A stretch of DNA of 64,000 nt, taken from assembly GCA_963775535.1 (NCBI GenBank), contig CAVZJH010000057.1:3818-67817 (forward strand), written 5' to 3'. The position numbers and the translations under genes were made by a program. Below the pieces are notes generated by a model. The model saw only the letters and a list, made by a program, of their open reading frames with translations. It did not search any database and was not told the origin of the DNA. Below, piece by piece: positions 1-64,000 of this stretch; within the stretch, counting starts at the first letter, position 1; the number at the start of each line of letters is the position of its first letter. This stretch comes from an uncultured bacterium. Its GTDB lineage: Bacteria; Armatimonadota; UBA5829.

Positions 1-174
1 GAGGTGTTTTCTTCAATGCTGGCAGAGCTTGAGAGAATCGAATCTAAGGAATCCGGGGACGCCGACCAAAAGGAAGAGTAGCGTTTATGGAATGACGGAA
101 ATTGTGCCCGAACACTCTCGCGCTGCTTTGCAGCGCTGCTGGGCTAACCGCGAAGGCATCGAAAATGAGAAGTT

Positions 175-300
175 TCTTCTGGGTGGTGATTTCCGAATCG
201 CCACTCTTGTACGAATGCGGGATTTCCGAATCCCGGAACTTGACGTTCGCGCATCCGGATTCGGAAATCCGGGTGAAGTGGTAGGGTGAGGATTCGTAAT
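175..300. repeat. Cluster of nested palindromic repeats (core GGTGATTTCCGAATC / GATTCGGAAATCC) in the 5' leader of the efflux operon
   Basis: Direct reading: TGGGTGGTGATTTCCGAATCGCC at 180-202, GCGGGATTTCCGAATCCCGG at 218-237 and its near-reverse-complement CCGGATTCGGAAATCCGGG at 255-273. Related copies occur at 7137-7165 and 60685-60742. Confidence 0.6.
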
Positions 301-410
301 TCTTCTCCCAGGAGAGAAAATGACCTTCGGCCATTTTCGAAGGAATCGCGGATGAAACCTCTCGCATTCTTCCTGCGGAAGAACGCTGTCGGCTTCACCG
401 CGAAGGGATG

Positions 411-429
411 AAAATAACTGCGTTATTTT
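411..429. promoter_or_regulatory. Perfect palindrome AAAATAAC-tgc-GTTATTTT immediately 5' of the RBS of the efflux operon; candidate repressor operator
   Basis: 8+8 bp perfect inverted repeat seen directly. It lies 2 nt upstream of the AGAGGAGG RBS that precedes the TTG start at 446. Efflux operons are commonly controlled by TetR-family operators. Confidence 0.3.
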
Positions 430-445
430 CAGAGGAGGTAAAGGA

Positions 446-1885
446 TTGAGAACTCTATATCGCATAGCTGTAGCTCTGGTGCTGTGCGCGTCGGTTTCCA
501 CGGCTTATGCTCAGGGAACAACTGTTGATCTGAAGAAGCCTATTACAGTCGATCAGGCGCTCCAGGTCGCGTTTCAGCAAAACCCGGACCTAAGGTCCGC
601 GGTAGCCCAACTCCAGAAGGCGCGGGCGGCTGTTAACGAGGCGCTGGCCAACTTCAACCCGCGCTTCAGCGCCGATATTCTGCAAACGCCGCAGGGCCCT
701 CCGCAGTCAATTTCAGTTCCTGCTGGTTTTTTTGGCCCGACGGCCAGCACCCTTGTTATCGTGCCGAGCGAAAATACCACGGCGCGCGGCAATTTATTCC
801 TGCCGCTGGACATCAACCGGAAGATCAGCTACTCCACGGATGTTGCGCGGCTGCAGTTCCAGATCGATTATCTGAATCTGCTGGCCGCGTCTCAGCAATT
901 GATTTTCAACGTGCAGCGCGCTTACTACAACCTCCTCCGCGCACAGGGCCAGGAAGATGTGGCTCAGGCTGCCGTCGATGTTGCCGCTGCCCAGTTGAAG
1001 GACGCCGATTCCCGCTTCCAGGTAGGCGCCGCGCCGAGGTTCGATGTGACCAGCGCCGAAGTCAACGTGGCAAACCTGAACCAGCAGCTCATCACCGCGA
1101 AGAATCAGGTCGAAATAAATAGAACTAATTTCAACCGGACCCTGGGGATCGATACGAACTCCCCTACCGAGATCGTTAGAAGCGATATAGCGGTGAGCAA
1201 CATTAAGAACGACATTCCCAAGGCTGTCGAAACCGCGTACGAGCAGCGTCCCGAGGTCAAGCAGAGAGAGATAGGTATCCTGCTGAACCAGAAGGATGTC
1301 AAGGTTCAGCGCGCGGACCTCTATCCCTCGTTTACCATAAGCGGCAATGTCAACTACAACGTCACCCCGTCGGGTTTCACCACGGTGAACACGACGTGGA
1401 TGGCCGTGGCCGACGTGAACATTCCTATTTGGAACGGCGGAATTACGACCGCCAGAATTGCCGAGGCTAAAGCGGATGTGTCGAATGCTACCGACCTCCT
1501 GGAGGAGACCAAGTTAAATGTATCCCAGGAAGTTCGCACCGCAGCGCTGAACCTGCAGGAAGCAATCGACCGCGTGAGCACGACCGCGGAAAGTGTTTCT
1601 CTTGCCCAGGAGTCGCTGAGATTGGCAAGAGTCCGATACAATGCAGGGATTTCCATACTGGTGGAAGTGACGAATGCCGAATCGGCTTTGACCCAGGCGC
1701 AGTTTAACTTGATCAACGCTCAATATGATTATGCTATTGCTCTGGCTGATCTAAGGAGAGCGACCTCGACGCAGCCGGAAACACAGAAGCTGCAGTTGGT
1801 AAGCATTCCCGGATCGACGCCGGTAAGGGTTCCGGTAGCGCCTCTGACACCGCCGCTGGTAAGCGCACCGGTGCAGTCGCCGTAG
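446..1885 (+). CDS. Outer membrane efflux protein, TolC/OMF family (479 aa), TTG start with strong RBS
   Basis: 479-aa ORF with N-terminal signal peptide (MRTLYRIAVALVLCASVSTAYAQ). Two-repeat coiled-coil / beta-barrel composition typical of OMF proteins. First gene of an OMF-MFP-RND operon. Confidence 0.85.
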   Translation: MRTLYRIAVALVLCASVSTAYAQGTTVDLKKPITVDQALQVAFQQNPDLRSAVAQLQKARAAVNEALANFNPRFSADILQTPQGPPQSISVPAGFFGPTASTLVIVPSENTTARGNLFLPLDINRKISYSTDVARLQFQIDYLNLLAASQQLIFNVQRAYYNLLRAQGQEDVAQAAVDVAAAQLKDADSRFQVGAAPRFDVTSAEVNVANLNQQLITAKNQVEINRTNFNRTLGIDTNSPTEIVRSDIAVSNIKNDIPKAVETAYEQRPEVKQREIGILLNQKDVKVQRADLYPSFTISGNVNYNVTPSGFTTVNTTWMAVADVNIPIWNGGITTARIAEAKADVSNATDLLEETKLNVSQEVRTAALNLQEAIDRVSTTAESVSLAQESLRLARVRYNAGISILVEVTNAESALTQAQFNLINAQYDYAIALADLRRATSTQPETQKLQLVSIPGSTPVRVPVAPLTPPLVSAPVQSP

Positions 1886-1907
1886 GCTTTTTGCAGGAGG
1901 ATCTCAA

Positions 1908-3401
1908 TTGAGAAGAACAATACTCGTGATATTGGTTATTGTGCTGGCCCTGGTCGGGCTCAATGTCGCGGCAAAAATGCGCGCGCCTAAAACGCCGCCC
2001 CCCACCACAGAGGATATCTGGAACCAGGAAGGCATACCTGTTCAGTCTGCGACAATTGTGCGCGGCAATATGCCTGTGACGGTGGAAGTTACCGGCAACA
2101 TAGACTCCCTGAACAAGGCCACACTCTCGCCGAAGATCCCCGGCCGCATTGCCAGGATGTTTGTGCGGGAGGGCGACCCTGTTTCCGCGGGGATGACTAT
2201 AGCGGTGCTGGACCAGCAGGACGCGCTGAGCAATCTTCAGCAGGCCGTGGCAGGCCTGCGCTCCGCGCAGGTGCGGCTCTCCCAGGCCCGGACGAACTCC
2301 AAAGTGACCAGGATTCAGACCGACGCCGGCATAGGGCAGGCGCAAGCGTCGCTCGAAGCGGCTCAGGCCAAGCTGGAGGTGGTGAAGAACCCGTCCAGGT
2401 CCCAGGAAAAGATGGTCGCCGAAAATGCCGTGGCACAGGCGAAAGCGAATCTTGACAATGCCCAGGCCGAATTCAAGCGTAACGACCAGCTCCTTAAGGA
2501 AGGCGCGATTTCTCAGGCTTCGTTTGACACGGTCGATGCTCAGTATAAAGTCGCCGAGGCGGATTACAAGTCGGCGAAAGATCGTCTGTCGCTGATTGTC
2601 GAAGGCGGGCGTTCGGAAGACATCCTTGCAGCGCAGGCACAGGTTAACGTGGCAAAGGAAGAGCTCCGAACGGCCAGGGCAAATGCCGCCCAGAACATGC
2701 TTCGCAGAGAAGACGTGAAAGCTGCCGTTGCCGGAGTGCAGCAGGCCGAGGCTTCGCTCGCGATGGCAAAGCAGCAGCTTTCCTATACCTATGTAAAATC
2801 GCCCATAGCCGGGCAGCTTTCATCGCGGCAAGCCGAACCGGGGCAGGTTGTTGCCGCGGGAACGCCGATTGCCGAAGCCGTTTGCCTCGGATCGACCTAC
2901 TTCAAGGGTGACGTCTCGGAAAAAAAGATTGAAGGCGTGAAGAAAGGCCTGCGGGTGGATGTGGGCATCGACGCCGTTCCGGACAGAGTGTTCTCGGGCA
3001 GAGTCGCGGAGATATATCCGTCAGGTTCGGAGCTGAGCCGGAACTTCCCCGTTCGGATCGATGTCGCCGAAGATGGACAGGTGATAAGACCGGGTATGTT
3101 TGCCAAAGGGCGCATATTCGTTAGTATGCATTCCAACACCATGCTCGTACCAAAGGATGCCGTTTCGGAAGTGCACGGCACAAAGTTCGTCTTTACTATC
3201 GAAAGCAGGGAAGTCAAGGTGAATGGCAGCAAGCGTGTCGTCAAGGTCGCAAAACGCCACGACATCGAAGTGCAAAACGAGGATCGCAGCTATGTCGAGA
3301 TCGTGGGCACATCCGACCTGGCGGTTGGCGATGCGCTGGTAACCAGCGGTCGTCAGAACCTTCAGGACGGTTCGAAGATTTCTTTGGAAAGCGGTAAGTA
3401 A
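1908..3401 (+). CDS. RND-pump membrane fusion (periplasmic adaptor) protein, HlyD/AcrA family
   Basis: N-terminal TM anchor, long Ala/Gln-rich coiled-coil, C-terminal beta-barrel motifs (SPIAGQLS...GQVV..GTPI). Directly between the OMF and RND genes with 20-40 bp spacers. Confidence 0.85.
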   Translation: MRRTILVILVIVLALVGLNVAAKMRAPKTPPPTTEDIWNQEGIPVQSATIVRGNMPVTVEVTGNIDSLNKATLSPKIPGRIARMFVREGDPVSAGMTIAVLDQQDALSNLQQAVAGLRSAQVRLSQARTNSKVTRIQTDAGIGQAQASLEAAQAKLEVVKNPSRSQEKMVAENAVAQAKANLDNAQAEFKRNDQLLKEGAISQASFDTVDAQYKVAEADYKSAKDRLSLIVEGGRSEDILAAQAQVNVAKEELRTARANAAQNMLRREDVKAAVAGVQQAEASLAMAKQQLSYTYVKSPIAGQLSSRQAEPGQVVAAGTPIAEAVCLGSTYFKGDVSEKKIEGVKKGLRVDVGIDAVPDRVFSGRVAEIYPSGSELSRNFPVRIDVAEDGQVIRPGMFAKGRIFVSMHSNTMLVPKDAVSEVHGTKFVFTIESREVKVNGSKRVVKVAKRHDIEVQNEDRSYVEIVGTSDLAVGDALVTSGRQNLQDGSKISLESGK

Positions 3402-3438
3402 TACCGCGCGCTTGGGTTCGTGAAGCGGAGATAAGTTT

Positions 3439-6400
3439 ATGTGGTTAACCAACGTATCTATACGGCGCCCGATATTCATAATCATGTTCGTGCTCGCGCT
3501 GATCGTGCTGGGGCTTCAGTCTCGCTCGAAGATGCCGCAGGAGCTCAATCCCAAGGTCGACATACCTTACGTGACTGTAATCACGACCTACGCGGGCGCC
3601 GGACCAAACGAAATAGAGACCCTGGTCAGCGAGCCGATCGAGAAAGCGGTGACCTCCGTCGGCAACCTGAAGAACGTGACGTCCACTTCCCAGGACGGCG
3701 TATCGACGGTTGTTCTGGAGTTCGAGCTGGGAACCGACCTCGAGGCCGCGACCGCCGATGTGCGAGACAAGGTTGCCTCGATCAGGGCGGACCTGCCCAA
3801 GGATTCCGACGAACCCAAGATCATGAAGCTCGACATTTCCTCCATGCCGATCATGACCATAGGGCTCGAGGGTCCTCTTCCGCCCAAGGAAATGCGAATC
3901 CTTGCGGATGATGTCGTTTCCGACAGGCTGGCGAAAGTCGGCGGCGTGGCTTCAGTAAACGTCGTCGGCGGCGATCAGCGCGAGCTCTCGGTTGCGGTCG
4001 ACAAGAACCGCCTCGACGCCTACGGTATCGGTATCGACAAGGTCGTCGCCGCCGTCAAGAACGCGAACTTGAACGTCCCCGCCGGCTCCATAAAGGAAGG
4101 CGCCAGGGACTATTCGGTGAGAACGGTCGGCGAATACCAGAGCGCAGAGGAAATAGCCAACACCCGGCTCTACATCGCCGGCACGCATGACAGCCCCGGC
4201 GTGGTCGTACGCGTAGGCGATATTGCCGACGTCAAAGATACTGTCGCCGAGCCCGATATGATTACCCGTCTCAATGGGCGCCCCAGCGTCGTCTTCTCCG
4301 TTCAAAAGCAGTCCGATGCAAACACCGTGTCTGTCGCGGACGGGATCAAGAAAGAGCTCGCCGACATGCAGCCGATCCTGCCCCACGGCGTGCATGCCGT
4401 TATAGCTATCGACCAGTCGACGTTCGTCAAGGACGCGCTGCGCGATGTCAACAAGAGCCTCCTCGAAGGAATCCTGCTGGTCGTCATTATCGTGTTTTTG
4501 TTCCTGCATACGGCGAGAGCGACGTTCATCGTTGCTATTGCGATTCCGACATCTCTTATGGCTACGTTCATCCCCATCAGCGGGTTCGGGTTTACGCAGA
4601 ACACGATGGTCATGCTGGCGCTTTCGCTGGTGGTCGGTATTCTGGTCGACGACTCGATTGTCGTCCTGGAAAACATAGAACGGCACTTGAGGCTGCGCGA
4701 GCATCCGGAGGAAGCGGCCTTAAACGGACGCTCCGAGATCGGTCTGGCGGCTATCACCATCACGATGGTCGACATTGTCGTGTTCCTTCCCATCGCGTTT
4801 ATGGGTGGAATCGTGGGCCAGTTCTTCAGGGAATTCGGTATAACGGTTGCCACGGCTACAGCGTTCTCGCTTCTGATGTCGTTCACGCTCACCCCTATGC
4901 TTGCGTCCAAGTGGATGAGAAGCGAATCGGAAAAGGAGCGCAACGAAGAAGAGATGGAGAGGCGCCGTATCGGAGGCACATCCACCACCGTGGACAAAGT
5001 GAACTTCGTGGCCGGGCGGTTGTTTGGTGTCCTCGAGCGATTCTTGAGGGGATTGGACCGCAAATACCGGGGCGTTCTCGAGTGGGCGCTCCACAACAGA
5101 TTTCTGACAATCGTCATCGGGTTCGTTTCGCTGCTGACTGTATTTGCGTTATCCGTGCCGCTGCCGAAGCTCGGTGCGGGTCCGGCTCAGATGAAGATGG
5201 CGGCGCCGAGAATCATAATCGCCCTGCTTGCCCTTGGGCTTTCCGCGATTGCGATGGCTGTGGACAAAAAGAGCAAAAAGACGGCGCTCGGGTTCGGCTT
5301 GTTGACGGCGTTCATCGCGCTCACGATTTATCTGCCGTTCGGCTTCGGGTTCTTCCCCGTGGTCGACCAGAGCCAGCTCGGCATCCTTATAAGAACCGCG
5401 CCGGGCACGTCACTTATCGCCACGGACAAGGTAGTCAAAGATGTGGAAACGGTCCTTGCCCAGGTGCCTGAAATTCAGAAGCGCCCCTATGTAGTCTCTG
5501 ACAGAAATTTGCTTTTGCCGTGGACGTGGTTCAAGCATCACAGCGAGACTCAAACGGGTTATTACCTCAGCGTTGCGGGCGCGAGCTCGGCGAGTATAAT
5601 GGGCGCCAGCGACAGCGGCCCCCAATACGGCTACATCAGCGCCAAGGTGGTAGACAAGCAGTTCCGCAAGCGCGGCATTGAAGATATTGTCCAGTGGATT
5701 GCCGAGCGCACCGCGCTGATACCCGGCGCCGAGATGATCTCCGTTTCGTCCGCCTCCGGCAGCGGCCCAGGCAACAACATCCAGAAAGAAGTCCAGGGCC
5801 AGAACATGGACGACATCATCAAAGAGGCCAATCGCGTTAAGGGCGTCATGAGGAAGGTCCCGGGCGCGGTCGATGTTGATATATCCTACAAACCCAGCAG
5901 GCCTGAACGCCGGATTACCGTGGATAAGCTCAGGGCTGCGCAGTTGGATATGACCGTTACGCAGGTTGCGACAAACGCGCGCACGGCCATCGATGGCGAT
6001 GACACGGCCAAATTCCGCGAGGGAGGCACTGAATATCCCATCAGGGTCCACTACGTGCAGGATCAGCGCGACAAGACTTCCGACGTCGAAAATATGATCG
6101 TCGGCGCAAAAGACGGCGCACCGGTCTACCTCAACGACGTGGCGAGCGTAGCCTACGACGATGCTCCGACCAAGATCGACCGCAAAAACCGGCAGAGGGT
6201 AGTTTACGTCACTGCGGACCTGGCCAGGGGCGCGGAAATGGGTAACGTGAACCAGATGATCGACGGCACGCTCAAGTATACTCCGTGCGTCGCGGGCACG
6301 ACCATCGGCACCGGTGGCTCGGCGCAGATGATGATAGAGAGCTTCGGCTACATCGGTGCGGCGATGGTGCTGGTGGTGCTCCTGGTTTACATGTTGATGG

Positions 6401-6945
6401 GCGCTCTATTTGAGTCGTTCCTGACGCCGTTCGTCATTATGTTCAGCCTGCCCCAGGCCATGGTGGGAGCGCTTCTCGCGCTGCTTTTGACCGGCTCCTC
6501 GATGAGCATCGTTGCTATGATCGGTATTATCATGCTCATGGGTCTGGTTACCAAGAACGCAATTCTGCTTGTCGACTACACGAACACGCTCATGTCCCGG
6601 GGCAAGAACCGGCACGAAGCCCTGCTTGAGGCAGGTCCTACCAGGCTCAGACCGATTCTAATGACCACTCTCGCGATGATCGGCGGCATGATGCCGACCG
6701 CTCTCGCTCTGGATCAGGGCTCCGAGCAGCGCTCCCCTATGGCGATTGCGGTTATCGGCGGCCTCGTGGTGTCGACTATGCTCACGCTTATAGTTATTCC
6801 CGTGGTCTTTACTATTGTGGACGATGCGTGGCATGGGATCAAGAGATTGTTCTTTCCTCTGTCTCGCAGCACCGACGGGGAAGAAAGAGAGCTGGCTGCA
6901 CTGGACAGGGCGCCGGCCGGCGTGAGCGTAGATTCAGAGAGCTGA
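3439..6945 (+). CDS. RND efflux transporter (AcrB/HAE1-like), unusually long (1168 aa) with an extra TM hairpin
   Basis: Canonical RND N-terminus (MWLTNVSIRRPIFIIMFVLALIVLGL), two large periplasmic loops and 12+ TM helices. ~60-aa insertion carrying two extra hydrophobic helices between TM7 and the FFPVVDQSQ loop-entry motif. Confidence 0.9.
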   Translation: MWLTNVSIRRPIFIIMFVLALIVLGLQSRSKMPQELNPKVDIPYVTVITTYAGAGPNEIETLVSEPIEKAVTSVGNLKNVTSTSQDGVSTVVLEFELGTDLEAATADVRDKVASIRADLPKDSDEPKIMKLDISSMPIMTIGLEGPLPPKEMRILADDVVSDRLAKVGGVASVNVVGGDQRELSVAVDKNRLDAYGIGIDKVVAAVKNANLNVPAGSIKEGARDYSVRTVGEYQSAEEIANTRLYIAGTHDSPGVVVRVGDIADVKDTVAEPDMITRLNGRPSVVFSVQKQSDANTVSVADGIKKELADMQPILPHGVHAVIAIDQSTFVKDALRDVNKSLLEGILLVVIIVFLFLHTARATFIVAIAIPTSLMATFIPISGFGFTQNTMVMLALSLVVGILVDDSIVVLENIERHLRLREHPEEAALNGRSEIGLAAITITMVDIVVFLPIAFMGGIVGQFFREFGITVATATAFSLLMSFTLTPMLASKWMRSESEKERNEEEMERRRIGGTSTTVDKVNFVAGRLFGVLERFLRGLDRKYRGVLEWALHNRFLTIVIGFVSLLTVFALSVPLPKLGAGPAQMKMAAPRIIIALLALGLSAIAMAVDKKSKKTALGFGLLTAFIALTIYLPFGFGFFPVVDQSQLGILIRTAPGTSLIATDKVVKDVETVLAQVPEIQKRPYVVSDRNLLLPWTWFKHHSETQTGYYLSVAGASSASIMGASDSGPQYGYISAKVVDKQFRKRGIEDIVQWIAERTALIPGAEMISVSSASGSGPGNNIQKEVQGQNMDDIIKEANRVKGVMRKVPGAVDVDISYKPSRPERRITVDKLRAAQLDMTVTQVATNARTAIDGDDTAKFREGGTEYPIRVHYVQDQRDKTSDVENMIVGAKDGAPVYLNDVASVAYDDAPTKIDRKNRQRVVYVTADLARGAEMGNVNQMIDGTLKYTPCVAGTTIGTGGSAQMMIESFGYIGAAMVLVVLLVYMLMGALFESFLTPFVIMFSLPQAMVGALLALLLTGSSMSIVAMIGIIMLMGLVTKNAILLVDYTNTLMSRGKNRHEALLEAGPTRLRPILMTTLAMIGGMMPTALALDQGSEQRSPMAIAVIGGLVVSTMLTLIVIPVVFTIVDDAWHGIKRLFFPLSRSTDGEERELAALDRAPAGVSVDSES

Positions 6946-7136
6946 TGCCCAGGGTTCTGCCCTTGGTTCCCGCCCGGAAACTGAGTTTCTCGATGGCGAT
7001 AGTCCGGCGCTTCCCTGCGCCGGACTCCTTGCTTTTGAGCTCTCACCGCAGTCGTGCTCTGCGATACGCTGACGCCCTGGGGGTGTTCGCCACGAAGGGA
7101 TTGGGTCCGGCGTAAGGAGACGCCTGACCATCGACG

Positions 7137-7165
7137 TTCTGGGTGGCGATTTCCGAATGCCACAC
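7137..7165. repeat. Single-arm copy of the GATTTCCGAAT repeat family (TTCTGGGTGGCGATTTCCGAATGCCAC)
   Basis: Matches 175-204 at 25 of 28 nt. A second shared module GTGCC(A/C)AACACTCTCGCGCTGC is at 7245-7267 and 99-121. Confidence 0.55.
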
Positions 7166-7331
7166 ATTGCCTTCCTCGATTATTCGCATCCCCAAGTTAG
7201 GAACTACCCGCTATCGGAAATAATGACATGGATGACTTGGGACTTGTGCCAAACACTCTCGCGCTGCCGGCCGGCGGCGCCGTGCCTGGCACGAAGGGAG
7301 GAAGACAACCCTTCACCGGGAGGCAATAATC

Positions 7332-8153
7332 ATGGATGTAGAGCAATTCCTGGAAAGAGTCGCGCACAGAGGCAATCTTCGCAGCAAGGTGGAAGCGCGA
7401 GCGGTGGTTTATGCGGTGTTCGAAGCGCTCCGGTATCGGATTACTCACGAATCCGGAGACAAGGTAGCCGCGCAGTTCCCCTCCGAGCTGCAGCGTCTTT
7501 GGGAGAGCGACGTTACCGATCACATCGATCGAATGGCTGTAAATGTCGAGCGCATCGACCTGAATGAGTTCATCGACAAAATACGCACCCATCCCGAGCT
7601 GAGAAATACGGGGACGTTCGATGCCGGGATAGTAACGCGGGCGGTGTTTACGACGCTGCAGGAGCAGATAACCCCGGGCGCGGCGGACAAGGTCGCAAGT
7701 GAGCTGCCCGAGGATATTCGAGAGTTTTGGCTCAGCAGCGCTCCGGAGGCCCGTCCCCGGGAGTCGGGAGTGTCCGGACGCGAAGCCCGGAAGGAAGCGC
7801 CCGCGCTGGAGCGCAGCTACGGTGAGCCGCAAGAAGAGGAAATGCAGGCCGTGCCCGCCAGCGCGCCGATGGCCGGCTCTCCGGAGGGGGAATATGATTC
7901 AGGGCGGATTGGTCCGTCGGCCGCAAGCGTCTTTCGCTCCGACGACCAGCTAAGATCCGACATTATGGACCTCCTGAATGCCAGCGACGAGGTGGACGCG
8001 AAGTCAATCGATGTGGAGGTGCACGCGGGCAAAGTGATACTCCACGGGCGCGTCCAAACCTCGGCACAGCGAGAGGCCGTGTCACGGGTTGCAAAGGATG
8101 CCCTCGGCACCACGAAAGTCGACAACGAGATCAACGTATCCAAAGGACGCTAG
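7332..8153 (+). CDS. Hypothetical protein with two DUF2267-like repeats and a C-terminal BON domain
   Basis: Two internal repeats (EQFLERVAHRGNL...AVVYAVFEALRYRIT / NEFIDKIRTHPEL...AGIVTRAVFTTLQEQIT) typical of DUF2267. C-terminal DVEVHAGKVILHGRV...REAVSRVAKDALGTTKVDNEI is a BON-domain signature. Good RBS (GGGAGG). Confidence 0.6.
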   Translation: MDVEQFLERVAHRGNLRSKVEARAVVYAVFEALRYRITHESGDKVAAQFPSELQRLWESDVTDHIDRMAVNVERIDLNEFIDKIRTHPELRNTGTFDAGIVTRAVFTTLQEQITPGAADKVASELPEDIREFWLSSAPEARPRESGVSGREARKEAPALERSYGEPQEEEMQAVPASAPMAGSPEGEYDSGRIGPSAASVFRSDDQLRSDIMDLLNASDEVDAKSIDVEVHAGKVILHGRVQTSAQREAVSRVAKDALGTTKVDNEINVSKGR

Positions 8154-8172
8154 ATCGGTCCCCAAATGCAGG

Positions 8173-8211
8173 CTTCCATCCCTCCGGAAAAATTTCCTGG
8201 AGGGATGGAAG
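8173..8211 (+). terminator. 13-bp perfect-stem hairpin (CTTCCATCCCTCC...GGAGGGATGGAAG) after the DUF2267/BON gene
   Basis: Seen directly. The loop is itself palindromic (GGAAAAATTTCC). Only a weak T-tract follows, so this may be a terminator or a protein-binding site. Confidence 0.4.
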
Positions 8212-8398
8212 CGTTATTTCTACCGGCATGTTATCCACCTCAAGATGCCGGTGCAACATGCATTGCTCGCGCGATCGAGACGCATTGCTGCATCAGCCTC
8301 TGCGGTACCGCGTCCACAGTGAATAATGCGGGCGAAGTTGTGGAACAAAGGATTCGTGGAACGTCGGCGAATGTTCATTTCAGGCGAGGGAGAAGCGT

Positions 8399-10779
8399 AT
8401 GGAAACCAAGACAGCCAAAGCGAGGACTCAGCGGGGCCCGCTGACCGAAGAAGAACTGCAAAAAATGAACGCTTACTGGCGGGCGGCAAACTACCTATCC
8501 GTCGGTCAGATTTATCTACTCGATAATCCGCTGCTCAGAGAACCCCTGCAGCTCGATGACGTGAAACGAAGGCTCCTGGGACACTGGGGCACGACGCCGG
8601 GCCTGAACTTTATCTATGTCCACTTGAACCGCGTGATCAAGCTCTTCGGCCTGGACATGATCTATATCACCGGTCCCGGACACGGCGCGCCCGGCATCGT
8701 CGCAAACACTTATCTCGAAGGGACATACAGCGAGCTTTACCCGAACGTTTCCCAGGATGTCGACGGTATGCGCAAGCTGTTCAAGCAGTTCTCGTTTCCA
8801 GGCGGTATTCCGAGCCATGCCGCTCCCGAAACCCCCGGCTCGATCCACGAAGGCGGGGAGTTGGGGTATTCGATCTCGCATGCCTATGGCGCCGCACTCG
8901 ACAACCCGGACCTGCTGGTCGCATGCGTGGTCGGCGATGGTGAAGCGGAGACCGGCCCGCTCGCAGCATCCTGGCATTCGAACGAGTTTCTCAATCCCGC
9001 AACCGATGGCGCGGTCCTCCCGATCCTGCACCTGAACGGCTACAAGATCGCCAACCCGACCGTTCTCGCGCGCATTCCCCACCGGGAACTGGAAGACCTG
9101 TTCGTGGGCTACGGCTACAAACCCTATTTCGTTGAGGGCTCGGACCCAGCGACAATGCACCAACTCATGGCGCAGACCCTGGACACCGTCATAATCGAGA
9201 TCAGGGGAATTCAGGCCAAGGCCCGTTCCAACGGCGAGATCGTGCGCCCACAGTGGCCTATGATCATATTGCGTTCTCCGAAGGGTTGGACCGGTCCCAA
9301 AGAAGTCGATGGAAAGAAGACCGAGGGCTTCTGGCGCTCGCACCAGGTCCCGTTTTCGGATATGTCGAAACCGGAACACCTCAAGCTTCTCGAGGAGTGG
9401 ATCAGAGCTACAAACCCGAGGAGCTTTTCGACCCGAACGGCAAACTCATCCAGGAGCTTGCCGACCTTCCGCCCAGGGGTCAGCGTCGAATGAGCGACAA
9501 TCCCCATTCCAACGGCGGCGCGGTGCTCAAAGACCTTCGCATGCCCGATTTTCGTGAGTATGCGGTGGATGTTCCTCGACCCGGTTCCGTGGACGCCGAG
9601 GCCACGCGGGTTTTGGGCAAGTTCTTACGCGATGTAATGAAGCAGAATATGCACGACTTCATCGTGGTCGGTCCGGACGAGACCGCGTCCAACCGCCTCG
9701 ATGCTGTCCTTGATGTGACCGACCGCAGATGGGTTGCCGAGCGGTATCCCTACGACGATCATCTTTCACCCGATGGCCGTGTATTTGAGATACTCAGCGA
9801 GACTACCTGCGAGGGCTGGCTGGAAGGCTATTTGCTCACGGGTCGCCACGGCCTTTTCAATTGCTACGAGGCGTTCATCCATATTGTGGATTCGATGTTC
9901 AACCAGCATGCGAAGTGGCTCAAGAGCATCCGCCACATACCGTGGCGCCGGCCGATTGCGTCACTCAACTATCTGCTCACTTCACACGTCTGGCGGCAGG
10001 ACCACAACGGCTTCTCCCATCAGGACCCCGGCTTCATCGATCACGTGGTGAACAAGAAAGCGGACGTCATCCGGGTCTACCTGCCGCCCGATGCGAACAC
10101 CCTGCTGTCCGTGGCCGACCACTGCCTGCACAGCCGCAACTATGTGAACGTTATAGTGGCGGGCAAGCAGCCGTCGCCCCAGTGGCTCAGCATGGATGCC
10201 GCCATCAAGCACTGCACCGCGGGCATCGGCATCTGGGAGTGGGCGAGTAACGACCAGGGATGCGAGCCGGACGTGGTTATGGCATGCGCCGGAGATGTGC
10301 CCACGATAGAGACCCTGGCGGCTGTGGATATATTGAGGCGCGACCTGCCGGACCTCAAGGTGCGGGTGGTGAACGTGGTTAACCTGATGACGTTGCAGCC
10401 CAAGGAAGAGCATCCGCATGGGCTCTCGGAAAAGGAGTTCGACAGCCTTTTCACCACCGACAAACCGATTATCTTCGCCTATCACGGCTACCCCTGGCTG
10501 ATCCATCGCCTCACCTACCGCCGCACGAACCACAAAAACCTTCACGTCCGCGGCTTCAAGGAAGAAGGCACCACTACCACGCCGTTCGATATGGCTGTTA
10601 TGAACGATCTCGATCGCTACCACCTGGTTGCGGACGTTATCGACAGAGTGCCGAAGCTCGGCTACATCGCAGCCTACGCAAAACAGGCCGTGCGCGATAA
10701 ATTGATCGAGCACAAGGAATATATCGCACAGTGGGGCGAGGACATGCCGGAGATCAAGGACTGGCGCTGGCCTTATTGA
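8399..10779 (+). CDS. xfp: Xylulose-5-P/fructose-6-P phosphoketolase, split by a single-base frameshift near 9405-9415
   Basis: N-terminus [40 protein letters not shown]...[11 protein letters not shown] is diagnostic. The ORF at 8399-9493 (frame 2) continues in the ORF at 9253-10779 (frame 1). Junction EEWIR|[12 protein letters not shown] implies one missing base in AGAGC. Confidence 0.85.
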
Positions 10780-11704
10780 TGATCAGGGGCATCGCCCCCG
10801 CGGCCACTATTCCCTGCTGAACCTGGGAGTTCAATAAGAGGTAGAAGTAAAGCAGCCCTCTGTAAGGCGCCCACCCGTCGATGATCCGGTGGACGCCTTC
10901 ATAGTTTGGACGTTCATCCAGATTCAACCAGCGCTGGAGCTTGCGCTGGTTCCCAACATCATCCGCCGGGTAAACGTTTAGTCTCCCCAGACCACGAAGC
11001 GCCACGTACTCAGCCGTCCACCGTCCCACTCCGCGAATTTCGCGGAGACGCTCTTCCACTGAATCGTCATCCAATGCTTCCAAAGCGGCCAGATCAAGCT
11101 TACCGTCGGTGACCGCTTGGGATATTGCGAGGATGTACTCGGCTTTGCGAGAGCTGAGCCCGAAGCTCCTCAAATTTTCAACGGCGGCGCCGGCCAGATC
11201 TTCGGGTCTCGGAAACGCGTGGCTGCCGCCCACGGGCAGGCCGTATCTTGCGCAGATGCGATTCAATAGTTGAATGCCCAGGACCAGGGTGATCTGCTGG
11301 CACGCGATGGCGTTCGTGAGAGCTTCAAAGACGGAGCCAAGGCGAGGCGGTTTGAACCCGGTCAGCGGTTCCACCAAAGCTGCCAGCCGCTCGTCGGACC
11401 CGGCAAGTTTGTAGAAGCCGCCCATATCGACATCCAGGCCCAGCATCTTTGTCAGAACGGGGGCAATCTCTCCCTCGCGTGCCCGGGCGGCGCCGGGTCC
11501 CGCCAGCGCGACGAGCAGTTCCGGCGACTCAGGTGGACCATTCTGAACGACCGAAACTTCCACCGGCTCACCGTTCACAACAACAACCCGCCTGTATGTC
11601 TGTCCATCCCAGCGGTCCATTTCATTCACCGGCACGCGGCGCAGCACCGAGACCGTGAGGTCCAATCGAAACGGCGAGGCGGGGCGCAATACAAAGCTGG
11701 TCAT
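10754..11704 (-). CDS. DNA-3-methyladenine glycosylase II / HhH-GPD family (AlkA-like)
   Basis: 316-aa ORF with HhH-GPD motif region ([21 protein letters not shown]...[21 protein letters not shown]) and AlkA-like N-terminal domain. Confidence 0.7.
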
Positions 11705-11765
11705 CTTTCACCTTTCCGAGGGCGTCGAAATCGGTTTGCACGCAAAGCCACTGGATAGTATACCC

Positions 11766-12590
11766 TCATGGCTCGGCTGAATCGTCTGTGGCCGGCTGCT
11801 CGTCTTCTTCGGGCGCCTTGGCCTCGCGCGGGCCGAACGTCCACTGGTAGCCGAGGTAGTCCATAAACGAAATGTTGCCGATCATACTGTGACCCGCGGA
11901 AAACAGGATGTGGTGGCCGTCGTCGATGTTGTAAAAGCCGCCCAGGTTGAAGTTAAACTCGTTTGGAGCGTCCGGGGCGTTAGAGGTTGTCTCGAATATC
12001 TCGCCGCCGAGCGTCCAATGCTCGTTCAGATCTTTTTGAATCTCCCATCCAAAGAGCCAGTAGCTGCTGTTTCCCGCACCGGGGTTGACAAAGTATCCCC
12101 CGCCGCCGTAGCTGGTCCATTTTCCCCAGCTCTTCTGCACCCAGATCGGCAGAAAGAACTGAAAGTTTCCCGTGCCGAGTCCGCGGTCCTCGTTCCCGGT
12201 GGGGACCTCGATGAGCGGAAACGCGCCCACCATCGGCCGGCACGCGGTCTCTTGAACGAACCGATACTTCACCCCAAGCTCCGTGTCACCGAGGCCACGC
12301 TCGGTGACCTCGCCTGTCGGCCGGCTGAACGCATAGGGAACTATCACATGCACCTGCAGGTTCGGGGCCGGGCCATAATTCACTTCAACATGAGGAAGGG
12401 TCCCGATGCTCCCCGTGGGGTCGTGCATCTGAAGGGATGAAACGTAAACCTCCCAGTGATGCAGTTCCACTGGTTCCGGATCGTCCGTGACGAACGGCGG
12501 TCCCGCCCACCCGCGCGAGGCGCAGCCCAGGCAAAACGCAGCAATCAGCAGCCGGCGCAGATTCACTGAGAGCCATTCTCCTTTCAGCAT
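11766..12590 (-). CDS. Outer-membrane beta-barrel protein, MetA-pathway-of-phenol-degradation-like (transporter) family
   Basis: Signal peptide, FVTDDPEP motif, alternating amphipathic strands, GLGDTELGVKYRF. Resembles Pfam Phenol_MetA_deg-type putative OM channels. Family assignment is from memory of motifs. Confidence 0.5.
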   Translation of the reverse strand: MLKGEWLSVNLRRLLIAAFCLGCASRGWAGPPFVTDDPEPVELHHWEVYVSSLQMHDPTGSIGTLPHVEVNYGPAPNLQVHVIVPYAFSRPTGEVTERGLGDTELGVKYRFVQETACRPMVGAFPLIEVPTGNEDRGLGTGNFQFFLPIWVQKSWGKWTSYGGGGYFVNPGAGNSSYWLFGWEIQKDLNEHWTLGGEIFETTSNAPDAPNEFNFNLGGFYNIDDGHHILFSAGHSMIGNISFMDYLGYQWTFGPREAKAPEEDEQPATDDSAEP

Positions 12591-12758
12591 TTCATACTGA
12601 AACTGTTACCCCGGATGAGCCATTGGTAACCAGCCGGCGAGCTCAAAGATTCGTGCCTGGCCGGCGCTATTTCGAAAAAAAAGGTGTTGCAGGCAGCCGG
12701 AGATTACGGAAATTATGCCTCTTCCATTACGTCTAAGATACTAAAGGAGGCGATTGAA

Positions 12759-13823
12759 ATGTCAATACGCAATTTCATCTATCCTATTCGCCTGGCCCAG
12801 GCACTATTAATCGTTGCGCTCTGCGGAGTTCTAAGCGCCGGCGCGCTTGCCGGGAGCTACTCCAGCAGGGGAAGCAATACTAAGCATAGCAGCAGAGGGC
12901 ATAGTAGTTACCGCTCGCGTTTCTCGTCCAGCAGATCCACGAGCAGCTACTCCAGCCACCCGGCCCAATGGAAATCGAGCAGTCAGCATTCCAGCTACTA
13001 TCACGGAACTACAGCCTATAAATCGACGGGCGGCCATGCTTCGAGTTGGAACGCGGGAACAACCAACTCGCATCCCAGTGTTTGGCAGAGCCCGGGCAAT
13101 CATGCGAGCACCGGGTTCCGACCCTCAGTGGCCAGCCACATTACAAACAGAGCGTCGATTTACGCGTCCGTTCACGATCCCGGCGCATTCTACCGCCCCG
13201 TGGGCTACAAGCCGCCGGTCCTGCGCGGGGGATTCTACTACTATGCGTCGCGTCCGGGCTACAGGCCCTGCCACTTCGGCTTTTGGGCGTTCGATTACGA
13301 CGCCCAGTTCTGCCGTCCGTCAGTCTATTTCTACTTCGGTTACTTCCCTTACGTGCAGATCGCACGGATTCACGTACTGCCATACGTCACGGTGAGCTAT
13401 GTCAGCGCGCCTGTGATTATGGATAACGGCTACTACCTTTCAAGGAACCGGACCATTGGACTAAGCAACGCGCTTTCGGATATCCGCAATGCATGGGTAA
13501 ACGGCAGGTTCGACCTTATCAAGAACCACGTGAACGCTGACCAGAGCATCGCAGTGCTGCTCGATGGTAAGTATGATTACTCAGTAGACGCGAATGACTA
13601 CATCCAGATGACGTCAGACGCGGTCGGGCAGGTTCATACGATCAGCTTTACATGGGAGAAGACCGAGCAGCGCAGCGACGGCGATTACACCGCCTTCGGC
13701 AAGCACGTCTACAGCGACTCCTCCGGGGATACGAAGACTGTATACGTGAGTTATACCCTTAGCAAGATCGACGGCGTGTATTCCATCGTGGAGGTCGGTT
13801 CCTCGACATCGTCTCTGATTTAG
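12759..13823 (+). CDS. Secreted protein with a Ser/Tyr/His/Arg-rich low-complexity region, an aromatic-rich segment and an NTF2/SnoaL-like C-terminal domain
   Basis: ATG at ~12759 with AAGGAGG RBS 8 nt upstream. Signal peptide MSIRNFIYPIRLAQALLIVALCGVLSAGALA. SYSSRGSNTKHSSRGHSSYRSRFSSSRSTSSYSS... low complexity. GGFYYYASRPGYRPCHFGFWAFDYD aromatic tract. C-terminal ~120 aa fit an NTF2-like fold. Confidence 0.5.
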   Translation: MSIRNFIYPIRLAQALLIVALCGVLSAGALAGSYSSRGSNTKHSSRGHSSYRSRFSSSRSTSSYSSHPAQWKSSSQHSSYYHGTTAYKSTGGHASSWNAGTTNSHPSVWQSPGNHASTGFRPSVASHITNRASIYASVHDPGAFYRPVGYKPPVLRGGFYYYASRPGYRPCHFGFWAFDYDAQFCRPSVYFYFGYFPYVQIARIHVLPYVTVSYVSAPVIMDNGYYLSRNRTIGLSNALSDIRNAWVNGRFDLIKNHVNADQSIAVLLDGKYDYSVDANDYIQMTSDAVGQVHTISFTWEKTEQRSDGDYTAFGKHVYSDSSGDTKTVYVSYTLSKIDGVYSIVEVGSSTSSLI

Positions 13824-13833
13824 TGCGGATAAT

Positions 13834-13867
13834 ATTTGTCTCCAGGTAACCTTACCTGGAGACAAAT
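13834..13867. terminator. Perfect 16-bp inverted repeat (ATTTGTCTCCAGGTAA-cc-TTACCTGGAGACAAAT) between convergent genes
   Basis: Seen directly. Candidate bidirectional terminator. It overlaps the spurious 3' extension of the 13852-14949 ORF. Confidence 0.45.
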
Positions 13868-13952
13868 GTCTTAGGCTGCCTGTAGGTATAAGACCGGTGG
13901 ACACACGCGAAGCGAGCCGGGGTGGGGCCGGCGGGTTCCTTGAAAATCATCC

Positions 13953-14949
13953 TCAGCGCTTTCTGACCTCGTTGTAAACCGTATCGTAGGCGAATGTCAG
14001 TTCTTCGATCGTGCAGTGGTCCTGAACGAAGTGTGACGTGCAAAAGAGCAGCCCTCCGTCGGCAAACATGCCCGAGCACTGGCTTGATTTCCGACTCCAG
14101 AAAGTCCAGCTTGCCGAAGCCGATAGTCGTCTGCACGTCCAGCCCACCCATTATCACAAACTTACCGCTGTAGTTCGACTTGTAGAGACTGTAGTCCATC
14201 CCCGCCGACTCCTGATACGGGTGAACGACGTCAAAGCCGAGTTCCACGATTCCGTCGAGCACTGAAGAGACGTTGCCGTCGCTGTGCAGGCTGACAAACG
14301 CTCCCCGGCTTTTGACCGCGTCGCAGACATCCTTGTGATAAGGGAATATGATATCGCGCCAGAGCTTGGGATTGAACATCAGCCCGCTCTGAGCGCCCCA
14401 GTCGTCCGAGACGTGGATAATGTCCACTCCCAGGTCCAGGCAGTTCATCGCAAAAGCCTTGTTCCACTCGGCCTGACGGCGGTATATCTCCCGGATCTCG
14501 TCCGGATACATCAGGAGGTAAGCCAGGTGGTTCTCTATGCCGAAGATTCCGTTCATCGGCTCGAAGAACCCGGGGGTTTGAACGTAGACGAACCTGTCTC
14601 TGCGGTTCTTGTGGTGTTCCACCCCCTCGACTACCGGCGCGTAGTCGGTAAGATCATTGGGATCGTGCATCGGCACATCCAACAGAGCGGGGGGCTCGAC
14701 TATGCCTCCCGACGCCGCCGCCACCTCGCGAACCAACTTGCCGTCATAGCAGTACGGCCCGCCGAAGAGGTGGGCGTAGTCGAACTCGTATTTATCTTCG
14801 AACGCCTCCACGGACCCGAACGCCTCAGTTATCTGTTTGTCCAGGTTGGCGCTGACCCACCCGTATATCGGCACCCGGTCCGGTTTTCCGTGTCTTATCG
14901 TTTCGATGACTCTCTCACGTGGAAGCATTCCAATCCTCACTATTTCCAA
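13953..14949 (-). CDS. Uroporphyrinogen-decarboxylase (URO-D) family protein (MtaA/CmuA-like methyltransferase or UroD-like), frameshift near 14040-14060
   Basis: URO-D family motifs (IYGWVSANLDKQITEAFG..., DVVHPYQESAGMD, FVIMGGLDVQTTI). The true C-terminus (HFVQDHCTIEELTFAYDTVYNEVRKR) is in the 13953-14147 ORF. The 13852-14949 ORF tail is out of frame. Confidence 0.6.
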
Positions 14950-15143
14950 AGACTGTGTGACACTGCAGTATAACCGGGCCCGGATACGCTGTCAATCGCG
15001 GGAGATGCGAGGGTCGAAAAAGAGGCGCCAATGATCGGCCGCTTTCGATGAACTGCCGGGCCAACGGTCCCGCCCTGCTTAAGCTTTTTGTCGAAAAACC
15101 GGCATAATCCTGCTTGCTTTTGCATTTGCCCTAAATTTAGGCC

Positions 15144-15172
15144 TTGCCAACCACCATATTATGGGATAGAAT
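15144..15172 (+). promoter_or_regulatory. Sigma70-like promoter TTGCCA-17-TAGAAT upstream of the 15207 gene
   Basis: Hexamers read directly with a 17-nt spacer and ~35 nt to the TTG start. Not tested. Confidence 0.4.
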
Positions 15173-15206
15173 GAGCTTGAATCGCTTCTAAAGAGGGGGA
15201 ATTGAG

Positions 15207-18200
15207 TTGAGGGTAAAGATCTGTATTCTTATAACTGCGGCGGCCTGTTTGCTTGCCGCGGGCGCGTGTTACGCGCAGGATTTTCACCAGGATTCCTGGG
15301 TTGCAACCGACGCGCTTGGACGCCACCTGCCGACCTATGACGTGGTCGGCCCGGTAAAAACCAACAAGACGGCAGGAATCTTCTACTTCTTGTGGGTGGG
15401 GGAGCAGGGCAATGACGGGCCCTGGGACATCACCAAAATCCTTGCGGCCAACCCTACAAACCCAGCCTGGAATACGTCCGGGTCCTACTATTTCTGGTCC
15501 GAACCGGAACTTAACTATTACCATTCCTATGACACATGGATGATCCAACAGCACTGCAGGATGCTGGAGGATGCTGGGATCGATGTTGTCACTTTCGATG
15601 TAACGAACGGTTACACCTACTCCGATGTGCTCACGCCATTATTAACCACTTACGAGCAAATTCGTGCCGCAGGAGGCACAACCCCGCAGATCATGTTTAT
15701 TTGCAATGAGCCTATAGCCTCGTCCTACGGCTATCCGGCTAATACACCTACCGCACAGTGGCTTTATGACAACCTCTATTCGACGGGTCTTTATAACGAT
15801 CTATGGTATCATCTGCCTGGTGACAGCCGTCCATTGGTTTTGTCTCCGGCTTTATCATCGTCCACCTCCCCTACGATCTACAACTACTTTACGACCAGGT
15901 ACGCCTGGGCATGGAACGGAGGAAAGGCGAGTAACTGGACGTGGCTGGATGACTACCCACAGCAGTATGGCGAAGGACCTACCGGGACCCTCGAGGAACT
16001 TTCCGTTTCTATAGCCGAGCACCCGGTGGCCAGCATTGGCGAGGGTAATCCGAAGAACATAAGCAGAGGACGAAGCTTCCACAACAGCGCCGAACAATCA
16101 CCGCCGCAGTCGGCAGAGGGATTGTTCTTTAACGAGCAATGGGGCCGAGCCCTGTCTGTCAGTCCACCGTACGTGTACATAACATCCTGGAACGAATGGA
16201 TAGCCGGGCGGAGCATATACGAGAGCGGCCAGGGTGACCCACCGTACTTCCTCAGCCAGCCGATGACAAATGGCGAGACATATTTCGTGGACACATACTC
16301 TGAGGAATACAGCCGTGACATCGAGCCGATGTTGGGCGGCCATACTGACGATTACTACTATCAGATGATTGCTAACCTTCGAAGGTATAAGGGAGTCAGG
16401 CCACCTCCGACCATCACGAACGAGCCTATCACCATAGACGGCAGTTTCTCAGACTGGACCAACGTCGCGCCCGAATACGACGATTACTCCGGTGACGCGT
16501 TCAACAGGAACTCCCCATTAGTTGGAACGCCCTCATCAACCACAAACACCACGGGCCGCAACGACTTTACAAAGACGAAAGTAGCCTACGACAGCAACAA
16601 CGTCTACTTCTACGTGCAGACCGTAAACCCGATAACCTCGTATACCGGCACGAACTGGATGATGTTGTTCATAGACTCAGACTGCAACGCCGCCACCGGC
16701 TGGAACGGCTACGACTACCTGGTCGATTTCCCGATCGCGGGCCATCCGATTACAGCGAGTACAACTCCTGTGCTCCAGAATACCGGGGGACAAAATACCA
16801 ACTGGTGGAACTGGACTTTTATGGGCAACGCCACCTATGCCATTAACGGAAATCAGATGGAGATAAGTGTGCCGCGCGCGTACATAGGACAGACCGGTAC
16901 CAATGTGGCATTCGATTTCAAATGGGCCGACAACATGCAGGCGTATAACGTCCTGGAGTTCTCCATAGACGGCGACAGCGCTCCGAACCGAAGGTTCAAC
17001 TATCGCTACGCCGCCATATACCCGGGCCCGCAGTGGGAGTTCGTCATAGATTGCGCCAACAGCGAAATGTCCACCACCACTAACCAGGAAGGCTGGATGA
17101 CCTCCGGCTCATCAAGCGTTTCCAACTACTGCATTACCGGTGGCTGCCTTTCGGGCAATGTTTCTTCGTCGAGCGCTTATGTGACCTCGCCGAGCATTCC
17201 GAATATCGATGCCACGAATAACCACTACATCCACATCAGGATGAGCAACACTGCCGGCACTCAGGCTCAGATCTGGTTCCAGACGACAACAGACCAGACG
17301 TTTACCTCTGCGAAGTCGGTCAGTTTCACTACGACCGACGACGGTCAATTCCACGATTACGTTATCGACATGTCGACCAATTCGCATTGGACTGGTTCCA
17401 CCAACACCATCAGAGTCTACCCGATCAACGCGTCCAGCGGCCTCTTCAATATCGACTTCGTCCGCGTTCTGAAGGATTCTCCGATGTTCGTTGGGCCGGA
17501 TACCACCCCGCCAACAGGAACCGTAAGCATCAATTCGGGAGCAGCCTACACCGGCACTACGGCCGTAACCCTTACTACAACGAGCAGTGATGTCGGCAGC
17601 GGCGTTGCTCAGATGAGGTTTAGTAACGATAATTCCAACTGGAGTGCCTGGGCGCCCGTCGCAACTTCCGCAGCCTGGACGCTGGCGACGGGAGACGGCA
17701 CGCAGAGCGTGTATGCTCAGTTTATGGATGCAGTCGGTAATGTCTCTTCATCAAGCTCTGCGTCCATATTGTTGGATACTACGCCTCCCGTGGGCAGTGT
17801 TACTTACAATTCCAATTCCGCGTACGTATCCTCTACTACTTCTACCGCATATCTCTATATGTCGGCGACGGATGCAGGCAGCGGCCTGTACCAAATGCGA
17901 ATAAGCTCAGACAACGTGAACTGGAGTTCGTGGATGACGTATGCCGCAACCAGGATATGGTCGGTTAGTTCCGGTTATGGAGTCAAGAACGCCTGGGTCC
18001 AGTTCAGCGACAAGGCAGGAAACGTGTCGCAGTCCTGCGAAGCCTCTACATACAAGGTGCAGTATTCCGGGTACAACATAGTCACAGCCAAGGGATTGGG
18101 AGATACGATGACAGTGGGTGTATCCGCAAAGGTGGTCACCGCGATATACGGCGACCGCTTCTATGTTGAGGAGCCGAATAGATCCTCCGGTATTATGGTA

Positions 18201-18326
18201 ATTCCGGCGAACGGCGTGCCTGCTAATCTGGTAATAGGCAATACCGTGGATATCGGCGGCGCCATGACTACGGGAACGGATGGCGAGAGGTATCTGTCAT
18301 CAGCAACCGTAGCCATCAAGAGCTAA
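15207..18326 (+). CDS. Large secreted multidomain protein: N-terminal glycoside-hydrolase-like TIM-barrel domain, two tandem Ig-like repeats, C-terminal FY(V/I)E...R..GI.V module
   Basis: Signal peptide. N-terminal motif set (IFYFLWVGE, YYHSYDTWMIQQHCRMLEDAGIDVVTFDVTNG) shared with the 25594-29167 protein. Two ~95-aa repeats (DTTPP(T/V)G(T/S)V..NS.AY...GSG..QMR.S.DN.NWS.W). C-terminal module is shared with the two beta-helix proteins. Confidence 0.6.
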   Translation: MRVKICILITAAACLLAAGACYAQDFHQDSWVATDALGRHLPTYDVVGPVKTNKTAGIFYFLWVGEQGNDGPWDITKILAANPTNPAWNTSGSYYFWSEPELNYYHSYDTWMIQQHCRMLEDAGIDVVTFDVTNGYTYSDVLTPLLTTYEQIRAAGGTTPQIMFICNEPIASSYGYPANTPTAQWLYDNLYSTGLYNDLWYHLPGDSRPLVLSPALSSSTSPTIYNYFTTRYAWAWNGGKASNWTWLDDYPQQYGEGPTGTLEELSVSIAEHPVASIGEGNPKNISRGRSFHNSAEQSPPQSAEGLFFNEQWGRALSVSPPYVYITSWNEWIAGRSIYESGQGDPPYFLSQPMTNGETYFVDTYSEEYSRDIEPMLGGHTDDYYYQMIANLRRYKGVRPPPTITNEPITIDGSFSDWTNVAPEYDDYSGDAFNRNSPLVGTPSSTTNTTGRNDFTKTKVAYDSNNVYFYVQTVNPITSYTGTNWMMLFIDSDCNAATGWNGYDYLVDFPIAGHPITASTTPVLQNTGGQNTNWWNWTFMGNATYAINGNQMEISVPRAYIGQTGTNVAFDFKWADNMQAYNVLEFSIDGDSAPNRRFNYRYAAIYPGPQWEFVIDCANSEMSTTTNQEGWMTSGSSSVSNYCITGGCLSGNVSSSSAYVTSPSIPNIDATNNHYIHIRMSNTAGTQAQIWFQTTTDQTFTSAKSVSFTTTDDGQFHDYVIDMSTNSHWTGSTNTIRVYPINASSGLFNIDFVRVLKDSPMFVGPDTTPPTGTVSINSGAAYTGTTAVTLTTTSSDVGSGVAQMRFSNDNSNWSAWAPVATSAAWTLATGDGTQSVYAQFMDAVGNVSSSSSASILLDTTPPVGSVTYNSNSAYVSSTTSTAYLYMSATDAGSGLYQMRISSDNVNWSSWMTYAATRIWSVSSGYGVKNAWVQFSDKAGNVSQSCEASTYKVQYSGYNIVTAKGLGDTMTVGVSAKVVTAIYGDRFYVEEPNRSSGIMVIPANGVPANLVIGNTVDIGGAMTTGTDGERYLSSATVAIKS

Positions 18327-18351
18327 GCAAGACCCGTCGAGAAAACAGCCC

Positions 18352-18383
18352 AAGGCCGTGGGATTCGTCCCACGGCCTTTTTT
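18352..18383 (+). terminator. Rho-independent terminator (AAGGCCGTGGGATTCGTCCCACGGCCTTTTTT)
   Basis: GC-rich 10-bp stem plus a T6 tract, 25 nt after the stop at 18326. Confidence 0.65.
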
Positions 18384-18490
18384 GGTGCGTATTGCCCGTG
18401 TATCTGAAGCCGGCTCTTTAATGCTCTCACACACAGTCGCAGTTTGATCGCAATAGTTCACTAGTTCTCAGAATCCGAAAAAAGTTCACC

Positions 18491-20009
18491 GTAAGAGTTC
18501 AGGATAGGTGAGTATTTGGGGGCTGCACATCTGAAGGCGACAATTTCCATGACAGTATCATCCTTTAGACAAAGGTACTTTTGGTGCCTTTGTCTAAGTG
18601 GGATGTATGAGTGAGTCGGATGGTATTTCCCGAGCAGAGCTCGTGGCCATAATAGTGGAGTTGCGCCGTGCAAACGCCGTCTTGCAGGAGCGGGTGGAGT
18701 TTCTTGAGGCTGAGGTAGAGCGCCTGCGCTCTCAGCTTCCCAGCGGTGGGACGAAAGTTGTGCCGGAGTGGGTCAAGCCAAACCGCAAGGAACGTCGCGA
18801 GGCCGAACGCAGTGAGCGCAAGAAGCGTAAGAGCTCATTTGTACGTCGTCGCGAGATTCCTACCGAGGTCCATGAGCACGCTCTTGAGCAGTGCCCGAAG
18901 TGCGGGCGTAAGCTGTGTGGCGGATGGATACACCGGAGACGTCAGTATGTGGAGATTCCGGAGACTCCGGTGCGCATAGTCGAGCACAGGATCATAAGGC
19001 GCAAATGCGGGGTATGCGGAACACAGTGCACTCCCAAAGTGGATCTTTCGGCGGAGGTGTTGGGCAAAGCACGTGTGGGGGTGAGGCTTATGAGCTTCAT
19101 TGCTTATCTGCACACGGTCTGCCGGGTTCCATTAAGGACGATAAAGGGCCATCTAAAACTGATATATGGCCTGGATTTGGGCCTTGGGGAGCTTTCCGAG
19201 TTACTTCATGCGGTTTCGAAAGCGGCGGAGCCGGAATATGTTTATCTTCTTGACGAGATTCGTGGTTCTCCTGTGGTGAATGCCGATGAGACTGGTTGGC
19301 GCGAAGACGGCATCAACGGATATATATGGAGCTTCTCCACTCCGGAGCTGCGTTACTTTGTATACCGCAAGAGTCGTTCGGGTGAGGTGGCAAAGGAAGT
19401 TTTGGGTGAAGATTTCGATGGGGTTGTAGTCAGTGACTTCTACTGTGGCTACAGCGTCCTTTTGACGCGTCATCAGCGCTGCTGGGTGCATTTCTACCGT
19501 GACCTCAAAAAGCTCGTCGAGGCATATCCATCGGAGGTATCGGTCGGGGAGTGGGTAGACAAGGTTCTGAGCATATACAATCAGGCAAAAGAGTTCTCAA
19601 GCGATGATGAGCGAGTCCGGATAAGGCAGCGGGAGATATTCGAGCAGGTATTGCTTGAAGTTGCCAGTCCATATCTAGGCACTGATAAGCCCCAACGGAT
19701 ATTGGCCCAACGTATCGAGAGGTTCCTGCCGGAGTTATTCATCTTTGTCGAGGACCCACGTGTGCCGTCTGAAAACAATGCTGCCGAGCGGGCAGTTCGA
19801 CCTTGCGTAATAGCTCGAAAGGTCAGTGGCGGAACCCGCTCAGCAAAGGGCTCTGATACAAAGGCAGTCCTAATGAGTATGTTCGGGACGTGGCTGCTCA
19901 GGGGCCAGGACACAATAAGCATGTGCAGGCAAATGCTCATCTCGGCCAATCGTCTCAAATGCCAGGTGACAGACAAAGCACTTCTCTCTCACGTAGCCTG
20001 AACTCTTAC
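18491..20009 (+). mobile_element. Complete IS66-family insertion sequence of the single-ORF (ISBst12-like) type, 1519 bp, with 8-bp target-site duplication
   Basis: Terminal inverted repeats GTAAGAGTTCAGGATAGGTG (18491-18510) and GTAAGAGTTCAGGCTACGTG (reverse complement of 19990-20009) match at 18 of 20 and begin with GTAAG. Flanked by identical AGTTCACC at 18483-18490 and 20010-20017. Single transposase ORF inside. An 11-bp perfect hairpin (TTAGACAAAGG...CCTTTGTCTAA, 18565-18597) abuts the tnp start codon. Confidence 0.85.
18598..20001 (+). CDS. IS66-family transposase (TnpC-like, 467 aa)
   Basis: N-terminal leucine zipper, CPKCG...C..CG zinc-finger, then motifs ADETGW, NGYIWSF, SDFYCGYS, CWVHFYRD, NNAAERAVRPCVIARKVSGGTRS, all characteristic of IS66 TnpC. 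Confidence 0.9.
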   Translation: MGCMSESDGISRAELVAIIVELRRANAVLQERVEFLEAEVERLRSQLPSGGTKVVPEWVKPNRKERREAERSERKKRKSSFVRRREIPTEVHEHALEQCPKCGRKLCGGWIHRRRQYVEIPETPVRIVEHRIIRRKCGVCGTQCTPKVDLSAEVLGKARVGVRLMSFIAYLHTVCRVPLRTIKGHLKLIYGLDLGLGELSELLHAVSKAAEPEYVYLLDEIRGSPVVNADETGWREDGINGYIWSFSTPELRYFVYRKSRSGEVAKEVLGEDFDGVVVSDFYCGYSVLLTRHQRCWVHFYRDLKKLVEAYPSEVSVGEWVDKVLSIYNQAKEFSSDDERVRIRQREIFEQVLLEVASPYLGTDKPQRILAQRIERFLPELFIFVEDPRVPSENNAAERAVRPCVIARKVSGGTRSAKGSDTKAVLMSMFGTWLLRGQDTISMCRQMLISANRLKCQVTDKALLSHVA

Positions 20010-20024
20010 AGTTCACCCGTTCAC

Positions 20025-20053
20025 TTGACAATGACGCGATTGTGGGATACATT
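20025..20053 (+). promoter_or_regulatory. Sigma70-like promoter TTGACA-17-TACATT for the 20133 gene, 16 bp from the IS66 right end
   Basis: Read directly; not tested. The IS insertion point is 8-15 bp upstream of the -35 element. Confidence 0.4.
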
Positions 20054-20132
20054 ACGGTAGCATGCATAACCGCGGGCTTGCCTACTTGGCCTGCAGCTAT
20101 TGTAGCGATTCTCAACTGCGGGAGGAAATGCA

Positions 20133-23100
20133 ATGAGTGGCAAGTCGGTTTTAGTATTGTGCCTGGTCGCTGTTTGTCTTGTTTGTTGTGCCTCGCAGGC
20201 GGGCTGCAGCACGTTCTATGTTACCTCGTCCGGAAAGGACACCAACTCCGGTCTTAGTTGGCAGGCTGCCAAGGCGAGCGTCGCGGGCGGCGTCAAGGTC
20301 GCGAGTGCGGGCGATCAGGTCTGGGTCGCCGCGGGGACTTACTCAGGAGGCATCACTGTGAACTCCGGCGTCGCTCTCTACGGCGCTTTCGCCGGGACTG
20401 AAACGCAGCTCAGCCAAAGAAATCTGGCGGCCAACCTTACCGTTCTCCAGGGCGGGGGCAGCGCGGGCAGCGTCGTCACCATTGCCGCCAACGCCACCTC
20501 AGCGACTGTGTTGGACGGGTTCACCATCAGGGATGGCACCGGCACCGTAGGAGGATACTACGGCGTGGACTGCTACGGCGGCGGAGTATACTGCGGCATA
20601 GGAGCTTCTCCTGTCATTTCACACAATATTATTACCTCGAATTGGATAAATGGTTTGTCGTTTGAATATGAAGACGAGGAGATTGACGGATGCGGGTTTG
20701 GCGCAGGTATCTACTGCGATGATGGAAGTCCCGTTATGGCTAATAATTTGATCTTCGACAATGTAGCGGATAGCCAGGGTTACGGTTTCGCGGACGGTTT
20801 TGGAGGAGGCGTTATGTGTCAGGGCGGACAACCGATCATCGTCGGCAACACCATTACGTCTAATACGGGGAATTATGCGCTCGATATTGAAGACACCAAC
20901 TCCAGCACCATTATCAACAACATTGTCGCCTTTAATACCGCGGGGATTTACGAGACGACCTATGGCCCAATAACTATTGGTAGCAACTGTGTGTACGGGA
21001 ATAGGAGCGGCAACTATTATGGGCAGGATTTGACGGGCCAGGACGGTAATATTTCGTACGATCCGCTGTTCAAGTCCACGAACGACGACGACTACCACAT
21101 CAACGCCCTCTCACCATGCTGCAATACCGGCGACGATGCTACTGCCGCTTTATATCCACTGGATCTCTACGGGCAGTCGAGGACACTCGGAGGCCACGCC
21201 GACATGGGTGCGATCGAGTCGGACGGCACGATGTGGCCGGCGACCGTGACGACACCCGTGATCGGACTCGCCTCGGGAGTGCATACAACAGTTCAGTCCG
21301 CAACCGTGACATGCGCTACCGGCGGCGTGACCATACACTACACGCTAAATGGCGTTGACCCGACCGAATCCGATCCCGTGGTCGCGTCCGGATCAAGTGT
21401 AACCATCGACTACTCCGCGACCCTCAAAGTCAAAGCATTCGTGCCGGCTTGGACGCCAAGCGCTGTCTCCTCCGCCTCATATGTGATCCGCGCGCCGGTC
21501 GTAGTGTACGTAGACCACAACGTTCTCTCCACCGTGCAGGATGGAACGTCGTGGTCGACGGCAAAAAAGACAATATCCGCAGGTCTTTCCGCCGTCGTTT
21601 CGGGTGACCAGGTATGGGTAGCGCAAGGAACCTACGTTGAGCAAGTTACGCTGGTAAATGGCGTCGCATTATACGGTGGTTTTCCATCGGGCGGCGGTGA
21701 CTGGAGTTCCCGCACCCCGAAAACGAACCAGACAATTGTTGATGGCAACCAGGAAGGCAGTGTCATAACGTCGCCGTCGGGAGCGAGCGCGACGACGGTT
21801 ATTGATGGATTCACTATCCGAAATGGAGTTCCAAACGGTTTCGGCGACGGCGGAGGGGTGTACTGCTCGTCCTCCTCGCCGACTGTTTCGCACAACACGA
21901 TCGCGGCTAACTACGCCTTTGGGGTTTTCAGTGACCTCTCCTCCTCACCGCAGATTTCAAACAACATTATCACGGGAAACGCCGAGGCCGGAATATACTG
22001 TACCTCAGCGGCAATATTCAATAACTTGATTTCGGGAAACTCTTCAACAAACTGCAGTGGAGGGATAATCTGCCTTGGCAATGCGACCATATATAACAAC
22101 ACTATCACCGGAAACAGCTCAGATAGCCGCGGCGAAGGCGCAGCGATATACTGCGGCGGTGGGTGTCCCACAATATGCAACAACATTGTGGCATTCAATT
22201 CGGCGGGGATCTTCAATGAATCTGGTGGTCCAGTCTTGCGCAATAACTGCGTGTATAACCCGGACGGGATCAACTACATCTATCTGTCGGCGGGCAAAGG
22301 AGACATTCAAGTTGATCCAAAGCTGGTCGCAGTCGCATACGGCCAGGTTCACATCCAGCCGGACTCGCCGTGCGTAGACGCGGGCGATGACAGTGTGGTG
22401 CAGCCGGGGTGGGTCGATATGGATGGGCAGACCAGGATTCAGGGCGCGCATGTGGACATTGGGGCCGACGAATCGGACGGAACAACCTGGACATACGCCC
22501 CCGCGATAGTGCGTGTGAGTCCCGCCGGAAATGATTCCAATGACGGCTCCAGTTGGGCTTTGGCAAAGAAATCGGTCCAGGCGGGCATAAACGTTGCGTC
22601 TTTAGTCGGTGGCGAGGTATGGGTCGGGGCAGGTACTTACAACGAGTGTTTAATTCTTACCCCTTATGCCTACCTCTACGGCGGTTTTGCCGGAACTGAA
22701 ACCTCAAGGGACCAGCGCAACTGGAATACCAACGCCTCTATTCTTGACGGCGGGGGCGTTGGCGGCGTGGTCATCTCAGAGACCGGTCACAAGGTCACAG
22801 CCAGCGGGATAGATGGTTTCACAATTCGACATGGAAACGGCTACGGAATATGCTGCGCGGGTTCTTCGCCGACCATTGCTAACAACACTATCACGGCAAA
22901 CACCACGAGCGACAGCGGTAGTGGCACAATATACTGCTACGGCTCCTCACCGACAATTCTCGGTAACATTGTCTCAGGAAACACGGCTTCGAGTAAGTTG
23001 GATTTTTGCGCCGGTGCAATCTACTGCGAGGAATCCTCACCGACCATCTCAAACAACACGATCTCGTCAAATTCCGGGAGCGGCGGCGGCAGCACTATAA

Positions 23101-24458
23101 TCTACTGCGATGATTGCTCGCCAACTATCTCGAACAACAATATCACGGCAAACACCGCCGCTGGCAACGGCGGAGCGATATATTGCTGGGATTTCTCCCC
23201 GACGGTGATCTCGAACAATAGTATCACGGCAAATAGCGCAAGTGGCGACGGTGGCGCAATTTACTGCCAGGGCGGTCAGGTCACCATATGTAACAACACA
23301 ATCGAGTCGAACAGTGCGAACTGCGGCGGCGCGATATATTGCTGCGGTAGTTCTCTGGCAACAATCTCAAACAACACAATTGCGTCAAACAAAGCGAGCT
23401 GCGGCGGTGGGATATACACCTGCGACTCCTCTGCGGCGGTCTCAAACAACACGATCGCGGCAAACACTGCAGGTACCAGCGGCGGAGGGATATACTGCAG
23501 TAACTCATCCTCGCCGAATGTCTCCAACAACATATTGGCGTTCAACTCGTCTGGAGTATATAACTCATCGAGTTCTCCAACTCTGCGCAACAACGATGTC
23601 TACAATCCCAGCGGAGCGAACTACACAGGGTTGTCGGCGGGAACGGGGGATATCTCAGCTGATCCGATGTTCGTGGACTCTGCTGGTGGAGATTACGACA
23701 TAGCGGCAGGCTCTCCGTGCATCGACGCCGGTTGGAACGGCGCCCCGGACATCGGGACTGTGGATATACACGGAAACCCGCGCATAATCAATTCTATTAT
23801 CGATATCGGAGAGGATGAGTGGCCCTACACAGCAAACGGCATCCAAAACACGAAGCACGCTGCCTCCGGCGCGCTTGCTTACATTCACGCCGGGATAGTC
23901 AGCGCCGTCTTTGATGACTGCTTCTACATCGAATGCGCCAACCGCACCACCGGGATTCGAGTAGTGAGTTCAGCGTCCGGCATTACGGTGGGAACGAAAG
24001 TGGACGTCACGGGAACGGCGGAGACTAATGATGACGGAGAGCTGTACGTCAACGCAAGCTCAGTCGAGTCAATTGGGAGTGGCGCGGTTGCTCCTGTCAT
24101 GTTGAGTGGCCGCTGCGTTGGCGGCGGCTCGCTTGGACTGCAGGGCGGCGTCTGGAAAGATCAATGGACCCTCACTGACGGTGGAACCTGGGGGCAGCAG
24201 TGCCTGCCTGCCTGCGGCCTGAACAATATCGGGCTTCTCGTCAGGATTAGCGGCAAATACACACCTGTTGATGACCACACATTCACCGTAGACGATGGCA
24301 GCGGCGAACCTGTAAAGTGCACCGTCCCCGATGGTGTCATTTTAGGTTCGGGCTGGACGTATCTTAGCGTAACCGGTATTTCGAGCTGCGAGATGATCGA
24401 CGGTGAGCCGCACCGGCTGGTTCGGGTTCGAACGGCCGGCGATATCGTGGCTTACTAG
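20133..24458 (+). CDS. Giant secreted right-handed beta-helix (PbH1 repeat) protein, 1441 aa, built from three DUF1565-like head + PbH1 units plus a ~230-aa C-terminal region
   Basis: Signal peptide. Three occurrences of the DGSSW..AKK..QAG....GDQVWVA.GTY head motif at about aa 30, 470 and 790. Dozens of ~22-aa repeats (SPTISNNTI.ANSA..GGAIYC). C-terminal region ends ...HRLVRVRTAGDIVAY. Confidence 0.75.
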   Translation: MSGKSVLVLCLVAVCLVCCASQAGCSTFYVTSSGKDTNSGLSWQAAKASVAGGVKVASAGDQVWVAAGTYSGGITVNSGVALYGAFAGTETQLSQRNLAANLTVLQGGGSAGSVVTIAANATSATVLDGFTIRDGTGTVGGYYGVDCYGGGVYCGIGASPVISHNIITSNWINGLSFEYEDEEIDGCGFGAGIYCDDGSPVMANNLIFDNVADSQGYGFADGFGGGVMCQGGQPIIVGNTITSNTGNYALDIEDTNSSTIINNIVAFNTAGIYETTYGPITIGSNCVYGNRSGNYYGQDLTGQDGNISYDPLFKSTNDDDYHINALSPCCNTGDDATAALYPLDLYGQSRTLGGHADMGAIESDGTMWPATVTTPVIGLASGVHTTVQSATVTCATGGVTIHYTLNGVDPTESDPVVASGSSVTIDYSATLKVKAFVPAWTPSAVSSASYVIRAPVVVYVDHNVLSTVQDGTSWSTAKKTISAGLSAVVSGDQVWVAQGTYVEQVTLVNGVALYGGFPSGGGDWSSRTPKTNQTIVDGNQEGSVITSPSGASATTVIDGFTIRNGVPNGFGDGGGVYCSSSSPTVSHNTIAANYAFGVFSDLSSSPQISNNIITGNAEAGIYCTSAAIFNNLISGNSSTNCSGGIICLGNATIYNNTITGNSSDSRGEGAAIYCGGGCPTICNNIVAFNSAGIFNESGGPVLRNNCVYNPDGINYIYLSAGKGDIQVDPKLVAVAYGQVHIQPDSPCVDAGDDSVVQPGWVDMDGQTRIQGAHVDIGADESDGTTWTYAPAIVRVSPAGNDSNDGSSWALAKKSVQAGINVASLVGGEVWVGAGTYNECLILTPYAYLYGGFAGTETSRDQRNWNTNASILDGGGVGGVVISETGHKVTASGIDGFTIRHGNGYGICCAGSSPTIANNTITANTTSDSGSGTIYCYGSSPTILGNIVSGNTASSKLDFCAGAIYCEESSPTISNNTISSNSGSGGGSTIIYCDDCSPTISNNNITANTAAGNGGAIYCWDFSPTVISNNSITANSASGDGGAIYCQGGQVTICNNTIESNSANCGGAIYCCGSSLATISNNTIASNKASCGGGIYTCDSSAAVSNNTIAANTAGTSGGGIYCSNSSSPNVSNNILAFNSSGVYNSSSSPTLRNNDVYNPSGANYTGLSAGTGDISADPMFVDSAGGDYDIAAGSPCIDAGWNGAPDIGTVDIHGNPRIINSIIDIGEDEWPYTANGIQNTKHAASGALAYIHAGIVSAVFDDCFYIECANRTTGIRVVSSASGITVGTKVDVTGTAETNDDGELYVNASSVESIGSGAVAPVMLSGRCVGGGSLGLQGGVWKDQWTLTDGGTWGQQCLPACGLNNIGLLVRISGKYTPVDDHTFTVDDGSGEPVKCTVPDGVILGSGWTYLSVTGISSCEMIDGEPHRLVRVRTAGDIVAY

Positions 24459-24586
24459 ACGCTGGGTGCTGAAAACGCGGCGCAGTGCAATAATGCGGTA
24501 TACTACGACAGGCAGCCTGAAAAACCGGTAAAACAGGTGGGTTCCTGTTTGCGAACCGGAAAACCAGGGCTTACAGGAGGATCGAT

Positions 24587-25576
24587 ATGAAGCACTCTGT
24601 TCGCACAGCGGTCTTGATAGTCCTCGGCATTATAGCGGTGTCGGGCTGCGGTTGGTGCACGACTGTAAAGAAAGAATTCACGCTTCCCGTTTGGGCCGGC
24701 TGTCCATTTCGTCCAAGAATATCCGGCGACTGGATAGTCGACGTGCAGAACAAAGATGACAAAGGCTGCGGCTCAACTTCCATTGGCATTATGCTCTACA
24801 ATATTGCTACAGGGAAGTCATATATGGCTTATGCAAGGAGCTGCCGGTTGGTGCTCCATAGCCGGCACGCTGGCTGTGTGGACGGGAAAAACCACAAATA
24901 TCCAGGGTTTCTGTACCTCTCAAAGGTGACAGAAGCGGCTCGGACAACCCATCGAACATGGTCATGGTAGATGCGAAAGACTGGCGTTACTACACGCCGC
25001 GGGTGACCAATGGGCCTGCATTTGCTCCTGTGGTTTGGGCGAATTACGTCGCTTACGAGGGCAGCAACAGTCAGATTTATCTGGTAGATATGAACGATGG
25101 CAAGATAATACAGGTTTCCCAGTCGGGCACTCAGAATACTAATCCTCAGATTGGGCAGAACCTTGTTACCTGGGAAGAGCATACCGACAAGCGGCAAATA
25201 TGCGGCTATCGCATAGGCAGCGGCGAATGTCTACAGATTACCGATGACCCCGGTGAAGAAAACTGCGGGGGTTATACTGATGGCAAGACCGTGGTTTGGT
25301 ATAACAAAGGAATTTCCGCGTATGATGTGGCAACCCGCGCCAGGACGCAGGTAAGCCGCGCTGGTTACTACCCGGACGTGAGTGACGGAATTGTAGTATA
25401 CCTCAAAGGTGTCAACAATCATATCGCAGTTTTTGGATACGATCTGGCTGCGCGAGAAGAATTTCCGCATAAGCAGCGGCTACTCCGATTGCGGCCCATC
25501 GATCGACGGCAACCGGGTCATCTGGTGCCTGGGCAATAAAATCTACTGTGCCGAGCTCGATCGCGGCGCAAAGTGA
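24587..25576 (+). CDS. Beta-propeller-type repeat lipoprotein (repeats of the form ..VVW......IY.YD...), broken by two frameshifts near 24960 and 25470
   Basis: Lipoprotein signal (LGIIAVSGC). Repeats such as VVWANYVAYEGSNSQIYLVDM, GKTVVWYNKGISAYDVATR and GNRVIWCLGNKIYCAEL. Translation runs frame 2, then frame 1, then frame 2. Confidence 0.4.
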
Positions 25577-25593
25577 GCGCCCGTTAAGTCCGC

Positions 25594-28500
25594 CTACTTC
25601 TTTGTCTTATCCACAACCGGCGCCGGTTCCGCCGCGATTGCCGGCATATTGGCGCGCTCCAACGTAATCGCCACGATTTTCATGTCGGTGTTCTTCGGCA
25701 GGGTTAGGCTCGCCAGCGTCTTCGCGGGATCGAGCTGGATCGTGTAATGGTAGAGATAGCAGTTCGTCCCGATCTCATCGCCGCCGTGGCTGTGGCGATG
25801 GCGAATAAGATAACCTACCTGCTCGCCGTGCTTGGGACCCTCCCCCCAGTCGCTCATCTTGATCGGCGCGACTGCCGCAGAGCCGCTGTAGTTGAGCGAA
25901 ATATCTCCCGAAGCGTCACCGTTGGACGATGCTGCGAGGATGTGGAGCGCGACATAGTTCGTGTTCTCAACATCTACCTTCTGACCGCTGCATGCCACGG
26001 CGTTGTTCTTTTCTTCCGCCGACTTCTCGGGATAGAGGAAACTTATGCGTCCATCGGGATGGGGTGCGCGGTCCCAGTTGTAGCCGGAGGGGTAAACCTG
26101 GCTTGCCATCTCTGTGGCGCTGGCGTCGGGCGGCAGGTATTCCGACGGAAAGCTGGAGCCTTTGCCGTCGAAATCGCCAACCGTTCTGTTCACATCCGGG
26201 CTTGCCGCGCTGATGTCGTATAACTTACTCAGGTCAACGAAGGCCAGTTTGCCGTTGTTGATCTCGATACTCACCGGAAGGATGTCGCCCCCCCGTGTAA
26301 TCGGAAGAGTGGAGAGCCACTCATCGTCGATCATGATGTCCCACACAAGCACGTATTGACCGTCGTACTTAGGCAGCGCAACCTTTGCGGTAACAACCGT
26401 GGGCATTTCCGGCTGAAGATTCGCCGGGAGTGGCGTCGAAGGGTTGTCCCACTGCATGAGAGTGCCGTCTACGTGGTACCAGTGATAACCGATCCTGGTT
26501 CGCTTGCGGTCCCACGCAGTGACGCCGTCGTTCTTGATAACGACCTTCACATCAACGACCTGGCCGGCCACCAGCTTCGGCGGAATGTTACAGTCCGCTA
26601 TCCTTGCGCCGTAGTCAGAATCGAAAATGTCCACTACGCGGTCGAGCGTATTCGAATTGAGCTCTAAAAACCACTTGTCGCCGCTGAATATATCGAATCG
26701 GAGCTGATAGCTCCAGGGATAGTCCTGCTTCCAGCTCGGGACAAGGCTCCTGTCGGGCTGCGACAGGTTCAGGTCGACCACAAACTCGGCAATCTCCCCC
26801 GGCTTGCAGTCCTTGAGGAGAATCGCCCGGACATCTCTTATCGGAACCTCTTCCTGCATTTCGTTCGGGTTATCGTGAGTATAATTGGCCACCTTAAACA
26901 GCCTGCATCCCAGCTTGGTAACGCCCTTGGGCCAGACTTGGGAACCGTCGTTGCGCGCCCGCACAACCGCGGCATAACTCTGGCCGGACACCATCATCTC
27001 CGGGGCATCGCACGAAAGATAAGTCGCGGACCACTCAGGCGTCTTCCCAATAACGGTCGGCACTATGAGCGCCTGGCTTCCGAACGCCGAGAACCACTTG
27101 TTATCGGCAAGCCGAACCATCTCAAAACGCAGCTCGCAGTTGCCTTCCGGGATCGGCGTCCCGGCCGCGCTCATTGGCGCGATCCCGATGTTCACCCTGA
27201 TTGCTTCGCCCGGCTGCACATCTCTTTCCAGAGGCCGTTTGATCTTGCTGTCTCCCAGGAACCGGCCGCTCTTATACCATCTGTAGGACAAGCCAAAGCC
27301 GTCAGAGACTCGCCATTGCGAATTGCCGGTGTTTCTGATGGTTAGTTCGGCCTGGGCAAACTGACCGGGAGCCACCGTCTTTGGCACATTATAGCTCAGG
27401 AACTGAGCGTCGAAGTCCCGGTTTCCGAGGAAGCGCTTCACGTTGGCGCGTGTCGCGTCGATATACTTCCGGCCATATTCACGGCTCGCGCACATATCGC
27501 TGGCCTCGTGAAGCTCGTCCCAGCCATCGCACACGACCCAGAGCGGCGGCTTCTGGAGGATGGAGAGCCAGTCTTTTTCATATGTATCCCCGCCGAGCCT
27601 GGGTCTCATCAGCGCATTGCCCGCCTGAGCTACCGCAGAGTTGTCGAAACCGGCCCCGACGGATGCTACGCGAATACGCCCGCCTTCGTCCTGCTTCGCT
27701 CCAAGTCCCGCGCCGTAGGTGCAGATGCCGTCGCATACCTGAACCTTGGGTTCGTAGTCTTTCGATGCGATCCAGACCAGTTTGCGCCCGAAGTCGTGCT
27801 CGTATTTTTCATTGCAGTATTGCATAAAGCTGGAATCGAAATCGGAGAAAAAGCTGCTGGTATAGAGCACCACTATATCGGCCTGCCCGCCCGCGTCGGG
27901 CTTACCGGTCTGAGCGGTTGCGCGATAGTCAACAGGAATCCGGTCATAGAAATCCTTGATCATGCCATAGAAGGTGCGCTCGACCTCTTCGTTCTTTAGA
28001 TTCGGGCTTTGCGCCGTAGGCAGCCTGCATCGCGGTAGTGTCGAAGAACATCGCCACCAGGGGATATTGCTTGCCCTCATCGCGCAGTTCGTCGAGAGCG
28101 GAGATCATGCAGTCCAAACCCTTGTCCGCGAAACCTGCCCGGTCGGCCTTGTCGCCCCAGTAGACCGGCAGAACCACGTCTATGCCGGCGGCGATGATAT
28201 CGGAAAGCTGTTCCTTGTGCCACTGTACTCTATCGTAACTGAACCATGGTCCGGCGTTTCGGACGGGCGAGTCCTGAAGCTGCAGGGCTCCGTCAGGTCC
28301 CACGATGTGGCTGTAAGGCGCAGACTTTCGCGGATCCGCCTGATACCAGTAGAAATAGTGCGTCATCACCATTTTGTGTGGTGGAAACTTAGCCTCGTAG
28401 ACGAAACCTTCGGGCACCGGAAGGTCAATGGCGAACGATGTGTTGGCTGTCCACTCTTTATTGGAAATTATGCCGTCGATCAGAGGAGGACGGACTATGG

Positions 28501-29167
28501 TCTTGGAGGAGAGGATCTTCTCCGCGCTCATCGTTGCAGCGCCGAACGTATACTGCGCGAACACGAGGTTCACCCACTTGGCGGGACACATAGTATCATC
28601 TTCAGTCTTCACACGCGGCGAGAGGCTTACAAACTCGCCGCTCTTGTCGCCGTGCCGGTGAACCAGGATGTTGAAACTTACCATGTCGCCGAACTTGGGC
28701 GTCGACGTTTTCATCGCCAGCCAGGGAATAGCTATCTCCACCGTGTAACCCATGTCGATATCGTCGCTGTTGTTGAGCGTTCCCTGGACCGTGCAGCCGT
28801 ATTTGAACGACCACACAGGCACCGGCTCGAATGTTCCCTTGTCCGTTCCCACCTGGAACTGCGCGCCGCCCGCGGCGGAGACTGTCATATTGATGCACGC
28901 GGGGGTTACGCGAGCCGAGTGCTTGTCGTTTGCCTCCACGAATACCGAGACCGAGTCATCTCCCGAAACATCCGCATTGGGAGTGGTATGTGTGCCCTCG
29001 ACATCGGGGCAGTCCACTTTGAATGCGAGGTAGAAGTATGTTTCGTCCCAATTGGTGTAGCACTGGACCCGGTCTTTGGTCACGACCTCCTGGGCCAGGG
29101 CATACGTTGCGCAAAGCATCAATAGCGCACACATGAAGACGCAGACAAACAGCTTTTTGAGCTCCAT
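25594..29167 (-). CDS. Large secreted multidomain protein: CBM9/DOMON-like N-domain, GH-like TIM-barrel domain paralogous to that of the 15207 gene, three or more CARDB/Ig-like beta-sandwich repeats; one frameshift near 27950-28080
   Basis: Signal peptide at 29167. TYFYLAFKVDCPD (CBM9-like). HYFYWYQADP...FSYDRVQWHKEQLSDIIAAGIDVVLPVYWGD matches the 15207 protein's motifs. Repeated modules (VAPGQFAQAELTIRNTGNSQWR / MVSGQSYAAVVRARNDGSQVWPK / LVAGQVVDVKVVIKNDGVTAWDR). The ORFs at 27944-29167 and 25594-28080 overlap in different frames. Confidence 0.6.
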
Positions 29168-29262
29168 TTTCGTCCTTCCATAGAGAGGCTGACGGCGGTC
29201 AGCGGTCGACTAGCAATGTTGCTGCTTCGGCTGCATGCAACGAAGCGAATAATAACCGCGTT

Positions 29263-29383
29263 TCCACCCTCACCCTGGTCCTCTCGTAGGGAGAGGGAAT
29301 AGAATGTGCGCGATTACAGTCAACATAACGGTAATAGCTCCCCTCGCCCTAGCAGGGAGAGGGGCCGGGGGTGAGGGTAGAAA
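29263..29383. repeat. Complex palindromic element (outer arms CCCTCACCC...GGGTGAGGG, inner CCTCTC...GAGAGG and CCCCTC...GAGGGG hairpins) between two minus-strand genes
   Basis: Seen directly. Lies between the aminotransferase stop and the start of the 25594-29167 gene. Candidate terminator or REP-like element. Confidence 0.4.
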
Positions 29384-29415
29384 CCTGCCAAGACAAATAA
29401 ACGTATCACACGTTC

Positions 29416-30576
29416 CTACCGCTTCAGGCTGCTAACGAAGCGCCCTATACGCTCGATTGCCATCTCTATTTTATCTATTGAAGTCGCGTACGAGCAGCGA
29501 ATATGGCCTTCTCCGCATTCTCCGAATGCGCTTCCGGGCACAACCGCTACTTTTTCTTCAAACAGAAGCCGCTCGCAGAACTCGTCCGAACTCAGAGAAG
29601 TTTCCTTTACCGAGGGAAACGCGTAGAACGCGCCGCCCGGCATAAGGCATTCGAGGCCCGCGTCGTTCAAGCCCTTTACGATGACTCTCCGGCGCTGGCC
29701 GTACTGCTCGATCATCGATTCACTTTCGTCGTAGCCATTCTTGAGAGCTTCCAGAGCCGCTACCTGGGCCATGATCGGCGCGCACATCATCGTATACTGG
29801 TGAATCTTCATCATCGCTTCGATGACATCCGGAGCAGCAGCCGCGTACCCGATCCGCCAGCCGGTAATGGCATAGGCCTTCGAAAAGCCGTTCAGCAGGA
29901 TCGTGCGCTCGTAAGCGCCGGGCAGGGCCGGAAGGCACGTATGGGCTCCATCGTAGGTCAGGCGGTCGTAGATTTCGTCTGAGACAATGAAGAGATCGTG
30001 CTTGCGCGCTACATCCACGATTCCCTGCAGCGTTTCGCGGCTTGCGACAGCGCCGGTGGGATTGCTTGGATAGCTGATCCAGACAGCCTTGGTCTTAGGG
30101 GTGATGGCCGCCTCGATCTGCTCCGGCGTTACCGCAAATCCGTTTTTCGCGTAAGTGCACACCGTCACGGGTACTCCGCCGGCAAGGCTGATGCAGGGCT
30201 TGTAGGCCACAAAGCACGGCTCGGGACAGATCACTTCATCGCCTGGGTTCAGGATCGTGCGCATGACAAGGTCCATGCCCTCGCTCACGCCCACCGTGAT
30301 CAGTACCTGGTTCTCGGGATTGTATTGGAGGTTCTCACGGGCATCCAGGTTGCTCGCAATTGCCTTGCGAAGCTCAAGCAGGCCGTAATTGGAGGTGTAG
30401 TGCGTGTGCCCGTGTTCGAGCGAGTATATGCAGGCTTCGGTTATGCGCCAGGGAGTGTCGAAGTCGGGTTCGCCCACGCCGAGCGACACAACATCTTTCA
30501 TCTGCGACACAATATCGAAAAACCTGCGTATTCCCGACGCAGGCATGGATTGGACTACCTTGGAAATCTCTTTCAT
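29416..30576 (-). CDS. Pyridoxal-phosphate-dependent aminotransferase, class I/II (AspC family)
   Basis: 386 aa. Motifs GVGEPDF, NPTG, SDEIYDRL, NGFSKAYAITGWRIGY (the lysine of SK is the PLP-binding residue). Confidence 0.85.
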   Translation of the reverse strand: MKEISKVVQSMPASGIRRFFDIVSQMKDVVSLGVGEPDFDTPWRITEACIYSLEHGHTHYTSNYGLLELRKAIASNLDARENLQYNPENQVLITVGVSEGMDLVMRTILNPGDEVICPEPCFVAYKPCISLAGGVPVTVCTYAKNGFAVTPEQIEAAITPKTKAVWISYPSNPTGAVASRETLQGIVDVARKHDLFIVSDEIYDRLTYDGAHTCLPALPGAYERTILLNGFSKAYAITGWRIGYAAAAPDVIEAMMKIHQYTMMCAPIMAQVAALEALKNGYDESESMIEQYGQRRRVIVKGLNDAGLECLMPGGAFYAFPSVKETSLSSDEFCERLLFEEKVAVVPGSAFGECGEGHIRCSYATSIDKIEMAIERIGRFVSSLKR

Positions 30577-30663
30577 GACTTGCGACAGCCTTTCTCAGTT
30601 ATCAGTTCATTGCCTTTGGTTATCAGTTGTCAGCCGATAACCGAACACTAACAACTGATGGCT

Positions 30664-31146
30664 TTACGGGGTAACGGCCAGTCTGCCTTCGGCTGCTACT
30701 TCTTCATAAATATCGCCGTCGACTTTGTATTTCTTGAGCAGAAAGCTCGACCGCGTGGACAGGACACCTTCCAGCGTAGCCAGCTTCTCGGCCACGAAGA
30801 ACGCCACGTCGCGCATGGTCTTGCCCTCGACTACCACTCTCAGATCGTAATCACCCGATACCAGATATACCGAGTGGACCTCGGGGTAGTTGTAGATTCG
30901 CCTAGCGACGTCGTCGAAGCCGACCCCTCTAGATGGGCTGACCCGGACGTCGATGAATGCGAATACCTGCTCCTTGCCGGCCTTTTCCCAGTCTACAATA
31001 GCTTTATAATGCCGGATCTGGCCGCTTTCTTCCAGTTGCTTGACGGCCCTGCTAATCTCCTCCTCGGTTCGGCCCAGCATCACGGCCATCTGCGCCGAGG
31101 AGGTGCGTGCGTCTCGCTCGAGGATCTTTAGTATCTGCTTTTCCAT
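30664..31146 (-). CDS. Lrp/AsnC-family transcriptional regulator
   Basis: Likely start at MEKQILKILERDARTS (HTH), with C-terminal RAM domain (FAFIDVRVSP...VYLVSGDYDLRVVVEG). Divergently adjacent to the aminotransferase, a typical Lrp arrangement. Confidence 0.8.
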   Translation of the reverse strand: MEKQILKILERDARTSSAQMAVMLGRTEEEISRAVKQLEESGQIRHYKAIVDWEKAGKEQVFAFIDVRVSPSRGVGFDDVARRIYNYPEVHSVYLVSGDYDLRVVVEGKTMRDVAFFVAEKLATLEGVLSTRSSFLLKKYKVDGDIYEEVAAEGRLAVTP

Positions 31147-31319
31147 TGTTCTTCCTAATCCTAGAATTGTCCAAATTCTACAACCTACCGGTTTAGCTGT
31201 CAAACCGACCGGGTTTTTGAAAACTGCCCTTGACGCCTGCCTGCTTATGGGCTACACTGCGTAGTGACAAGTATGCAATGGATAAATCAAACAACGGGCG
31301 TTTTGCCAACGGAGCGTGA

Positions 31320-34300
31320 ATGATGAGATTCAGGGTGCGGATGCTAAGCGCGTGTGCCGTAATGCTTCTTTCAATGCTGTCATCATGCGTGCAAGCGGGC
31401 AAGATCGTCTATGTCGACAGTTCAACAGCGTCGGCGGGTGACGGACTTACCTGGGCGACGGCAAAGACAACGGTCACTGCCGGGCTTGCCGCATCGGCGT
31501 CAGGCGATCAGGTCTGGGTGGCGCAGGGAACGTATGTTGGGCTCATTCACGCTGGTAAACGGCGTTGCGTTATACGGCGGTTTTCCGTCGGGCGGCGGAG
31601 ACTGGAGTTCCCGCGACTCTAAGGCCAATGTGACAATCCTGGACGGCGGCCAGGGTGGCAGCGTGGTCACTTCGCCGCCCGGAGCGACCGCAACCATAGA
31701 TGGCTTCACAATCCGAAATGGCAGCAACTTCGGAATAAACTGCGTCCGCATCTCCTGGCCGACGATTTCCAACAACATTATTATTGGAAACAGCGGCGGC
31801 GGGATTAACTGCGGCGTCTCCTCGGCGACTATTTGCAACAACACTATCACGGGGAACAGCGCAACCAATAACGGCGGTGGGATTAACTGCGGCACTGCCT
31901 CCTCGGTGACGATATCCGACAACACCATCACGGGAAACAGCAGTTACGATGCCGCGATATACTGCTACAGCGTCACATCGGCAGCCATCTCCAACAACAC
32001 CATCACTGGGAACAGCAGCTGTGGGATTTGCTGCAACTCGTCCTCTTCGGCGACCATTTCCAACAACAACATTACTGGAAACGGCCCGACATCTGACGGC
32101 GGCGGCATATACTGTTATAGTTCCTCCTCGCCGACGATTTGCGACAACACGATCGGCGCGAACAGCTCAGAATATGGCGGCGGGATTTACTGTGACTCGT
32201 CCTCTTCGCCGACGATCACCAACAACACTATCACCGCAAACAACGCAGACAGTGGCGGCGGGATATACAGCGCTTGCTCAGGCCACTCTTCATTGAAGAT
32301 CTCCAACAACATCGTGTCTTTCAATTCATCAGGGATATACAGCGGTGGAGGTTCTCTCGTCTTGAGGAACAACTGCGTCTACAACCCCGATGGCGCCAAC
32401 TATTCCGGGTTATCAGCGGGAATGGGTGACATTCAGGTTGATCCCAAGCTGGTCGCTGTTCAATATGGCCAGCTCCATATCCAGCCGGACTCGCCGTGCG
32501 TAGATGCCGGTTACGACGCCGCGGTGCAGCCGGAATGGGTGGATATGGACGGACAGCCACGCATTCAAGGCGCGCATGTCGATATCGGCGCGGACGAATC
32601 GGATGGGACTGCGTGGACGTTTTGCTCCCACGGTGGTGCGCGTGAGCGCTACAGGAAACGATGCCAATGATGGTTCCAGTTGGTGCTTAGCAAAGAAAAC
32701 CGTGCAGGCGGGAATCAATGCGGCATCGGCCGCCGGTGGTGACGTGTGGGTTGCTGCCGGAACTTACAACGAGCAGGTAACGCTCACGGATTATGCTTAC
32801 CTCTATGGAGGCTTCGCCGGAACTGAATCCGCCGCGGACCAGCGGAACTTCAGTGCCAACAGCACAATTCTTGATGGCGGAGGAGGAGAGAGCGTTGTCG
32901 TCATGGAGGTCGGAAACAAGGCGAGCGGGGTAGATGGGTTCACAATCCGTAACGGAAACGCTGACTACTTTGGCGCTATAGTCTGCTATTGCTCCTCGCC
33001 GACTGTTTCCAACAACATAGTCACGGGAAACAAGGAAAGCGGTATATGGTGCTCGAATTCCTCGGCAACGATTTCCAATAACATCATCACGGGAAACAGT
33101 GAAGACCCAACGTACTCCGGCGTCGGCGGCGGCATATACTGCTGGAGCTCATCGCCGACGATCTCCAACAATACCATTACCGGAAACAGCGCAGTTGATG
33201 GCGGCGGGATAGAATGCGACGGCCCGGCGATTATTTCCAATAATATCATCACAGGAAACAGCGCAAATGCCGGCGCAGGAATAGAGTGTGACTGGTGTTC
33301 GGCGATTATTTCCAATAACATCATCGCGGGCAACAACGCAGGAAGCAGCGGTGTCGGCGGCGGTATATACTGCTGCGACGACTCCTCGACGCCTATTTCC
33401 AACAACACAATCACAGCAAACAGCGCATACGAAGGCGGCGGTATATACTGCGACGACTCCTCTTCGCCACCGGTTTCCAACAACGTAGTGTCTTTCAATT
33501 CGTCGGGACTCGATAGCGGCGGCGGTTCCCCGGTCATGAGGAACAACTGCGTCTATAACCCAGATGGGGCCAACTACTCCGGGTTATCAGCGGGAACGGG
33601 TGACATTCAGGTCGATCCAAAGTTTGTCAGCTTGACCACAGGAGATTATCATTTAACCGCCGGTTCACCGTGCATCAATGCCGGCTGGAACGCAGCGCCT
33701 GGAATTGGATCGGTCGATATGGACGGGAACCCCAGGATATTGCCGGCTGGTGGAACCGTGGATATCGGGTGCTATGAATATCTCGCTCAGATGAGCGGCT
33801 CCGGGCAGGCTAAGGCTGGCTCTCAACAAGTAGCAGTTAAGCTGGCCGGCAAACCTGTAACCGCGGTATTCGCTGGGGAGTTCTACATAGAAGATACTGA
33901 CCGCTGCGGCGGGATTAAAGTCGTATCAAGTCAAGCTGTAAATCCCGGCGACCTCGTGACGATAACTGGAAATACGGCTCCGGATAATGGAGAATGTGCG
34001 CTTTACCCGGCGTCCATCTCCGTCACCCCGGGCGCGCCGAGCAATGTGCCGGGGGCGCTGCTGCTGACCAATCGCTGCATTGGTGGTGGAGCTTTCTTCT
34101 GGAACGCGAACGGCAACGTCTGCGGTCAGGAAGGGGATCACGGATGGGTTCGGCTTGAACAACATCGGTCTTCTGGTTCGGGTTTGCGGGACATTTGCCT
34201 ATGTCGACAGCCAAACGTTCACCCTCGATGATGGCAGCGGCGCAGTGGTGAAGTGGACCGTGCCAGACGGCGTTACCTTGAGCTCGACCTTGACCTATGC

Positions 34301-34394
34301 CGGCGTGACCGGTATCTCGTCCTGCGAGATCGTCGGCAGTGAACTGCACCGGCTCATCCGGGTTCGAACACAGAGCGATATAGTAAGTTATTAG
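31320..34394 (+). pseudogene. Paralogue of the 20133 beta-helix gene (two DUF1565-like head + PbH1 units plus the same C-terminal region), interrupted by three single-base frameshifts (~31535, ~32598, ~34100-34160)
   Basis: About 75 percent identity to units 2 and 3 of the 20133 protein over long stretches. Translation switches frame 3, then 1, then 2, then 3. Two junctions reconstructed by eye: an extra base in GTTGGGCTCATTCACGCTGG, and TTTT versus TTT at ~32598. Ends ...HRLIRVRTQSDIVSY. Either a genuine pseudogene or assembly indels. Confidence 0.65.
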
Positions 34395-34631
34395 AATCTT
34401 GGCTCGTTAGTTGGTTTGCCGGCAAGCAGCAAGCGATTGTGCCCGCGCAGGCAGCCTTTGTAACCTCAAGCACCGATCGTGTCAACGCGCCGTATGGTGT
34501 CGGTTGAGCGCGAGTTGCACTTGGCCTAACACCCAACACCCAACACCCCTAACCTCAATCCTAAATCCTCAGCTTGACCCAGTGTCCCTCTGCTGTTATA
34601 CTCATAATCACTGAAATGGAGCCCACGCTAT

Positions 34632-35172
34632 ATGAATGAAATGACCTTTACATGCGCACGGCACCCGAGCGTCGAAACCGGCCTCAAATGCGCCAGTTGC
34701 GGCACACCTATCTGCCCGAGCTGCCTCGTGCAGACTCCTGTCGGGATGAAGTGCAAATCGTGCGCCTCGCATAAGCGGCACTTTGCTCTCGCCTTCGCTT
34801 CTGCAGGTCTCGCTTGGCGCGGCGGTTGCGCTTCTTGCTGGGGCGATTGCCGGGTGGGGAGTGGAGTTCAACTTTGGGTTCTTTACCCTTTTCGCCGCCT
34901 TTGCCTACGGTGGATTTGTTGGGGAAATGGTGCTGCGAGCGGCGAGCCGAAAACGCGGCATAAAGATCGAAGCGGCTACAGGCGCGGCCCTCGTAATCGG
35001 AGCGCTCGGCGCTCGGATGCTCGTCGCAGGGATTATGCTGCATGCGCCCGGCGGCGCCATCGTCCCATTCGGCGTTTGGAACGTGATCATCGACCTCGTG
35101 ACCTCACCAATACCGCTTGCAGCCCTCGTGATCATCGTCGCCAGCGCAGTCAGCCGGATAAAATACATTTAG
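34632..35172 (+). CDS. Zinc-ribbon (Cys-rich, B-box-like) N-terminal domain fused to a 4-TM membrane domain; frameshift near 34770
   Basis: Frame 3 gives CARHPSVETGLKCASCGTPICPSCLVQTPVGMKCKSCAS. Frame 1 opens exactly there and encodes four clean hydrophobic helices. Downstream frame-3 sequence is Arg-rich nonsense. Confidence 0.4.
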
Positions 35173-35182
35173 CCCGCTTTAT

Positions 35183-36184
35183 TCACAACGACGTGCACAG
35201 CGATATGCCCCTGAGCTCGTTTTGGTCGATCTCACCGGTTCTTCCGGGAAAACTCGGTCCGACTGCGCAGTAGAAGTGGTAAAGTCGGCCGTTGGAAGCG
35301 ATCACCCCCGGCTTGTGCGCGTGCAGCGAGTCGATGGACTCCTCGGGACCCGCATCCACCATCACCTTCCCCGACTTTTGCCAGTCGATAAGATCGTCGG
35401 AGAATGCGACGCTCTCGCGGGCGCGCCACTGCGTGCTCAGCGCATAGTAGAACATCACCCACGTGCCATCGCACCTGAGAACGCAGGGATCGCTGCAGAA
35501 TGTATCGTCGAAGCTGCCCCTGGTCCCGATCCCGATGACGGGGTTGGCGGGGTGGCGCGTCCAAGTCTTGAGGTCGCGAGACGTCGCAAAACCCGTCTGC
35601 TCCACCCATTGCTCGCCCGTTGTTTTTGCATTATAAAAAAGATAGTAAGTGCCGTCGTGCTCGATGATGCAGGACTTATACAGCCCACCGCGCTCCCACT
35701 GGCCGGCTTCGGGGTCGGACGGGCGTATGCACGGCTCCTCCACCTCCCACTGACGCAGGTCATCGCTCCAGCACAATCCAATAACTGCCGCTCCCACCTC
35801 ATAACCGACCCCGGGGTATGCGTGGTATGTTCCAAGGTGGCGCCCGTTCACCTTTTTCAACTCTCCACCCCCGAACAGTTCGTTATCCCTCAGTATCCAG
35901 GTGAGCGCCGCATTGTTTTGGGTGACCGAGCCCTGGGGACCACGTCCGAGGATCAATCCCTCCTTTGACCAGTGGATCAGGTCATTCGAAGACGCGAGCC
36001 CGGTTTGGTAACCGCTGCCGTCAAACCCTATATAAGTCATATAAAATCGCCCATTATACCTAAAGGGGAATGGGCCATCGACTGCGTGGCTGTCGAACTC
36101 GCCAGTTTTATATGATCCCTCCAGAACCAGTTCACCGTGTTTGTTTGGGGTCCGGAGGCGCTCGAGCAGATCGGTGTACAGAGT
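35183..36184 (-). CDS. Five-bladed beta-propeller glycosidase/phosphorylase-like protein (GH130/GH43 superfamily); N-terminal region lacks an in-frame ATG
   Basis: Motifs HDGTYYLFYNAKT, GFATSRDLKTW, DGTWVMFYY, NGRLYHFYCA. Homology continues upstream of the annotated Met (…DGPFPFRYNGRFYMTYIGFDG) to an in-frame stop at ~36185. The first blade seems to be missing. Confidence 0.5.
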   Translation of the reverse strand, partial: TLYTDLLERLRTPNKHGELVLEGSYKTGEFDSHAVDGPFPFRYNGRFYMTYIGFDGSGYQTGLASSNDLIHWSKEGLILGRGPQGSVTQNNAALTWILRDNELFGGGELKKVNGRHLGTYHAYPGVGYEVGAAVIGLCWSDDLRQWEVEEPCIRPSDPEAGQWERGGLYKSCIIEHDGTYYLFYNAKTTGEQWVEQTGFATSRDLKTWTRHPANPVIGIGTRGSFDDTFCSDPCVLRCDGTWVMFYYALSTQWRARESVAFSDDLIDWQKSGKVMVDAGPEESIDSLHAHKPGVIASNGRLYHFYCAVGPSFPGRTGEIDQNELRGISLCTSL

Positions 36185-36355
36185 TCATGACAATTCTCCC
36201 TGCGGCCGTGATCGTCGCGGCTATACAGTATCAGACAAGCGTTTGCTTTTCAAGTTTGCGCAGTCGGAGGGCGAAGCCCCTGTATTTGCATGCGCGCGGC
36301 CTTTGTGTTTGACTTGCCGCATACGCGAAGCTATACTGAGTTCATAGAGAAATAG

Positions 36356-37849
36356 ATGGAGTTAACGGATTTGTCGGACGAACAAGTTCAAGCACAACAG
36401 GAACAACCACCACAACAGCCTCCCACGTCAAACGGAAAACGGCGCAAACGGATCATTATCCCCATCGTGCTGACGATTATCATCGCAGCGCTAGTCTATT
36501 GGTTGTTGAGCAGAGGAAAAGTGTCCACCGATGATGCGCAGGTTGACGGTCACCTCGTGCCGATTACCGCTCGCGTGTCAGGCTACATAGATACGGTTGA
36601 TGTAGACGACAATCAGTTCGTGGATAGTGGGCAACTCCTGGTACAGCTCGATCGCCGGGACCTGGTCACCAAGCTCAGGCAGGCGACGGCCGACCTCGCC
36701 ACTCAACGCGCGCAGGCAGCGGCGGCAGCCCAGCAGGTTACGGTCACTCAGCGCACGGCTCCATCCAGCGAGCGTCAGGCGGGAGCAGGCGTTGCCGTTG
36801 CGAGCGGCGGTGTAGCGGCCGCCACGAACCAGGTCCGCGTGACCCAGGCCCAGGCTGAATCCGCCGATGCAGGTGTGCAGGCCGCGCGGGAAGCTGTGGC
36901 GAGTGCTCGAAGCGATCTTTCCGCCGCCACCTCTCAGATCGAAGTGGCTGAAGCCGCGGTGAAGCAGGATCAGGACGACGTGGTATCCGCCCAAGCTCAA
37001 GCGAAGAAGACAGCCGCTGACGTCGCCAGATACCGCGAATTGTTTGCAGCAGGGGCAACGTCAAAACAGCAACTGGACAGCGTAGAAGCGGACAACACGG
37101 CGGCACAGTCGACGCTGGCGGCGGATAAACACAAAGTCCTCGGCGCTCAGGCACTTCTTAACCAGGCGCGGGCGCGCAGAAACGCCGCTGAGATTGCGGT
37201 CAGGGAAGCAAAAGACCGGCTTGCATCCGCAGTCGATGCTGCCACGCAGGCGCGAGCGGGAGTTAAAGTCGCCCGGTCAAACCTGGAGCAAGCTCAAGGC
37301 CAGCTCAAATCCGCTCAAGCGGCGGCTTCCGGCGCGCTGACGGCCCCGCAGCAGATAGCCATCAGCCGGGCCCAGAACAGGGCCGCGGCCGCGCGAATAA
37401 AGCAGTCTTTGGCCAATGTGCGCAACGCGACCCTGCAGTTGTCCTACGCCCAGATCACTTCACCGGTCACCGGAGTAGTAAGTCAGAAGACTGCGGAGCC
37501 GGGACAATACGTGCAGCCGGGTCAAATGGTGATGTCGGTCGTGCCGCTGTCGAACGTTTGGGTTGTTGCCAATTTCAAGGAAACGCAAGTCGGCAATATG
37601 CGCCCCGGGCAGCGAGCAGTGGTTACGGTCGATTCTTATCCCGGGCATGAGTTCCGCGGAAGGGTCCAGAGCATCGGGGCGGCAACCGGCGCTGAGTTCA
37701 GCCTGCTTCCGCCGGAGAACGCCACAGGGAACTTCGTGAAGGTCGTCCAGCGCATCCCGGTAAAGATCGTCTTCGACGGGCCTGTGCCCAGGAGATTTGT
37801 CCTGCGCCCGGGGCAGAATGTGGAAGCGACCGTATATCTGCAAATGTGA
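36356..37849 (+). CDS. HlyD/EmrA-type membrane fusion protein with very long Ala/Gln-rich coiled-coil (497 aa)
   Basis: Single N-terminal TM (IIIPIVLTIIIAALVYWLL), ~280-aa coiled-coil, C-terminal beta-barrel motifs (ITSPVTGVVS...GQMVMSVVPLSNVWVVANF...GRVQSIG). No cognate permease adjacent. Confidence 0.75.
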   Translation: MELTDLSDEQVQAQQEQPPQQPPTSNGKRRKRIIIPIVLTIIIAALVYWLLSRGKVSTDDAQVDGHLVPITARVSGYIDTVDVDDNQFVDSGQLLVQLDRRDLVTKLRQATADLATQRAQAAAAAQQVTVTQRTAPSSERQAGAGVAVASGGVAAATNQVRVTQAQAESADAGVQAAREAVASARSDLSAATSQIEVAEAAVKQDQDDVVSAQAQAKKTAADVARYRELFAAGATSKQQLDSVEADNTAAQSTLAADKHKVLGAQALLNQARARRNAAEIAVREAKDRLASAVDAATQARAGVKVARSNLEQAQGQLKSAQAAASGALTAPQQIAISRAQNRAAAARIKQSLANVRNATLQLSYAQITSPVTGVVSQKTAEPGQYVQPGQMVMSVVPLSNVWVVANFKETQVGNMRPGQRAVVTVDSYPGHEFRGRVQSIGAATGAEFSLLPPENATGNFVKVVQRIPVKIVFDGPVPRRFVLRPGQNVEATVYLQM

Positions 37850-37983
37850 CAACTCCGGCAATCGGTTTGACTTGGCTGTCAATCAGGAGTAGAATACCTC
37901 TTGGTCAACTGAAGAGCTGTCCACCAATAAGTTCACTGTAGCGCGGCCCACAACCGCGCTATGTTCTTGAAGGAGCCACCACA

Positions 37984-40185
37984 ATGCCGAAAAAAACCTC
38001 GACTAAGCCTGCCGAATCCAAGGCGGAACTACTTGACTACCTGCGACAAATGCACGAAATCCGCGATTTCGAAGACACCCTCTCCCGACTCCTCAAGGAA
38101 GGACAATCAAGGGCGCTTCCCATCTATACGCCGGGCAAGAAGCGGTAGCAGTCGGCTCGGTTGCCTGCCTGGAAAACAGAGACGTTATCGCCAGCACCCA
38201 CAGAGGCCACGGCCACTGCGGCGCCATCGGGAACTTCCACGCCAAGTCGGGCGGAGAGAAGGCAAGGCAGGAGCATTGGAACAAGATGATGGCTGAGCTG
38301 ATGGGCAAGTCCACCGGCTACTGCAAGGGCCGCGGCGGCTCGATGCACATTGCCGATGTCGAGAAAGGCAACCTGGGCTCTACCGGAATCGTTGGCGGAA
38401 ATATTCCGATTGCCACCGGCGCGGCGCTTGCGGAGAAGCTTAAAGGCACGGGAGCCGTTACGCTGTGCTACTTCGGCGACGGCGCAACCAATACCGGCAG
38501 CTTCCACGAGGCCCTCAATATGGGCAGCGCTATGCTGTGCGGGCTTCCTGTTGTATATATATGTGAGAACAACCTCTACGGCATGAGCGTGCCGTTCCAT
38601 CTCAGAACCATCGCGTGCGCGGGCCAGGCATCGAAGATCACGAACGTCGCGGACAGGGCATCGGCCTACGGAATGCCGGGCGTGATCTGCGATGGAATGG
38701 ATGTGCTCGCCGTCAAGGAAGCAGTCGCGGACGCCGTTGACCGGGCGCGCAGAGGCGAGGGCCCGACCCTGGTTGAATGCAAGACCTATAGATGGTATGG
38801 CCATTCTTCCAGCGACCAGAGAGCCTACCGCACCCGTGAGGAAGAGGCCGAGTGGAAAGAGCGCGATCCGATAACGGTCCTTAGCAAGAGACTCCTTGAG
38901 GAGAAGCTGGCGACGCAGGAAGAACTGGACGAGATGGCGGCAAAGGCCGCGAAGACCATCGAAAATGCGACCACGTTCGGGCTCGAGAGCCCGTATCCGG
39001 ACGTAAGCGAGCTCTACAACGACATTTACGTTCCCAAGAACCCGACCGAGCTCGCCGCCGAAGTCACGGCGGAAGCCCGGATGCTGCCTAAGATCAAGGA
39101 GATCGAGGCCGAGATCCGCAGAACCGCGAACGCCACACTGCCCAAGATCAAAAATGCGGACGCCAAGGCGATTGAAGCGAAATATGGCGTCCCGATCAAG
39201 AACTACGGCCAGGCGCTGGTTGATGCGCACCGCGAAGAGATGAAGCGCGATGAGACGGTTATCGTGATGGGAGAAGACGTGGGTCTCTACGGCGGCGCGT
39301 ATGCGGCGACCCGGGGTCTGCTGGATGAGTTCGGCCCCATGCGGGTTATCGACACGGCTATCTCCGAGGCGGCGATTGTCGGTGCGGCCGGCGGCGCGGC
39401 GATGCGCGGCATCAGGCCGATTGCCGAAATCATGTATATCGACTTTCTGACCATCTCGTCGGACCAGTTGATCCACAACCTCGGCTACAATCGTTACATG
39501 TTCGGCGGCAAGACCAAGGTTCCAGCGGTCGTGAGGACGGAGGGCGGCGTCGGACGAAGCATCGCGGCGCACCACTCGGAAAACCTGGAAGCGATGTTCA
39601 TGAACATCCCGGGCATCTATATTGTGATGCCGTCCACACCCTATGACGCGAAGGGACTTTTGAAGGCCGCCATTCGGGACGATAACCCCGTTCTCTACAT
39701 CGAGCACAAGGTTATGTATTCCGGCGTTATGGGACCGGTGCCGGATGAGGACTACATCATTCCGCTGGCAAGTCGCCGACATCAAGCGCGAGGGCGCAGA
39801 TGTGACGATAGTCGCGTACTCCCGAATGCTCCACTTCGCAATGCACGCGGCCGAGAAGTTGACGGAAGAAGGAATAAGCGCCGAGGTCATCGACCCGCGG
39901 ACCCTGAACCCGCTGGATGCCGGGTGCATCGCCAAGTCCGTTCGCAAGACAGGCAAGCTGGTAACGGTTTCCGAAGGCTATCCCAGATGCGGAGTGGCCG
40001 GAGAGATCGTGCGGCAGGTGATGGAGTATCGCTTCGAGGACGGCTTCACCGGTTTCGACTACTTCGACCGCCAGCCGGTTATGCTGAGCGGCAAGGACTG
40101 CCCGATCCCGATGAGCGCTCCGCTGGAGGATGCATGCGTTCCGACAGTCGAGGACATCGTGGAAGCCGTGAAGGCGATAGTCTAA
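37984..40185 (+). CDS. Fused alpha-beta E1 component of a TPP-dependent 2-oxo-acid (pyruvate/acetoin) dehydrogenase, with frameshifts near 38096 and 39760
   Basis: Alpha part: IRDFEDTL..., GSHLY.GQEAVAVG, GYCKGRGGSMHIAD, YFGDGATNTG. Linker. Beta part: ETVIVMGEDVG...MRVIDTAISEAAIVGAAGGAAMRGIRPIAE...VDPRTLNPLD. Three frame segments; the first junction needs one extra A in CAATC. Confidence 0.8.
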
Positions 40186-40211
40186 GCTCGTCGAAGATAA
40201 CGTTATTACGA

Positions 40212-40241
40212 AAGCCCGGGATTTGCTTCCCGGGCTTTTTT
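40212..40241 (+). terminator. Rho-independent terminator (AGCCCGGGATTTGCTTCCCGGGCTTTTTT)
   Basis: 8-bp GC stem plus a T6 tract, 27 nt after the E1 stop. Confidence 0.7.
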
Positions 40242-40526
40242 GGGGCCACACGATTCCGAAAGGATTCGGTATACCCGCAGGGAATACTCAGATGATCGAT
40301 GCAGCAAAGCCAGTTGCTTCGGTGGCATGCCCCCGAAGCCGAGTCCGTAGGACTCGCCTCCTTTCCAAACCCGGATCTTGAATCGCGGATTGCGCGGTGA
40401 AGGGACGGATTGCGCGGAAGGTCCAGCGGTGCGAGGCCTGCGAGCCGTTGGATTGACGGTCAAAGCATTGAACCTTTCCCTCGGCTTCTCCGACTGTATT
40501 GGTGGAGTCGAAAGGAGCAGCAACTA

Positions 40527-41087
40527 TTGAACAGTCAAAAGGACCTTATCCTCTCGGAGCTACTGCTTATCCGCCACCGCCGCGGCGACGCTGCTGCGAT
40601 GGATGAACTGGTCACGCTCTGGGAGGGCAGGCTCTTCTACTACATCATGCGGCTGGTCAGCAACGAAGAGGATGCCTGGGATGCTCTGCAAGACACGTGG
40701 CTTGCATTTGTCAAAGGCGTCGATAAGCTGCGGGACCCGCACGCTCTGGTGTTGTGGTTATACAGGACCGCGAGGCACAAGGCAATGGACAGGCTCAGAA
40801 CGAGGTATGACGACCGAAGTGTGTCGATGGACGGCGAAGAGGTCCCCGAAGTTGACGAAGGCGGCGAGGAGTTTGGCTTCGAGGATGCTGAACTGGTCCA
40901 CTCCAAACTGGCTGAGCTGTCGCTGCCTCACCGGGAAGTATTGACCTTGTTTTTTCTTGAGGACCTCTCCATAGAAGAAATCTCGCAGGTCCTGGAAAGC
41001 GCTCCTGGAACAGTAAAGTCCCGGCTCCATTATGCAAAGAAAGCGCTGCGAACAATCCTGGAAGAGGAGGGTTTTCACAATGCATGA
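40527..41087 (+). CDS. ECF-type RNA polymerase sigma-70 factor
   Basis: Sigma-70 region 2 (LLIRHRRGD...FYYIMRLV...EDAWDALQDTWLAF) and region 4 (LSLPHREVLTLFFLEDLSIEEISQVLESAPGTVKSRLHYAKKAL). Probable TTG start at ~40527 with AAAGGAG RBS. The annotated ORF starts further upstream. Confidence 0.85.
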   Translation: MNSQKDLILSELLLIRHRRGDAAAMDELVTLWEGRLFYYIMRLVSNEEDAWDALQDTWLAFVKGVDKLRDPHALVLWLYRTARHKAMDRLRTRYDDRSVSMDGEEVPEVDEGGEEFGFEDAELVHSKLAELSLPHREVLTLFFLEDLSIEEISQVLESAPGTVKSRLHYAKKALRTILEEEGFHNA

Positions 41088-41652
41088 ACACAACGACTTC
41101 CGGGACCGGTTAATATCCGCGCAGCAATCCACTCCCGAGTATCGGGAAAAGTACGAGAGGAGCTCGAGATCGATGCTTACCAGACAACTTACGCCTTTCG
41201 AGAGAGGCCGGTACGTGTTTGCCGCTGTTTGGAGTTTAGCGGGAAGCGCGGTCGTAGCCTGGTTTCTTGCGGTGGACAAGCAAACCAGCATCCCGTTCCA
41301 TTGGGGAATCGGTTTTATGGGTTTGGTGGCCCTTGCGGTGGCTATCACGTGTGGCATAATTGCGGCGACTGGGTCGATCAATCTAAGGCGACAGCCTAAG
41401 ACGCTCGCGCAGATAGCATTCGTCGGGGTAGCAGTTTTTGCACTCTCACTGTCCTTTATTGTTCCACCAATGGCCGGACCCCTCGCTGCTATCCATGCCA
41501 TAGCCGTCTGTCTCATTGCATTGATCGTGATCACGGCCGAGGTCGTGCAGGCGCACGTAGATCAGTCCGAGCTTAATGTCCGCGAGAAACTGCTGGAGAT
41601 CGAGCTCAAGCTGGCGGAGATCAGTGAGACGCTGGCGAAGGACCGAAGTTAG
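41080..41652 (+). CDS. Membrane protein (4 TM plus C-terminal coiled-coil) translationally coupled to the ECF sigma gene; putative anti-sigma factor
   Basis: ATG overlaps the sigma stop (ATGCATGA). Cytoplasmic N-terminal ~50 aa without a ZAS motif, then four TM helices and a coiled-coil tail. The anti-sigma role is inferred from position only. Confidence 0.35.
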   Translation: MHEHNDFRDRLISAQQSTPEYREKYERSSRSMLTRQLTPFERGRYVFAAVWSLAGSAVVAWFLAVDKQTSIPFHWGIGFMGLVALAVAITCGIIAATGSINLRRQPKTLAQIAFVGVAVFALSLSFIVPPMAGPLAAIHAIAVCLIALIVITAEVVQAHVDQSELNVREKLLEIELKLAEISETLAKDRS

Positions 41653-41658
41653 AAACTG

Positions 41659-41793
41659 ATGTCGAGAGGGACTGATTCTCTCTTCGCGATGATGAAGATG
41701 CAGATGGGCAACACGATGACACCGGAGCAGCAGATACTTCAGCAGGACGCGCAAGCGGTAATGGAAAAGATGAAGGCCGAACAGGGCCAGTAG
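41659..41793 (+). CDS. Small ORF (44 aa, Met/Gln-rich: MSRGTDSLFAMMKMQMGNTMTPEQQILQQDAQAVMEKMKAEQGQ)
   Basis: Not in the ORF track (under 60 aa). Starts 7 nt after the preceding stop, in the same operon. Confidence 0.2.
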   Translation: MSRGTDSLFAMMKMQMGNTMTPEQQILQQDAQAVMEKMKAEQGQ

Positions 41794-41874
41794 TGGGATG
41801 TTACTATGCTGCGGCCGCGAACAATCCACTAAAATGACGCAGGCCCCTCGGCCTTTGCGGCGAATACTATAACT

Positions 41875-42855
41875 GTGCAGCGGCGCGCCCGGCTCCCTGC
41901 AATAGATCTCACCCGGAGGCACTACTTGGAGGATATCGCCATTCGCCTGGAGGGCTTGACGCGCGACTTCGGCGCGGTCCGAGCCGTCGACGGCCTGACT
42001 TTGGACGTCCCCGCGGGCGTTGTCTTTGGTTTTCTCGGCCCGAACGGGTCAGGAAAGACTACCACAATCCGGCTCCTGCTCGGCTTACTGGAGCCCACTT
42101 CCGGGTCGGCGAAGGTGCTGGGGCTGGATTCAATAAGAGACGCCGGTGAGATCCGCTCGCGCTCCGGAGCTCTGCTGGAACACACCGGGCTCTACGAGCG
42201 GATGAGCGCCCAGGACAATCTTGAGGACGACGCGCGCATCTGGCAAATGACTGAACCCGATCGCAGCGCGCGGGTCAGGGAACTCTTGGACCAGGCCGGG
42301 CTGTGGGAGCGGCGAAAGGAAATAGTCCAGGGGTGGAGCAAGGGAATGAAGCAGAAACTGGCCATTGCCCGCGTCCTGATACACCGGCCATCCCTGATAT
42401 TTCTGGACGAGCCTACTTCCGGGCTCGACCCGGTGGCTGCGGCGGCGCTGCGCGACGATCTGGCCGAGCTCGCCGCGCGTGAGGGCGCGACAGTCTTCCT
42501 GACGACCCACAACCTTTCAGAAGCCGAGAGACTGTGCCCCCAGGTCGCTGTGATCCGCAGCGGCAAACTGCTGGCGGCGGGCAGGCCCGAGGATATTCGC
42601 GCTGGGGATGGGGGCGCCAAGGCCGAGGTGATTGGTGAAGGCTTCACGGACGATCTGCTTGCGCGGTTACGCGAGCTGCCCGATGTGTTATCCGTCCAGG
42701 CGAACGACGGCCATCTGATGATCTCTCTCAAGGGCGATGTCAGCCTGGCGCCTTTGGTCAGCCTGATCGTTGGCTCGGGGGTCAGGTCGAAGAGGTGCGC
42801 AAGGTTCGCGCCAGTCTCGAAGAGACATTCCTTACATTAATGGAGGAATCGCGCT
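41875..42855 (+). CDS. ABC transporter ATP-binding protein; frameshift in a G-run near 42780
   Basis: Walker A (GPNGSGKTT), ABC signature (LSGGMKQ-type: WSKGMKQKLAIARVL), Walker B (IFLDEPTSGLD). The true C-terminus (GQVEEVRKVRASLEETFLTLMEESR) is in another frame and ends at ~42855. Confidence 0.85.
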
Positions 42856-42937
42856 GAACACTTTCGTGACTGCTGCGCAGCGTGCCGGCGTGAATGGAAC
42901 GAAAACAGCAACCGCGCTGTTTTTGAGGGAGGACTAA

Positions 42938-43672
42938 GTGATACGCGACATATTGACCGTAATGTGGAGGGAGTGGCGCGATATGCCGTTCCTGCGGGGC
43001 GGAATCAAAGGCGGCATTCTGAGCCAATTGATCTTCATCGGAGTTCTCGGAGTTATGCTTCCCTCCCAGTCAGGCCCTGGCTTCGTGAACTCTCCCCTTG
43101 CCATGTTTGCCTCTTTGTGGGGGCCGTTCCTGCTGACTTCCAGCCTCGTGGCGGATACATTTGCCGGTGAGCGTGAGCGGCATACCCTGGAAACACATCT
43201 CGCCAGCCGGCTGCCGGATCGAGCTATTCTATTCGGCAAAGTCGCTACGGTGGTCTGTTACGCATGGGGCGTTACGATCTTGATCCTGCTGTTGGGCCTG
43301 ATAACGACAAACATCGCCTACGGGCACGGAAAACTGTTGATCTACCCGGCGCCGATAGGATTAGGAGCCCTGGTGCTTGGTCTGCTGACCGCTCTTCTGA
43401 TATCATGCATCGGCGTTATCGTGTCGCTCAAAGCAGCCACGGTTCGACAGGCCGCTCAGACGCTGAGCATGGGCTTCCTTGCGATGATCCTGATTCCGGT
43501 CGTTGGCCCGATGCTTCCGAAACAGTGGATAGTGCGGTTGGCGCAGTTGTTTTTCGCAGTCGGCACGACCGGCATCATTGCCGCAGTTGCCGCCGTTTTG
43601 TGTGTTGCGGATGCAGCCCTGCTAAACGTTGCCATGTCCCGATTCAGGCGATCGAAGTTGATTCTGGAGTAA
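42938..43672 (+). CDS. ABC-2-type transporter permease (6 TM)
   Basis: Six hydrophobic segments. Immediately downstream of the ABC ATPase; GTG start likely. Confidence 0.6.
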   Translation: MIRDILTVMWREWRDMPFLRGGIKGGILSQLIFIGVLGVMLPSQSGPGFVNSPLAMFASLWGPFLLTSSLVADTFAGERERHTLETHLASRLPDRAILFGKVATVVCYAWGVTILILLLGLITTNIAYGHGKLLIYPAPIGLGALVLGLLTALLISCIGVIVSLKAATVRQAAQTLSMGFLAMILIPVVGPMLPKQWIVRLAQLFFAVGTTGIIAAVAAVLCVADAALLNVAMSRFRRSKLILE

Positions 43673-43702
43673 TATGAAGCCCGGCATCGAGTTATGCATC
43701 GA

Positions 43703-44143
43703 CTAACGCGAGGTTGCGGTTGTCCCCACCGGTGGAACATTGACCTGAACGGGAGTAGATGAAGCAGTATTGCCGGATGAATCAGTAGCGGTGACAGTGA
43801 CCGAGTATGTCACGGACCCCGCGGCACTTGTGTTCGCACCCGCCTGGAACGTGCCCTGGTATTGACCGTTGGCGTTGGGGGTCAGGGTGACTGGTGTGGA
43901 ATTGGAGCCGTCGAGACGCTTCACAAGCGCCACCACCTTCTCCACGCCGCCTACCACGTCCGCAACAACGGTCACAAGGCCCCCGGCCGAGGTCCACTTA
44001 TCAGGCAGAAGCGCGGAAACGTCGGCGATCTGCAAAAGACCGTCGATCACCCCGCCCCCGCAGCCCGATATCACGACAGCCGCGACAAGCAGAGCCAGTA
44101 TTCCTACGTAAATCCGATTCCGAGCATTATGCATGGCTGGCAC
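43703..44143 (-). CDS. Small lipoprotein with an Ig-like beta-sandwich region
   Basis: Lipobox (LLVAAVVISGCGG) and Thr/Ser-rich Ig-like repeats. Confidence 0.45.
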   Translation of the reverse strand: MPAMHNARNRIYVGILALLVAAVVISGCGGGVIDGLLQIADVSALLPDKWTSAGGLVTVVADVVGGVEKVVALVKRLDGSNSTPVTLTPNANGQYQGTFQAGANTSAAGSVTYSVTVTATDSSGNTASSTPVQVNVPPVGTTATSR

Positions 44144-44276
44144 TTTCCCCCTGGTTCATACCCACATTGCAGGCAAACGATATCCCGTGCGCCGGCTGAT
44201 TAGCACTGGCATACCGTGTCCGATGCGCGATCCCCTGTTTTCAGAACCGCCGGGAAGTGCTAAACTAGGTTAGACA

Positions 44277-44945
44277 TGAAATACAAAGCAGGTACTCTTC
44301 GATCTCGACGGCACTCTCCTGGACAGCGTTCCCACCATTCTGAAAGCCGCCAGAGACACATTCCAACTGATGAACATTCCTTTCAGTGAATCCGACGTAA
44401 GGAAGAGCATCGGCATACCTCTGGAGGTTCAGGCGAAGTTGTTCGCCGGTAAGAGAGCGCAGGAGTTCGAAGATGTCTACAGGAACTCGTATCGCAGTTA
44501 CCTCTACGAGGACAACCACCTCTTTCCCCATACCGCCGATATGCTCGGGGCGCTGGCGGATCGAGGCTATCTGCTCGCCCTGGTAACATCCAAATCCAGC
44601 CGCTCCGCCAGCAGAGCGCTGGAACACACCCAAATAGCCGGCCGGTTCAATTCCATAGTCACGGCGGACGACGTCGTGCGCTTCAAGCCGCATCCGGAGC
44701 CGATCCTGAAGGCCCTGTCGGAATTGAAAGTGCCCCGCGACCAGGCTGTTTACGTCGGCGACAGCATCTTCGATGTGGACGCAGCTCAAAAAGCCAAGGT
44801 TGCAATGGCTGCGGTCAGTTGGGGCGCACGCAGCAGGGACGATTTACTGATCGAGTGCCCGGAGCGCGTCTTTGATACGTGGCGGGAGTTCCTGGTCTGG
44901 CTGGGGATCACCGCTGCGGGTCCACCAGCTTTTTTCAGGGCGTGA
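44277..44945 (+). CDS. HAD-superfamily hydrolase (subfamily IA, phosphoglycolate-phosphatase-like); frameshift near 44293
   Basis: Motif I (VLFDLDGTLLDS) is one frame off from the ATG at ~44277 (MKYKAG). Motif II (LALVTSKS) and motif III (YVGDSIFDVDAA) are in the main 44370-44945 ORF. One extra G in GCAGGTACTC. Confidence 0.7.
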
Positions 44946-45042
44946 ACTCATCCCAAAACCCTCTTCTCGCCTCGCCTTTTCCGTGTTACAATGATTGCAC
45001 ATGAGCTGGTTTGCTCTGGGAGAAACAAAACGGAGGGTCGCG

Positions 45043-46415
45043 AGTTGAGAAAGATTGGTATTCTGGCAGCTCTTCTGGCTGCTGCGCTTGTCATTTCCGT
45101 GTCGGCTCAGGCGAATGAGCCCAGCCAGGCTAAAGCATCAGGTTCCCCTGCCGCCCGAGGGTGCAGCATTGATCTGGCCATTACCTCTGATGGACCCATC
45201 TTTAACTACATACCCGGAAAGACCTACACGCTTGCGGTGAACATAACCAATACCGGCAAGACCGAGATTGCCCTCGGCAAGGTAGACCTTGCGTGGAAGT
45301 CGAACAAAGACTTCCCTCTGGCGATGGTAACCGATTCCAAGCTCCCGGCCTCAATCGCGCCGGGCGCAGTGGTGACCGATTCGTGGGCGATTACGTTCCC
45401 CGAGGCCGCCGCAGGCCAGTTGGTCACGCTCACAGCCAAAGCGCAGCTTGGAGACAAGGTCGAAAGCGGCGAGACCAGCCTCATCGTGTCTCCTCAGTTC
45501 GAGATCACCCTGCTTCCCGCGCGCGTGATCTTTGATGCGAGCGGCGCGGCGAAGCGCGTCGGAATGAGCGTCATCAACCACACGGATACACCGTTCAAAG
45601 GCAAAATCACTCTGAAAACTTATCCCGGCGTTACGGTGAAGCCCTCGAGCTTCGACGCGAGTATCGACGCGCAGGGACTCGAGGCCTACGTATTCGATGT
45701 CGCGCCCGACAAGAACGCTGCCCCCGGACACTACGCTGTGTTCATTGATGCCGGCGGCAAGGGCACAGAATGGGTGGCAGCCGACAATTCCGTTGTCGTG
45801 AAGAAGGCGCAGGGGAAGATTAATATCGACGGCAAGCTCGATGACTGGAATGACGCGGCGTCCATCAAGCTCCAGAGGCCGGTTTCCCAGCCGGACGGCA
45901 GCACCAAATACGAGTCTATCGGCAAGGCCATGTTCACCTACGATGACACCTATTTCTATACAGCCTTCGAGATAGATGAAGCCAACCATTTCCTCAGCCC
46001 GGACTCCCGAAACCTTGCTAAGTCGAACCCTCCGAGCGACAACATCGTGGTCGCATTCGACCCGCTGATAAACGGCGTGAAGACCGCGAACGGCGGATAC
46101 AAAGAAGACGATGCCGAATACACCGTGATCGGCGCGGAAGGCGGATCGGTTGTGTTGGAGACTACCAAGGGCGAAGGAGAAGACGCCAAGATGCCGGTCG
46201 CATTCACGCGAGAGGGCACCAAGAGCCGCTACGAGATCGCATTTCGGTGGAACGCCTTCGGCGGTTTGATGAAGCCCCTGGTGAATCAACAGTTTGCAAT
46301 GTCCATCCTCGTTAACGAGAGCGACGGTTCCAAAGTCACGCAAACCGAATGGGGCGGCGGCATAGCCGGCATCAAAGACCCGAGGAAGTTTATCCCGGTG
46401 GTGCTGGCGCAATAA
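45043..46415 (+). CDS. Secreted protein with Ig/CARDB-like domains and a C-terminal CBM9/DOMON-like domain
   Basis: Signal peptide (LRKIGILAALLAAALVISVSAQA). C-terminal INIDGKLDDWNDAASIKL...DDTYFYTAFEIDE matches the CBM9-like fold motifs. Start assigned to a TTG near 45043. Confidence 0.55.
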
Positions 46416-46442
46416 GTCGAAGGCCTCGCTAAAGCAGTGTTT

Positions 46443-46530
46443 GATGTTTCGGGATTTCCACAGCGGGCTATCACGGCCTGTTTCTATTCATGCGATGGTC
46501 TGCGCTGCTCAAATCCCGAAACATCGGCGA
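46443..46530. repeat. 15-bp perfect inverted repeat GATGTTTCGGGATTT...AAATCCCGAAACATC with ~50-nt loop, between convergent genes
   Basis: Seen directly. Shares the GGGATTTCC core with the 175-300 repeat family. Confidence 0.45.
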
Positions 46531-46538
46531 CCGTTGGC

Positions 46539-48981
46539 CTACGTTCCACTCATCTCGATCAGCCTGAACCCGCCGTCCTCTATGCTGACGGCCAGTTCGT
46601 TGAGCTCATCGCCCCGGCGAGAACCCGTATTCACCCAGCCGGTGGCACGGTTGTAAACCCGGACATTATATGTGCGTGCGGGTTCGAGCAGGTCCAGAAT
46701 GGTGATTGGAACAGTCGTATAAACGTTCGCTTCGCTGCCGAGGCAAATGGTGAGAGAATCGTCTTTCGCGAACGCAGCCCGGTGCACGCGGTAGTCGCGA
46801 ACCCTCACTTTGTGGGTTACGTCTTTGCCCGCGACGTGAAGTTGATGTTGGGTCTTTATCTCGCGGTTTGCATACACGTGCGCTTCACCATCCTCAACCG
46901 CCAGGAAGAATGTGAGATGGACGCCCTGATACGGCATGCGCCTCAATGCCAGCCATCGCCAATCCGGTGGACGCGCGGGCGCAACCGTGCAATCCGGCCC
47001 ATCCATCGTCACCCCGCACAGCCCCTTCGACCGCCGCCCAAAGCAGCCGCGGCGGCTCCCACGGCGAAAGCCTCATCCCCCGGTTCACCATAGACTCACC
47101 GTCGAACCATTCCGAAAACTGTCCGGGCACCGTGTTGTTCTTGAGCGGGCTTATAAGATATTGGAGGTAACCGGCATGCAGCGCATCTACCATAAAATCG
47201 GGATTCACGCCGGACGCCGCAAACGCATACCAGAACGCAACCCCCGGCCACACTCCGCCTAACAAGCCGATCCGCCCGGTCGGTTCGTAATCCGGGCTGT
47301 TACGGGAAACGGTCCGCAATCCCGCGACCGTGAGAAAATCATCAGCCCGCAAACGCCCAATGATCCTGTGCGCCACATCATCCGGCGCCACATCGAAGAG
47401 GACCGGAAAAACCTCGTCAGCGGTGACATCCGTATGCGCGACGCCCGAGGAGTCGATGTTCAGGTAATACAGGCCATTGTCCTGATTGAGCAGGCGGTAA
47501 TTGATGGCGATCTTGAGGTCTTCCGCGGCCCGGTGGTACTTGTCCGCATCCTCGTCCTTTCCTATCATCCGGGCCAGTTCCGCGAGCTTCGCCAAGGCTC
47601 CGCAGCATTCCGAGTTAATCTCAGTTACCGCGCCGTTCATCTGGTAGCCGGGAATCACATTGCGCCACGAAGCGATGCCGTATACATCGTATCCATCCGC
47701 TGTGCTGATTACGACCCCGGTGTCATCGCGCTGGCTGAGAATATAATCCGCCGCCCTGGTAATGTGGTCGTACATCGCCCGGATAAAGCGTTCGCTGTGG
47801 GTTGTGGTGTAGTGGTGACAGCACGCCAGCACAAAGAGCGGAGTGTCGTCGTTCAGGCTGATCCCGTAGTCTTCCACGTGACCATCGAGCGCGTTGTAGT
47901 ACTCCGGAATCTTGCCGTTGGGGTACCTGCTTGCGCGCAAAATGTCGAAGCAGTTCCCGGGAGAACCTGGGATCGAGAAAGTCGCCGCCGTAGACAAACC
48001 ACGCGGCGTCCCGTGCTACCACGTTCGATGAAACTGCCGGCTCGTTGGTGAACGCCGTTCCCTCGGGATAATCGGCAGTTACTTTAAGCATGTTCACCTT
48101 GGCCCAGAACACACCCTGGTTGATTATCGGGTCCGGTGTCTCGACCATTGAAAACGAGGATGCTCGGGTAAGGAAGTCAACAGTGGAATCGAGCAGGCCC
48201 TGGTAGCTGATGCTGAGGCCGAACCACTTCTTAGCGTCTTTCAACCCCCAGATGAGAGACCACCGCGACAATGGTGGCCTCGGCCGTTCTTCCCGCTTTT
48301 ATTTCCAGGTCGAGCTGCAGTTCGCCGATCGGGGCAGCGGTGAGCTGCGATGAAGTGTCCAGCCTGCGCGCGTGGGTTCCCGCGTAGCCCTCGGAGACAT
48401 CGTGTGTGGTGCGATACCCGACCTCGCAGCCTTCGGCCCCGATAATCCTTGCCGCGTTGGGTTCGCTGTGGTTGCGCACAATCAGCGCCCCAAGTTCGTC
48501 GTCGAACTCGACCAGCAGATCCGGCCCCACATCGCCCTGCATGTCTGCATAAACAGTGGCGAGGATAGAGGCATCGGTATCTGAGAGATTCGTCACTTCA
48601 ATGTGATGCAGAACCGCCGGCGGATCATCCGCCGCTAGTTTTGGAACCAGTATGGTCTCTTTCAACCTGCAGTTCCCCTGTCAGCTCAAATATATGCGCC
48701 TGTCCGAACGGGTAGACTCGCATCGTTCCCACGCCGTTCTGCGCCGCCAGCACGTATGTCGCTCCGCCCTCTTCCAGGCAATCCTGCTCGGGAACCGATG
48801 TTATGAGTACGTTTGTAGGCAGAGCGTAAGTAATGACTATCGAACCAAGGACGCTTTTGCCCAGTTGGCAACAAAATACCTCTTGCACGCAGCCCGTGGC
48901 TTTTGTATTGACCCAGATCTTTCTGTTTGCGAGACTGGCGCCGTGGGCGAGCTGGTTGTCCAGGACCTCGTAGTACGGCAT
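46539..48981 (-). pseudogene. Glycogen-debranching-enzyme-like (amylo-alpha-1,6-glucosidase, GDE_N + (alpha/alpha)6-barrel GDE_C) gene split into five frame segments
   Basis: Segments 48981-48625, 48665-48231, 48271-47723, 47997-46894 and 47012-46539 all read on the minus strand and are colinear with GDE-type enzymes (GQFSEWFDGES, LNIDSSGVAHTDVTADEVFPVLFDV). Start has a GGGAGAG RBS. Four or more frameshifts. Confidence 0.6.
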
Positions 48982-49280
48982 CTCTCCCGGACGCGGCTTT
49001 TGAATGTAGCTCTGCCGGGCAAGAATTCATCCGGCGCACTTCGGCGGGTCAACATTGGTTCTCCTCCGGAGGGTGAGTTAGTCTGAATTACCCACAACCG
49101 AGTCGGAGTTATCCCAGGGTGAAACCTTGACCCGGGAAAGAAGGGCCCAAGCTCAGGTTGACACCAGGCGCAGTGGACCTAACCATGAAGTAGACAAAAC
49201 TATATAAGAAACTGCCAGGGTTTTGGTGACACCCCGTGTGTTGACCCAAAGCCCCTTTGGGCTATGTACAGGCTGTATTC

Positions 49281-52200
49281 ATGAGTCTCGAAAAACTACT
49301 GCAACTCAGTGATGAACATTCCAAGTCGCGCGAAGCGCTGGATGCTATGAAAAGAGGGGCCCGGCTCCTCCAGATCGAAGGCCTCGCCGCCGCCGCAAAA
49401 GGTTGGATGCTTGCGGGCGCGTTTGCCGAGACCGGGCGGGCGATGCTGGTTCTGACCTACAGTCAGGAGCAGGCCGAGCGGATCGCCGAAGATATGCCTC
49501 ACTACGGCGTTGCGAAGGACCGGGTAATGTTCTTCCCGCCCAGCGACGCGATGATTTACGAGGAGGGCCCGCCAAACTTCAGCGTGATTGGGGAAAGGCT
49601 GGCGGCCCTGCACGCCCTCGCGTCCGGCAAAGGCGCCGTGGTTGTCGCTCCCATAAACTCCGCTCTGCGCCGCACCATGCCCGTGAATACACTCATTCGC
49701 TCCTACGCCGCGGTCAAAACGGGCGATGAGATGGACATGGACAAGTTCGCGAGGCTTCTGGTGAGCATGGGCTATGAACACGCGGACGTGGTGGACAGGC
49801 ACGGCGAGTTCAGCCGCAGGGGTGGGCTTATAGATGTGTTTGCGTCCAACGAAGAGCTGCCGCTGCGCATCGAACTGTTCGGAGATGAAGTGGAGAGCAT
49901 CCGGCATTTCGACAGCGCGACCCAGCGATCTACCGACAAAATGAGAGAGGCCCTCATTCTGCCTGCGCGAGAGGTGTTGATCGACACGGACAATGCACCC
50001 AGGGCCGCTGTCCGGATGCGAAAGGAACTCGAGGGTCAGTTAAAGAGCCTGATCGAGTCCGGAGATTCTGAAGCTGCCAGGCGTCTCAAGGAAAAGCTGG
50101 AAGACGACATACTGCGCATCGAGAGCGGGGCGTACTTTGATGAGATAGAATATTATCTGCCCTACCTGCACCCCGAAGAGGTCAGCATATTCGATTACCT
50201 GCCGAGGACGCAATCGTGGTGCTCGATGAGCCTGCGCAGATCAAGTCACACTGGGAGCAGCACGAAGAGAGTATGCTGGAGACGCTGATCAATCGCGCGG
50301 GCAGGGGGCTTCTCCTCGCCTCGCAGCAGCGGCAGCACGTTCACTTCGAGTCCGTCATAAAGCGCGCCCTGGCGGAAAGGCACGGGCTGGCATTCGCGCT
50401 TCTGCCCAGGCCTGTGAGCTGGGCGAGGCCGGATGCGAGTGTGGCTATGCCTTCATCTCCGATGGATTCGTTCGGAGGTCGGGTAGAGGCCGCGATGGAC
50501 CAGGTGAAGACATGGCTCGGGAATAATCTGTGCGTGATCATCGCATCCGCGCAGGACACCAGGATGCTGGAGATTCTCGAGGAGTTTGGTATCGAGGCCG
50601 TTCATCTGGAAGAGGCCGGAGATGTAACGCCCGGAGTTTATGTTGCCCATTCGTCCCTGCGGACCGGCTACAAACTGCAGGATCAGGGACTGATGGTGGT
50701 CACGGACTCGGAGATCTTCGGCGAACAGCGTCTTCATCGCCCGCGAAAGGCTTCACACGAAGGAATTCCAATCTCGAGCGTGCTCGACCTCAGGGAAGGT
50801 GACTACGTCGTTCACATCAACCACGGAATCGGCTTCTACCGCGGGATTCACAAGCTGAACACCCAGGGAGTTGAGCGCGAGTATCTGCTTTTGGAGTATG
50901 CGGGGAACGACAAACTGTATGTGCCCTCCGAGCAGATCGACCGCGTGCAGAGGTACATCGGAGGCGAGGGAACTCCGCCCACGGTACACCGCATCGGAGG
51001 CAGCGAGTGGCTGCGCACTACCAAGCGTGTTTCCAAGGCCGTTCAGGAGATGGCGAAGGAACTTGTCGAGCTGTACGCGTGGCGGCAGGCTCTGGAGGGA
51101 CACGCTTACGGCCCGGATACCCCCTGGCAGCAGGAAATGGAGTCCGCGTTCCCTTATACCGAGACTCCCGATCAGATGGACGCCATTCTCGACGTTAAAA
51201 GAGACCTGGAAAAGCCGCAGGCGATGGACAGGCTTATATGCGGAGATGTGGGTTATGGCAAGACCGAGGTCGCCATTCGAGCTGCGTTTAAGGTTGTGAG
51301 TGAAGGTAGGCAGGTTGCTGTTCTTGCGCCGACCACGGTCCTTGCTCAGCAGCACTTCAATACATTTACCGAACGGCTCGCCGCGTTTCCGATCAATGTC
51401 GATCAGCTCTCGCGGTTTCGTTCGAAATCGGAGCAGAAGGCGACAATCGAGGGCCTCAAATTCGGAACTGTGGATGTCGTAATCGGCACTCACCGGCTGC
51501 TCTCGAAGGATGTGGAGTTCAAAGACCTCGGCCTGCTCATTACCGACGAGGAACAGCGCTTCGGGGTCCGGCACAAGGAAAAGCTGAAGCAGCTCAGAAA
51601 GACCGTGGATGTGCTCACAATGACAGCTACCCCCATCCCGCGCACGCTGCACATGTCCCTTTCCGGGATACGCGACATGAGCGTGATCAACGATCCGCCC
51701 GAGGGCCGGATGCCGATCAAGACGTTTGTAAAGGAAGCCGAGTCGGATGTCGTTCGCGAGGCGATTGTGAGAGAGCTGGACCGCGGCGGGCAGGTGTTCT
51801 TCGTGCATAACAGGGTGGAGAACATAGGCCATGTGGCCGATCAGGTGCAGAAGCTGGTTCCCTATGCGCGCGTGGACACCGCGCACGGTCAGATGCCGGA
51901 AACCGAGCTCGAGCGCGTGATGATGGACTTTTACGAGCATAAGTTCGATGTCCTGGTATGCACGACCATTATCGAGAGCGGACTCGATATTCCGAACGCG
52001 AACACCATTGTCATCAACGAGGCCGATAAGCTCGGTCTCGCGCAGCTATATCAGCTCAGAGGCAGGGTCGGGCGCTCCGACCGCCAGGCCTACGCTTACC
52101 TCATCTACAAGCCGGACAAGGTGCTGACCGAGGTTGCGGAGAAGCGGCTTGCGGCCATTCGCGAGTTCACCGAACTTGGAAGCGGATTCCGGATTGCAAT

Positions 52201-52804
52201 GAGGGATCTGCAAATCAGAGGCGCGGGAAACCTGCTCGGCTCCGAACAGAGCGGGCAGATGTCCGCAGTTGGTTTCGATCTCTACTGCCAGCTTCTTACC
52301 AGGGCAGTCTCCGAACTGAAGGGCGAAGATGTCGAAGAGATCCAACTGCCGCCTGTGGATTTGCCGGTTGATGCGTTCATTCCACAGGGTTACATGCCCA
52401 CCGAGGCGCACAGAATCCTCTTCTACAAGAAGATGGCCGCGGTCAAGAGCGTGGAGGATGTTCAGGCGGTGCAGGACGAACTCGAGGACCGTTTCGGCGA
52501 CCCGCCCAAGCCGGTCTGGAACATGCTCGCGATCATCAGGATGAGATTGAGGTGCTACGAACTCGGCATCGCGAGCATAGGCACGCTCAAGAACCAGATT
52601 CAGGTGAAGTTCGGCGACGGTGTGCGGCTGGACCCGGAGTTCTGCCGCGAACTGATCAAGCTCCACCGCCGGCACTGGTTCGAGGCCGACAGAATGGTCA
52701 TTAACCCATCGAGCCCCAGGATAATATCGGAGGTGGAAGATATGCTGGAGGTCCTTGCGCGCGCATTCAAGCGGATGCAGGCGAAGTACGCGCAGATGTA
52801 CTAG
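49281..52804 (+). CDS. mfd: Transcription-repair coupling factor Mfd; one frameshift near 50216-50288
   Basis: UvrB-interaction N-domain, then DEAD/helicase motifs (GDVGYGKTEVA, DEEQRFGV, TATPIPRTL, QLRGRVGRS) and TRCF C-terminal domain. Frame 3 gives way to frame 2. Possible TTGACC-18-TATGTA promoter at ~49241-49270. Confidence 0.9.
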
Positions 52805-52876
52805 GCGAGCGCTCGGAAGCCAGGGGCTGATGGTTCGGGTTGTAGACCGTGGGAGAAACCTGGGATATCCGCAAAA

Positions 52877-52915
52877 GAGGCCGACTTGCGCCGGCCTCGA
52901 ATAATTCGATTTTGA
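52877..52915 (+). terminator. Hairpin GAGGCCG-acttgcgc-CGGCCTC followed by a T-rich run, after mfd
   Basis: Seen directly. Lies between convergent genes. Confidence 0.45.
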
Positions 52916-52924
52916 ATTGTTTCC

Positions 52925-53635
52925 CTACCACAACTTGAACTTCACATTGGTTGCCGGCTGGTCGAACTTCGCATCGACCGCTATAATCGCCACCCCCGTT
53001 GCAACGTTCACATCCGTGGTGTACATCCCGAATTTCTGGCTTTCACCTGTCTCCTTACCATCGCTGCCTTTTGGCCAGCGGGTGACAGTTCCCCTGATGC
53101 TGAGCTTTACGTTCTTTCCCGTCTGAACAAGCTTCATGCCCGGCTTGATGTGCCAGTTCGCCGTATCCCCGACGGATACCAGATCTTTAGCCACCGCCCC
53201 GCTGCCTGTCATAGAGGTCGGAGTGATTCTGATGGCCATTCCGTAGAGGTTGTTCGCCTTTTGGGCATGTTTGATCACGACGAGCGCGTCTTCTTTGATA
53301 TCGCCTTTGCAGGGTCCGCCGCCGAACCCAGGCACGTAGATATTTCCTGTCCAGGTCCCGACAACTCCGCCCTGGGGAAGCAGCAGGAAATTGAGTGTCA
53401 GTTTGCCTATACCGGGGACTTTGACCGTTCCGGTGCCCTCTTTAGCACCATTGGTTTCTGTGTAGATCGCCTTAAAAGTGAAACCAGCTACCGTTACGTT
53501 GCCTTTTACCTGCCCGGGCAGCAGTTTGGGCGCCGCCGATCCTTTGTTGGTGGATGGCTTGGCACAATAGGCTGCGCCGCTCAACACCACGCACAACACA
53601 ACCAATAAGGCCGATCTCAAATGCGTCAGTCTCAT
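52925..53635 (-). CDS. Secreted hypothetical protein (236 aa, Gly/Thr/Lys-rich beta-rich)
   Basis: Likely start MRLTHLRSALLVVLCVVLSGAAYC (signal peptide). The longer annotated ORF begins upstream. Downstream of, and co-directional with, the PEP-utilising enzyme gene. Confidence 0.45.
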   Translation of the reverse strand: MRLTHLRSALLVVLCVVLSGAAYCAKPSTNKGSAAPKLLPGQVKGNVTVAGFTFKAIYTETNGAKEGTGTVKVPGIGKLTLNFLLLPQGGVVGTWTGNIYVPGFGGGPCKGDIKEDALVVIKHAQKANNLYGMAIRITPTSMTGSGAVAKDLVSVGDTANWHIKPGMKLVQTGKNVKLSIRGTVTRWPKGSDGKETGESQKFGMYTTDVNVATGVAIIAVDAKFDQPATNVKFKLW

Positions 53636-53813
53636 TCCTGTTTCTTGCTCCTTTCTTGCTAATCCATACAGAAAAGTTGAGTTTTTATTATGGTAACCGC
53701 CCGCGCATTGCTTGTCAAACAAAGCGCAATATGGGGGTCCAGGGGCCACTTGGCTCCTGGCGGGATCCAAGGGCAGCGCCCTTGGTGGGGGTCAGGGGCG
53801 AAGCCCCTTTACA

Positions 53814-56150
53814 CTAAGCACTGCAGAAGGCCGTTATTTCGACAGTTCCCGTGAAACCGTCCACGGTCAGCTTTCGGCGATCCTTAACGGCGGCGAGGAT
53901 TCCGTGGCAGCCCGTAACGATGGGAACGCCATATTCCCTCGCCTGTAACGCGTGCGCCGAACCGAACTCTTCCTCTTGGGAGATCAACGCTCCGGCCGTT
54001 GAAAGAAACGGGGTCCATGCCAGACTCAGCTCTTTCACGATCAGGATATCGCCCCGCTCGATCTCGCCCGCCTCCTCCAGCGTGTGCACAACCCTGGCGG
54101 GTCCCGAGGCCGCGCCCGGAGCGGCCGCGCGGCCCTTGACTAACTCCTGCGGCTGATCCGCAGCCGGTTGATCCACCGTGTTTTCGTCAGAGAGCAGGAC
54201 ATCCGGCGGCGAAAGCCGCCGCTCCAGCCATAAATCGTGTTTTCTGCGGGCTATGCGGGTCGCGACGGAGTTGCGCGCGGCCTTATCCGGCTTTGCGGGA
54301 AGCGCAAGAAGCTCGTCCAGTGTGAGGCAGAATATATCATTTTTCTCCGCGAGCACGCCCGAGCTGTGCAGCCTGCCTGCATGTTCAACAAGCGCCAGCC
54401 TCAGACCCGTGCACGCCAGCGCATATATCTGCTCGGCTTCGTTGTGATTCGTAAGAATGCTGCGTGACAGACGGAGGAGCGACTGCAACGACCGGCGGGC
54501 TCCGCCCTTGAAGAGAGCGGCGGCTTCACCGGCAGCCTCATCTGCCGAAGCCTGGGCTGCGCAGTGCCGCGTCACAAGCGTCGGCCGGCTGCCCTGCCTT
54601 GCGACAGCCCCTATGATTCGGAAAACAGCGTCGTCATCCTCCACCCAGCTTTTCCACGAAGCCACGTCGTAAAGCTCGGAGACCTGGGCAAACGAATAAC
54701 CATATTCACGCGCGAAATGCTCTACCTCACGCTTGTAGTGATGCCGCCATTTCTCGTCACCGAGCTTTCCGTTGTCATTGGCGATCCGGAAGCGTTCTCC
54801 GAGCTCCTGCAGCCGGGCATCTCGCAGCACGGTAGGGTCAGGCAGGCCTTCGAGAAGCCTCGCGCAAAGAGAAGCATCGGTGACGGTGGCGTTCAATTCC
54901 CCGGTAAACGCAGCATCCAGGCTGGACATTCGGGCTTCCCACGAAGCCGCGCGGCGCACCGTATCGGCGGCATCGACAAGGGCGCCCAGCAGCCGGGCAT
55001 GGTCCAGACCTGAGAGGTCTGTCTCCAGCACCTGCGAACAGCGCTGCCTGAGCGCCGTCGCGGCCTTTTTCTGCCACCTCTCCAAGAGCCTGCGGGCCGC
55101 AGCAGCCTGCTTTCTGTCGAAGTTGCCCGCATCTTCGACGCGCCGATACACATAACCGTTGATCGGGTTCGCAAACAAGCCGGGCTTCGTCTTTCCATCG
55201 ACCGGCTTCCAGAGCAGGCTTCTCGAGAAATAGGATATGGGCTGATCTGAAACTCGCCGCCAACGGGTCTTGCGTTCTCCTTCTTTCGGCAGCCAAGCCG
55301 GAGAAAAATGCGCAGGCGGCGTGCAGAGCGGCTGCGCCTGCAGCATCCACAGCTTGCCGCCGTCGTAAGCCCAGTCCACCTCTACCGCGGATCCGAGGAC
55401 ATCTTCAGCGAGCAAAGCTTTTTCCGCGATGAGTAGTGCACCGTCCGGGTCCAGAGTATCTCGAGTATTCACCGAGCGCAAGTCGCGAAGGTCGACCTCT
55501 ACGAATGCGGAATCCACCGAGTCCCAGGCGCGCGAGACGCGCATAAGCACCTTGTGCGGATCGCCGGTGACGGTGCAGGCGGTTTTCGCGCTTCCGAACC
55601 AGTCCGCATCGATCATCTGTTGAACGATCACGGCCATAGCAGGCTCGGATTTGTTTTCCACGCTGGCTCTGTAAGCCGCAGCCTTGCCATTCCAGAGGGA
55701 AGCCCACACGCGTTTGATTGCTACGCACAAGGCCTCGAAGCCCGAAACATTTAGATAGCTTTCGTATGCTCCGGGAAAGCAGAAGTCCGGCAGTCCGTTC
55801 TCCAGCGCGGACGCGCGCACGGCAACCCTTGGGTCCGCGCAGCCGGCCTGCCAGGACAGCCGTTCGTAGGCTTCGGATATTGTCTGCCGAACATCGTCCG
55901 GGATATCTTGAGTCATGATCGCAGACCGGATGCGTTCCCGATCCTCCGCTTCCTGGGCCGCGGAGGCGACGGCGCGGGCTCCGCTGGCCCAGAGATGGGA
56001 GCGGTAAGCGTCTGCGCTGATAACGAAGCCCCTCGGCACAGCAAAACGAGCCGTGATCAGTCTCGAGAGATCGACTGCCTTGCTGCCGGTCTTGCGACTT
56101 CGCTGCGCGTCCACAAGCGGAACTACTAAGGAAATGCCTGAAGATGACAT
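53814..56150 (-). CDS. PEP-utilising-enzyme family protein: PpsA-like N-terminal ATP-grasp domain plus C-terminal swivel phosphohistidine domain, no PEP/pyruvate TIM-barrel domain (rifampicin-phosphotransferase-like architecture)
   Basis: N-terminus SLVVPLVDAQRSRKTGSKAVDLSRLITARFAVPRGFVISADAY matches the PPDK_N nucleotide-binding domain. C-terminus GDILIVKELSLAWTPFLSTAGALISQEEEFGSAHALQAREYGVPIVTG is the mobile His domain. The ORF ends right after it. Confidence 0.75.
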   Translation of the reverse strand: MSSSGISLVVPLVDAQRSRKTGSKAVDLSRLITARFAVPRGFVISADAYRSHLWASGARAVASAAQEAEDRERIRSAIMTQDIPDDVRQTISEAYERLSWQAGCADPRVAVRASALENGLPDFCFPGAYESYLNVSGFEALCVAIKRVWASLWNGKAAAYRASVENKSEPAMAVIVQQMIDADWFGSAKTACTVTGDPHKVLMRVSRAWDSVDSAFVEVDLRDLRSVNTRDTLDPDGALLIAEKALLAEDVLGSAVEVDWAYDGGKLWMLQAQPLCTPPAHFSPAWLPKEGERKTRWRRVSDQPISYFSRSLLWKPVDGKTKPGLFANPINGYVYRRVEDAGNFDRKQAAAARRLLERWQKKAATALRQRCSQVLETDLSGLDHARLLGALVDAADTVRRAASWEARMSSLDAAFTGELNATVTDASLCARLLEGLPDPTVLRDARLQELGERFRIANDNGKLGDEKWRHHYKREVEHFAREYGYSFAQVSELYDVASWKSWVEDDDAVFRIIGAVARQGSRPTLVTRHCAAQASADEAAGEAAALFKGGARRSLQSLLRLSRSILTNHNEAEQIYALACTGLRLALVEHAGRLHSSGVLAEKNDIFCLTLDELLALPAKPDKAARNSVATRIARRKHDLWLERRLSPPDVLLSDENTVDQPAADQPQELVKGRAAAPGAASGPARVVHTLEEAGEIERGDILIVKELSLAWTPFLSTAGALISQEEEFGSAHALQAREYGVPIVTGCHGILAAVKDRRKLTVDGFTGTVEITAFCSA

Positions 56151-56404
56151 GGGTAATGCTCAGTTGATTATAAGTGCGAGGCGTGAGGGTGTCAATGGCG
56201 TCCCGGCGTCGCGTTCGGGATACGTTCTCTTTTTTCCCAAAGGAAAAAAAGGAGTAATTTAATGGCTGGCTGCAAAACCACCTGTCAATAGTGCTGTGAT
56301 TGGCACGATTCTTGCACCTATATAAAGTGAGAAAAACATCTTTTTCTCCTTCCTTAAAGTGTTGTGGCTTTACTCGCATTGAAGGCTCCCCGCCTTCATA
56401 CGCG

Positions 56405-56438
56405 CCCCGCCCGCAAATTGCAGGCGGGATTTCTTTTG
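56405..56438 (+). terminator. Stem-loop CCGCCCGC-aaattgca-GGCGGG plus a T-tract; possible 3' end of a short plus-strand transcript
   Basis: Seen directly. About 100 nt downstream of a TTGGCA-15-TATAAA promoter-like pair at ~56301-56329. Confidence 0.35.
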
Positions 56439-56521
56439 TACGGAGTGTGGACGCTGCCCCGGGATTATCCGAAACCGGCGTTTTAACAAGACATGCGCCA
56501 TGCCAAGACTGTTGTTGCAAA

Positions 56522-58272
56522 GGCAATATGTCCTCTTAACTGCAAAGGGAAAATGTCCTCTTAGTGTATCGTAACGTTACGTTATTCCGGCTTTTGTCGG
56601 GCGAGTTTGGAGTGGAATATCCTCCAAGCTCGCCAGAGCATCGTGCGCTGATTCGAGCATCTCTAATAGAGACTCTCCCACCTGCGATTCCTGCCAAGTG
56701 TCCGTGCGCTGGTCGAAATAATCCTGCATTTCGGTGGTGGCACCCTCCAGCAGAGCCGATGCCGCCTTAATCATGGCTTTCCACCTGCGCAGTCCCGGCA
56801 CTGATGGGATTGACCCGAATGTCGCCTGAGCGCATCTACCACGATAAGCGGCTTGCCGCTCGCCATTGGTTTGATACTTCCTCCTCCTTGGCATGAGCCG
56901 CTCCTTTCACGCGATGCGCGTTGCTCCTATTTGTCTTCCTGGTCCGGACCTTCTCATGGAGCTACCTTCGATAGCACTGGCCGATTTGGATGCCATATAC
57001 ACCCACTGGCTTTCCATAACAGCGCGGACCCCTTTTCTCCTTCTCCTTGCCCGGATCGGTTCCGCGATCTCATTGGCAGGTGCTGTGGCTATCAGCCTTT
57101 CCTCGTAGTAGACCCGCCAACTGCCATCTAGGAGTTGCCGCAGTTCGGCTTTTAGGCCGGCATAGCTTCTCTTGCCGGGTCCAGGTGGAATGTCTATGAC
57201 GATCCCGTCGAAGCGTATCGCGTTATCGTTGCCCACGCGGGCCCCATACTCAAGGGAAAGAACGCGCTCCAGATCAAGTCCACGCCTGGGCTTTCTCCAA
57301 GCGCTCTGCGTATCCTGCGGTGCCACCGTAAACTTCTCGTTGAACTCCCGCACGAATATCTCGGCGTATGCGTTTGCTCCAGCAATATCTGTGATACCTT
57401 CCAAGCTCAACATCGCGCACAATCTGTCCTGGAGCGTCTTGAAGAGCCTTTCCACTCGACCTTTTGCCTGTGGTGTCCTCGCAAAGATAGCCTCGATACT
57501 CAGAGATTCCAGCGCCGAGCCGACCTGTGTCGGGTCCTGGCGCCCAGCCAGTTCCTCTTCTATACTCCAGAAGTCGTCGTTGCGCTTGAGTGATGAGTGA
57601 CGATCCTGGTAGACGCTCGCCGGAATGCCGTGGCTTGTCACGACACGACGCAGCAGTTCAAGATATGCCCACGAGCACTCCGCTTCCGTAAAGAACAGCC
57701 CCAAAACCTTGCCCGTGGCGTTATCCATGGCAGCCATCGCGCAGCACGCTTCCATACCAGGGCCAAACCACCGGTGGGGGCTGCCATCCCAGAGCATCAT
57801 CAGTCCCTCGCTCACTTTCCTTGGCCTTCTCTTGTGATGCTTCCTCGGTCTGCGCTTCATCTTAGGCTTAATCCCATCCCCGCGACGAATCCCACGAACC
57901 GTCTCCCGTGAAAGAGATATCCCCTCACGCTCCACGAGCATTTCGTGGAAATGACTGTCGTTGAACAGGCTATAGCGTTCTTCGGAGAGGGCCAACACTT
58001 TCGAGCGCACTTCATCGCTGATCTTATTCCCGGGACTCCGGCCCCGGTTGCCGTGCAGCAGACCCGCGACGCCATCGCCCTCAACCGACTTTCTAAGCCG
58101 CCTGGCCTGACGGTAGCTCACTCCCATCTTCTCTGCCGCCTCACTCAGAGCCACACGACCCTCCAATACCATCCGCAGCAAGTGATGCCGCGCTACATCT
58201 CGCTCACTAATCTCCATGCCTCCATTCTACAGGAGGACATTATCGCACTGCAGTTAAGGAGGACATAATCGC
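56522..58272 (-). mobile_element. Insertion sequence (~1.75 kb) encoding an rve-type DDE transposase (ISNCY/IS481-like), bounded by ~42-bp imperfect inverted repeats
   Basis: Left inverted repeat at 56522-56563 versus the reverse complement of 58230-58272: GCAATATGTCCTCTTAACTGCAAAGGGAAAATGTCCTCTTAG versus GCGATTATGTCCTCCTTAACTGCAGTGCGATAATGTCCTCCTG. Each repeat holds two copies of ATGTCCTC(C/T)T. A 20-bp direct repeat ACATGCGCCATGCCAAGACT lies 9-12 bp outside each end (56490-56509 and 58282-58301). Confidence 0.7.
56907..58217 (-). CDS. DDE transposase with N-terminal HTH and rve (integrase core) domain, 436 aa
   Basis: HTH (MGVSYRQARRLRKSVEGDGVAGLLHGNRGRSP), basic linker, then a core carrying the candidate catalytic acidic residues (WDGSPHRWF ... 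). Start codon lies 13 bp inside the right inverted repeat. Confidence 0.75.
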   Translation of the reverse strand: MEISERDVARHHLLRMVLEGRVALSEAAEKMGVSYRQARRLRKSVEGDGVAGLLHGNRGRSPGNKISDEVRSKVLALSEERYSLFNDSHFHEMLVEREGISLSRETVRGIRRGDGIKPKMKRRPRKHHKRRPRKVSEGLMMLWDGSPHRWFGPGMEACCAMAAMDNATGKVLGLFFTEAECSWAYLELLRRVVTSHGIPASVYQDRHSSLKRNDDFWSIEEELAGRQDPTQVGSALESLSIEAIFARTPQAKGRVERLFKTLQDRLCAMLSLEGITDIAGANAYAEIFVREFNEKFTVAPQDTQSAWRKPRRGLDLERVLSLEYGARVGNDNAIRFDGIVIDIPPGPGKRSYAGLKAELRQLLDGSWRVYYEERLIATAPANEIAEPIRARRRRKGVRAVMESQWVYMASKSASAIEGSSMRRSGPGRQIGATRIA

Positions 58273-58437
58273 TATGCTACCACATGCGCCATGCCAAGAC
58301 TTGACACCACAAGCTCAACAGCGCTATTCTCTTTACAGTTATATAAGTTATTGTAAGGGCGCGGCTGGGTCTCACGTCAGAACGGATGAGTGCCCAACCG
58401 ACCGGCAACTATTTACCACATAGAGAGAACATCCTTC

Positions 58438-59502
58438 ATGAAACAACTGCTATATCGTTTTCTAAGAGCGCAGCAGGCGGGATTGATCCTGGTCATTCTC
58501 CTGCTAGGTTTACTGCTCACTGTGTTCGCCGGGTCGCACACGGACCAGGCAACCGGCGCGCAAGTCAACAATTTTCTGAACTCATACACCCTCATGCAGA
58601 CGATCACCGACGCCTGCTTCTTTGCCATCATGGCTATTGGAGTGACAATGGTCATCATCTCCAATGGAATAGACCTATCCGTCGGCTCGACATACGCGCT
58701 GGCGGGGGTAACGATGGCGATGGTCCTGCGTAGTTTCGGCACTACGGCGACCCTGCCTACGCTGGGAATCGCAATCGTGTTGTGCCTGGGCATTGGTATT
58801 TTGTGCGGACTGATCAACGGCGTAATGGTGGTCGGACTGCGCGTGCATCCCTTTATTATTACATTAGGCACGATGTGGATATTTCGAGGGATCGCATTCG
58901 TAGCCAGCAAGGCCGAGAGCATTCTCGTGCCCAACAGCCTGATCGGCGTGGCAAAGAATTCTCTGGGGCTGCGCGCGGAGATATACCCCGTGCCTATGCT
59001 CGTTATGCTGGTGATAACCATTCTGGGGGAAGTCTACCTTCTTAAGACGGTCATGGGCCGTAACGTCTACGCGGTCGGTGGGAACCCCGAGGCCGCGCGT
59101 TACTGCGGCTTGAACACAAACCGCACGTTGATCGGAGTCTACGTGATCGCCGGCTTGACCGCGGGCATCGCAGCCCTGATAGGAAGCAGCTTCTACGGCT
59201 CATCTTCTTGCGCTGACGCCACCGGCTATGAGCTCTATGTAATCGCCTCCGCTGTAGTAGGAGGGGCGAGTTTGACTGGAGGCAAGGGCAGCGCGGTGGG
59301 CGCCATGCTCGGAGCGCTGCTTATCGTAATGATCAGGCAGTCGATTCGCACGCTGCACTTCGATCAGAACTATGAGTGGATCATCATCGGCTCCGCCACC
59401 ATCATCGCCGTGGTGCTGGACCGAGTGAACGCGCAACTTGCAACCAAGCGAATGGCGCTGATGGCTGGTAAAGTTGAGGCTCAGAAAGTCAAGACAGCCT
59501 GA
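58438..59502 (+). CDS. ABC sugar transporter permease (RbsC/XylH-like)
   Basis: Likely start MKQLLYRF. Ten TM segments and the conserved GG.SLTGGKGS motif. No ATPase gene is adjacent; the IS lies immediately upstream. Confidence 0.8.
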   Translation: MKQLLYRFLRAQQAGLILVILLLGLLLTVFAGSHTDQATGAQVNNFLNSYTLMQTITDACFFAIMAIGVTMVIISNGIDLSVGSTYALAGVTMAMVLRSFGTTATLPTLGIAIVLCLGIGILCGLINGVMVVGLRVHPFIITLGTMWIFRGIAFVASKAESILVPNSLIGVAKNSLGLRAEIYPVPMLVMLVITILGEVYLLKTVMGRNVYAVGGNPEAARYCGLNTNRTLIGVYVIAGLTAGIAALIGSSFYGSSSCADATGYELYVIASAVVGGASLTGGKGSAVGAMLGALLIVMIRQSIRTLHFDQNYEWIIIGSATIIAVVLDRVNAQLATKRMALMAGKVEAQKVKTA

Positions 59503-59596
59503 TACCCTGGGGTGAATGTCGGATGCGGGGAAGCTGCCCCGAACCCCACCAAGAGAAGCCGAGGGCGAACGGATAATTGAACGAACACACACAAGC

Positions 59597-60656
59597 ATGG
59601 AGGTTAACCAAGTGAAAAGGAACGTTCTAGTCGCTGCCGCAATCTGTGCGATAGTCTTATCTCTAATGGCAGGATGTGGCAAGAAGCAGGCCGGTAAGTC
59701 TGAAGCCGCAGCCGGAAAGCAGCCGGGCGGCTCCTCGAAGACCATTCGAATTGGAATGATTGCAAAGAGCTCAATGAACCCCGTCTTCCTGTCGGCTCGC
59801 ACAGGGGCCGAAGCGGCCGCGAAAGACCTGGGAAAGAAGGTACGGCATCAACATCATCATCGACTGGCGAACTCCCTCCAGCGAAGACGGCCAGATCCAG
59901 GCTCAGCGAATTGCTCAGATCGTCAACGACGGTGATAACGCAATCCTGATCTCCTGCTCGGACGCAGGCAAGGTCAATGGCGCGATCAATGACGCTGTGG
60001 GCCGGGGCGTGCAGGTGATGACGTTCGACAGCGATGCTCCCCAGTCCAAGCGATTTGCGAGCTACGGCGTGGACGACATCAAGACCGGCGGGAGTGTTAT
60101 GAAAGAACTTGCCGAGCAGCTCAAGGGGAAGGGCAATGTGGCGATCCTTGCCGGGAACCAGAATGCCCCCAACCTGCGCAGGCGCGTGGACGGCGTCAAG
60201 AAAGAAGCCGCGAAGTACCCGGGAATCAAGCTGGTTGGCACATTCTACAACATCGAGACCCCTCAGGATGCGGCGGCTGAAGTCATTCGAGAGCAGAACG
60301 CTTATCCCGAGATCACGGGATGGGCATTTGTGGGCGGATGGCCTTTGTTCACCAAGACGCTGCTCACCGACCTGAACCCCAACAAGGTCAAAGTCGTATC
60401 CGTGGACGCTCTGCCGGCTGAGCTTCCCTACGTCGCGAAGGGGATTGCCCCCGTGCTTCTCGCTCAGCCGACTTACATGTGGGGCTACGTTTCCGTTGGG
60501 AAGATCATCGACAAGATCTACCTGAAGAAGAGCGTTCCCGAGCTAAACCCGATGGAACTCGTTCGCGTGGACAAAAACAGCCTCGGCAGTTGGGCCCGGC
60601 AGCTCAAGGCATGGGGATTCAAGGACGTGCCGGATGAGTATCTGAAAATGAAGTAG
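59597..60656 (+). CDS. Periplasmic sugar-binding protein (type I PBP, RbsB-like lipoprotein); frameshift near 59835
   Basis: Lipoprotein signal (LVAAAICAIVLSLMAGCG), IRIGMIAKSSMNPVF..., then after the shift ILISCSDAGKVNGAINDAVGRGVQVMTFDSD...GNVAILAG. Confidence 0.75.
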
Positions 60657-60684
60657 AAACGCTGACGAAGCATGAGATTTCTTC

Positions 60685-60742
60685 TCTGAGTGGCGATTTC
60701 CGAATCCCGGCCTGTAGCCGGGTTCGGAAATCCTCACCCAGC
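60685..60742. repeat. ~55-bp near-perfect palindrome built from two inverted copies of the TGGGTG(G/A)(C/G)GATTTCCGAA(T/C)CCCGGC repeat unit; probable terminator after the sugar-binding gene
   Basis: Left arm TGAGTGGCGATTTCCGAATCCCGGC. Right arm is the reverse complement of TGGGTGAGGATTTCCGAACCCGGC. Same family as 175-300 and 7137-7165. Confidence 0.6.
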
Positions 60743-60778
60743 AGCGGCTCTCGCGATTAAAAAATGAGGTAAGCTCTA

Positions 60779-61426
60779 GTGCTTCTGCCGGAACTGCGCA
60801 GCATAGTCTGCGAGATGAACAAAGAACTGCCGCGCAACGGTCTGGTCACTATGACCAGCGGGAATGTGAGCGGCCGCGACCCCGGGACGGGTTATGTCGT
60901 GATAAAGCCCAGCGGAGTGACTTTTGAAGCCCTCACGCCGGAGAATCTGAGCGTGGTCGACCTCGACGGCAAGGTGATCGAAAGTGACTTCGCGCCGTCA
61001 GTCGATACGCCCACTCACCTCTATATTTACCGGCACATGCCTCGAATTAACGGCATAGCGCACACGCACTCCAACTACGCCACCAGTTTCGCTGCGCTCG
61101 GTCAGCCGATTCCGGCGGTTCTGACAGCCATTGCGGACGAGTTCGGCGGCCCGATTCCGTGCGGGCCATATTGCCAGATCGGCGAGGAGCAGATCGGTGA
61201 GGCTATTGTGGGGCATATCGGCTCGTCACCGGCCATTCTGCTTCAGAACCACGGCGTGTTCACTGTCGGTGCGGATCCGAAGTCGGCTCTAAAGGCGGCG
61301 GTAATGTGCGAGGACGTGGCGAAAACCGTTCACCTGGCGATGCTTCGCGGTAAACCGGTTAAGATTCCCGAAGAGGAAGTCCGGCGCGGCTATCGAAGAT
61401 ATCAGGAGAAGTATGGGCAGCGGTGA
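60779..61426 (+). CDS. Class II aldolase/adducin-family protein (L-ribulose-5-phosphate 4-epimerase AraD / L-fuculose-phosphate aldolase-like)
   Basis: Motifs GLVTMTSGNVSGRD, PSGV, DTPTHLYIYRHMPRINGIAHTHSNYATSFA and NHGVFTVG, including the metal-binding His residues. Confidence 0.8.
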   Translation: MLLPELRSIVCEMNKELPRNGLVTMTSGNVSGRDPGTGYVVIKPSGVTFEALTPENLSVVDLDGKVIESDFAPSVDTPTHLYIYRHMPRINGIAHTHSNYATSFAALGQPIPAVLTAIADEFGGPIPCGPYCQIGEEQIGEAIVGHIGSSPAILLQNHGVFTVGADPKSALKAAVMCEDVAKTVHLAMLRGKPVKIPEEEVRRGYRRYQEKYGQR

Positions 61427-61450
61427 CGTTGCACCTGGGAGCGGCGGCGT

Positions 61451-61864
61451 ATGATTGGGAGTATTGGAAGTAGCATGGACCAGGAGTTCGCGAGTCAAGT
61501 TGTAGAGAGATATTTGGCTGTGCTGGACGAGACAGCGCAGATGTCCGGTGGAGTTTCGGAGTCGATGCTCCCGTGCAGCCAAACCTCCATTAAGGAAGCC
61601 ATCAAGTTTGTTCTGGCGCAGACCCCGGAGGGTTCGGACGAATATCATCGCCTGAGAGCCGCATATCCCAAGCTGGCGACTTTCCTGCCGGACGCCGAAG
61701 CCGAGATCGCGGCAAAGGCCGAGGAAGCGGTTATTTCCATGGACATGGGGCCGGAAAGCGCCAGGATTCTCGAAGAGCATGCAAGAATACTGATAAAGGT
61801 CCGCGATGAGGGCCACATGCTTTCCGAGGAGCTTTACACTTACCTTGACAGCATAGGTCACTAG
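61451..61864 (+). CDS. Hypothetical protein (137 aa, acidic, helical)
   Basis: ORF only; no recognisable motifs. Confidence 0.3.
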   Translation: MIGSIGSSMDQEFASQVVERYLAVLDETAQMSGGVSESMLPCSQTSIKEAIKFVLAQTPEGSDEYHRLRAAYPKLATFLPDAEAEIAAKAEEAVISMDMGPESARILEEHARILIKVRDEGHMLSEELYTYLDSIGH

Positions 61865-61961
61865 GACTTGAGTGAAGTAATTGCCGAGAATGGACTGATC
61901 CGGCATGCTGCGTGCGCGGCAACTGGTGGAGACTACAGTAGATGGGGCAACGGTGGCACGT

Positions 61962-62394
61962 ATGATCGACATAGAGCAGATCAGGGACACGATCCCGCAC
62001 AGGTATCCGTTTCTTCTCGTTGACCGGATAATCGAGGTGAACGAGGAATACACGCGCTGCGTGGGAATCAAGAACATTTCGGCTAACGAGAAAATTCTCC
62101 AGGGGCATCTTCCCGGGCAGGCGATATTTCCGGGCGCGCTGCTGGTCGAGGCACATGGCCCAGGTAGGGTGCTACTTGCTCATGAACAAGCCCGAGGCCA
62201 AGGGCAAGCTAGCCTACTTCGCCGCCATAGATGGGATCAGGTTCAGGAGGCCCGCGGTGCCGGGAGACCGGGTTGTGACCACTGTGGAACTCGTGACCGG
62301 CCGGCGCGGGATCTGGAAGATCAAGGCCGAATCTCGAGTGGAGGGCGATCTCGTTTGCAGCGGCGATCTCACCTGCGCGCTTGTGGATTATTGA
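61962..62394 (+). CDS. fabZ: 3-hydroxyacyl-ACP dehydratase FabZ; frameshift near 62150
   Basis: [16 protein letters not shown]...[17 protein letters not shown](M)AQVGCYLL...[25 protein letters not shown] is the FabZ hot-dog fold with catalytic His. The two halves are in different frames. Confidence 0.75.
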
Positions 62395-62477
62395 AGTTTT
62401 GTAGCAAGCCGGGTCTGCACAAACGTAGCCAAGCATGCTGCGTTTGTGCATTCTGACAAGGCTGCCTGGAAATCGAA

Positions 62478-62966
62478 ATGTTTCTCAAAACAAAGCTTAT
62501 CCAAGCGCTGATCGATCACTTCGGCGATGACGACCGCCGGATCGAGCACGCGCTCGCGGTCACATATTGGGCCGAGCGGATACTCGAAGCCGAGGGTGGG
62601 GACCGCGATGTGGTCCTGGCGGTTGGGCTGCTTCACGATGTCGGGATCAAACCTGCCGAGGAGCGCTTCGGTTACAACAACGGCAAGCTCCAGGAGCAAT
62701 ACGGCCCGCCGATTGTCCGGGAGATTCTGGAGAGACTCGGGCTTCCCGAGGAGACGATTGCCGAAGCCTGCGCTATCACCGGCGCGCACCACAGCCCCGC
62801 TGGCGTTCCCGGTCCGAACTTCCCCATCATTTGGGATGCGGATATGATCGTGAACCTCGGCGATGAAATGCCTGACGCGGACCCGCGGAAGCTGGAGAAC
62901 ATTATCGAGAAAAGTTTCAGGACACGCACGGGGAAAGAGCTGGCGAAGAAGGCCCTTTTGAGATGA
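62478..62966 (+). CDS. HD-domain metal-dependent phosphohydrolase
   Basis: HD motif (HALAVTYWAERI...GLLHDVG). Confidence 0.7.
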   Translation: MFLKTKLIQALIDHFGDDDRRIEHALAVTYWAERILEAEGGDRDVVLAVGLLHDVGIKPAEERFGYNNGKLQEQYGPPIVREILERLGLPEETIAEACAITGAHHSPAGVPGPNFPIIWDADMIVNLGDEMPDADPRKLENIIEKSFRTRTGKELAKKALLR

Positions 62967-63444
62967 TGGAAGAGCGGCGCCAACTGCACAAGCACGACGT
63001 CCCGGTCTTGTATTCAGGCACGGCGGCTCGGCCTATTGCTATAGTAGGCACTTCATCCATTTTGATAGGATCGCTTTTTGATCCAGCCTTTGCGGTTTAC
63101 GGCCTGGCCTGCTTGACGGAATCATCTGCGGCGGATTGGGTGTGGCGATTGGGCTGTGGGCCGGCCGGAGGCAGTCGGCCGCAATAGAGCGTGGACTCGC
63201 GGCGAAGCCTGCAAATCGCTGGTTTCCAAATGTTCCATTCAGCGTCTTCGACAGAATAACGTTCGCCGCAACATTATTCTCTGCAGTTGGCTGCTCAGTG
63301 ATGATTGGGGCAGCAATGCATTCGGCGTTGCACGCTCATTGGCCTCTGCTTGGGATGCAGCCTGCGCTCATAGCGGGTTTTCTTGGTTACGATGCGGCAT
63401 TATTCTCAGCCGCTGCCAGATGGTATGATAACCTGCCGGAATAG
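62963..63444 (+). CDS. Hypothetical small membrane protein(s); two overlapping frames, possibly one frameshifted gene
   Basis: Hydrophobic segments in both the 62963-63187 and 63136-63444 ORFs. No homology recognised. Confidence 0.2.
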
Positions 63445-63493
63445 TCAAAATCTGATTCTTTCGCGCATTTCGCGACTATAAAAGGAGATAGAC

Positions 63494-64000
63494 AATGTCC
63501 TTATCCAACGCACCTGAGGTAAAACTGGCGATTGTGGGCGTCAGCCGGGACTGCTTCCCGATTGAACTGACTCGGACCCGCCTTAGCAGACTTGCGAAGG
63601 CCTGCGGGGCTGCCGGTGTCAGCGTCTACACCTGCAAAACCGTCATCGAGAACGAATCCGACACCGTCGCGGCGCTTGCCGAAGTCTATGAGGCCGGGGC
63701 GAATGCCGCGGTGATCTACCTCGGCAACTTCGGACCCGAGGGCCCGCTCTCGATCTTCGCGGAGCAGTTTCAGGGCCCGGTGATGGCGTGCGCGGCTGCC
63801 GAAGAGAGCAAGGATTCCCTTGTCGGCGGCCGTGGAGACGCATTCTGCGGAATGCTGAACGCATCCTACAACTTTGGGCTTCGTGACGTTCCGGTCTACA
63901 TCCCGCAGATGCCTGTCGGGCTCCCTGAAGAGCTGGCTTCAAAGATCAAGCACTTCACCGACGTGGCAAGGATAGTCCTCGGCGTGCTGGACCTGAAGAT
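63494..64000 (+). CDS. L-fucose/L-arabinose isomerase-family protein, N-terminal part (runs off the window end)
   Basis: AAGGAG RBS 8 nt before the ATG. KLAIVGVSRDCFP...VIYLGNFGPEG...ESKDSLVGGRGDAFCGMLNASYNF resembles the N-terminal domains of FucI/AraA-family isomerases. Assignment is from memory of motifs. Confidence 0.4.

Follow-up and report, generated by a model that had tools for sequence, protein, structure and literature searches.

The exported proteins of this region have a new unifying feature, a C-terminal tail made of two OB folds in tandem, which is absent from both Pfam and NCBIfam. Several large exported proteins, enzymes as well as adhesin-like ones, are encoded in the region, and three of them carry the OB-fold tail at their end, where its most likely role is to keep secreted proteins attached to the cell surface. 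The tail is widespread in Armatimonadota, to which nine of the 11 named carriers, the source of this taxonomy, belong. We assign a probability of about one in two to an overall explanation in which the region would be ordinary, non-island chromosome, the proteins A and D glycanases, B and F adhesin-like proteins, the tail a surface tether and the frame breaks found in several genes assembly errors. The gene anatomy, the folds, the distribution of the tail and its position in its carriers, its absence from two libraries and the structure of an IS66 element are established by the analysis. The best relatives of the window, that is, of the whole 64-kb stretch of DNA analysed, are Armatimonadota, and the window is probably a stretch of chromosome from this phylum, whose members are widespread, poorly cultured and regarded as polysaccharide degraders. 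The features are the following:

15207 to 18326, forward strand: gene A, 1039 aa, intact; from N to C terminus, signal peptide, GH71/GH99-like (beta/alpha)8 barrel (~25-400), CBM9-like sandwich (~400-600), beta domain without family (~620-760), two OmpL47-type Ig domains (~786-950), OB1-only tail
18075 to 18314, forward strand: OB1-only tail of A (residues 957-1036), matching profile positions 5-81
18352 to 18385, forward strand: terminator-like hairpin just past the stop codon of A, a 12-bp perfect stem followed by a T-run
18482 to 20018, forward strand: IS66-family insertion sequence with its target duplications, in the A-B intergenic spacer
20133 to 24458, forward strand: gene B, 1441 aa, intact, with Pfam and NCBIfam matches and internal repeats; signal peptide, three times a Cys-rich parallel beta-helix with choice-of-anchor Q, CHB_HEX_C_1 Ig-like domain (380-447), tandem-OB tail
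23829 to 24455, forward strand: tandem OB-fold tail of B, 252 bits against the module's own profile
24587 to 25576, forward strand: gene C, lipoprotein (lipobox VSGC) with TolB-like beta-propeller repeats
25594 to 29167, reverse strand: gene D, ~1190 aa after repair of one frame break; signal peptide, CBM9, GH99-like barrel with DELHE, at least three NBR1-type Ig domains, C-terminal beta domain
29416 to 30576, reverse strand: class I/II aminotransferase (Pfam, 245 bits)
30664 to 31203, reverse strand: Lrp/AsnC regulator (Pfam, 62.5 bits)
31320 to 34394, forward strand: gene F, 1023 aa once three +1 frame breaks are repaired; lipobox-like signal peptide (LSSC), two beta-helix plus choice-of-anchor Q units, full tandem-OB tail
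~33836 to 34391, forward strand: tandem-OB tail of F, full length
35183 to 36188, reverse strand: gene G, GH43/32/130-type five-bladed propeller glycosidase or phosphorylase (Pfam, NCBIfam)
44991 to 46415, forward strand: gene H, exported, with NPCBM_assoc and CBM9 domains

Open reading frames were found where the initial annotation had placed A, B, C, D and F, but the genes that it described as six consecutive ones are interspersed with the IS66 transposase, the aminotransferase and the Lrp/AsnC regulator. Signal peptides, which it ascribed to all of them, are predicted at the N terminus of A, B, C, D, F and H; none was found in G, which looks cytoplasmic from its sequence. The right-handed beta-helices that it named were recovered in B and F (PF13229, 126 and 95 bits; choice_anch_Q, 59.7 bits), the CBM9-like domains in D and H by Pfam (PF06452; 38.5 bits at the N terminus of D and 26.5 in H, gathering cut-off 23.4) and in A at the level of the fold (Foldseek match to 7nwn, probability 0.91), and the Ig-like repeats in D (N_BRCA1_IG, three copies, 36.7 bits) and A (OmpL47-type, two copies). 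The description of the region as rich in exported multidomain proteins, carbohydrate-active or beta-helical, is supported, and polysaccharide degradation and surface adhesion are a reasonable role for it. In C, the NCBIfam matches to beta_prop_Msarc and TolB are both under the cut-off.

The tail, of ~200 residues, consists of two OB-fold barrels, OB1 and OB2, and a conserved Gly-rich linker, and the five-stranded closed beta-barrel of OB topology is present in A, B and F, in full tandem form in B and F and as OB1 alone in A. In the tail of B, OB1 is marked by FYIE..R..GIRV ... GE, the linker by LGGG ... GQ.G and OB2 by GLNNIGLLVR ... DDGSG ... VTGISSCE ... RVR..DIVAY. The sharing of FYIE (A, B, F) and of DIVAY (B, F) had been noticed correctly, but they had been assigned to two separate domains, a division that we reject, being OB1 and OB2 of a single module. 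The OB1-only tail is the native form in the A family, whose members P0002, P0004, P0006, P0007 and P0014 likewise stop after OB1.

The module family comprises 5,185 cluster representatives (E≤1e-30 for 1,536), and the claim of shared uncharacterised modules holds for this tail, for which the profile searches found no curated family in Pfam-A 2025 or NCBIfam 20.0. Searches with 28 modules returned generic OB families under threshold only, none of them matching more than six; for the B module, the only one whose scores and cut-offs are listed in the Pfam/NCBIfam tables, the best sub-cut-off matches were tRNA_anti-codon (15 bits, cut-off 27) and PRK06763 (14.6 bits, cut-off 226). No Pfam family is common to the 47 full-length carriers. 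The tail also differs from the BOF family (YgiW-YdeI, PF04076; PDB 1nnx), which consists of small stand-alone periplasmic stress proteins with one OB fold: the matches of the tail to it are far under the family cut-offs, and the motifs GLNNIGLLV, DDGSG, VTGISSCE and FYIE..DR..GIRV are specific to the tandem-OB module. As a domain of over 5,000 protein clusters that lacks an entry in either library, the tail would serve as a marker of the exported and surface proteome of Armatimonadota, and better annotation of thousands of “hypothetical proteins” would follow.

Once exported by Sec, the tail would bind a ligand that is the same for its carriers and is located at or near the cell, most probably a glycan of the envelope or matrix, and would thereby hold passengers as different as enzymes and adhesins at the cell surface, as a counterpart of the dockerins, SLH domains and T9SS tails of other phyla. 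Its position, its cargo, its cysteines and its slot all point to such a tether. The module lies at most 12 aa from the C terminus in 110 of 143 carriers; the passenger domains are diverse (Beta_helix, NosD, SBBP, DUF7948, RCC1, LRR, fn3, Ig) and the N terminus is hydrophobic in 76 of 98 carriers; two cysteines of OB2, conserved in 86-89% of sequences, and a median pI of 5.0 form an extracytoplasmic signature; and the C-terminal slot of A-family homologues is occupied by Dockerin_1 (P0001), by the T9SS Por_Secre_tail (P0079, P0087) or by the OB tail. B and F, both carriers, also have choice-of-anchor Q. Like dockerin and SLH domains, which are modular, promiscuous binding domains that retain secreted enzymes on the cell and are found at either end of proteins or repeated, the tail is not confined to one position, but it is unrelated to them in fold and sequence. 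As a ligand-binding tether, it would offer a concrete hypothesis for how Armatimonadota retain secreted enzymes.

A signal for secretion or sorting, recognised by an outer-membrane translocon of its own and possibly removed by cleavage, in analogy with the T9SS C-terminal domain, would also fit the extreme C-terminal position in 77% of carriers, the apparent restriction to one phylum (11 named carriers), the slot shared with Por_Secre_tail and the conserved yet disordered Gly-rich linker, a possible processing site. We consider it quite unlikely, in view of the 33 carriers (23%) in which the module is internal or N-terminal and the 21 (15%) with two or more full copies, arrangements that fit a binding module and not a strict sorting signal. 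Moreover, the tail is more than twice as long as the 75-position Por_Secre_tail profile, the A family keeps OB1 only, a 201-aa protein (P0326) is a stand-alone module, and neither a conserved partner gene nor conserved machinery genes were found in the five sampled carrier neighbourhoods, a negative that counts against the tether as well. A T9SS sorting domain in the proper sense (PF18962, Bacteroidota) was rejected: the T9SS tail is a single Ig-like beta-sandwich, whereas this tail has two OB barrels, is not always terminal, and can be duplicated or reduced to OB1, and A, B and F have no match to Por_Secre_tail or CHU_C. The two are alike in being attached to many unrelated exported cargoes, largely within one phylum; there is no sign of a T9SS-like machine.

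The ligand of the tail could instead lie outside the cell, the tail being a carbohydrate-binding module that targets its carriers to an external plant or microbial polysaccharide and not to their own surface. Oligosaccharide binders are known among OB folds, and carriers with internal or repeated copies recall the arrangement of carbohydrate-binding modules; CBM9-like domains occur in A and D, and in L084, L087 and L088 the carriers stand amid GH2, GH42 and sugar ABC transporter genes. This alternative is nonetheless unlikely, since most passengers are non-enzymatic (RCC1, LRR, SBBP propellers, beta-helix repeats, fn3, Ig), FKBP (PF00254) and WD40 appear in the precomputed Pfam annotation of carriers such as P0335, P0338 and P0341, and the slot in the A family is filled by a dockerin or a T9SS domain and not by carbohydrate-binding modules. 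Binding of nucleic acid, for example of extracellular DNA in a biofilm matrix, is suggested by the nearest solved folds, which are nucleic-acid binders and as such speak against the tether; these match at the level of the fold only, with 8-24% sequence identity, and the modules are acidic (median pI 5.0, median net charge -5), which makes this reading highly improbable. Going beyond a surface tether, the tail could tentatively be the address label of an unrecognised display system specific to Armatimonadota, with dozens of labelled proteins per genome, an envelope polymer as the ligand and the linker LGGG...GQ.G as processing site or ligand clamp; if true, this would add a new structural class of surface anchor to SLH, dockerin, LPXTG, PEP-CTERM and the T9SS tail.

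Regarding the passengers, A and D would be secreted glycanases with CBM9-like and Ig-like accessory domains. Their barrels are distant relatives of the GH71/GH99 superfamily, that is, of GH99 endo-alpha-mannosidases and mannanases and of GH71 alpha-1,3-glucanases, by profile and fold, including the NEW(H)E region. The N-terminal barrel that the initial annotation saw as shared by A and D is indeed common to both, with remote homology only (hhalign probability 92%, E=5.7e-7; BLASTP only E=0.003), but it is not unassigned, and the notion of uncharacterised modules does not extend to it. Homology to the (beta/alpha)8 barrels of solved GH99 structures was found with the A profile (A3, 39 homologues) against 4acy (E=5.4e-7) and with the profile of the D family (A7) against human MANEA, 6zdc (E=7.4e-6), the latter spanning the catalytic motif. 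With the AF2 model of A (pLDDT 72), Foldseek retrieved GH99 4ad5 (E=2.6e-5) and the GH71 alpha-1,3-glucanase structures 9fng/9fnf (E~1e-6) and Agn1 8yfh (E=6e-5), a similarity to GH71 at fold level, with a TM-score of only 0.34-0.40. Pfam found no match in A, and both barrels are below the threshold of the GH99 family PF16317, with no match even at E≤10; PF16317 is present in the precomputed annotation of some A homologues.

The catalytic motif differs between the two proteins. Against the GH99 reference N-E-W-H-E (E333 and E336 of BxGH99, as named in PDB 6fwq and 6fwo), D reads D-E-L-H-E and its relatives N-E-[YF]-H-E, so that both Glu are kept, whereas the A family reads N-E-W-[VI]-A, with an invariant first Glu and an invariant Ala in place of the second. 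The activity of A is uncertain because this second Glu is absent, and the enzyme specificities of both proteins are putative. Unlike GH71 and GH99 enzymes, A has as its core a ~580-aa unit in which the barrel is combined with a fixed CBM9-like domain; this core, which has more than 1,700 relatives and whose catalytic motif is altered, may represent a new glycoside hydrolase specificity.

B and F would be adhesin-like rather than enzyme-like, with their Cys-rich parallel beta-helices and choice-of-anchor Q. F is a paralogue of residues 445-1441 of B (49% identity), and both match Beta_helix, NosD, para_beta_helix and choice_anch_Q; B has 48 Cys and 14 N-x-I-x-x-N rungs. They resemble parallel beta-helix surface proteins (choice-of-anchor Q NF041518, NosD-like and Pmp-like repeats) in being Cys-rich and in their GG[AG][ILV] motifs, but they have no autotransporter barrel, PEP-CTERM, LPXTG or T9SS tail, and the tandem-OB module stands in the anchor slot. 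A chlamydial Pmp-type autotransporter adhesin was rejected for B, which has three GGA[ILV] and nine GG[AG][ILV] motifs but no FxxN, matches POMP_repeat about at the cut-off (E=0.014) and has no autotransporter domain in Pfam.

Several genes of the region are broken in frame: C at ~24925 and ~25455, in a three-frame reading, D at ~27990, F at a GGG (~31538), a TTTT (~32620) and a GGG (~34140), and G three codons past the ATG at 36188. The initial annotation had spoken of a degraded paralogue and a broken propeller gene. The breaks are real in the sequence, but all are of ±1 nt, several at short homopolymers, and the reading of C, D, F and G shows no in-frame stops and intact conserved motifs. 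Core genes have the same breaks at about the same rate (xfp once, the E1 dehydrogenase twice, mfd once), a small membrane-protein gene is affected too, and the E1 dehydrogenase, although spread over three frames, is 79% identical to an intact homologue. For this reason assembly error, in the form of single-base consensus errors, is likelier than decay, and the picture of a rapidly evolving, decaying locus loses its support; frame breaks of long-read-style assemblies can mimic gene decay. C and F may still be truly inactivated, since the interval from 24.5 to 36.2 kb has 8 breaks in ~12 kb, whereas the 7.4 kb of A and B have none.

This bears on the proposal that the 19 kb form one accessory island, horizontally acquired, strain-specific, fast-evolving and decaying. 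For such an island speak the cluster of frame breaks in C, D, F and G, the presence of an IS66 element with a perfect target duplication, and the GC content, 0.53-0.56 against 0.57-0.60 in the flanks. The drop, of 2-4 points only, is partly due to proteins rich in Ser, Thr, Asn and Gly (in gene A, GC1 is 0.45 and GC3, 0.66, is near that of the remaining window). A and B are intact, no tRNA was found in the 64-kb window, and the Pfam scans, for the ORFs that they covered, returned no integrase. The Lrp and aminotransferase genes, which adjoin one another in many phyla, form a housekeeping pair inside the supposed island, and in the Armatimonadota MAG L001 this pair and D (59% identity) are syntenic; among the blocks compared, F alone has no counterpart there, the place beside Lrp being taken by MetRS and other housekeeping genes, which speaks for an island. 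On balance the island is not supported as a unit, and we regard it as quite improbable. The setting would rather be one of five Sec-exported multidomain proteins interspersed among housekeeping genes, with a recent IS66 copy between two of their genes. H, further downstream, has no OB tail in the profile scan.

The IS66 insertion reported by the initial annotation is present (DDE_Tnp_IS66, 139.5 bits; transposase ORF 18598-20001), but it is intergenic and interrupts no gene, so that it does not count as damage to an island. Interruption of a gene was ruled out: A ends at its own stop codon, as its homologues do after OB1, and the terminator hairpin, with fully complementary arms (18352-18363 and 18368-18379, 100%), lies ~160 bp upstream of the element. 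The element proper (~18490-20010, 1521 bp) belongs to the IS66 family by its transposase, its 25-nt terminal inverted repeats starting GTAAG (18488-18512 and 19988-20012, 88% complementary) and the perfect 8-bp target duplication AGTTCACC (18482-18489 and 20011-20018). Unlike classical IS66 elements, it is only 1.5 kb long and has no accessory tnpA or tnpB, the transposase gene being the single ORF of at least 180 aa between the inverted repeats, an organisation that we take to resemble the ISBst12-like subgroup.

Open reading frame analysis and three-frame reading confirm the positions that the initial annotation had assigned to its genes, and they give the following layout for the candidate surface and carbohydrate-active genes (A, B, C, D, F, G and H, F being a paralogue of B) and the genes lying between them.

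15207-18326, plus strand: gene A, 1039 aa
18598-20001: IS66 transposase
20133-24458, plus strand: gene B, 1441 aa
24587-25576, plus strand: gene C
25594-29167, minus strand: gene D
29416-30576, minus strand: class I/II aminotransferase
30664-31203, minus strand: Lrp/AsnC regulator
31320-34394, plus strand: gene F
34632-35172, plus strand: small zinc-ribbon membrane protein
35183-36188, minus strand: gene G
44991-46415, plus strand: gene H

Signal peptides are found at the N-terminus of A, B, C, D, F and H, with a lipobox (VSGC) in C and a lipobox-like LSSC in F. G, which had been listed among the secreted proteins, starts with MNS, lacks a signal peptide and continues as a cytoplasmic-looking propeller of the GH43/32/130 type. 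The exported proteins are thus real, yet they are not encoded by six consecutive genes, as had been proposed, because the transposase and two housekeeping genes (aminotransferase and Lrp/AsnC) intervene. The gene at 34632-35172 is convergent with G, their ends lying about 10 bp apart, and in its product several membrane-like hydrophobic stretches follow a double CxxC zinc ribbon at the N-terminus. A rhomboid-type sorting protease was considered for it and rejected, since the translation shows only a small membrane protein with no visible protease motif.

The valuable part of the original observation is the shared C-terminal sequence. The FYIE...R..GI.V module and the C-terminal DIVAY domain had been described as separate shared domains, but they are the two halves, OB1 and OB2, of one tandem OB-fold module of about 200 residues (hereafter, the tail), and in relatives they co-occur in fixed order, with the exception of the A family, which has OB1 only. 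A local HMM search of the window found the complete module in B and F, and OB1 alone in A. The consensus of the tail is FY.E..DR..GIRV ... GER.I ... LGGGD W.Y...G.GQ.GV.G..GLNNIGLLVR..G.V....F.IDDGSG..VKC.VP.GV....YV.VTGISSCE..G..L.RL.RVR...DI. The AF2 model, obtained from an alignment of 24 sequences (pLDDT 86.8, pTM 0.84), predicts two five-stranded barrels at module residues 16-84 and 137-208. The Gly-rich linker between them (residues 98-130, LGGG ... GQ.G) is disordered in the model, with pLDDT <50, despite the conservation of G98, G99, Q123 and G125 at ≥90%, and may clamp a ligand or be a site of processing. Foldseek found no closer structure for the tail, and an origin of OB1 and OB2 by internal duplication finds no support in hhalign (E=0.029, probability 1.7%).

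A word-indexed search with a single tail sequence retrieved only 23 relatives. Searched exhaustively with a profile, 1.84 billion cluster representatives yielded 5,185 matches at E≤1e-3, of which 3,926 also pass E≤1e-10 and 1,536 pass E≤1e-30. A set of 47 full-length carriers has no Pfam family in common, and the Pfam and NCBIfam matches of 28 isolated modules are all to generic OB families and below threshold; no description of the tail was found in the literature searched, and tblastn of the tail against 72,556 plasmids gave no match. Nine of the 11 carriers from named organisms are Armatimonadota, one of the nine being annotated as "choice-of-anchor Q domain-containing protein". The tail is a large family of tandem OB-fold modules on exported proteins, absent from the domain libraries and apparently centred on Armatimonadota.

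Among the 143 best carriers, the module ends within 12 residues of the C-terminus in 110, is internal or N-terminal in 33 and is present in at least two full copies in 21; a hydrophobic N-terminus was found in 76 of 98 carriers. The passenger domains of the 47 full-length carriers include Beta_helix (12/47), NosD (11) and SBBP propellers (6), together with DUF7948, DUF1565, CHB_HEX_C_1, Chlam_PMP, RCC1, LRR, fn3 and Ig. This diversity argues against a substrate-specific CBM. With a median pI of 5.0 the modules are acidic, which makes nucleic-acid binding unlikely, and two OB2 cysteines are conserved in 86-89% of the sequences; both features fit an extracytoplasmic domain that does not bind nucleic acids. 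The predominantly terminal position might suggest a strict secretion signal, but internal, duplicated, OB1-only and stand-alone forms exist, and these favour a binding domain. The stand-alone form is P0326, an Armatimonadota protein of 201 aa consisting of the tandem-OB module alone (10001-10606 of the comparison locus L087); as called, it has no obvious signal peptide, and two GH2 genes follow its gene immediately downstream. No conserved partner gene was found near tail carriers in five sampled neighbourhoods.

Further indications come from homologues of the catalytic core of A in other lineages. One of them, P0001, ends in Dockerin_1 (residues 1340-1389 of 1399), two others end in the T9SS domain Por_Secre_tail (P0079, 943-1018 of 1030; P0087, 1171-1245 of 1249), and P0008, P0032 and others end in the OB tail, indicating that one catalytic core is joined to the anchoring or sorting tail proper to each lineage. 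NCBI naming defines "choice-of-anchor" domains, the type carried by B and F, by their pairing with varying anchors. Taken together, the best explanation of the tail is a surface-tethering domain, structurally novel but of a known functional type, which would hold exported proteins at the cell surface; on this comparative analysis we give the tethering function about even odds (roughly 0.5). As a family the tail is clearly delimited and open to experiment, and its function is an inference.

In B, a unit made of a parallel beta-helix and a choice-of-anchor Q domain occurs three times, alongside one CHB_HEX_C_1 domain. F, once its three frame breaks are repaired, is 49% identical to residues 445-1441 of B and has two such beta-helix and choice-of-anchor Q units. 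Both proteins show regular N-x-I-x-x-N rungs, nine GG[AG][ILV] motifs each and many cysteines (48 in B, 36 in F), and neither has a feature pointing to an active site; we regard them as putative adhesin-like surface proteins.

HMM and structure searches of the modules that had been left unassigned lead, for the barrels, to a known superfamily, and leave the tail without a Pfam or NCBIfam family. Residues 1-780 of A have no Pfam or NCBIfam match. Relatives of A number more than 1,700, from Phycisphaerae, Armatimonadota and Chloroflexota; most are about 578 aa long and 43-51% identical to residues 1-580 of A, and some are labelled PF16317 (GH99). A profile of 39 relatives matches the GH99 endo-alpha-mannosidase structure 4acy (E=5.4e-7) over beta-strands 3-4 and the NEW motif, and the AF2 model of A (pLDDT 72, pTM 0.78) resembles GH71 (9fng, E=1e-6) and GH99 (4ad5, E=3e-5), with residues ~400-600 matching CBM9 (7nwn, probability 0.91). 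At N-E-W-H-E, the first Glu is invariant in the A family and the position of the second is an invariant Ala. D, with its one frame break repaired, joins a CBM9 and a barrel to three or more Ig domains of the NBR1 type. Its barrel profile (five sequences) matches human MANEA (6zdc, E=7.4e-6) across the catalytic motif; both glutamates are kept in D (DELHE), and its relatives have NE[YF]HEG. Compared profile to profile, the barrels of A and D match with a probability of 92% (E=5.7e-7, 186 columns), a similarity that is significant only with the five-sequence D profile and not with the single D sequence. The proposal of a GH-like barrel common to A and D is thus correct as remote homology only, and the barrels can be placed in the GH71/GH99 superfamily. 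The C-terminal domain of D (residues ~1049-1174; 25594-26100, minus strand) shows a weak sequence match (E=0.003-0.004) to AziU2/Azi28 of azinomycin biosynthesis (7wuw, 8gs1).

The OB1-only tail of A could be taken for a product of the adjacent IS66 element (~18490-20010), which has one transposase ORF, 25-nt inverted repeats that are 88% complementary and a perfect 8-bp duplication, AGTTCACC, on both flanks. Truncation by this element was rejected: the reading frame of A closes at its own TAA (18324-18326), and a perfect 12-bp hairpin with a T-run (18352-18385) comes next, 160 bp ahead of the IS66; the target duplication is intact; and five homologues (P0002, P0004, P0006, P0007 and P0014) likewise stop directly after OB1. 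The insertion, probably recent, thus lies in the spacer between A and B and breaks no gene. A second transposase or IS is probably represented by the 436-aa protein encoded at 56907-58217 (minus strand), with HTH_29, HTH_28, HTH_23 and HTH_32 matches, in a low-GC patch (0.546-0.556).

The initial annotation, which holds largely for the proteins and their shared modules but errs in treating the genes as adjacent, in giving G a signal peptide and in the role ascribed to the IS, had viewed the region as a decaying accessory island of 19 kb. The GC content is 0.53-0.56 over 15-34 kb versus 0.57-0.60 in the flanks. In A, the drop is mainly at codon position 1 (0.45), as fits a protein rich in Ser, Thr, Asn and Gly, and GC3 (0.66) is near that of the rest of the window. 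Evidence against an acquired island comes from the absence of tRNA genes from the window and of integrases in Pfam scans of the ORFs tested, and from the conservation of Lrp, aminotransferase and D in another Armatimonadota MAG (L001, JARYME010000097), where aminotransferase (72%), Lrp (78%) and the D N-terminus (59%) follow in the same order, with MetRS and other housekeeping genes in the place of F. The E1 dehydrogenase of the window (38-40 kb) has a homologue of 79% identity on the metagenome contig L085, in which two tandem A-like genes (6403-13066), both with an OB1-only tail, lie a few kb from the E1 gene; the distance between A and E1 in the window is about 20 kb. Genes of the A type appear to shift position within this neighbourhood, and relatives of A occupy differing neighbourhoods (L084, L085). 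D as a query in a metagenome scan retrieved only three loci, all distant, and exact-protein queries with the aminotransferase, Lrp and B found no match in the public gene collection. The picture is of a native stretch of chromosome that gains and loses surface-protein genes, not of one acquired block, and the reading as a decaying island is weak.

Decay had been deduced from a degraded paralogue and a broken propeller gene. Single-base breaks do occur in F, C and G, but core genes are hit alike: about 13 are found in the 64 kb, across core and accessory genes, with sites at 9420, 24925, 25455, 27990, 31538, 32620, 34140, 34790, 36180, 38110, 39770 and 50195 and in the fragmented glycosidase at 46.5-49 kb. 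F has three +1 shifts, each of which a single surplus base in a short homopolymer (GGG, TTTT, GGG) would explain, with no in-frame stops on three-frame reading and intact motifs. In C the frame breaks twice, at AAA(A)GG and GAGAAG, and it breaks once each in D, in G (three codons past the ATG) and in the zinc-ribbon gene (~34790). Among the core genes, phosphoketolase xfp (8399-10779) has one break, AGAAGC being read as AGAGC, mfd/TRCF (49257-52804) has one, and the 2-oxoacid dehydrogenase E1 (37984-40295) has two, being otherwise 79% identical to an intact homologue of 731 aa. A glycosidase with an MGH1-like/GH116-like six-hairpin domain (46542-49026, minus strand) appears split into at least three overlapping open segments, with Pfam matches in the 46894-47997 piece only, and a related metagenome assembly (L086) has similarly fragmented genes. 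Since core and accessory genes carry like breaks, consensus error is the simplest reading, and the split xfp, E1 and mfd suggest residual indel errors in the assembly behind the whole window. The breaks are denser at 24.5-36.2 kb and absent from A and B, and true inactivation of C or F is possible.

Upstream of A, the 379-aa product of 12684-13823 (plus strand), which has no Pfam match, combines a hydrophobic N-terminal segment, a long low-complexity stretch rich in Ser, His and Tyr and a globular C-terminal part, and its gene shows a codon-position GC pattern similar to that of A.

Follow-up and report, generated by a model that had tools for sequence, protein, structure and literature searches.

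Two genes of a 64-kb stretch of DNA from an uncultured Armatimonadota bacterium (the window) raise the question of whether a surface gene was duplicated and one of its copies is now decaying, or whether both copies are old and maintained. Gene A (20133–24458; all features given here lie on the + strand) is an intact open reading frame of 1441 aa, and gene B (31320–34394) is a paralogue whose reading frame, after removal of three single extra bases, encodes 1023 aa. The first-pass annotation had read one copy as intact and the other as decaying, with relaxed or diversifying selection at work. Based on the analyses described below, we consider it highly probable that A and B are old paralogues under purifying selection, that the frame shifts in B are errors, and that B is most likely intact.

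Modular architecture of genes A and B

The predicted product of gene A is of the secreted type, with a hydrophobic N-terminal signal peptide read from its sequence; three beta-helix units are followed by a module at the C-terminus. Each of the three units is composed of a head, a beta-helix and a tail (the head and tail HMMs each matched three times), and Pfam searches returned Beta_helix (E = 9.2e-37) and NosD-like (1.7e-23) profiles. Unit 1 (20202–21227; aa 24–365), as delimited by head and tail HMM envelopes and the coil list, holds a head, about four coils and a choice-of-anchor-Q-type tail; nothing in gene B corresponds to it, and it is closest to the first units of other organisms' proteins (52–55%) rather than to A units 2 and 3 or to B. 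A CHB_HEX_C_1/Fn3-associated domain (21270–21473; aa 380–447; PF13290, 1.2e-7; PF13287, 2.9e-5) lies between units 1 and 2. Unit 2 (21492–22481; aa 454–783), with five coils and a match to NF041518 (choice-of-anchor Q) at aa 739–781, corresponds to B unit 1 (31395–32607; aa 26–429, eight coils), their heads being 68% and their tails 81% identical. Likewise, unit 3 (22497–23828; aa 789–1232, nine coils) corresponds to B unit 2 (32624–33781; aa 435–822, seven coils), with 67% identity in the head and 62% in the tail. Both proteins end in a predicted pair of tandem OB-fold barrels (A, 23820–24455, aa 1230–1441; B, 33782–34391), although the two modules, 48% identical, represent different subtypes, that of B being similar to the one in P0050, a protein from another organism. 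Gene B starts with a signal peptide of the lipoprotein type (LSS|C) by lipobox pattern match, and its profile matches include Beta_helix (9.7e-44), DUF1565 (1.8e-22) and NF041518 (2e-17).

The beta-helix assignment is supported by an AlphaFold2 model of B unit 2 (pLDDT 91.0, pTM 0.91), in which the strand pattern corresponds to coils of approximately 22–27 residues. Its best Foldseek matches were Rhombotarget A (9cdv, TMq 0.58), the pectate lyase Pel9A (1ru4, TMq 0.55) and GH136 lacto-N-biosidases, and against solved beta-helix structures in general TMq was 0.45–0.59, with E = 4e-8 to 1e-3 and 10–16% identity. Since every one of the top structural matches is a beta-helix protein, the unit is predicted to be a right-handed parallel beta-helix; at the sequence level, neither A nor B matched any PDB chain.

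Both genes are preceded by promoter-like sites, recognized by consensus match only, at 20025–20053 for A (TTGACA-17-TACATT) and at 31230–31258 for B (TTGACG-17-TACACT). In addition, a ribosome-binding site, GGGAGGAAA, precedes the ATG of gene A, and GGAG stands before that of gene B. An insertion sequence, spanning 18483–20017 with its target duplications (element 18491–20009, transposase 18598–20001), separates the terminator of the preceding gene from A's promoter region. Its transposase matches DDE_Tnp_IS66 (1.9e-40) and NF033517 (251.8 bits, cut-off 180), its inverted repeats (18488–18512 and 19988–20012) begin with GTAAG and are 88% complementary over 25 nt, and the 8-bp duplication AGTTCACC flanks it on both sides. 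Inverted repeats at the termini and a target duplication of 8 bp are characteristic of IS66, and the element is a member of this family by all three features.

Age and constraint of the duplication

Gene B is collinear with units 2–3 and the C-terminal region of A, in the order that had been proposed, and the stretches QVWVAQGTYV and TLVNGVALYGGFPSGGGDWSSR are indeed identical in both. The two proteins are, however, less similar than the claimed 75%: in a MAFFT alignment, 558 of the 921 aligned pairs are identical (60.6%), which amounts to 50.8% of all 1099 columns, and protein identities of 78–82% are confined to one central block (A690–860). Nucleotide identity is 63%, overall pS is 0.67, and the longest exact word common to both genes measures 26 nt and falls in a tail, not in a coil, far from the high identity expected of a recent segmental or assembly duplication. 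An assembly artefact, in which a repeat was expanded or collapsed or a contig segment duplicated, had been named as the finding that would overturn the paralogy, and nothing except the repetitive character of the two genes speaks for it. Given the difference of 37% between the copies at the nucleotide level, with saturated synonymous sites, and the presence of A, B and the same intervening genes in an independent assembly, we regard it as excluded for practical purposes.

In every alignment block, A and B have reached saturation at synonymous sites (pS 0.59–0.81, dS > 1) and dN/dS is 0.06–0.31, which points to an old duplication under purifying selection rather than to relaxed or diversifying selection. 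Judged from these substitution patterns, both genes have been constrained for essentially their whole history. Moreover, B is nearer to P0050 (54%) than to A (51%).

The coils were described as near-identical repeats of 66–72 bp, but their pairwise nucleotide identity averages 0.48–0.64 (about 60%), with a maximum of 0.78. Coil periods range from 60 to 120 nt, and Tandem Repeats Finder (TRF) reported periods of 72–81, with 77–82% matches and about two copies; still, the repeat structure is far above chance (Pfam Beta_helix, in round figures E = 9e-37 for A and 1e-43 for B). Coil number has changed in the past (five versus eight in A2/B1, nine versus seven in A3/B2), as had been suggested, but the coils are not the good substrates for recombination they were taken for, the longest exact match between them being 19 nt. 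Between the two strains compared (the window and the contig L010, see below), no coil-sized indel was seen in A or B. Coil numbers and C-terminal modules appear to have been reshuffled on an evolutionary timescale, and not recently.

Frame shifts in gene B

As assembled, gene B consists of four overlapping ORF pieces in frames 0, 1, 2 and 0, and the three frame shifts that had been noticed do exist, each being one extra base. The first (31548) is an extra C (ATT[C]ACG) missing from L010, with GTYVGLITLVNG as the corrected peptide. The second (32620) is TTTT where L010 has TTT, and its corrected peptide GTAWTFAPTVVRVS matches GTTWTFTPVVVRVS of P0059, whereas the third (34133) is GGGG versus GGG, and the corrected GQEGITDGFGLNNIG matches GQRGITRGSGLNNIG of P0050. 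Removing one base at each site results in an ORF of 1023 codons with zero internal stops, which agrees with homologues residue for residue at all three positions.

To judge these shifts we relied on L010 (ENA ERZ25039519), a syntenic contig from an independent assembly of a related strain, which is 99.4% identical to the window across B by substitutions. L010 lacks all six of the window shifts that it covers (31548, 32620, 34133, 28001, 38100 and 39769), contrary to the idea that they are a sign of decay. It is nevertheless an imperfect referee, since it is very noisy itself, with 38 private extra bases, none of them common to the window. The window as a whole contains at least 12 single-base frame shifts, i.e., at least nine besides those in B, revealed by split Pfam domains in the phosphoketolase (xfp), Mfd, FabZ and 2-oxoacid dehydrogenase E1 (two shifts) genes, in a glycosidase gene (three) and in a gene located between A and B (25594–29167). 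All Mfd relatives (at most 83% identical) are full-length, with about 1173 aa. As L010 lacks the shifts of B and comparable ones interrupt housekeeping genes, the best interpretation of those in B is that they are consensus errors, from an assembly that is noisy and probably based on long reads; B is then most likely an intact gene, predicted to be expressed.

Alternatively, B could be a true pseudogene, a duplicated surface gene recently inactivated under relaxed selection. Three shifts in 3.07 kb exceed the window average, and B, which makes up about 5% of the coding sequence, is somewhat enriched in having three of the shifts (at least 12 in all; binomial P approximately 0.02–0.04); the 2.2-kb glycosidase gene likewise has three. 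Moreover, pN/pS between strains is 0.55 for B (12 non-synonymous and seven synonymous among 19 substitutions) and lower, 0.26, for A, but with so few changes the value for B is not distinguishable from neutrality, i.e., from 1. Real decay does occur in the family, as shown by a homologue from MAG CALJES010000008.1, which is interrupted by two in-frame TAA codons and has intact neighbours. Nevertheless, the near-identical copy in L010 carries none of the three shifts, comparable ones break fabZ, mfd, xfp and the E1 gene in the same window, the corrected reading frame is free of stops, dN/dS against A is low throughout, and the promoter-like and ribosome-binding sites are kept. Real disabling mutations in B are hence improbable, in our view.

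Phase variation, in which slipped-strand mispairing at homopolymers would toggle B, could be invoked since the second and third sites fall within a T4 and a G4 run, respectively, and since poly-G switches occur in paralogous beta-helix surface families of other bacteria, such as the chlamydial pmp genes. Phase-variable genes are expected to contain a long simple-sequence tract, typically a homopolymer of at least 7 nt, in or before the ORF; B has none of that length, its longest run being 5 nt, and the runs at the shifted sites measure only 3–4 nt. The first site (31548) is outside any run, three simultaneous off-switches in one gene would make no regulatory sense, and identical shifts affect housekeeping genes, all of which leaves this reading with hardly any credibility.

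The contrast between an intact and a frame-shifted copy is uninformative about selection, because single-base indels are frequent in both the window and L010. Annotation pipelines would miscall B, mfd, fabZ, xfp and others as pseudogenes. The comparison between strains also revealed that A and B are islands of approximately 99% identity, with synonymous divergence of 0.01–0.03, in a background of 92–96% identity and pS 0.15–0.19. This would be consistent with gene-specific sweeps acting on surface proteins.

Relatives and comparison with known systems

Profile and homology searches indicate that A and B are members of a very large family of modular secreted-type proteins from Armatimonadota and neighbouring phyla. 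The proposed layout comprises a signal peptide, two to five units of 330–440 aa and often a C-terminal tandem OB-fold module, each unit having a DUF1565-type head, four to nine PbH1 coils predicted to form a right-handed parallel beta-helix, and a choice-of-anchor-Q tail. More than 4700 homologues were found, the named ones from Armatimonadota, Phycisphaerae or Planctomycetes and none more than 54% identical to B; relatives have two to five units per gene, with several paralogues per genome or contig. Both proteins exceed the cut-offs of PF13229 (25.9; A 126.5, B 149.2 bits), TIGR03804 (19.45; A 38.7, B 63.7 bits) and NF041518 (25; A 59.7, B 63.2 bits). DUF1565 (PF07602, cut-off 20.3) is matched directly by B (80.3 bits) and, not being listed by Pfam for A at E ≤ 0.01, is assigned to A only through homology to B; with the head HMM built in this analysis, the three A heads score 156–185 bits. 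Neither protein belongs to the NosD copper-insertion proteins (TIGR04247, cut-off 300; A 46.9, B 71.2 bits) nor to the Leptospira LIC10774/LIC10365 surface proteins (NF047854, cut-off 380; B 66.4 bits, A no match), the likeness to both being partial profile matches over the head and first coils. A literature search found no experimentally characterized member of the family.

The C-terminal module of A was modelled by AlphaFold2 with pLDDT 93.6 and pTM 0.88, and Foldseek returned OB-fold matches only, namely YgiW (1nnx, E = 3.7e-4) followed by OB domains of SSB, RPA and AsnRS. No Pfam or NCBIfam model reached its threshold on the module, with sub-threshold hints to BOF and tRNA_anti-codon. It is present in approximately 5,200 protein clusters; among the 150 best matches, 124 carry it no more than 30 residues from their C-terminus, behind unrelated passengers (beta-helix, RCC1, FG-GAP and beta-propellers). 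We propose that A and B may be exported, that their beta-helix units may bind or process glycan or serve as adhesive surfaces, and that the OB module might tether or target the protein at the cell surface. The combined suggestion that this module is an undescribed anchoring or targeting domain and that A and B move between diverged lineages by recombination is tentative, and we rate it as rather doubtful. If confirmed, both this module, widespread yet unannotated, and the islands of low divergence formed by A and B would be of specialist interest. Overall, the finding on A and B as given is ordinary and mainly a caution; the locus adds two genes to a very large, uncharacterized family of multi-unit beta-helix exoproteins in a poorly studied phylum.

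Regarding known systems, GH136 enzymes (7v6i, 5gqc), Pel9A (1ru4), the AlgE4 epimerase (2pyh) and PL6 lyases, as well as phage tailspikes, the PfbA adhesin (4mr0) and Rhombotarget A (9cdv), have the same one-unit fold as the model of B unit 2, but the solved enzymes and adhesins lack the tandem concatenated units of A and B. Each half of the C-terminal module resembles the OB barrel of the periplasmic BOF protein YgiW (1nnx, TMt 0.66), from which it differs in that two barrels in tandem are fused to large secreted-type proteins at their C-terminal end; if the anchoring reading is true, the module's role in Armatimonadota and neighbours would be comparable to that of the T9SS C-terminal domain or the SLH domain. 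The chlamydial Pmp proteins are paralogous beta-helical surface families, some of them switched by poly-G frame shifts. A and B are likewise paralogous, repeat-rich beta-helix proteins, and some of their relatives match PF02415 (Chlam_PMP), but A and B themselves have neither that match nor an autotransporter barrel or long homopolymer, and the shifts in B are best explained as errors, unlike the Pmp switches. The closest known counterparts are the annotated DUF1565 and choice-of-anchor Q beta-helix proteins of Armatimonadota, Phycisphaerae and Planctomycetota MAGs, which share the domains, their order and the multi-unit build, with no essential difference, the best database relative being 54% identical; on sequence comparison, A and B are new as sequences, while their architecture is already known.

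Structure and age of the paralogous beta-helix genes

Gene A (20133-24458, forward strand) is a single open frame of 1441 codons, and gene B (31320-34394, forward strand) is read as four overlapping ORFs in frames 0, 1, 2 and 0 (31320-31622, 31411-32670, 32504-34231 and 34080-34394). Both matched the Pfam model Beta_helix (9.2e-37 for A and 9.7e-44 for B) and NosD-like models; DUF1565 was found in B, and a CHB_HEX_C_1/Fn3-associated domain lies at residues 380-447 of A. The units are closed by a choice-of-anchor Q domain, according to NCBIfam. In searches with HMMs made from the heads and tails of all five units, A gave three head-tail pairs and B gave two, in agreement with the anatomy proposed by the first-pass annotation, in which A has three units and B two, with B matching units 2-3 and the C-terminal region of A. 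Searching the B span with protein A (tblastn) returned collinear matches in three frames, and comparison of the nucleotides (blastn) gave four collinear segments with 70-74% identity. The signal peptide of A is hydrophobic, and that of B fits a lipoprotein signal pattern.

Once a single base is removed from B at each of three sites, its frame runs for 1023 codons without a stop. In the MAFFT alignment of residues 445-1441 of A with this corrected B, 558 of the 921 aligned pairs are identical (60.6%, or 50.8% of 1099 columns), and nucleotide identity over aligned codons is 63%. Amino-acid identity is 77% for heads A2/B1, 80% for tails A2/B1, 69% for heads A3/B2, 53-60% for the coils and 51% for the C-terminal modules, so that the identity of about 75% first assigned to the pair describes the central block only and overstates the whole; the identical stretches quoted with it are present in the alignment.

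We then turned to the age of the duplication. Nei-Gojobori estimates on aligned codons gave pS values of 0.59-0.81 in every block, with dS above 1 and saturated, and dN/dS of 0.06-0.31 per block. Because of this saturation and these low ratios, the duplication is judged to be old, and both copies were constrained for nearly all their history. The saturated pS and the 63% nucleotide identity also exclude an assembly duplication as the source of the paralogy. The paralogy and the frame changes reported earlier are thus both real, but the relaxed or diversifying selection proposed with them does not fit dN/dS values of 0.06-0.31. In addition, B resembles A (51%, 803 bits) less than it does P0050 (54%, 879 bits), a protein of two units from a different metagenome, which is consistent with an old duplication.

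Overall, the two genes are paralogues of great age, both constrained, and the kind of protein they encode is known and very common. The family is very large, with 4738 matches at E <= 1e-10 among 8000 candidates scored, and relatives carry 2-5 units per gene. Where a source is named, it is Armatimonadota, Phycisphaerae or Planctomycetes; the Mfd and aminotransferase genes of the window have Armatimonadota relatives. A scan of GTDB genomes with A returned relatives at 40-47% identity only, the genomic contexts of P0050 and P0001 displayed no synteny with the window, and literature searches on Armatimonadota beta-helix proteins, choice-of-anchor domains and DUF1565 retrieved no functional study of the family. 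Two subtypes of C-terminal module were distinguished, that of A being 75% identical to the one of the database protein P0059 and only 48% to that of B, which resembles that of P0050. Moreover, P0059 (1011 aa in NCBI and ENA, encoded on a 92,575-bp contig) is a mosaic: its signal peptide and first head resemble those of B (74-81%), and its last tail and C-terminal module those of A (70-86%, as to 31-70% with B). Judging from these module subtypes and this mosaic, the family evolves by reshuffling units and modules.

As PbH1 repeats, the coils themselves are ordinary and diverged. Four short arrays were reported by Tandem Repeats Finder; each has about two copies of a 72-81-nt period that match at 77-82%. 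When the 33 coils were compared all against all, nucleotide identity averaged 0.48-0.64 for each pair of units and peaked at 0.78, with a longest exact word of 19 nt, values at odds with their earlier description as near-identical; the longest exact word anywhere between A and B (26 nt) is located in a tail, and equal-sized control regions reach 12-20 nt. With exact words of at most 19 nt, the present coils are poor substrates for homologous recombination, contrary to what had been suggested. Corresponding units do differ in coil number (five in A2 and eight in B1; nine in A3 and seven in B2), which points to past change in copy number. Nevertheless, no coil-sized indel was found in A or B between the window and L010, the contig of a related strain, and there is accordingly no evidence of current copy-number change.

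Frame shifts in B and across the window

L010 (ENA ERZ25039519 contig_36752, 38,150 bp) carries P0378, a 98%-identical homologue of the aminotransferase adjoining B, and is syntenic with the window over 19472-40437. Each of the three shifts in B is a +1 frame move at which the window holds a base that L010 lacks: ATT[C]ACG as to ATTACG at 31548, TTTT as to TTT at 32620, and GGGG as to GGG at 34133. The corrected residues at the three sites are those found in homologues, and the peptides across the junctions read GTYVGLITLVNG, AWTFAPTVVR and GQEGITDGFGLNNIG. Programmed +1 frameshifting was rejected, as the three sites share no common motif. Exact patterns across the second B site and the mfd site had no match in JGI metagenomes.

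A codon-usage frame scan of the window, followed by Pfam searches on the pieces, identified at least 12 shifts in 64 kb, B included (nine +1 and three -1). The phosphoketolase gene (xfp) is split near 9405, where the reading passes from one frame to the next within XFP_N, ahead of XFP and XFP_C; Mfd is split near 50196, with UvrB_inter in one frame and the rest in another; the 2-oxoacid dehydrogenase E1 gene has shifts near 38100 and 39769, with Transketolase_C in a different frame; and FabZ is split near 62150, with positions 1-57 and 59-136 of the FabA profile in different frames. On the reverse strand, a glycosidase gene (46539-48680) lies in four pieces, with three shifts in 2.2 kb, and the gene between A and B (25594-29167) has a shift near 28001. 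Relatives of Mfd in the protein database (up to 83% identity) are all of about 1173 aa with UvrB_inter, and the single 100%-identical entry is this truncated piece again, at 843 aa. Furthermore, two overlapping small ORFs at 24587-25539, encoding a lipoprotein signal and then TolB-like beta-propeller repeats, have the look of a single gene interrupted by a frame shift; compared with L010, the window holds one base more at both 24834 and 25462, possible further shifts. B, with about 5% of the coding sequence, holds three of the at least 12 shifts (P about 0.02-0.04). As to frame shifts, B is not special among the genes of the window.

Base-by-base alignment of window 19472-35171 with L010 revealed 51 indel events, 38 of them extra in L010 and 13 extra in the window. 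The window shifts at 28001, 38100 and 39769 are also absent from L010, which in turn has private indels where the window reads through (8 in A, 15 in B and 10 in the intervening gene). Such non-overlapping sets of single-base indels in two assemblies of near-identical genes are the signature of consensus error, and the frameshifted state of B is best explained by assembly error. That B is a pseudogene carrying an inherited inactivation is an improbable reading, in whose favour L010, the contig used for comparison, is itself noisy, and between strains B has a pN/pS of 0.55, on only 19 changes; against it, the single-base indels of the two assemblies do not overlap and strike housekeeping and surface genes alike. 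The contrast of one intact and one frameshifted copy, first taken to fit relaxed or diversifying selection, loses its force, as the same kind of shift occurs elsewhere in the window and those of B are absent from L010.

Broken relatives were also found in other MAGs, and one of them lends the pseudogene reading of B some weight. A two-unit family member at 9899-13081 of contig L003 (CALJES010000008.1) does contain two in-frame TAA codons (10859 and 11630), one of which stands in place of a conserved Gln, among intact neighbours; stop-codon recoding was rejected, since the standard code reads the adjacent genes normally, and in its own organism this gene is probably a true pseudogene. Another member, at 9896-13775 of contig L006 (CAVQDB010000005.1, MFD02416 MAG), lies in two overlapping ORFs with a frame change near 11163-11287; therefore, broken beta-helix genes recur in assemblies of Armatimonadota. 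For the window, the high residual indel rate of the assembly makes any pseudogene call suspect.

Segments of low divergence between strains

Only two leads appear worth following, namely islands of low divergence between strains and a tandem OB module. Identity between the window and L010 is 98.8% in A, 99.4% in B, 100% in the part covering an IS66-family element and 99.7% in the small gene at 24587-25539, and about 92-96% (93.9-95.0%) in genes between and beyond these similar segments, falling to 91% past 35.2 kb. The segments of high identity are 19472-25500 (IS66, A and the small gene) and 31100-34300 (B). Synonymous divergence is 0.029 in A and 0.009 in B, as to 0.145-0.19 in the neighbours, which rules out purifying selection as the cause. 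This comparison suggests that the segments were recently exchanged between lineages by recombination or that the beta-helix genes underwent a gene-specific sweep, unless some peculiarity or artefact of the two assemblies lies behind it.

The IS66-family element (18491-20009; 18483-20017 with flanks) is complete: it has a transposase in a single ORF of 467 aa (18598-20001), its imperfect inverted repeats begin with GTAAGAG, and a target duplication of 8 bp (AGTTCACC) flanks it. The terminator of the gene upstream precedes the element and a promoter-like site follows, the -35-like box of A starting 15 nt downstream of the element's end; L010 carries the element too, adjoining its copy of A. The upstream gene (15207-18326) ends with the first OB barrel only; truncation by the element was rejected, because the coding sequence closes with a stop of its own, a strong terminator hairpin lies ahead of the element, and the target duplication is intact.

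The C-terminal OB module and the beta-helix fold

The last 212 residues of A form two OB barrels in a confidently predicted fold (pLDDT 93.6). The tandem module occupies 23820-24455 in A and 33782-34391 in B (both forward strand), and a single barrel lies at about 18129-18323, at the end of the upstream gene. Neither Pfam nor NCBIfam has a model that covers the module. Searched as a profile, it matched 5181 cluster representatives (E <= 1e-3); of the 150 best matches, 124 end within 30 residues of the C-terminus, and most others look like tandem copies. The passengers N-terminal to it vary (beta-helix, RCC1, FG-GAP and SBBP/DUF7948), and its conserved motifs are FYIE..R..GIRV, GER, LGGG, GLNNIGLLV, DDGSG and VTGISSCE. 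We infer that it is a putative surface-retention or targeting domain.

Regarding the units, a PDB sequence search with unit 2 of A returned no match, and the AlphaFold2 model of unit 2 of B (pLDDT 91.0) is a right-handed parallel beta-helix. The predicted fold supports a glycan-binding, glycan-processing or adhesive role, without ranking among them: the solved structures nearest to the model are GH136 lacto-N-biosidases, Rhombotarget A and the pectate lyase Pel9A, and alginate epimerases and lyases, tailspikes and the PfbA adhesin are also near it, all at 10-16% identity.

Follow-up and report, generated by a model that had tools for sequence, protein, structure and literature searches.

Does a C-terminal region shared by large Armatimonadota proteins sort or anchor them at the cell surface? 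Members of this phylum are widespread and poorly cultured, and to our knowledge almost nothing is known of how they build that surface. The question arose from a 64-kb stretch of DNA (the window) in which the proteins encoded from positions 20133 and 31320 have similar tails. The original prediction took the region at 23790-24458 for a candidate sorting or anchoring domain; these coordinates are correct, and all of the motifs quoted from the tails (FYIE, GI(R/K)VVSS, GLNNIGLLVR, DDGSG, VTGISSCE and RVRT..DIV(A/S)Y) are present. The first gene (20133..24458, + strand), defined from its open reading frame and translation, encodes a predicted exported protein of 1441 aa with three parallel beta-helix units (Pfam Beta_helix, E 9e-37; NosD, 2e-23; NCBIfam choice_anch_Q, 2e-16, in three stretches) and a signal-peptide-like N-terminus, MSGKSVLVLCLVAVCLVCCASQAG. 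Its C-terminus is formed by module copy 1 (23811..24455, + strand; 215 aa), recognized by the family HMM with 225 bits (E 4e-68). The structured part of the tail is ~205-215 aa long and begins right after the choice-of-anchor Q match, which ends near 23811. The AF2 model divides it, on the + strand, into a first barrel at about 23874-24080, a Gly/Trp-rich linker at about 24081-24236, and a second barrel at about 24237-24455 with the ending ...HRLVRVRTAGDIVAY.

The second tail belongs to a paralogous gene with two beta-helix units at 31320..34394 (+ strand), which had been treated as a single open reading frame. The ORF list and frame inspection show it spread over four frames, separated by three single-base (+1) homopolymer insertions (GGG at ~31539, TTTT at ~32620 and GGGG at ~34134). 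Once repaired, its product has 1023 aa, a signal peptide and module copy 2, and shares 51% identity over its whole length (blastp; about 1000 aa) with residues 445-1441 of the 20133 protein. Module copy 2 (33806..34394, + strand) is itself interrupted: barrel 1 and the linker lie in frame +2 until ~34134 (HMM positions 6-114, E 2e-20), and barrel 2 lies in frame +3 (positions 105-196, E 1e-36) and ends ...HRLIRVRTQSDIVSY. The 20133 tail aligned by tblastn with 41% identity over 152 aa in frame +2 (33641-34093) and 66% over 80 aa in frame +3 (34152-34391), at a joint E of 3e-50. Because all of the breaks are +1 insertions in homopolymers, and because two housekeeping genes within the window, XFP phosphoketolase and mfd, are likewise split by frame breaks, we suspect indel errors in the assembly; the gene is probably not a true pseudogene. 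Further putative frameshifts in the window lie at ~9400 and between 50216 and 50288. The close alignment of the two tails was upheld and is much stronger than chance would give, but the divergence claimed for the remainder of the proteins was not, with identity per 50-residue window of 48-86% in the beta-helix, 36-37% in the first half of the tail and 53-64% in the second half. The two proteins are full-length paralogues, with the tail as their least conserved part, and the pair alone is therefore no proof of a module. That proof is supplied by the 15207 protein and by the databases.

The gene at 15207..18326 (+ strand), identified from its translation, encodes an unrelated, putatively exported protein of 1039 aa with one barrel at its end and, as had been noticed, closes with the first half of the module. 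This barrel-1-only copy (18078..18323, + strand; …AIYGDRFYVEEPNRSSGIMV…GERYLSSATVAIKS) matches positions 4-80 of the 197 in the HMM (E 4e-15) and the 20133 tail with 30% identity over 83 aa (tblastn, E 1.4e-9). The protein has no Pfam match, and contains two sub-threshold OmpL47-type barrel stretches. Downstream of its barrel 1, neither tblastn nor the HMM revealed a barrel-2 remnant. Open reading frames that stop after barrel 1 were also found in two other loci (L009 and L052). A complete IS66-family element, with inverted repeats and an 8-bp target duplication (AGTTCACC), occupies 18492-20010. Truncation of the gene by this element was considered and rejected: the element is complete and lies 165 bp past the stop codon. 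The gene ends at a stop codon of its own, behind which a terminator with a 12-bp stem lies at 18352-18379, and was therefore not cut by the downstream insertion. A six-frame HMM search of the 64-kb window detected no module copy beyond those in the 20133, 31320 and 15207 genes.

Our profile search recovered 5509 representative protein clusters (clustered at 50% identity) at E<=1e-3 and 1910 at E<=1e-30, and 310 module copies were confirmed in GTDB species-representative genomes, with at least 10 in the single MAG CAVQDB01. The organism-named loci among the 80 that were kept were all from Armatimonadota, as were all but one of the organism-named protein matches. No Pfam-A or NCBIfam model recognizes the module, in agreement with the earlier remark that it belongs to no known family, and our literature search returned nothing relevant on a C-terminal or OB-fold surface domain in Armatimonadota. 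The module is a real and previously unmodelled domain family of ~205 residues that appears to be restricted to this phylum. One unannotated domain is present on thousands of large, predicted exported Armatimonadota proteins, with ten or more per genome; such abundance therefore makes it a ready bioinformatic handle on the surface and secreted proteome of the phylum, and it clearly qualifies for a model of its own in Pfam or NCBIfam.

The predicted structure indicates which kind of domain this is. The AF2 model of copy 1 (mf7e2de114401; pLDDT 86, pTM 0.84) places strands at residues 22-90 and 143-214, with low confidence at 108-123, and shows a pair of five-stranded barrels with a conserved Gly/Asp/Trp linker between them. 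The strands of each barrel follow a long-short-short-long-long order, with strand pLDDT above 90. A second model, of the module part of the canonical member P0004 (residues 108-326), agrees with the window model, with block-mean pLDDT of 81-98 including the linker hairpin. Every significant Foldseek match in the PDB was an OB-fold, and the top match of the window model was Escherichia coli YgiW (1nnx; BOF family; E 7e-4, TM 0.70 on the target), which was also the sole match of the family profile among PDB sequences (E 0.085). The recurrent sub-threshold Pfam matches were likewise to OB families only (tRNA_anti-codon, Rep_fac-A_3, RMI2 and BOF). Both halves are therefore predicted to be closed five-stranded barrels of OB topology, as in the OB-fold superfamily. 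Comparison of the barrel-1 and barrel-2 profiles with hhalign (probability 93%, E 2.6e-7) identifies the halves, at the level of sequence profiles, as homologous products of an internal duplication; barrel 1 is able to occur alone at a C-terminus. In our reading of the OB topology, the best-conserved stretches, FYxE..DR..GIRV and F.IDDGSG..V, would run along strand 2, through the 2-3 loop and into strand 3, the face with which OB-folds usually bind. The linker motif LGGGDW...GQxGV is also conserved and forms a small hairpin in typical members. A conserved VKC-SSC disulfide was rejected, as both cysteines occur together in only 94 of 262 modules.

Foldseek neighbors of the module also include the OB domains of RPA, SSB, HIN and the anticodon-binding part of aminoacyl-tRNA synthetases, and one homolog is named by NCBI as a single stranded DNA-binding domain-containing protein. 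These matches would be consistent with a nucleic-acid-binding domain that ties exported proteins to the extracellular DNA of a biofilm matrix, but OB-folds are indistinguishable to Foldseek at such weak E-values, the carriers are apparently exported, and the modules are acidic (mean net charge -4.1; 80% net negative), unlike DNA-binding OB domains. We consider DNA binding very improbable.

The position of the module along its carriers bears on the proposed signal function. Within the window, the module or its first half is always C-terminal, as had been claimed, but this does not extend to the whole family: of 248 carriers, 182 (73%) have the module at their very C-terminal end, 32 (13%) have more than 60 residues after it, often a whole enzyme-like domain such as the FGE-sulfatase-like or GH3-like domains downstream of some copies, and 21 (8%) have two or three full copies, in tandem or dispersed. 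The N-terminus was signal-like in 85 of 126 complete carriers by a crude hydrophobic-run test. The other domains of the carriers are diverse (102 Pfam families across 58 proteins) and are mostly non-catalytic repeats, including beta-helix/NosD, RCC1, SBBP, Ig, LRR and LVIVD. Upstream of the module, 15 of these 58 proteins have a choice-of-anchor domain (type Q in 13 and type B in 2), NCBIfam families whose name, as we take it, refers to the differing C-terminal anchors that follow them in other lineages.

A C-terminal secretion or sorting domain for a hypothetical outer-membrane export or attachment machinery of Armatimonadota, analogous to the C-terminal domains of the type IX secretion system (T9SS), would account for several of these features: the frequent terminal position, with tails such as ...RVRT.GDIVAY and protein ends usually 3-4 residues after the conserved R.R...DI motif, the many copies per genome, the mostly signal-bearing and diverse passengers within one phylum, and the upstream choice-of-anchor domains. 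The internal and multiple copies and the existence of a barrel-1-only ending nevertheless argue against it, as does the absence of any match to sorting-signal models in the window proteins or, among the best 25 of 37 families listed, in the 58 carriers. Nor do the carrier tails contain a transmembrane or hydrophobic stretch, an Arg cluster or a basic tail, and no partner, processing or machinery gene recurs beside the module across 80 loci inspected with as much as 6 kb of flanking sequence on either side. A C-terminal aromatic as a BAM-type signal was rejected, since carriers end in differing residues (P, L, Y, Q, F and others), and lipoprotein anchoring is uncommon, with a strict lipobox in 1 and a permissive one in 10 of 126 carriers. 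A secretion or sorting signal is therefore unlikely, and the T9SS-like version of it distinctly improbable. The part of the original prediction that stands is a portable module on diverse, mostly signal-bearing carriers, of which it is the last domain in about three quarters. The observation named beforehand as counting against it, a ligand-binding type of fold found at internal positions elsewhere, was borne out by half. An anchoring or retention domain survives as a working hypothesis.

A ligand-binding or surface-retention module is more likely than a cleaved secretion signal, and a binding domain is preferred because some carriers have the module internally or in two or three copies, and because its best-conserved stretches would fall on the OB binding face. 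From the computed homology, fold prediction, duplication, distribution and architectures, we infer a portable extracytoplasmic domain for binding or retention with a common ligand, likely part of the envelope or matrix of the cell itself; we place even confidence in this reading. The carriers would leave the cytoplasm through the Sec pathway by means of their N-terminal signal peptides, and the module, a rigid unit of ~205 residues in which the LGGGDW...GQxGV linker joins the two duplicated barrels, would then act as a non-catalytic binder of one common ligand. An extracytoplasmic site and a common ligand are suggested because of the signal-peptide-like N-termini, the diverse and mostly non-enzymatic partners, and the choice-of-anchor Q and B domains upstream, and also because BOF proteins are reported to be periplasmic and to have the porins OmpF and OmpD as well as OmpA as interaction partners (PMC6370654). 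The likeliest ligand would be a glycan or, as for the periplasmic BOF proteins, an abundant outer-membrane protein, and its binding would retain at the cell surface a range of otherwise unrelated domains, among them beta-helix, propeller, LRR, Ig and enzyme domains.

OB-folds are also classic oligosaccharide binders, and the barrels could instead recognize a polysaccharide or other polymer in the environment and deliver enzymes and adhesins there rather than to the cell's own envelope, in the manner of carbohydrate-binding modules (CBMs). Such substrate targeting would be consistent with the carriers that are enzymes, including a CbhB-like exoglucanase, PQQ sugar dehydrogenases, a C1 peptidase, an alkaline phosphatase, and proteins in which the module is followed by large hydrolase-like regions, some of them GH3-like. 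The internal and repeated copies typical of CBMs, the genes for CBM9-like and glycoside-hydrolase proteins that neighbor the module within the window, and the absence of within-genome homogenization of module copies point in the same direction. However, the partners are mostly non-catalytic repeats rather than carbohydrate-active enzymes, no known CBM family in Pfam matches the module, and one conserved binding face on sulfatase-maturase-like, peptidase, phosphatase and dehydrogenase proteins argues against a single substrate. We therefore regard substrate targeting as possible but doubtful. Should envelope docking prove true, the module would offer a surface-display tool and a way to find its receptor; as no more than a CBM-like OB domain, the new family would still join the short list of extracytoplasmic OB-folds.

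Among known systems, the T9SS C-terminal domain of Bacteroidota (Por_Secre_tail, TIGR04183) resembles the module as a folded C-terminal domain on unrelated surface or secreted proteins with signal peptides, confined to one lineage and repeated many times in a genome. The T9SS domain measures about 70-100 aa and is strictly terminal, single and cleaved, whereas the module is about twice that size, consists of two predicted OB barrels, and may be internal or repeated. No TIGR04183/Por_Secre_tail match was found in the window proteins (Pfam, NCBIfam) or in the 58 carriers among the best 25 of 37 families listed, and no T9SS component (PorK/L/M/N/U/V/SprA) was seen within the 64-kb window or the retrieved loci; the sole PorK/GldK match among the families listed was to the FGE-sulfatase-type domain of one carrier. 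The autotransporter (T5SS) beta-domain, a single C-terminal membrane barrel of 12 strands and about 250-300 aa, also differs from two small barrels predicted to be soluble that exist in internal and tandem copies, and autotransporter models had no match in the window proteins (Pfam, NCBIfam). The tripartite sorting signals (LPXTG, PEP-CTERM and MYXO-CTERM) are short and combine a signature motif, a transmembrane helix and an Arg cluster (bioRxiv 10.1101/2023.06.07.544157). The module has none of these three elements, but shares with the sorting-signal attributes described by Haft a position near the C-terminus, multiple copies per genome and N-terminal signal peptides (10.1101/2023.06.07.544157), and likewise the unrelated passengers (at least 10 copies in CAVQDB01, 85 of 126 signal-like N-termini, 102 Pfam families in 58 proteins).

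The BOF family (PF04076; E. coli YgiW, Salmonella YdeI and Vibrio cholerae SipA) shares with the module a five-stranded OB barrel that, for the module, is predicted to lie outside the cytoplasm, and a common motif pattern, hydrophobic-x-[FY]-[IV]-x-D-x-SG-x-I-x-V. Cationic ligands are predicted for BOF proteins (PMC6370654), which, together with their reported porin and OmpA interactions, fits by analogy an envelope-docking role of the module. BOF proteins are stand-alone, single-barrel stress proteins of ~110-130 aa, whereas the module is a duplicated barrel with a linker, fused to very large multi-domain proteins that reach more than 2000 aa. The module is also confined to Armatimonadota, and its similarity to BOF falls under every threshold (E 0.085-0.1), the BOF model matching only 2 of 26 module members (best E 0.1) and none at its curated threshold.

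The closest architectural behavior, mostly terminal, sometimes internal and in one to three copies, is that of SLH domains, CWB2 repeats, LysM and choline-binding repeats. These portable and often terminal or repeated modules hold diverse proteins non-covalently on an envelope polymer, and are best known from monoderm or S-layer-bearing bacteria. Their folds and sequences are unrelated to those of the module, and the likeness is a functional analogy only. We tentatively suggest that the module might be the recognition tag of an Armatimonadota-specific surface-display system, in which all carriers would dock on one dedicated envelope receptor or glycan, non-covalently or after processing, much as in SLH/SCWP or T9SS-CTD/A-LPS but by means of another fold.

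A tblastn search of the window with the last 261 residues of the 1441-codon open reading frame at 20133-24458 (plus strand), whose 3' end is region 23790-24458, matched the end of the 31320 gene in two frames (33641-34093, 41% identity over 152 aa, and 34152-34391, 66% over 80 aa; joint E 3e-50) and the end of the protein encoded at 15207-18326 (30% identity over 83 aa, E 1.4e-9). The tail similarity is real and far beyond chance. A family HMM run over the six frames of the window recovered three copies and no fourth, confirming both the common tail put forward in the original prediction and the observation that the 15207 protein carries the first half of the module only. Other putative exported proteins, encoded at 27944-29167 (minus), 44991-46415 (plus) and 25594-28080 (minus), include CBM9-like domains (1.4e-9, 7e-6) and an N_BRCA1_IG-like domain; these three lack the OB module, which is thus not on every exported protein of the neighbourhood.

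The 31320 gene, taken at the outset to encode a single protein, is not one open reading frame; its pieces (31320-31622, 31411-32670, 32504-34231 and 34080-34394) lie in four frames. At every break a homopolymer has gained one base (GGG near 31539, TTTT near 32620, GGGG near 34134), and without the three extra bases the gene reads through as 1023 aa, signal peptide included. The XFP phosphoketolase gene is likewise split (8399-9493 and 9253-10779, with one base missing near 9400), as is mfd/TRCF, in two open reading frames (49257-50288 and 50216-52804) that overlap at 50216-50288. So many frame breaks within 64 kb point to indel errors of assembly more than to pseudogenes; the assembly is probably indel-prone and the split genes are probably not dead. 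Over its full length the repaired 31320 protein is 51% identical to residues 445-1441 of the 20133 protein, and in 50-residue windows identity is 48-86% in the beta-helix parts, 36-37% in the first half of the tail and 53-64% in the second. Judged from this alignment, the two proteins are whole-length paralogues in which the tail is the least conserved part and not an island of conservation, contrary to the close tail alignment despite divergence elsewhere that had been described. The case for modularity rests on the unrelated 15207 protein and on the databases, not on the paralogous pair.

The 20133 protein starts with what resembles a signal peptide and contains three parallel beta-helix units (Pfam Beta_helix 9e-37, NosD 2e-23), and the NCBIfam choice-of-anchor Q model matches it in three stretches, the last of which stops near codon 1226 (window 23811; last 252 residues scanned). 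Both beta-helix proteins (20133-24458 and 31320-34394) consist of repeated units of about 450 aa, three in the former and two in the latter, each ordered as an N-terminal cap (…DGSSW..AK..IQ.G…GD.VWV..GTY), parallel beta-helix repeats and a choice-of-anchor Q motif; a CHB_HEX_C_1/Fn3_assoc domain (residues 380-450) follows the first unit of the 20133 protein.

The 15207 gene encodes a 1039-aa exported protein. It has its own stop codon (18324-18326), and a terminator whose stem is 12 bp long lies beyond (18352-18379); the IS66-family element downstream is intergenic, so truncation by the insertion was ruled out and the ending after the first barrel is genuine architecture. Further open reading frames, at the module-bearing loci L009 and L052, end in the same way. 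The insertion sequence is complete (18492-20010), with terminal inverted repeats of 22-25 nt starting GTAAGAG, an 8-bp target duplication, AGTTCACC, at 18484-18491 and 20011-20018, and a single transposase open reading frame (18598-20001; DDE_Tnp_IS66, 1.9e-40). It lies 123 bp upstream of the 20133 start codon, and a promoter-like TTGACA-17-TACATT occurs at 20025-20053, just past its right end. A Pfam scan of the 15207 protein gave no match; two tandem stretches at about residues 786-865 weakly resemble OmpL47-type barrel domains, and the N-terminal 400 aa or so, which fall in no recognised family, might be a glycoside hydrolase, a guess from sequence pattern.

An AF2 model of window 23811-24455, built on a 26-sequence alignment, had a mean pLDDT of 86 and a pTM of 0.84; its two barrels (residues 22-90 and 143-214) have five strands each, and confidence is low in the linker (108-123). 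In the canonical member P0004 the module was modelled with block-mean pLDDT of 81-98, and the conserved linker (LGGGDW...GQxGV) was confidently placed with a small hairpin. Foldseek searches of the PDB with both models returned OB-folds only: the top match of the window model was the periplasmic YgiW of E. coli (1nnx, BOF family; E 7e-4, TM 0.70 on target), and other matches were tandem HIN domains, RPA and RMI2 subunits and aminoacyl-tRNA-synthetase anticodon-binding domains. Independent agreement with the modelled fold came from the family profile, whose sole match among all PDB sequences was YgiW (E 0.085), and from recurrent sub-threshold Pfam matches among members, all to OB families (tRNA_anti-codon, Rep_fac-A_3, RMI2, BOF). 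The two barrel halves matched each other in profile-profile comparison (probability 93%, E 2.6e-7), which implies that one barrel was duplicated within the module. Neither Pfam-A nor NCBIfam has a model that was significant on the module, in keeping with the initial remark that it was not recognised as a known family, and NCBI descriptive names of carriers, where given, derive from their other domains.

With the one sequence from the window as query, a word-indexed search turned up 25 relatives. The family profile, run exhaustively against 1.84 billion cluster representatives, matched 5509 proteins at E<=1e-3, of which 1910 also passed E<=1e-30; 310 module copies were confirmed in GTDB species-representative genomes. 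Organism-named loci among the best 80 were all Armatimonadota MAGs, one of which holds at least 10 copies. The window itself is from Armatimonadota, with nucleotide matches to such MAGs (37938-40184, 75% identity to one; 61962-62392, 77% identity to another). NCBI-named protein matches were all Armatimonadota except P0236, a clear family member on a 2.9-kb contig labelled 'Candidatus Marsarchaeota archaeon', which may be a mis-binned Armatimonadota fragment and, if genuine, would be the sole occurrence seen outside the phylum. The module defines a discrete tandem OB-fold domain family that appears restricted to Armatimonadota. Copies within a genome were not more similar than copies between genomes (38.9% versus 38.0%).

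The original prediction held that the module is always C-terminal, as it is in the window. Among 248 carriers it ends within 12 residues of the C-terminus in 182, is followed by 13-60 residues in 22 and by more than 60 in 32, and is matched only partially in 12; 21 carry two or three full copies, and in genomic open reading frames it is terminal in 69 of 102 module-bearing segments. Proteins with terminal modules usually end 3-4 residues past the conserved R.R...DI motif, with a variable last residue. In 15 of the 32 internal cases the module is followed by an FGE-sulfatase-like domain; large domains of other kinds, GH3-like ones among them, are also found after it. An exported fusion in which the tandem OB module immediately precedes a C-terminal FGE-sulfatase domain (SUMF1-like, PF03781; end ...GFRLAR) recurs elsewhere in Armatimonadota (loci L010, L026, L037, L049, L054 and L076; proteins P0186, P0190, P0191, P0193 and others). 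Under a crude hydrophobic-run test the N-terminus of most complete carriers resembles a signal peptide; few carriers have a lipobox. The module is usually, not always, the last domain of multi-domain proteins whose export would be Sec-dependent. Flanks of 80 loci, up to 6 kb on each side, contained no recurrent gene family. A true sorting or secretion signal, half of what was first envisaged, is therefore unlikely: copies that are internal or in tandem, the ending after a single barrel, the module's size and fold, the lack of tripartite features as Haft defines them (10.1101/2023.06.07.544157) and the absence of an adjacent machinery gene from these flanks all count against it. At its left end (446-6945) the window contains an operon of a TolC-like OEP, a HlyD-type adaptor and an AcrB-type RND pump, with a second HlyD-family adaptor at 36356-37849; these genes are efflux-type and show no obvious connection with the carriers of the module.

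The module would instead act outside the cytoplasm as a non-catalytic binding unit. Conservation is strongest in FYxE..DR..GIRV, GER, LGGGD, GQxG, GLNNIGLLV, DDGSG and VTGISS, which, on our reading of OB topology, would lie in both barrels on strands 2 and 3 and the loop joining them, in the linker and at the start of barrel 2; these two strands and their loop form the usual OB binding face. The cysteine pair of the module showed no coupling. Modules are acidic (mean net charge -4.1, 80% net negative), which argues against nucleic-acid binding and makes DNA as the ligand very improbable. Partner domains span 102 Pfam families across 58 proteins, including Beta_helix/NosD, RCC1, SBBP and PD40 propellers, Ig, LRR, LVIVD and fn3, with choice-of-anchor Q in 13 of the 58 and choice-of-anchor B in two. 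Choice-of-anchor domains precede C-terminal anchors in other lineages. Because the same conserved face occurs on unrelated, mostly non-enzymatic partners and the module stands after choice-of-anchor domains, retention of carriers on a common envelope or matrix ligand is the most economical reading, with about an even chance of being right, and it would preserve the anchoring half of the original proposal. The main rival, CBM-like targeting to a substrate, is possible but rather doubtful; enzyme fusions and internal copies speak for it.

This abundant, previously unannotated domain marks part of the exported proteome of Armatimonadota, with a common fold and a putative function. It falls outside T9SS C-terminal domains, tripartite sorting signals, known CBM families and autotransporter barrels. 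Within the OB-fold superfamily BOF is structurally nearest, yet membership fails on sequence threshold and architecture; BOF proteins are reported to be periplasmic, to interact with OmpA and the porins OmpF and OmpD, and to be predicted binders of cationic ligands (PMC6370654). The module is best regarded as a new family, so far unmodelled, within that superfamily, and in its mode of working it would most resemble portable surface-retention or binding modules, for example SLH, CWB2, LysM and CBMs.

Follow-up and report, generated by a model that had tools for sequence, protein, structure and literature searches.

An ISTde1-subgroup insertion sequence from an uncultured bacterium, and the placement of its long-duplication relatives beside predicted promoters

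Members of the IS1202 family that generate long target-site duplications do not insert at random: on sequence evidence, most of them abut the upstream edge of a predicted sigma70-type -35 hexamer. The central result of our analysis is this positional rule, which holds with single-base precision against the -35 edge of predicted promoters that fire outward from the element. The insertion sequence (IS) that we describe here lies in the window, the whole 64-kb stretch of DNA analysed, and belongs by sequence to the DDE insertion sequences of the IS1202 family, ISTde1 subgroup. It adds an ordinary new member to a family already described, and the 20-bp repeat that flanks it needs no new mechanism. 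The element is autonomous and, as far as we can tell, has no earlier name.

Our comparisons establish its family membership, its ends, its duplication and the positional rule. All promoters referred to below are consensus predictions from sequence. Taken as a whole, the explanation that we regard as very probable is that an autonomous ISTde1-subgroup IS made a simple insertion with a 16-bp stagger at a non-random, promoter-abutting site. The features of the locus are collected in Table 1.

Table 1. Features of the insertion sequence and its target (positions in the window)
Feature	Position	Strand	Description
Whole insertion sequence	56510..58284	-	1775 bp, 5'-TGT...ACA-3' tips; transposase on minus strand
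Target-site duplication, left copy	56494..56509		TGCGCCATGCCAAGAC, 16 bp, identical to 58285-58300
Target-site duplication, right copy	58285..58300		abuts host -35 box
IRR, transposase-distal end	56510..56563	+	terminal TGT and two direct 23-nt sites TGCAAAGGnAAnATGTCCTCTTA
Palindrome	56567..56584		GTAACGTTAC core, between orf2 and inner IRR site
orf2, 105 aa	56577..56894	-	small, basic, all-helical protein
Transposase, 436 aa	56907..58217	-	N-terminal HTH domains and DDE core (D144, D205, E256, Q263)
IRL, transposase-proximal end	58231..58284	-	terminal TGT and two direct ~21-nt sites ending ATGTCCTCC
Targeted host promoter (predicted)	58301..58330	+	-35 TTGACA 58301-58306, 18-nt spacer, -10 TATTCT 58325-58330

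Transposase, orf2 and the ends of the element

The transposase matches the NCBIfam model NF033594 'ISNCY family transposase' at 350.6 bits (cut-off 250) and contains the Pfam domains HTH_29/28/23. A tblastn search aligned it with the annotated transposases of ISKpn21 (E 7e-39, 87 % coverage, about 30 % identity) and ISEsa1 (E 5e-48). [quoted passage not shown] The invariant residues are described signatures of the IS1202 family, which has two extra conserved Asp between the first two D of the triad (D165 and D166 here), and the 6-8-residue insertion is one of its ISTde1 subgroup. Transposition in this family by copy-out-paste-in via a circular intermediate has been reported only for ISKpn21.

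The closest database relative of the transposase shares 86 % protein identity over 97 % of the query, and a scan of genome contigs retrieved only acidobacterial relatives that are ~30 % identical. Exact-protein look-ups with the 436-aa transposase, the 778-aa neighbour, P0025, P0127, P0126 and P0124 returned no record. The annotation of the source genome gives the transposase as 415 aa, with its start at an internal GTG. A second copy of the IS (L083/L085), the one further copy retrieved, is 99.94 % identical over 1764 nt and ends at a contig edge, so that it offers an IRL-side flank only. The window copy carries D166N at a position where the sister copy and all relatives have Asp, and with this substitution it may be inactive.

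Between its ends the IS contains the transposase gene and orf2, and nothing else. The start of orf2 lies 12 nt past the transposase stop and is preceded by an AAGGAG ribosome-binding site. An open reading frame (ORF) at the same place in L022 is 58 % identical to orf2, and L024 likewise has a counterpart; both relatives also keep the palindrome. The homologues of orf2 (n=23) are all found on ~1-2-kb, IS-sized contigs, with many residues invariant. A Pfam search of orf2 gave no family. Its AlphaFold model (mean pLDDT 74.7) has three main helices, and a Foldseek comparison of the model with the PDB gave nothing below E = 0.98. An Rfam search of 55900-58700 gave no RNA family match. The IS1202 family is described as having a single transposase ORF, a description from which the conserved orf2 departs; a few members with an extra ORF are known (ISKpn21, ISKpn65 and ISRel10).

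The outer limits of the element are set by several features that agree. Identity with the second copy begins exactly at TGTGG, which fixes the boundary at 58284; the complementarity of the inverted repeats extends to 56510 and 58284; and the TGTG.../...AACA tips are common to relatives L022 and L024-L028. The outer arms, TGTGGTAGCATAGCGATTATGTCCTC and TGTTGTTGCAAAGGCAATATGTCCTC, are identical at 20/26 positions (ungapped complementarity to 56510 and 58284, 26 nt, 77 %) and carry ATGTCC at positions 19-24. The first-pass annotation had described inverted repeats of 42 bp with identical 20-mers lying 9-12 bp outside them; the arms are really about 54 nt long and touch or overlap the 20-mers, leaving no offset. 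Among the options that it offered, that of larger unrecognised termini was the correct one.

Its observation of two motif copies per end also stands: ATGTCCTCYT occurs four times, twice per end and in inverted orientation (0.16 occurrences expected). These copies sit inside 21-23-nt subrepeats spaced 25 or 26 nt apart, at 58257-58277 and 58231-58251 in IRL (spacing 26) and at 56516-56538 and 56541-56563 in IRR (91 % identity, spacing 25). All relatives have this two-site layout, the 31 %-identical acidobacterial ones among them, and it is visible in the published table of ISTde1-group inverted repeats. A second internal transposase site per end has been described for ISAjo2/ISAba32 (PMC10132070), and the suggestion that the duplicated motif is a transposase binding site, still a prediction, matches this family feature.

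Target-site duplication and the host operon

The identical 20-mers reported earlier, ACATGCGCCATGCCAAGACT, are present at 56491-56510 and 58282-58301, and they are the only matches in the window with 3 mismatches allowed (0.01 expected). Each consists of the 16-bp duplication and 3+1 flank or tip bases that match by chance (ACA on one side, T on the other). Four extra matching bases would be expected by chance in about 1.5 % of cases, and one of the four (A) belongs to the preferred CAA beside the duplication. The duplication measures 16 bp, or 17 if the tip A is counted as target, or 15 if the G after ACA is assigned to the IS. Duplications in relatives are similar in length: 16 bp in L059, L060 and L061, 16-17 bp in L003 and L004, and 15-16 bp in L012, L014 and L044. 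L014 also shows a 6-bp extension of its duplication for which we have no explanation. Published lengths are 15-18 bp for the ISTde1 group and 24-29 bp for the IS1202 group (10.1101/2022.12.17.520857; PMC10132070). The duplication in the window, 16 bp (17 with the shared A) between conserved tips, falls within the ISTde1 range. The objection that the repeat is too long for a DDE transposase thus loses its ground, because 16 or at most 17 bp is normal for this group.

We propose that the transposase would bind the tandem pair of sites within each ~54-bp end and cleave at the TGT/ACA tips. The ends would then be joined to the target with a 16-bp stagger, whose repair would yield the flanking duplication. 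The uninterrupted target would have read ...AACAAGACA, one TGCGCCATGCCAAGAC, then TTGACACC.... A neighbouring gene occurs on one other contig (L088, 2.4 kb), which ends short of the IS position.

Two other accounts of the repeat were weighed against this one. If the duplication truly comprised 20 bp, as the exact match over 20 bases and the family members with 18-bp and 24-29-bp duplications would allow, the IS would measure 1771 bp (56511-58281) with tips GTTG.../...TACC. We consider this very unlikely: the identity of the IS copies starts at TGTGG, three bases beyond the boundary so proposed, TGT/ACA is outermost in all relatives and in the same register to the ATGTCC block, and the duplications that could be scored in relatives all measure 15-17 bp. 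Barely credible, in our judgement, is a site-specific element that recombines conservatively at an att-like core or a repeated 20-mer target. Identical 20-mers are indeed very unlikely to arise by chance, and the element does show target selectivity. However, its sole enzyme is a DDE transposase, with no tyrosine or serine recombinase domain, and the window has no further occurrence of the 20-mer. The duplications of relatives are also of unrelated sequence. The sister copy in L085, examined on its IRL side, lacks the 20-mer and has an unrelated 16 nt beside the same tip; a different flank is what the first-pass annotation had itself named as refuting its reading. It means that the 20-mer is not an att site, and an integrase- or att-type element was rejected.

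Downstream of the IS lie genes for an RbsC-type permease (PF02653; ATG at 58438) and a Peripla_BP_4 binding protein. The first-pass annotation had noted this pair without an ATPase gene. The absence is borne out, with no sugar-type (CUT2-type) ABC ATPase in the operon or the whole 64-kb window, where the only ABC_tran ORF encodes a single-domain protein of 321 aa (41875-42840); the pair itself is less intact than described, the binding-protein gene being split by one frameshift near 59836-59841. A frameshift also affects mfd, and both, like D166N, may be assembly errors. The missing ATPase gene was the reason for suggesting that the insertion had displaced or deleted it; that the insertion, or a rearrangement resulting from it, removed the gene we now regard as extremely unlikely. 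Both copies of the 16-bp duplication are intact, as is typical of a simple insertion in which no neighbouring DNA is lost, so that the ATPase gene was not removed by the IS. In addition, the predicted operon promoter comes immediately after the IS and ahead of the permease gene, and hence no gene was there. The insertion would thus be a simple one, after which the adjacent ABC operon keeps its own predicted promoter.

Position beside predicted promoters and how it may be recognised

The predicted promoter in the window has 10/12 consensus matches and reads into the permease gene. In L085, the IRL is followed by 16 nt, then TTGACA-18-TAGACT, then hpf reading away. In both copies, therefore, the duplication abuts the TTGACA -35 box of a predicted promoter directed away from the transposase end of the IS.

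The same arrangement recurs among the insertions tabulated by Siguier et al., where a promoter-like site falls exactly at the IRL-side boundary of the duplication in 16/36 ISTde1-group and 9/15 IS1202-group cases, while any other single offset has 0-2 such sites; in the ISTde1 group there is none at offsets 1-33. TTG stands at the boundary in 22/36 ISTde1-group members (p 2e-28) and 12/15 of the IS1202 group (p 1e-20), against a background of ~2 %. A TAnnnT hexamer begins 38-40 nt from the tip in 30 of 40 unique IRL-side flanks (p about 1e-39), compared with 4/35 flanks on the IRR side. What lies behind these predicted promoters, according to Pfam and tRNA scans, is a varied set of genuine host genes or tRNA operons. 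ORFs beside IRL read away from the element in 18/29 cases, a crude test confounded by spurious ORFs in GC-rich DNA; neighbour orientation was instead judged by Pfam checks of individual neighbours and tRNA scans. About a quarter to a half of the insertions, L004 for example, have no recognisable promoter at this position, and in a few cases (ISSmsp1, ISUba1 and ISTna1) the promoter is found at the IRR end.

The suspicion of target selectivity voiced in the first-pass annotation was therefore right in spirit, although the selected feature is a predicted promoter and not the 20-mer. We found no report of promoter targeting by the IS1202 family, in a search whose reach left out most subscription journals and TnPedia; the two IS1202-family papers do not describe a promoter-abutting position.

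Could the pattern arise without targeting, if insertions were random and persisted only where they do no harm, in intergenic DNA upstream of promoters? Selection always acts on the IS copies that remain to be observed, and an insertion ahead of a promoter should be tolerated. Yet single-base precision, with 16/36 sites at offset 0 and none at 1-33, is beyond what selection would produce, as are the fixed distance of the -10 hexamers and the difference between the IRL and IRR sides. We hold such a filter to be most improbable as the source of the rule.

A further group of flanks bears on how the site might be found. Positions 17-22 are uninformative in 34 acidobacterial flanks, yet TGnTAnAnT is conserved at positions 37-45. 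That this clade keeps the distance to an extended -10 without conserving a -35 suggests recognition of promoter-bound RNA polymerase. We infer that the transposase would find its site through the promoter-bound RNA polymerase holoenzyme rather than through a DNA word. In this proposal, which we advance tentatively and at somewhat less than an even chance, the long-duplication IS1202 and ISTde1 branches are promoter-targeting transposons whose transpososome docks on promoter-bound sigma70 holoenzyme with IRL facing the promoter. Candidate docking surfaces would be sigma region 4 or the alpha C-terminal domains. One cut would fall at the upstream edge of the -35 box, and the second would lie farther upstream, by either one and a half or two and a half turns of the helix. 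The IS would thereby be placed with IRL and its duplication against the -35 edge, and the promoter would fire away from it. Such a position would be a safe haven, in which the core promoter and the 16 bp ahead of it are spared. If the rule is confirmed, this preservation of the original DNA immediately ahead of the -35 box gives a rationale for the unusually long duplications.

The main competitor accepts that targeting is real and supposes that the transposase itself reads a TTGACA-like DNA word resembling the TGTCAA tip of IRR, with no role for RNA polymerase. In many insertions the (T)TGTCAA beside the duplication equals the IRR tip of many members, and the IRR side shows a weaker, symmetric TTG preference (9/36), which would fit a transpososome of two-fold symmetry that reads the target DNA. 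However, the IRR tip of the window IS is TGTTGT, not TGTCAA, and both copies still lie at TTGACA. TTG is mostly accompanied by a -10 hexamer at 16-18-nt spacing, and the acidobacterial flanks, uninformative at the -35 position and conserved at the extended -10 (37-45 nt), are hard to fit to a word read there. We judge direct reading rather unlikely, though to be taken seriously.

A different idea was that the 16-17-bp length of the duplication serves as the spacer of a junction promoter in the circle, for which IRR would supply an outward-facing -35 (many members have TTGACA there) and the IRL tip a -10-like sequence. It was set aside because the tip here is ACAACA, not TTGACA, and IRL tips are inconsistently -10-like.

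Docking on the holoenzyme, to return to the proposal we prefer, leads from the positional rule to a prediction, that of a bacterial transposase that reads RNA polymerase. If confirmed, the rule would explain why these elements are found at operon heads and before tRNA genes. It would also let the elements serve as natural promoter markers in uncultured phyla, and possibly as a tool for placing DNA beside promoters.

Comparison with known systems

Described examples of the ISTde1 subgroup include ISTde1, ISArba1, ISGba3, ISHahy13 and ISCARN53/62/63 (10.1101/2022.12.17.520857; PMC10132070 Table 7). [quoted passage not shown] Also shared are the TGT/ACA tips, the ATGTCC block at about 19-24 and again about 25 nt inward, the 15-18-bp duplication, and a host range that includes Armatimonadetes and Acidobacteria. 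It differs in its conserved orf2, absent in most members, and at 1775 bp it stands at the long end of their size range.

Several more distant systems resemble the element in part. Tn7 and other TnsB-type ends have TGT...ACA tips and several transposase-binding repeats per end, and the ISAjo2 transposase has been modelled on TnsB (PMC10132070). A Tn7-like transposon was nevertheless rejected: the window IS has no TnsA, TnsC or TnsD/E target-selector genes, its duplication is 16 bp and not the 5 bp of Tn7, and Tn7 leaves target choice to separate proteins. The IS481 and IS3 families have a distantly related DDE core and TGT tips, but K/R instead of Q after the E and short duplications; the match to the IS481 model NF033577 is weak (75.3 bits against a cut-off of 224), and this family was rejected. 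So was IS21, with 17 bits for NF033546 (cut-off 160) and no ATPase domain in orf2.

A parallel in target choice comes from the ISAjo2/ISAba32 subgroup (ISAba71, ISKpn21) of the same family, whose members insert at a distance of 5 bp from the XerC arm of dif/pdif sites. The transposases are homologous (about 30 % identity), the tips are TGT/ACA, each end has a second internal site, and insertion is directional, with IRL and the duplication abutting the site of a host protein. In contrast, that subgroup has its own duplication of 5-6 bp, a Xer site as landmark and no insertion in the catalytic domain. The positional rule, if confirmed, would unify the long-duplication elements with these dif-targeting cousins. 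Combined with Xer-site targeting in the ISAba32 subgroup, promoter targeting would, if true, make the order IRL, duplication, landmark protein a family-wide rule.

A likeness also extends to eukaryotes. [quoted passage not shown] They differ in being eukaryotic retroelements, whose integrase contacts TFIIIB or Pol III subunits. The likeness is a functional analogy only, sequence and mechanism being unrelated. If our proposal is true, the long-duplication branches of the IS1202 family would be the first case in bacteria of elements that, like Ty3, target transcription initiation complexes.

Family, genes and ends of the insertion sequence

The window IS encodes a transposase and a second protein, orf2 (see the table of features). 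The 436-aa transposase has HTH domains at its N-terminus and matches the NCBIfam model NF033594 ('ISNCY family transposase') with 350.6 bits (cut-off 250), while scoring far under the NCBIfam cut-offs for IS481, IS3, IS630 and IS21. Its matches in plasmid records are annotated as transposases of 'ISNCY-like element ISKpn21' and 'IS1202-like element ISEsa1'. In an alignment with ISKpn21, ISEsa1 and closer relatives, D144, D165, D205, E256 and Q263, the last lying seven residues past the Glu, are invariant, and the window clade has 6-8 additional residues between the second Asp and the Glu. Siguier et al. (bioRxiv 10.1101/2022.12.17.520857) give these features as signatures of the IS1202 family and, within it, of the ISTde1 subgroup. 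The element is an apparently new member of this subgroup.

Features of the window around the element (IRL, transposase-proximal end; IRR, transposase-distal end)
Feature	Window position	Strand	Remark
IS66-family transposase ORF	18598-20001	+	PF03050, E 1.9e-40; unrelated to the studied element; presumably the first IS implied by the first-pass annotation
mfd	49257-52804		one frameshift; overlapping ORFs 49257-50288 and 50216-52804
TTGGCACGATTCTTGCA	56300-56316	+	perfect sigma54 -24/-12 consensus
Hairpin and T run, CCCGCCCGCAAATTGCAGGCGGGATTTCTTTTGT	about 56398-56440	+	GC-rich; ~85 nt beyond TTGGCACGATTCTTGCA
20-mers, ACATGCGCCATGCCAAGACT	56491-56510; 58282-58301		identical
Target duplication, TGCGCCATGCCAAGAC	56494-56509 = 58285-58300		exact, 16 bp
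ACA of the 20-mer	56491-56493; 58282-58284		host flank; IS tip
T of the 20-mer	56510; 58301		IS tip; host flank
IS tips	56510; 58284		IS length 1775 bp
Palindrome	56567-56584		perfect GTAACGTTAC core, just downstream of orf2
orf2, 105 aa	56577-56894	-	start 12 nt past transposase stop; AAGGAG ribosome-binding site ahead
Transposase ORF, 436 aa	56907-58217	-	
Codon 166	57720-57722	-	Asp166 to Asn
TTGACA	58301-58306		followed by 18-nt spacer
TATTCT	58325-58330		
Permease ATG	58438		
Sugar-binding lipoprotein gene	59597-60656		one frameshift near 59836-59841

A second copy of the same IS, 99.94 % identical over 1764 nt, lies on contig_10039 of ENA ERZ25039519 (L085). The single nucleotide difference inside the transposase gene replaces the Asp166 of the L085 protein (P0121) with Asn in the window. 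All other aligned sequences have Asp at residue 166, which is one of two extra conserved acidic residues of the IS1202 family; through this substitution the window copy may be catalytically impaired. The orf2 gene is an uncommon feature, conserved in and restricted to near relatives of the window IS. Its 23 homologues all lie on IS-sized contigs, and searches for family and structural matches returned none. The palindrome next to orf2, which may be its operator or a regulatory site, is conserved in L022 (two copies) and L024, relatives that also carry orf2.

The identical 20-mers and duplicated end motifs reported by the first-pass annotation are real: the 20-mer occurs twice in the window, with no other match at up to 3 mismatches (0.01 expected), and ATGTCCTCYT occurs four times (0.16 expected), two copies per IS end and inverted between the ends. 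Every ATGTCCTCYT copy sits inside a 21-23-nt subrepeat, with subrepeats spaced 25 and 26 nt apart. The claimed gap of 9-12 bp between the 20-mers and the inverted repeats does not exist; ungapped inverted complementarity (26 nt, 77 %) reaches both IS tips. The arms thus measure about 54 nt and start with TGT, which bears out the suggestion of larger unrecognised termini. The duplicated end motif is a known family trait, because elements of the ISAjo2 type, with TGT/ACA tips, carry the inner part of the IR a second time, internally, near each end (PMC10132070), and the proposal that the repeated motifs serve as transposase binding sites is consistent with this. All relatives that we examined have the motif, even acidobacterial elements with only ~31 % protein identity. 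Six relatives (L022, L024-L028; transposases 51-77 % identical) all start with TGTG and end with AACA, their tips in the same register to the ATGTCC block as in the window IS.

Each 20-mer consists of the 16-bp target duplication plus ACA and T. A 17-bp duplication is possible, as the A beside the duplication could belong to either IS or target. The IS1202 family is split by duplication length into classes of 5-6, 15-17 and 27-28 bp (bioRxiv 10.1101/2022.12.17.520857), and 16-17-bp duplications are known for ISTde1, ISCARN53/62/63, ISShha1, ISHahy13, ISVbsp4 and ISVisp7 (PMC10132070). Among relatives with both flanks present, the duplication is 16 bp in L059, L060 and L061, 16-17 bp in L003 and L004, and 15-16 bp in L012, L014 and L044. 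Thus the window duplication is not abnormally long for a DDE transposase, and an att-like core is unnecessary since 16 bp is normal for this family. In L085, identity with the window starts exactly at TGTGG at the IRL tip; the preceding base differs, the 16 nt beside IRL are different (CGTGACCGATTGCGCC in transposase orientation), and the 20-mer is absent. On this one available side, the L085 flank is the observation that the first-pass annotation itself had named as refuting.

Two relatives show unusual flanks. In L014, the flank identity (2338-2359 and 4058-4079) spans 22 bp, made up of the 15/16-bp duplication, an A and TGTCGC, the first six IRL bases, which recur in the host flank past the right-hand duplication. 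Such a length would rarely arise by chance (about 3e-4). L009 has, around the same IS, the left flank of the L003 site and the L004 right flank. Either IS copies recombined or the assembly is chimeric; the case illustrates how duplications are lost in the family.

The ABC operon and its surroundings

The insertion is simple and deleted no ATPase gene, because the duplication is intact on both sides. A predicted promoter of the ABC operon (TTGACA and TATTCT) separates the IS from the permease gene, which also disagrees with the view that the IS displaced or deleted an ATPase gene. The search for a missing ATPase elsewhere found no sugar-type ATPase encoded within the 64-kb window, so the operon appears to be natively without one. 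The frameshifts in the sugar-binding lipoprotein gene and mfd reflect either pseudogenes or indel errors of long-read assembly, the latter because contig names suggest that the related ENA assembly is a long-read metagenome assembly. On the other side of the IS, the segment 56300-56440 (+), with its sigma54 consensus and hairpin but no Rfam match, may represent a sigma54-dependent small RNA of ~110 nt, or else a leader that the IS has severed from the ABC operon.

IRL-side duplications abut predicted outward-firing promoters

At L085, IRL is followed by 16 nt, TTGACA, 18 nt and TAGACT with TG before it, and then by a ribosome hibernation factor gene pointing away from the IS. This is the promoter geometry of the window copy at another locus. 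To the published flanks in Supplementary Table 1 of Siguier et al. (bioRxiv 10.1101/2022.12.17.520857) the same applies: in most long-duplication entries the IRL-side flank ends in (T)GTCAA directly before the duplication, often with TATAAT 17 nt further out, in several cases ahead of tRNA genes. We scored as promoter-like any site with at least 4/6 matches per hexamer, at least 9/12 overall and a 16-18-nt spacer. In a few remaining entries the promoter is off by one or two bases, and in ISSmsp1, ISUba1 and ISTna1 it lies on the IRR side instead.

Promoter-like sites in published IRL-side flanks of insertions with duplications
Site	ISTde1 group (36)	IS1202 group (15)
Exactly at duplication boundary	16/36	9/15
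Any other single offset, -6 to +33	0-2 (2 at -1, else 0)	0-1
TTG at boundary (background about 2 %)	22/36, p 2e-28	12/15, p 1e-20

For an independent test on a second flank set, IS tips were located in all fetched loci and only unique flanks were kept. In 30/40 flanks on the IRL side and 4/35 on the IRR side, a hexamer TAnnnT with 4/6 or more matches to TATAAT starts 38-40 nt from the tip, where 16 + 6 + 17 nt would place it (background 0.4 % per position; p about 1e-39). Beyond the IRL flanks lie unrelated host genes, directed away from the IS and starting at 50-130 nt from its tip; their products include an AMP-binding enzyme, an amino-acid permease, cytochrome c, a CCG-domain protein, hemerythrin and TonB-type outer-membrane proteins; two loci (L002 and L042) have tRNA operons. 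Window-clade flanks (n=7) have TTG at the -35 position in 5/7 and one base off in 2/7. The 34 acidobacterial flanks carry no information at positions 13-36, the -35 position included, and read TGnTAnAnT, an extended -10, at positions 37-45.

Together, these results show a single-base rule, by which the IRL-side duplication abuts the upstream edge of an outward-firing sigma70-type promoter. The target selectivity suspected by the first-pass annotation thus holds for the promoter-edge position and fails for the 20-mer, given the different L085 flank. The rule is absent from the Siguier preprint, which contains neither GTCAA nor TTGAC and mentions 'promoter' four times, all on other matters, and a full-text literature search, with most subscription journals outside its coverage, found no report of it. 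It is apparently unreported, not certainly new, and this family-wide rule carries the main interest, rather than the element itself.

Two further observations concern these flanks. In L051 (about 1385-1425), a family member (IRL TGTCGCGGCC) lies 15 nt from the IRR tip of another (...CCTTGACA), and such TTGACA-like tips may themselves be targets. In the acidobacterial loci L020, L060, L061, L017 and L050, 50-58 nt separate the IS tip from the start of the host ORF on the IRL side. This start coincides with the predicted transcription start or lies a few bases from it, pointing to leaderless mRNAs.

Possible basis of promoter targeting

The insertion position would reflect targeting, not selection, since differential survival can explain neither the one-base precision nor the orientation bias. 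We propose that the transposition machinery recognizes a promoter bound by RNA polymerase holoenzyme and not a DNA word, since the distance stays constant to the promoter elements in use in each host, -35 plus -10 in most phyla and, in the acidobacterial set, an extended -10 with no -35. Direct reading of DNA by the transposase is a serious, though less likely, rival to this model. It would account for the many family IRR tips that read TGTCAA, the identical word to the flank, and for the weak, symmetric preference for TTG seen at IRR (9/36); the fixed spacing to differing promoter elements argues against it. Insertion at this position could benefit both sides: the host would keep the core promoter with 16 (or 27) bp of native upstream DNA and no gene would be interrupted, and the transposase gene would stand back-to-back with an active promoter.

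A similar arrangement is seen in the dif-targeting ISAba32 subgroup, in which IRL and a 5-bp duplication likewise lie directly against a landmark, the XerC arm. It is tempting to regard this as a parallel to the promoter-abutting rule and, in our reading, the duplication classes of 5, 16 and 27 bp are apart by about one helical turn.
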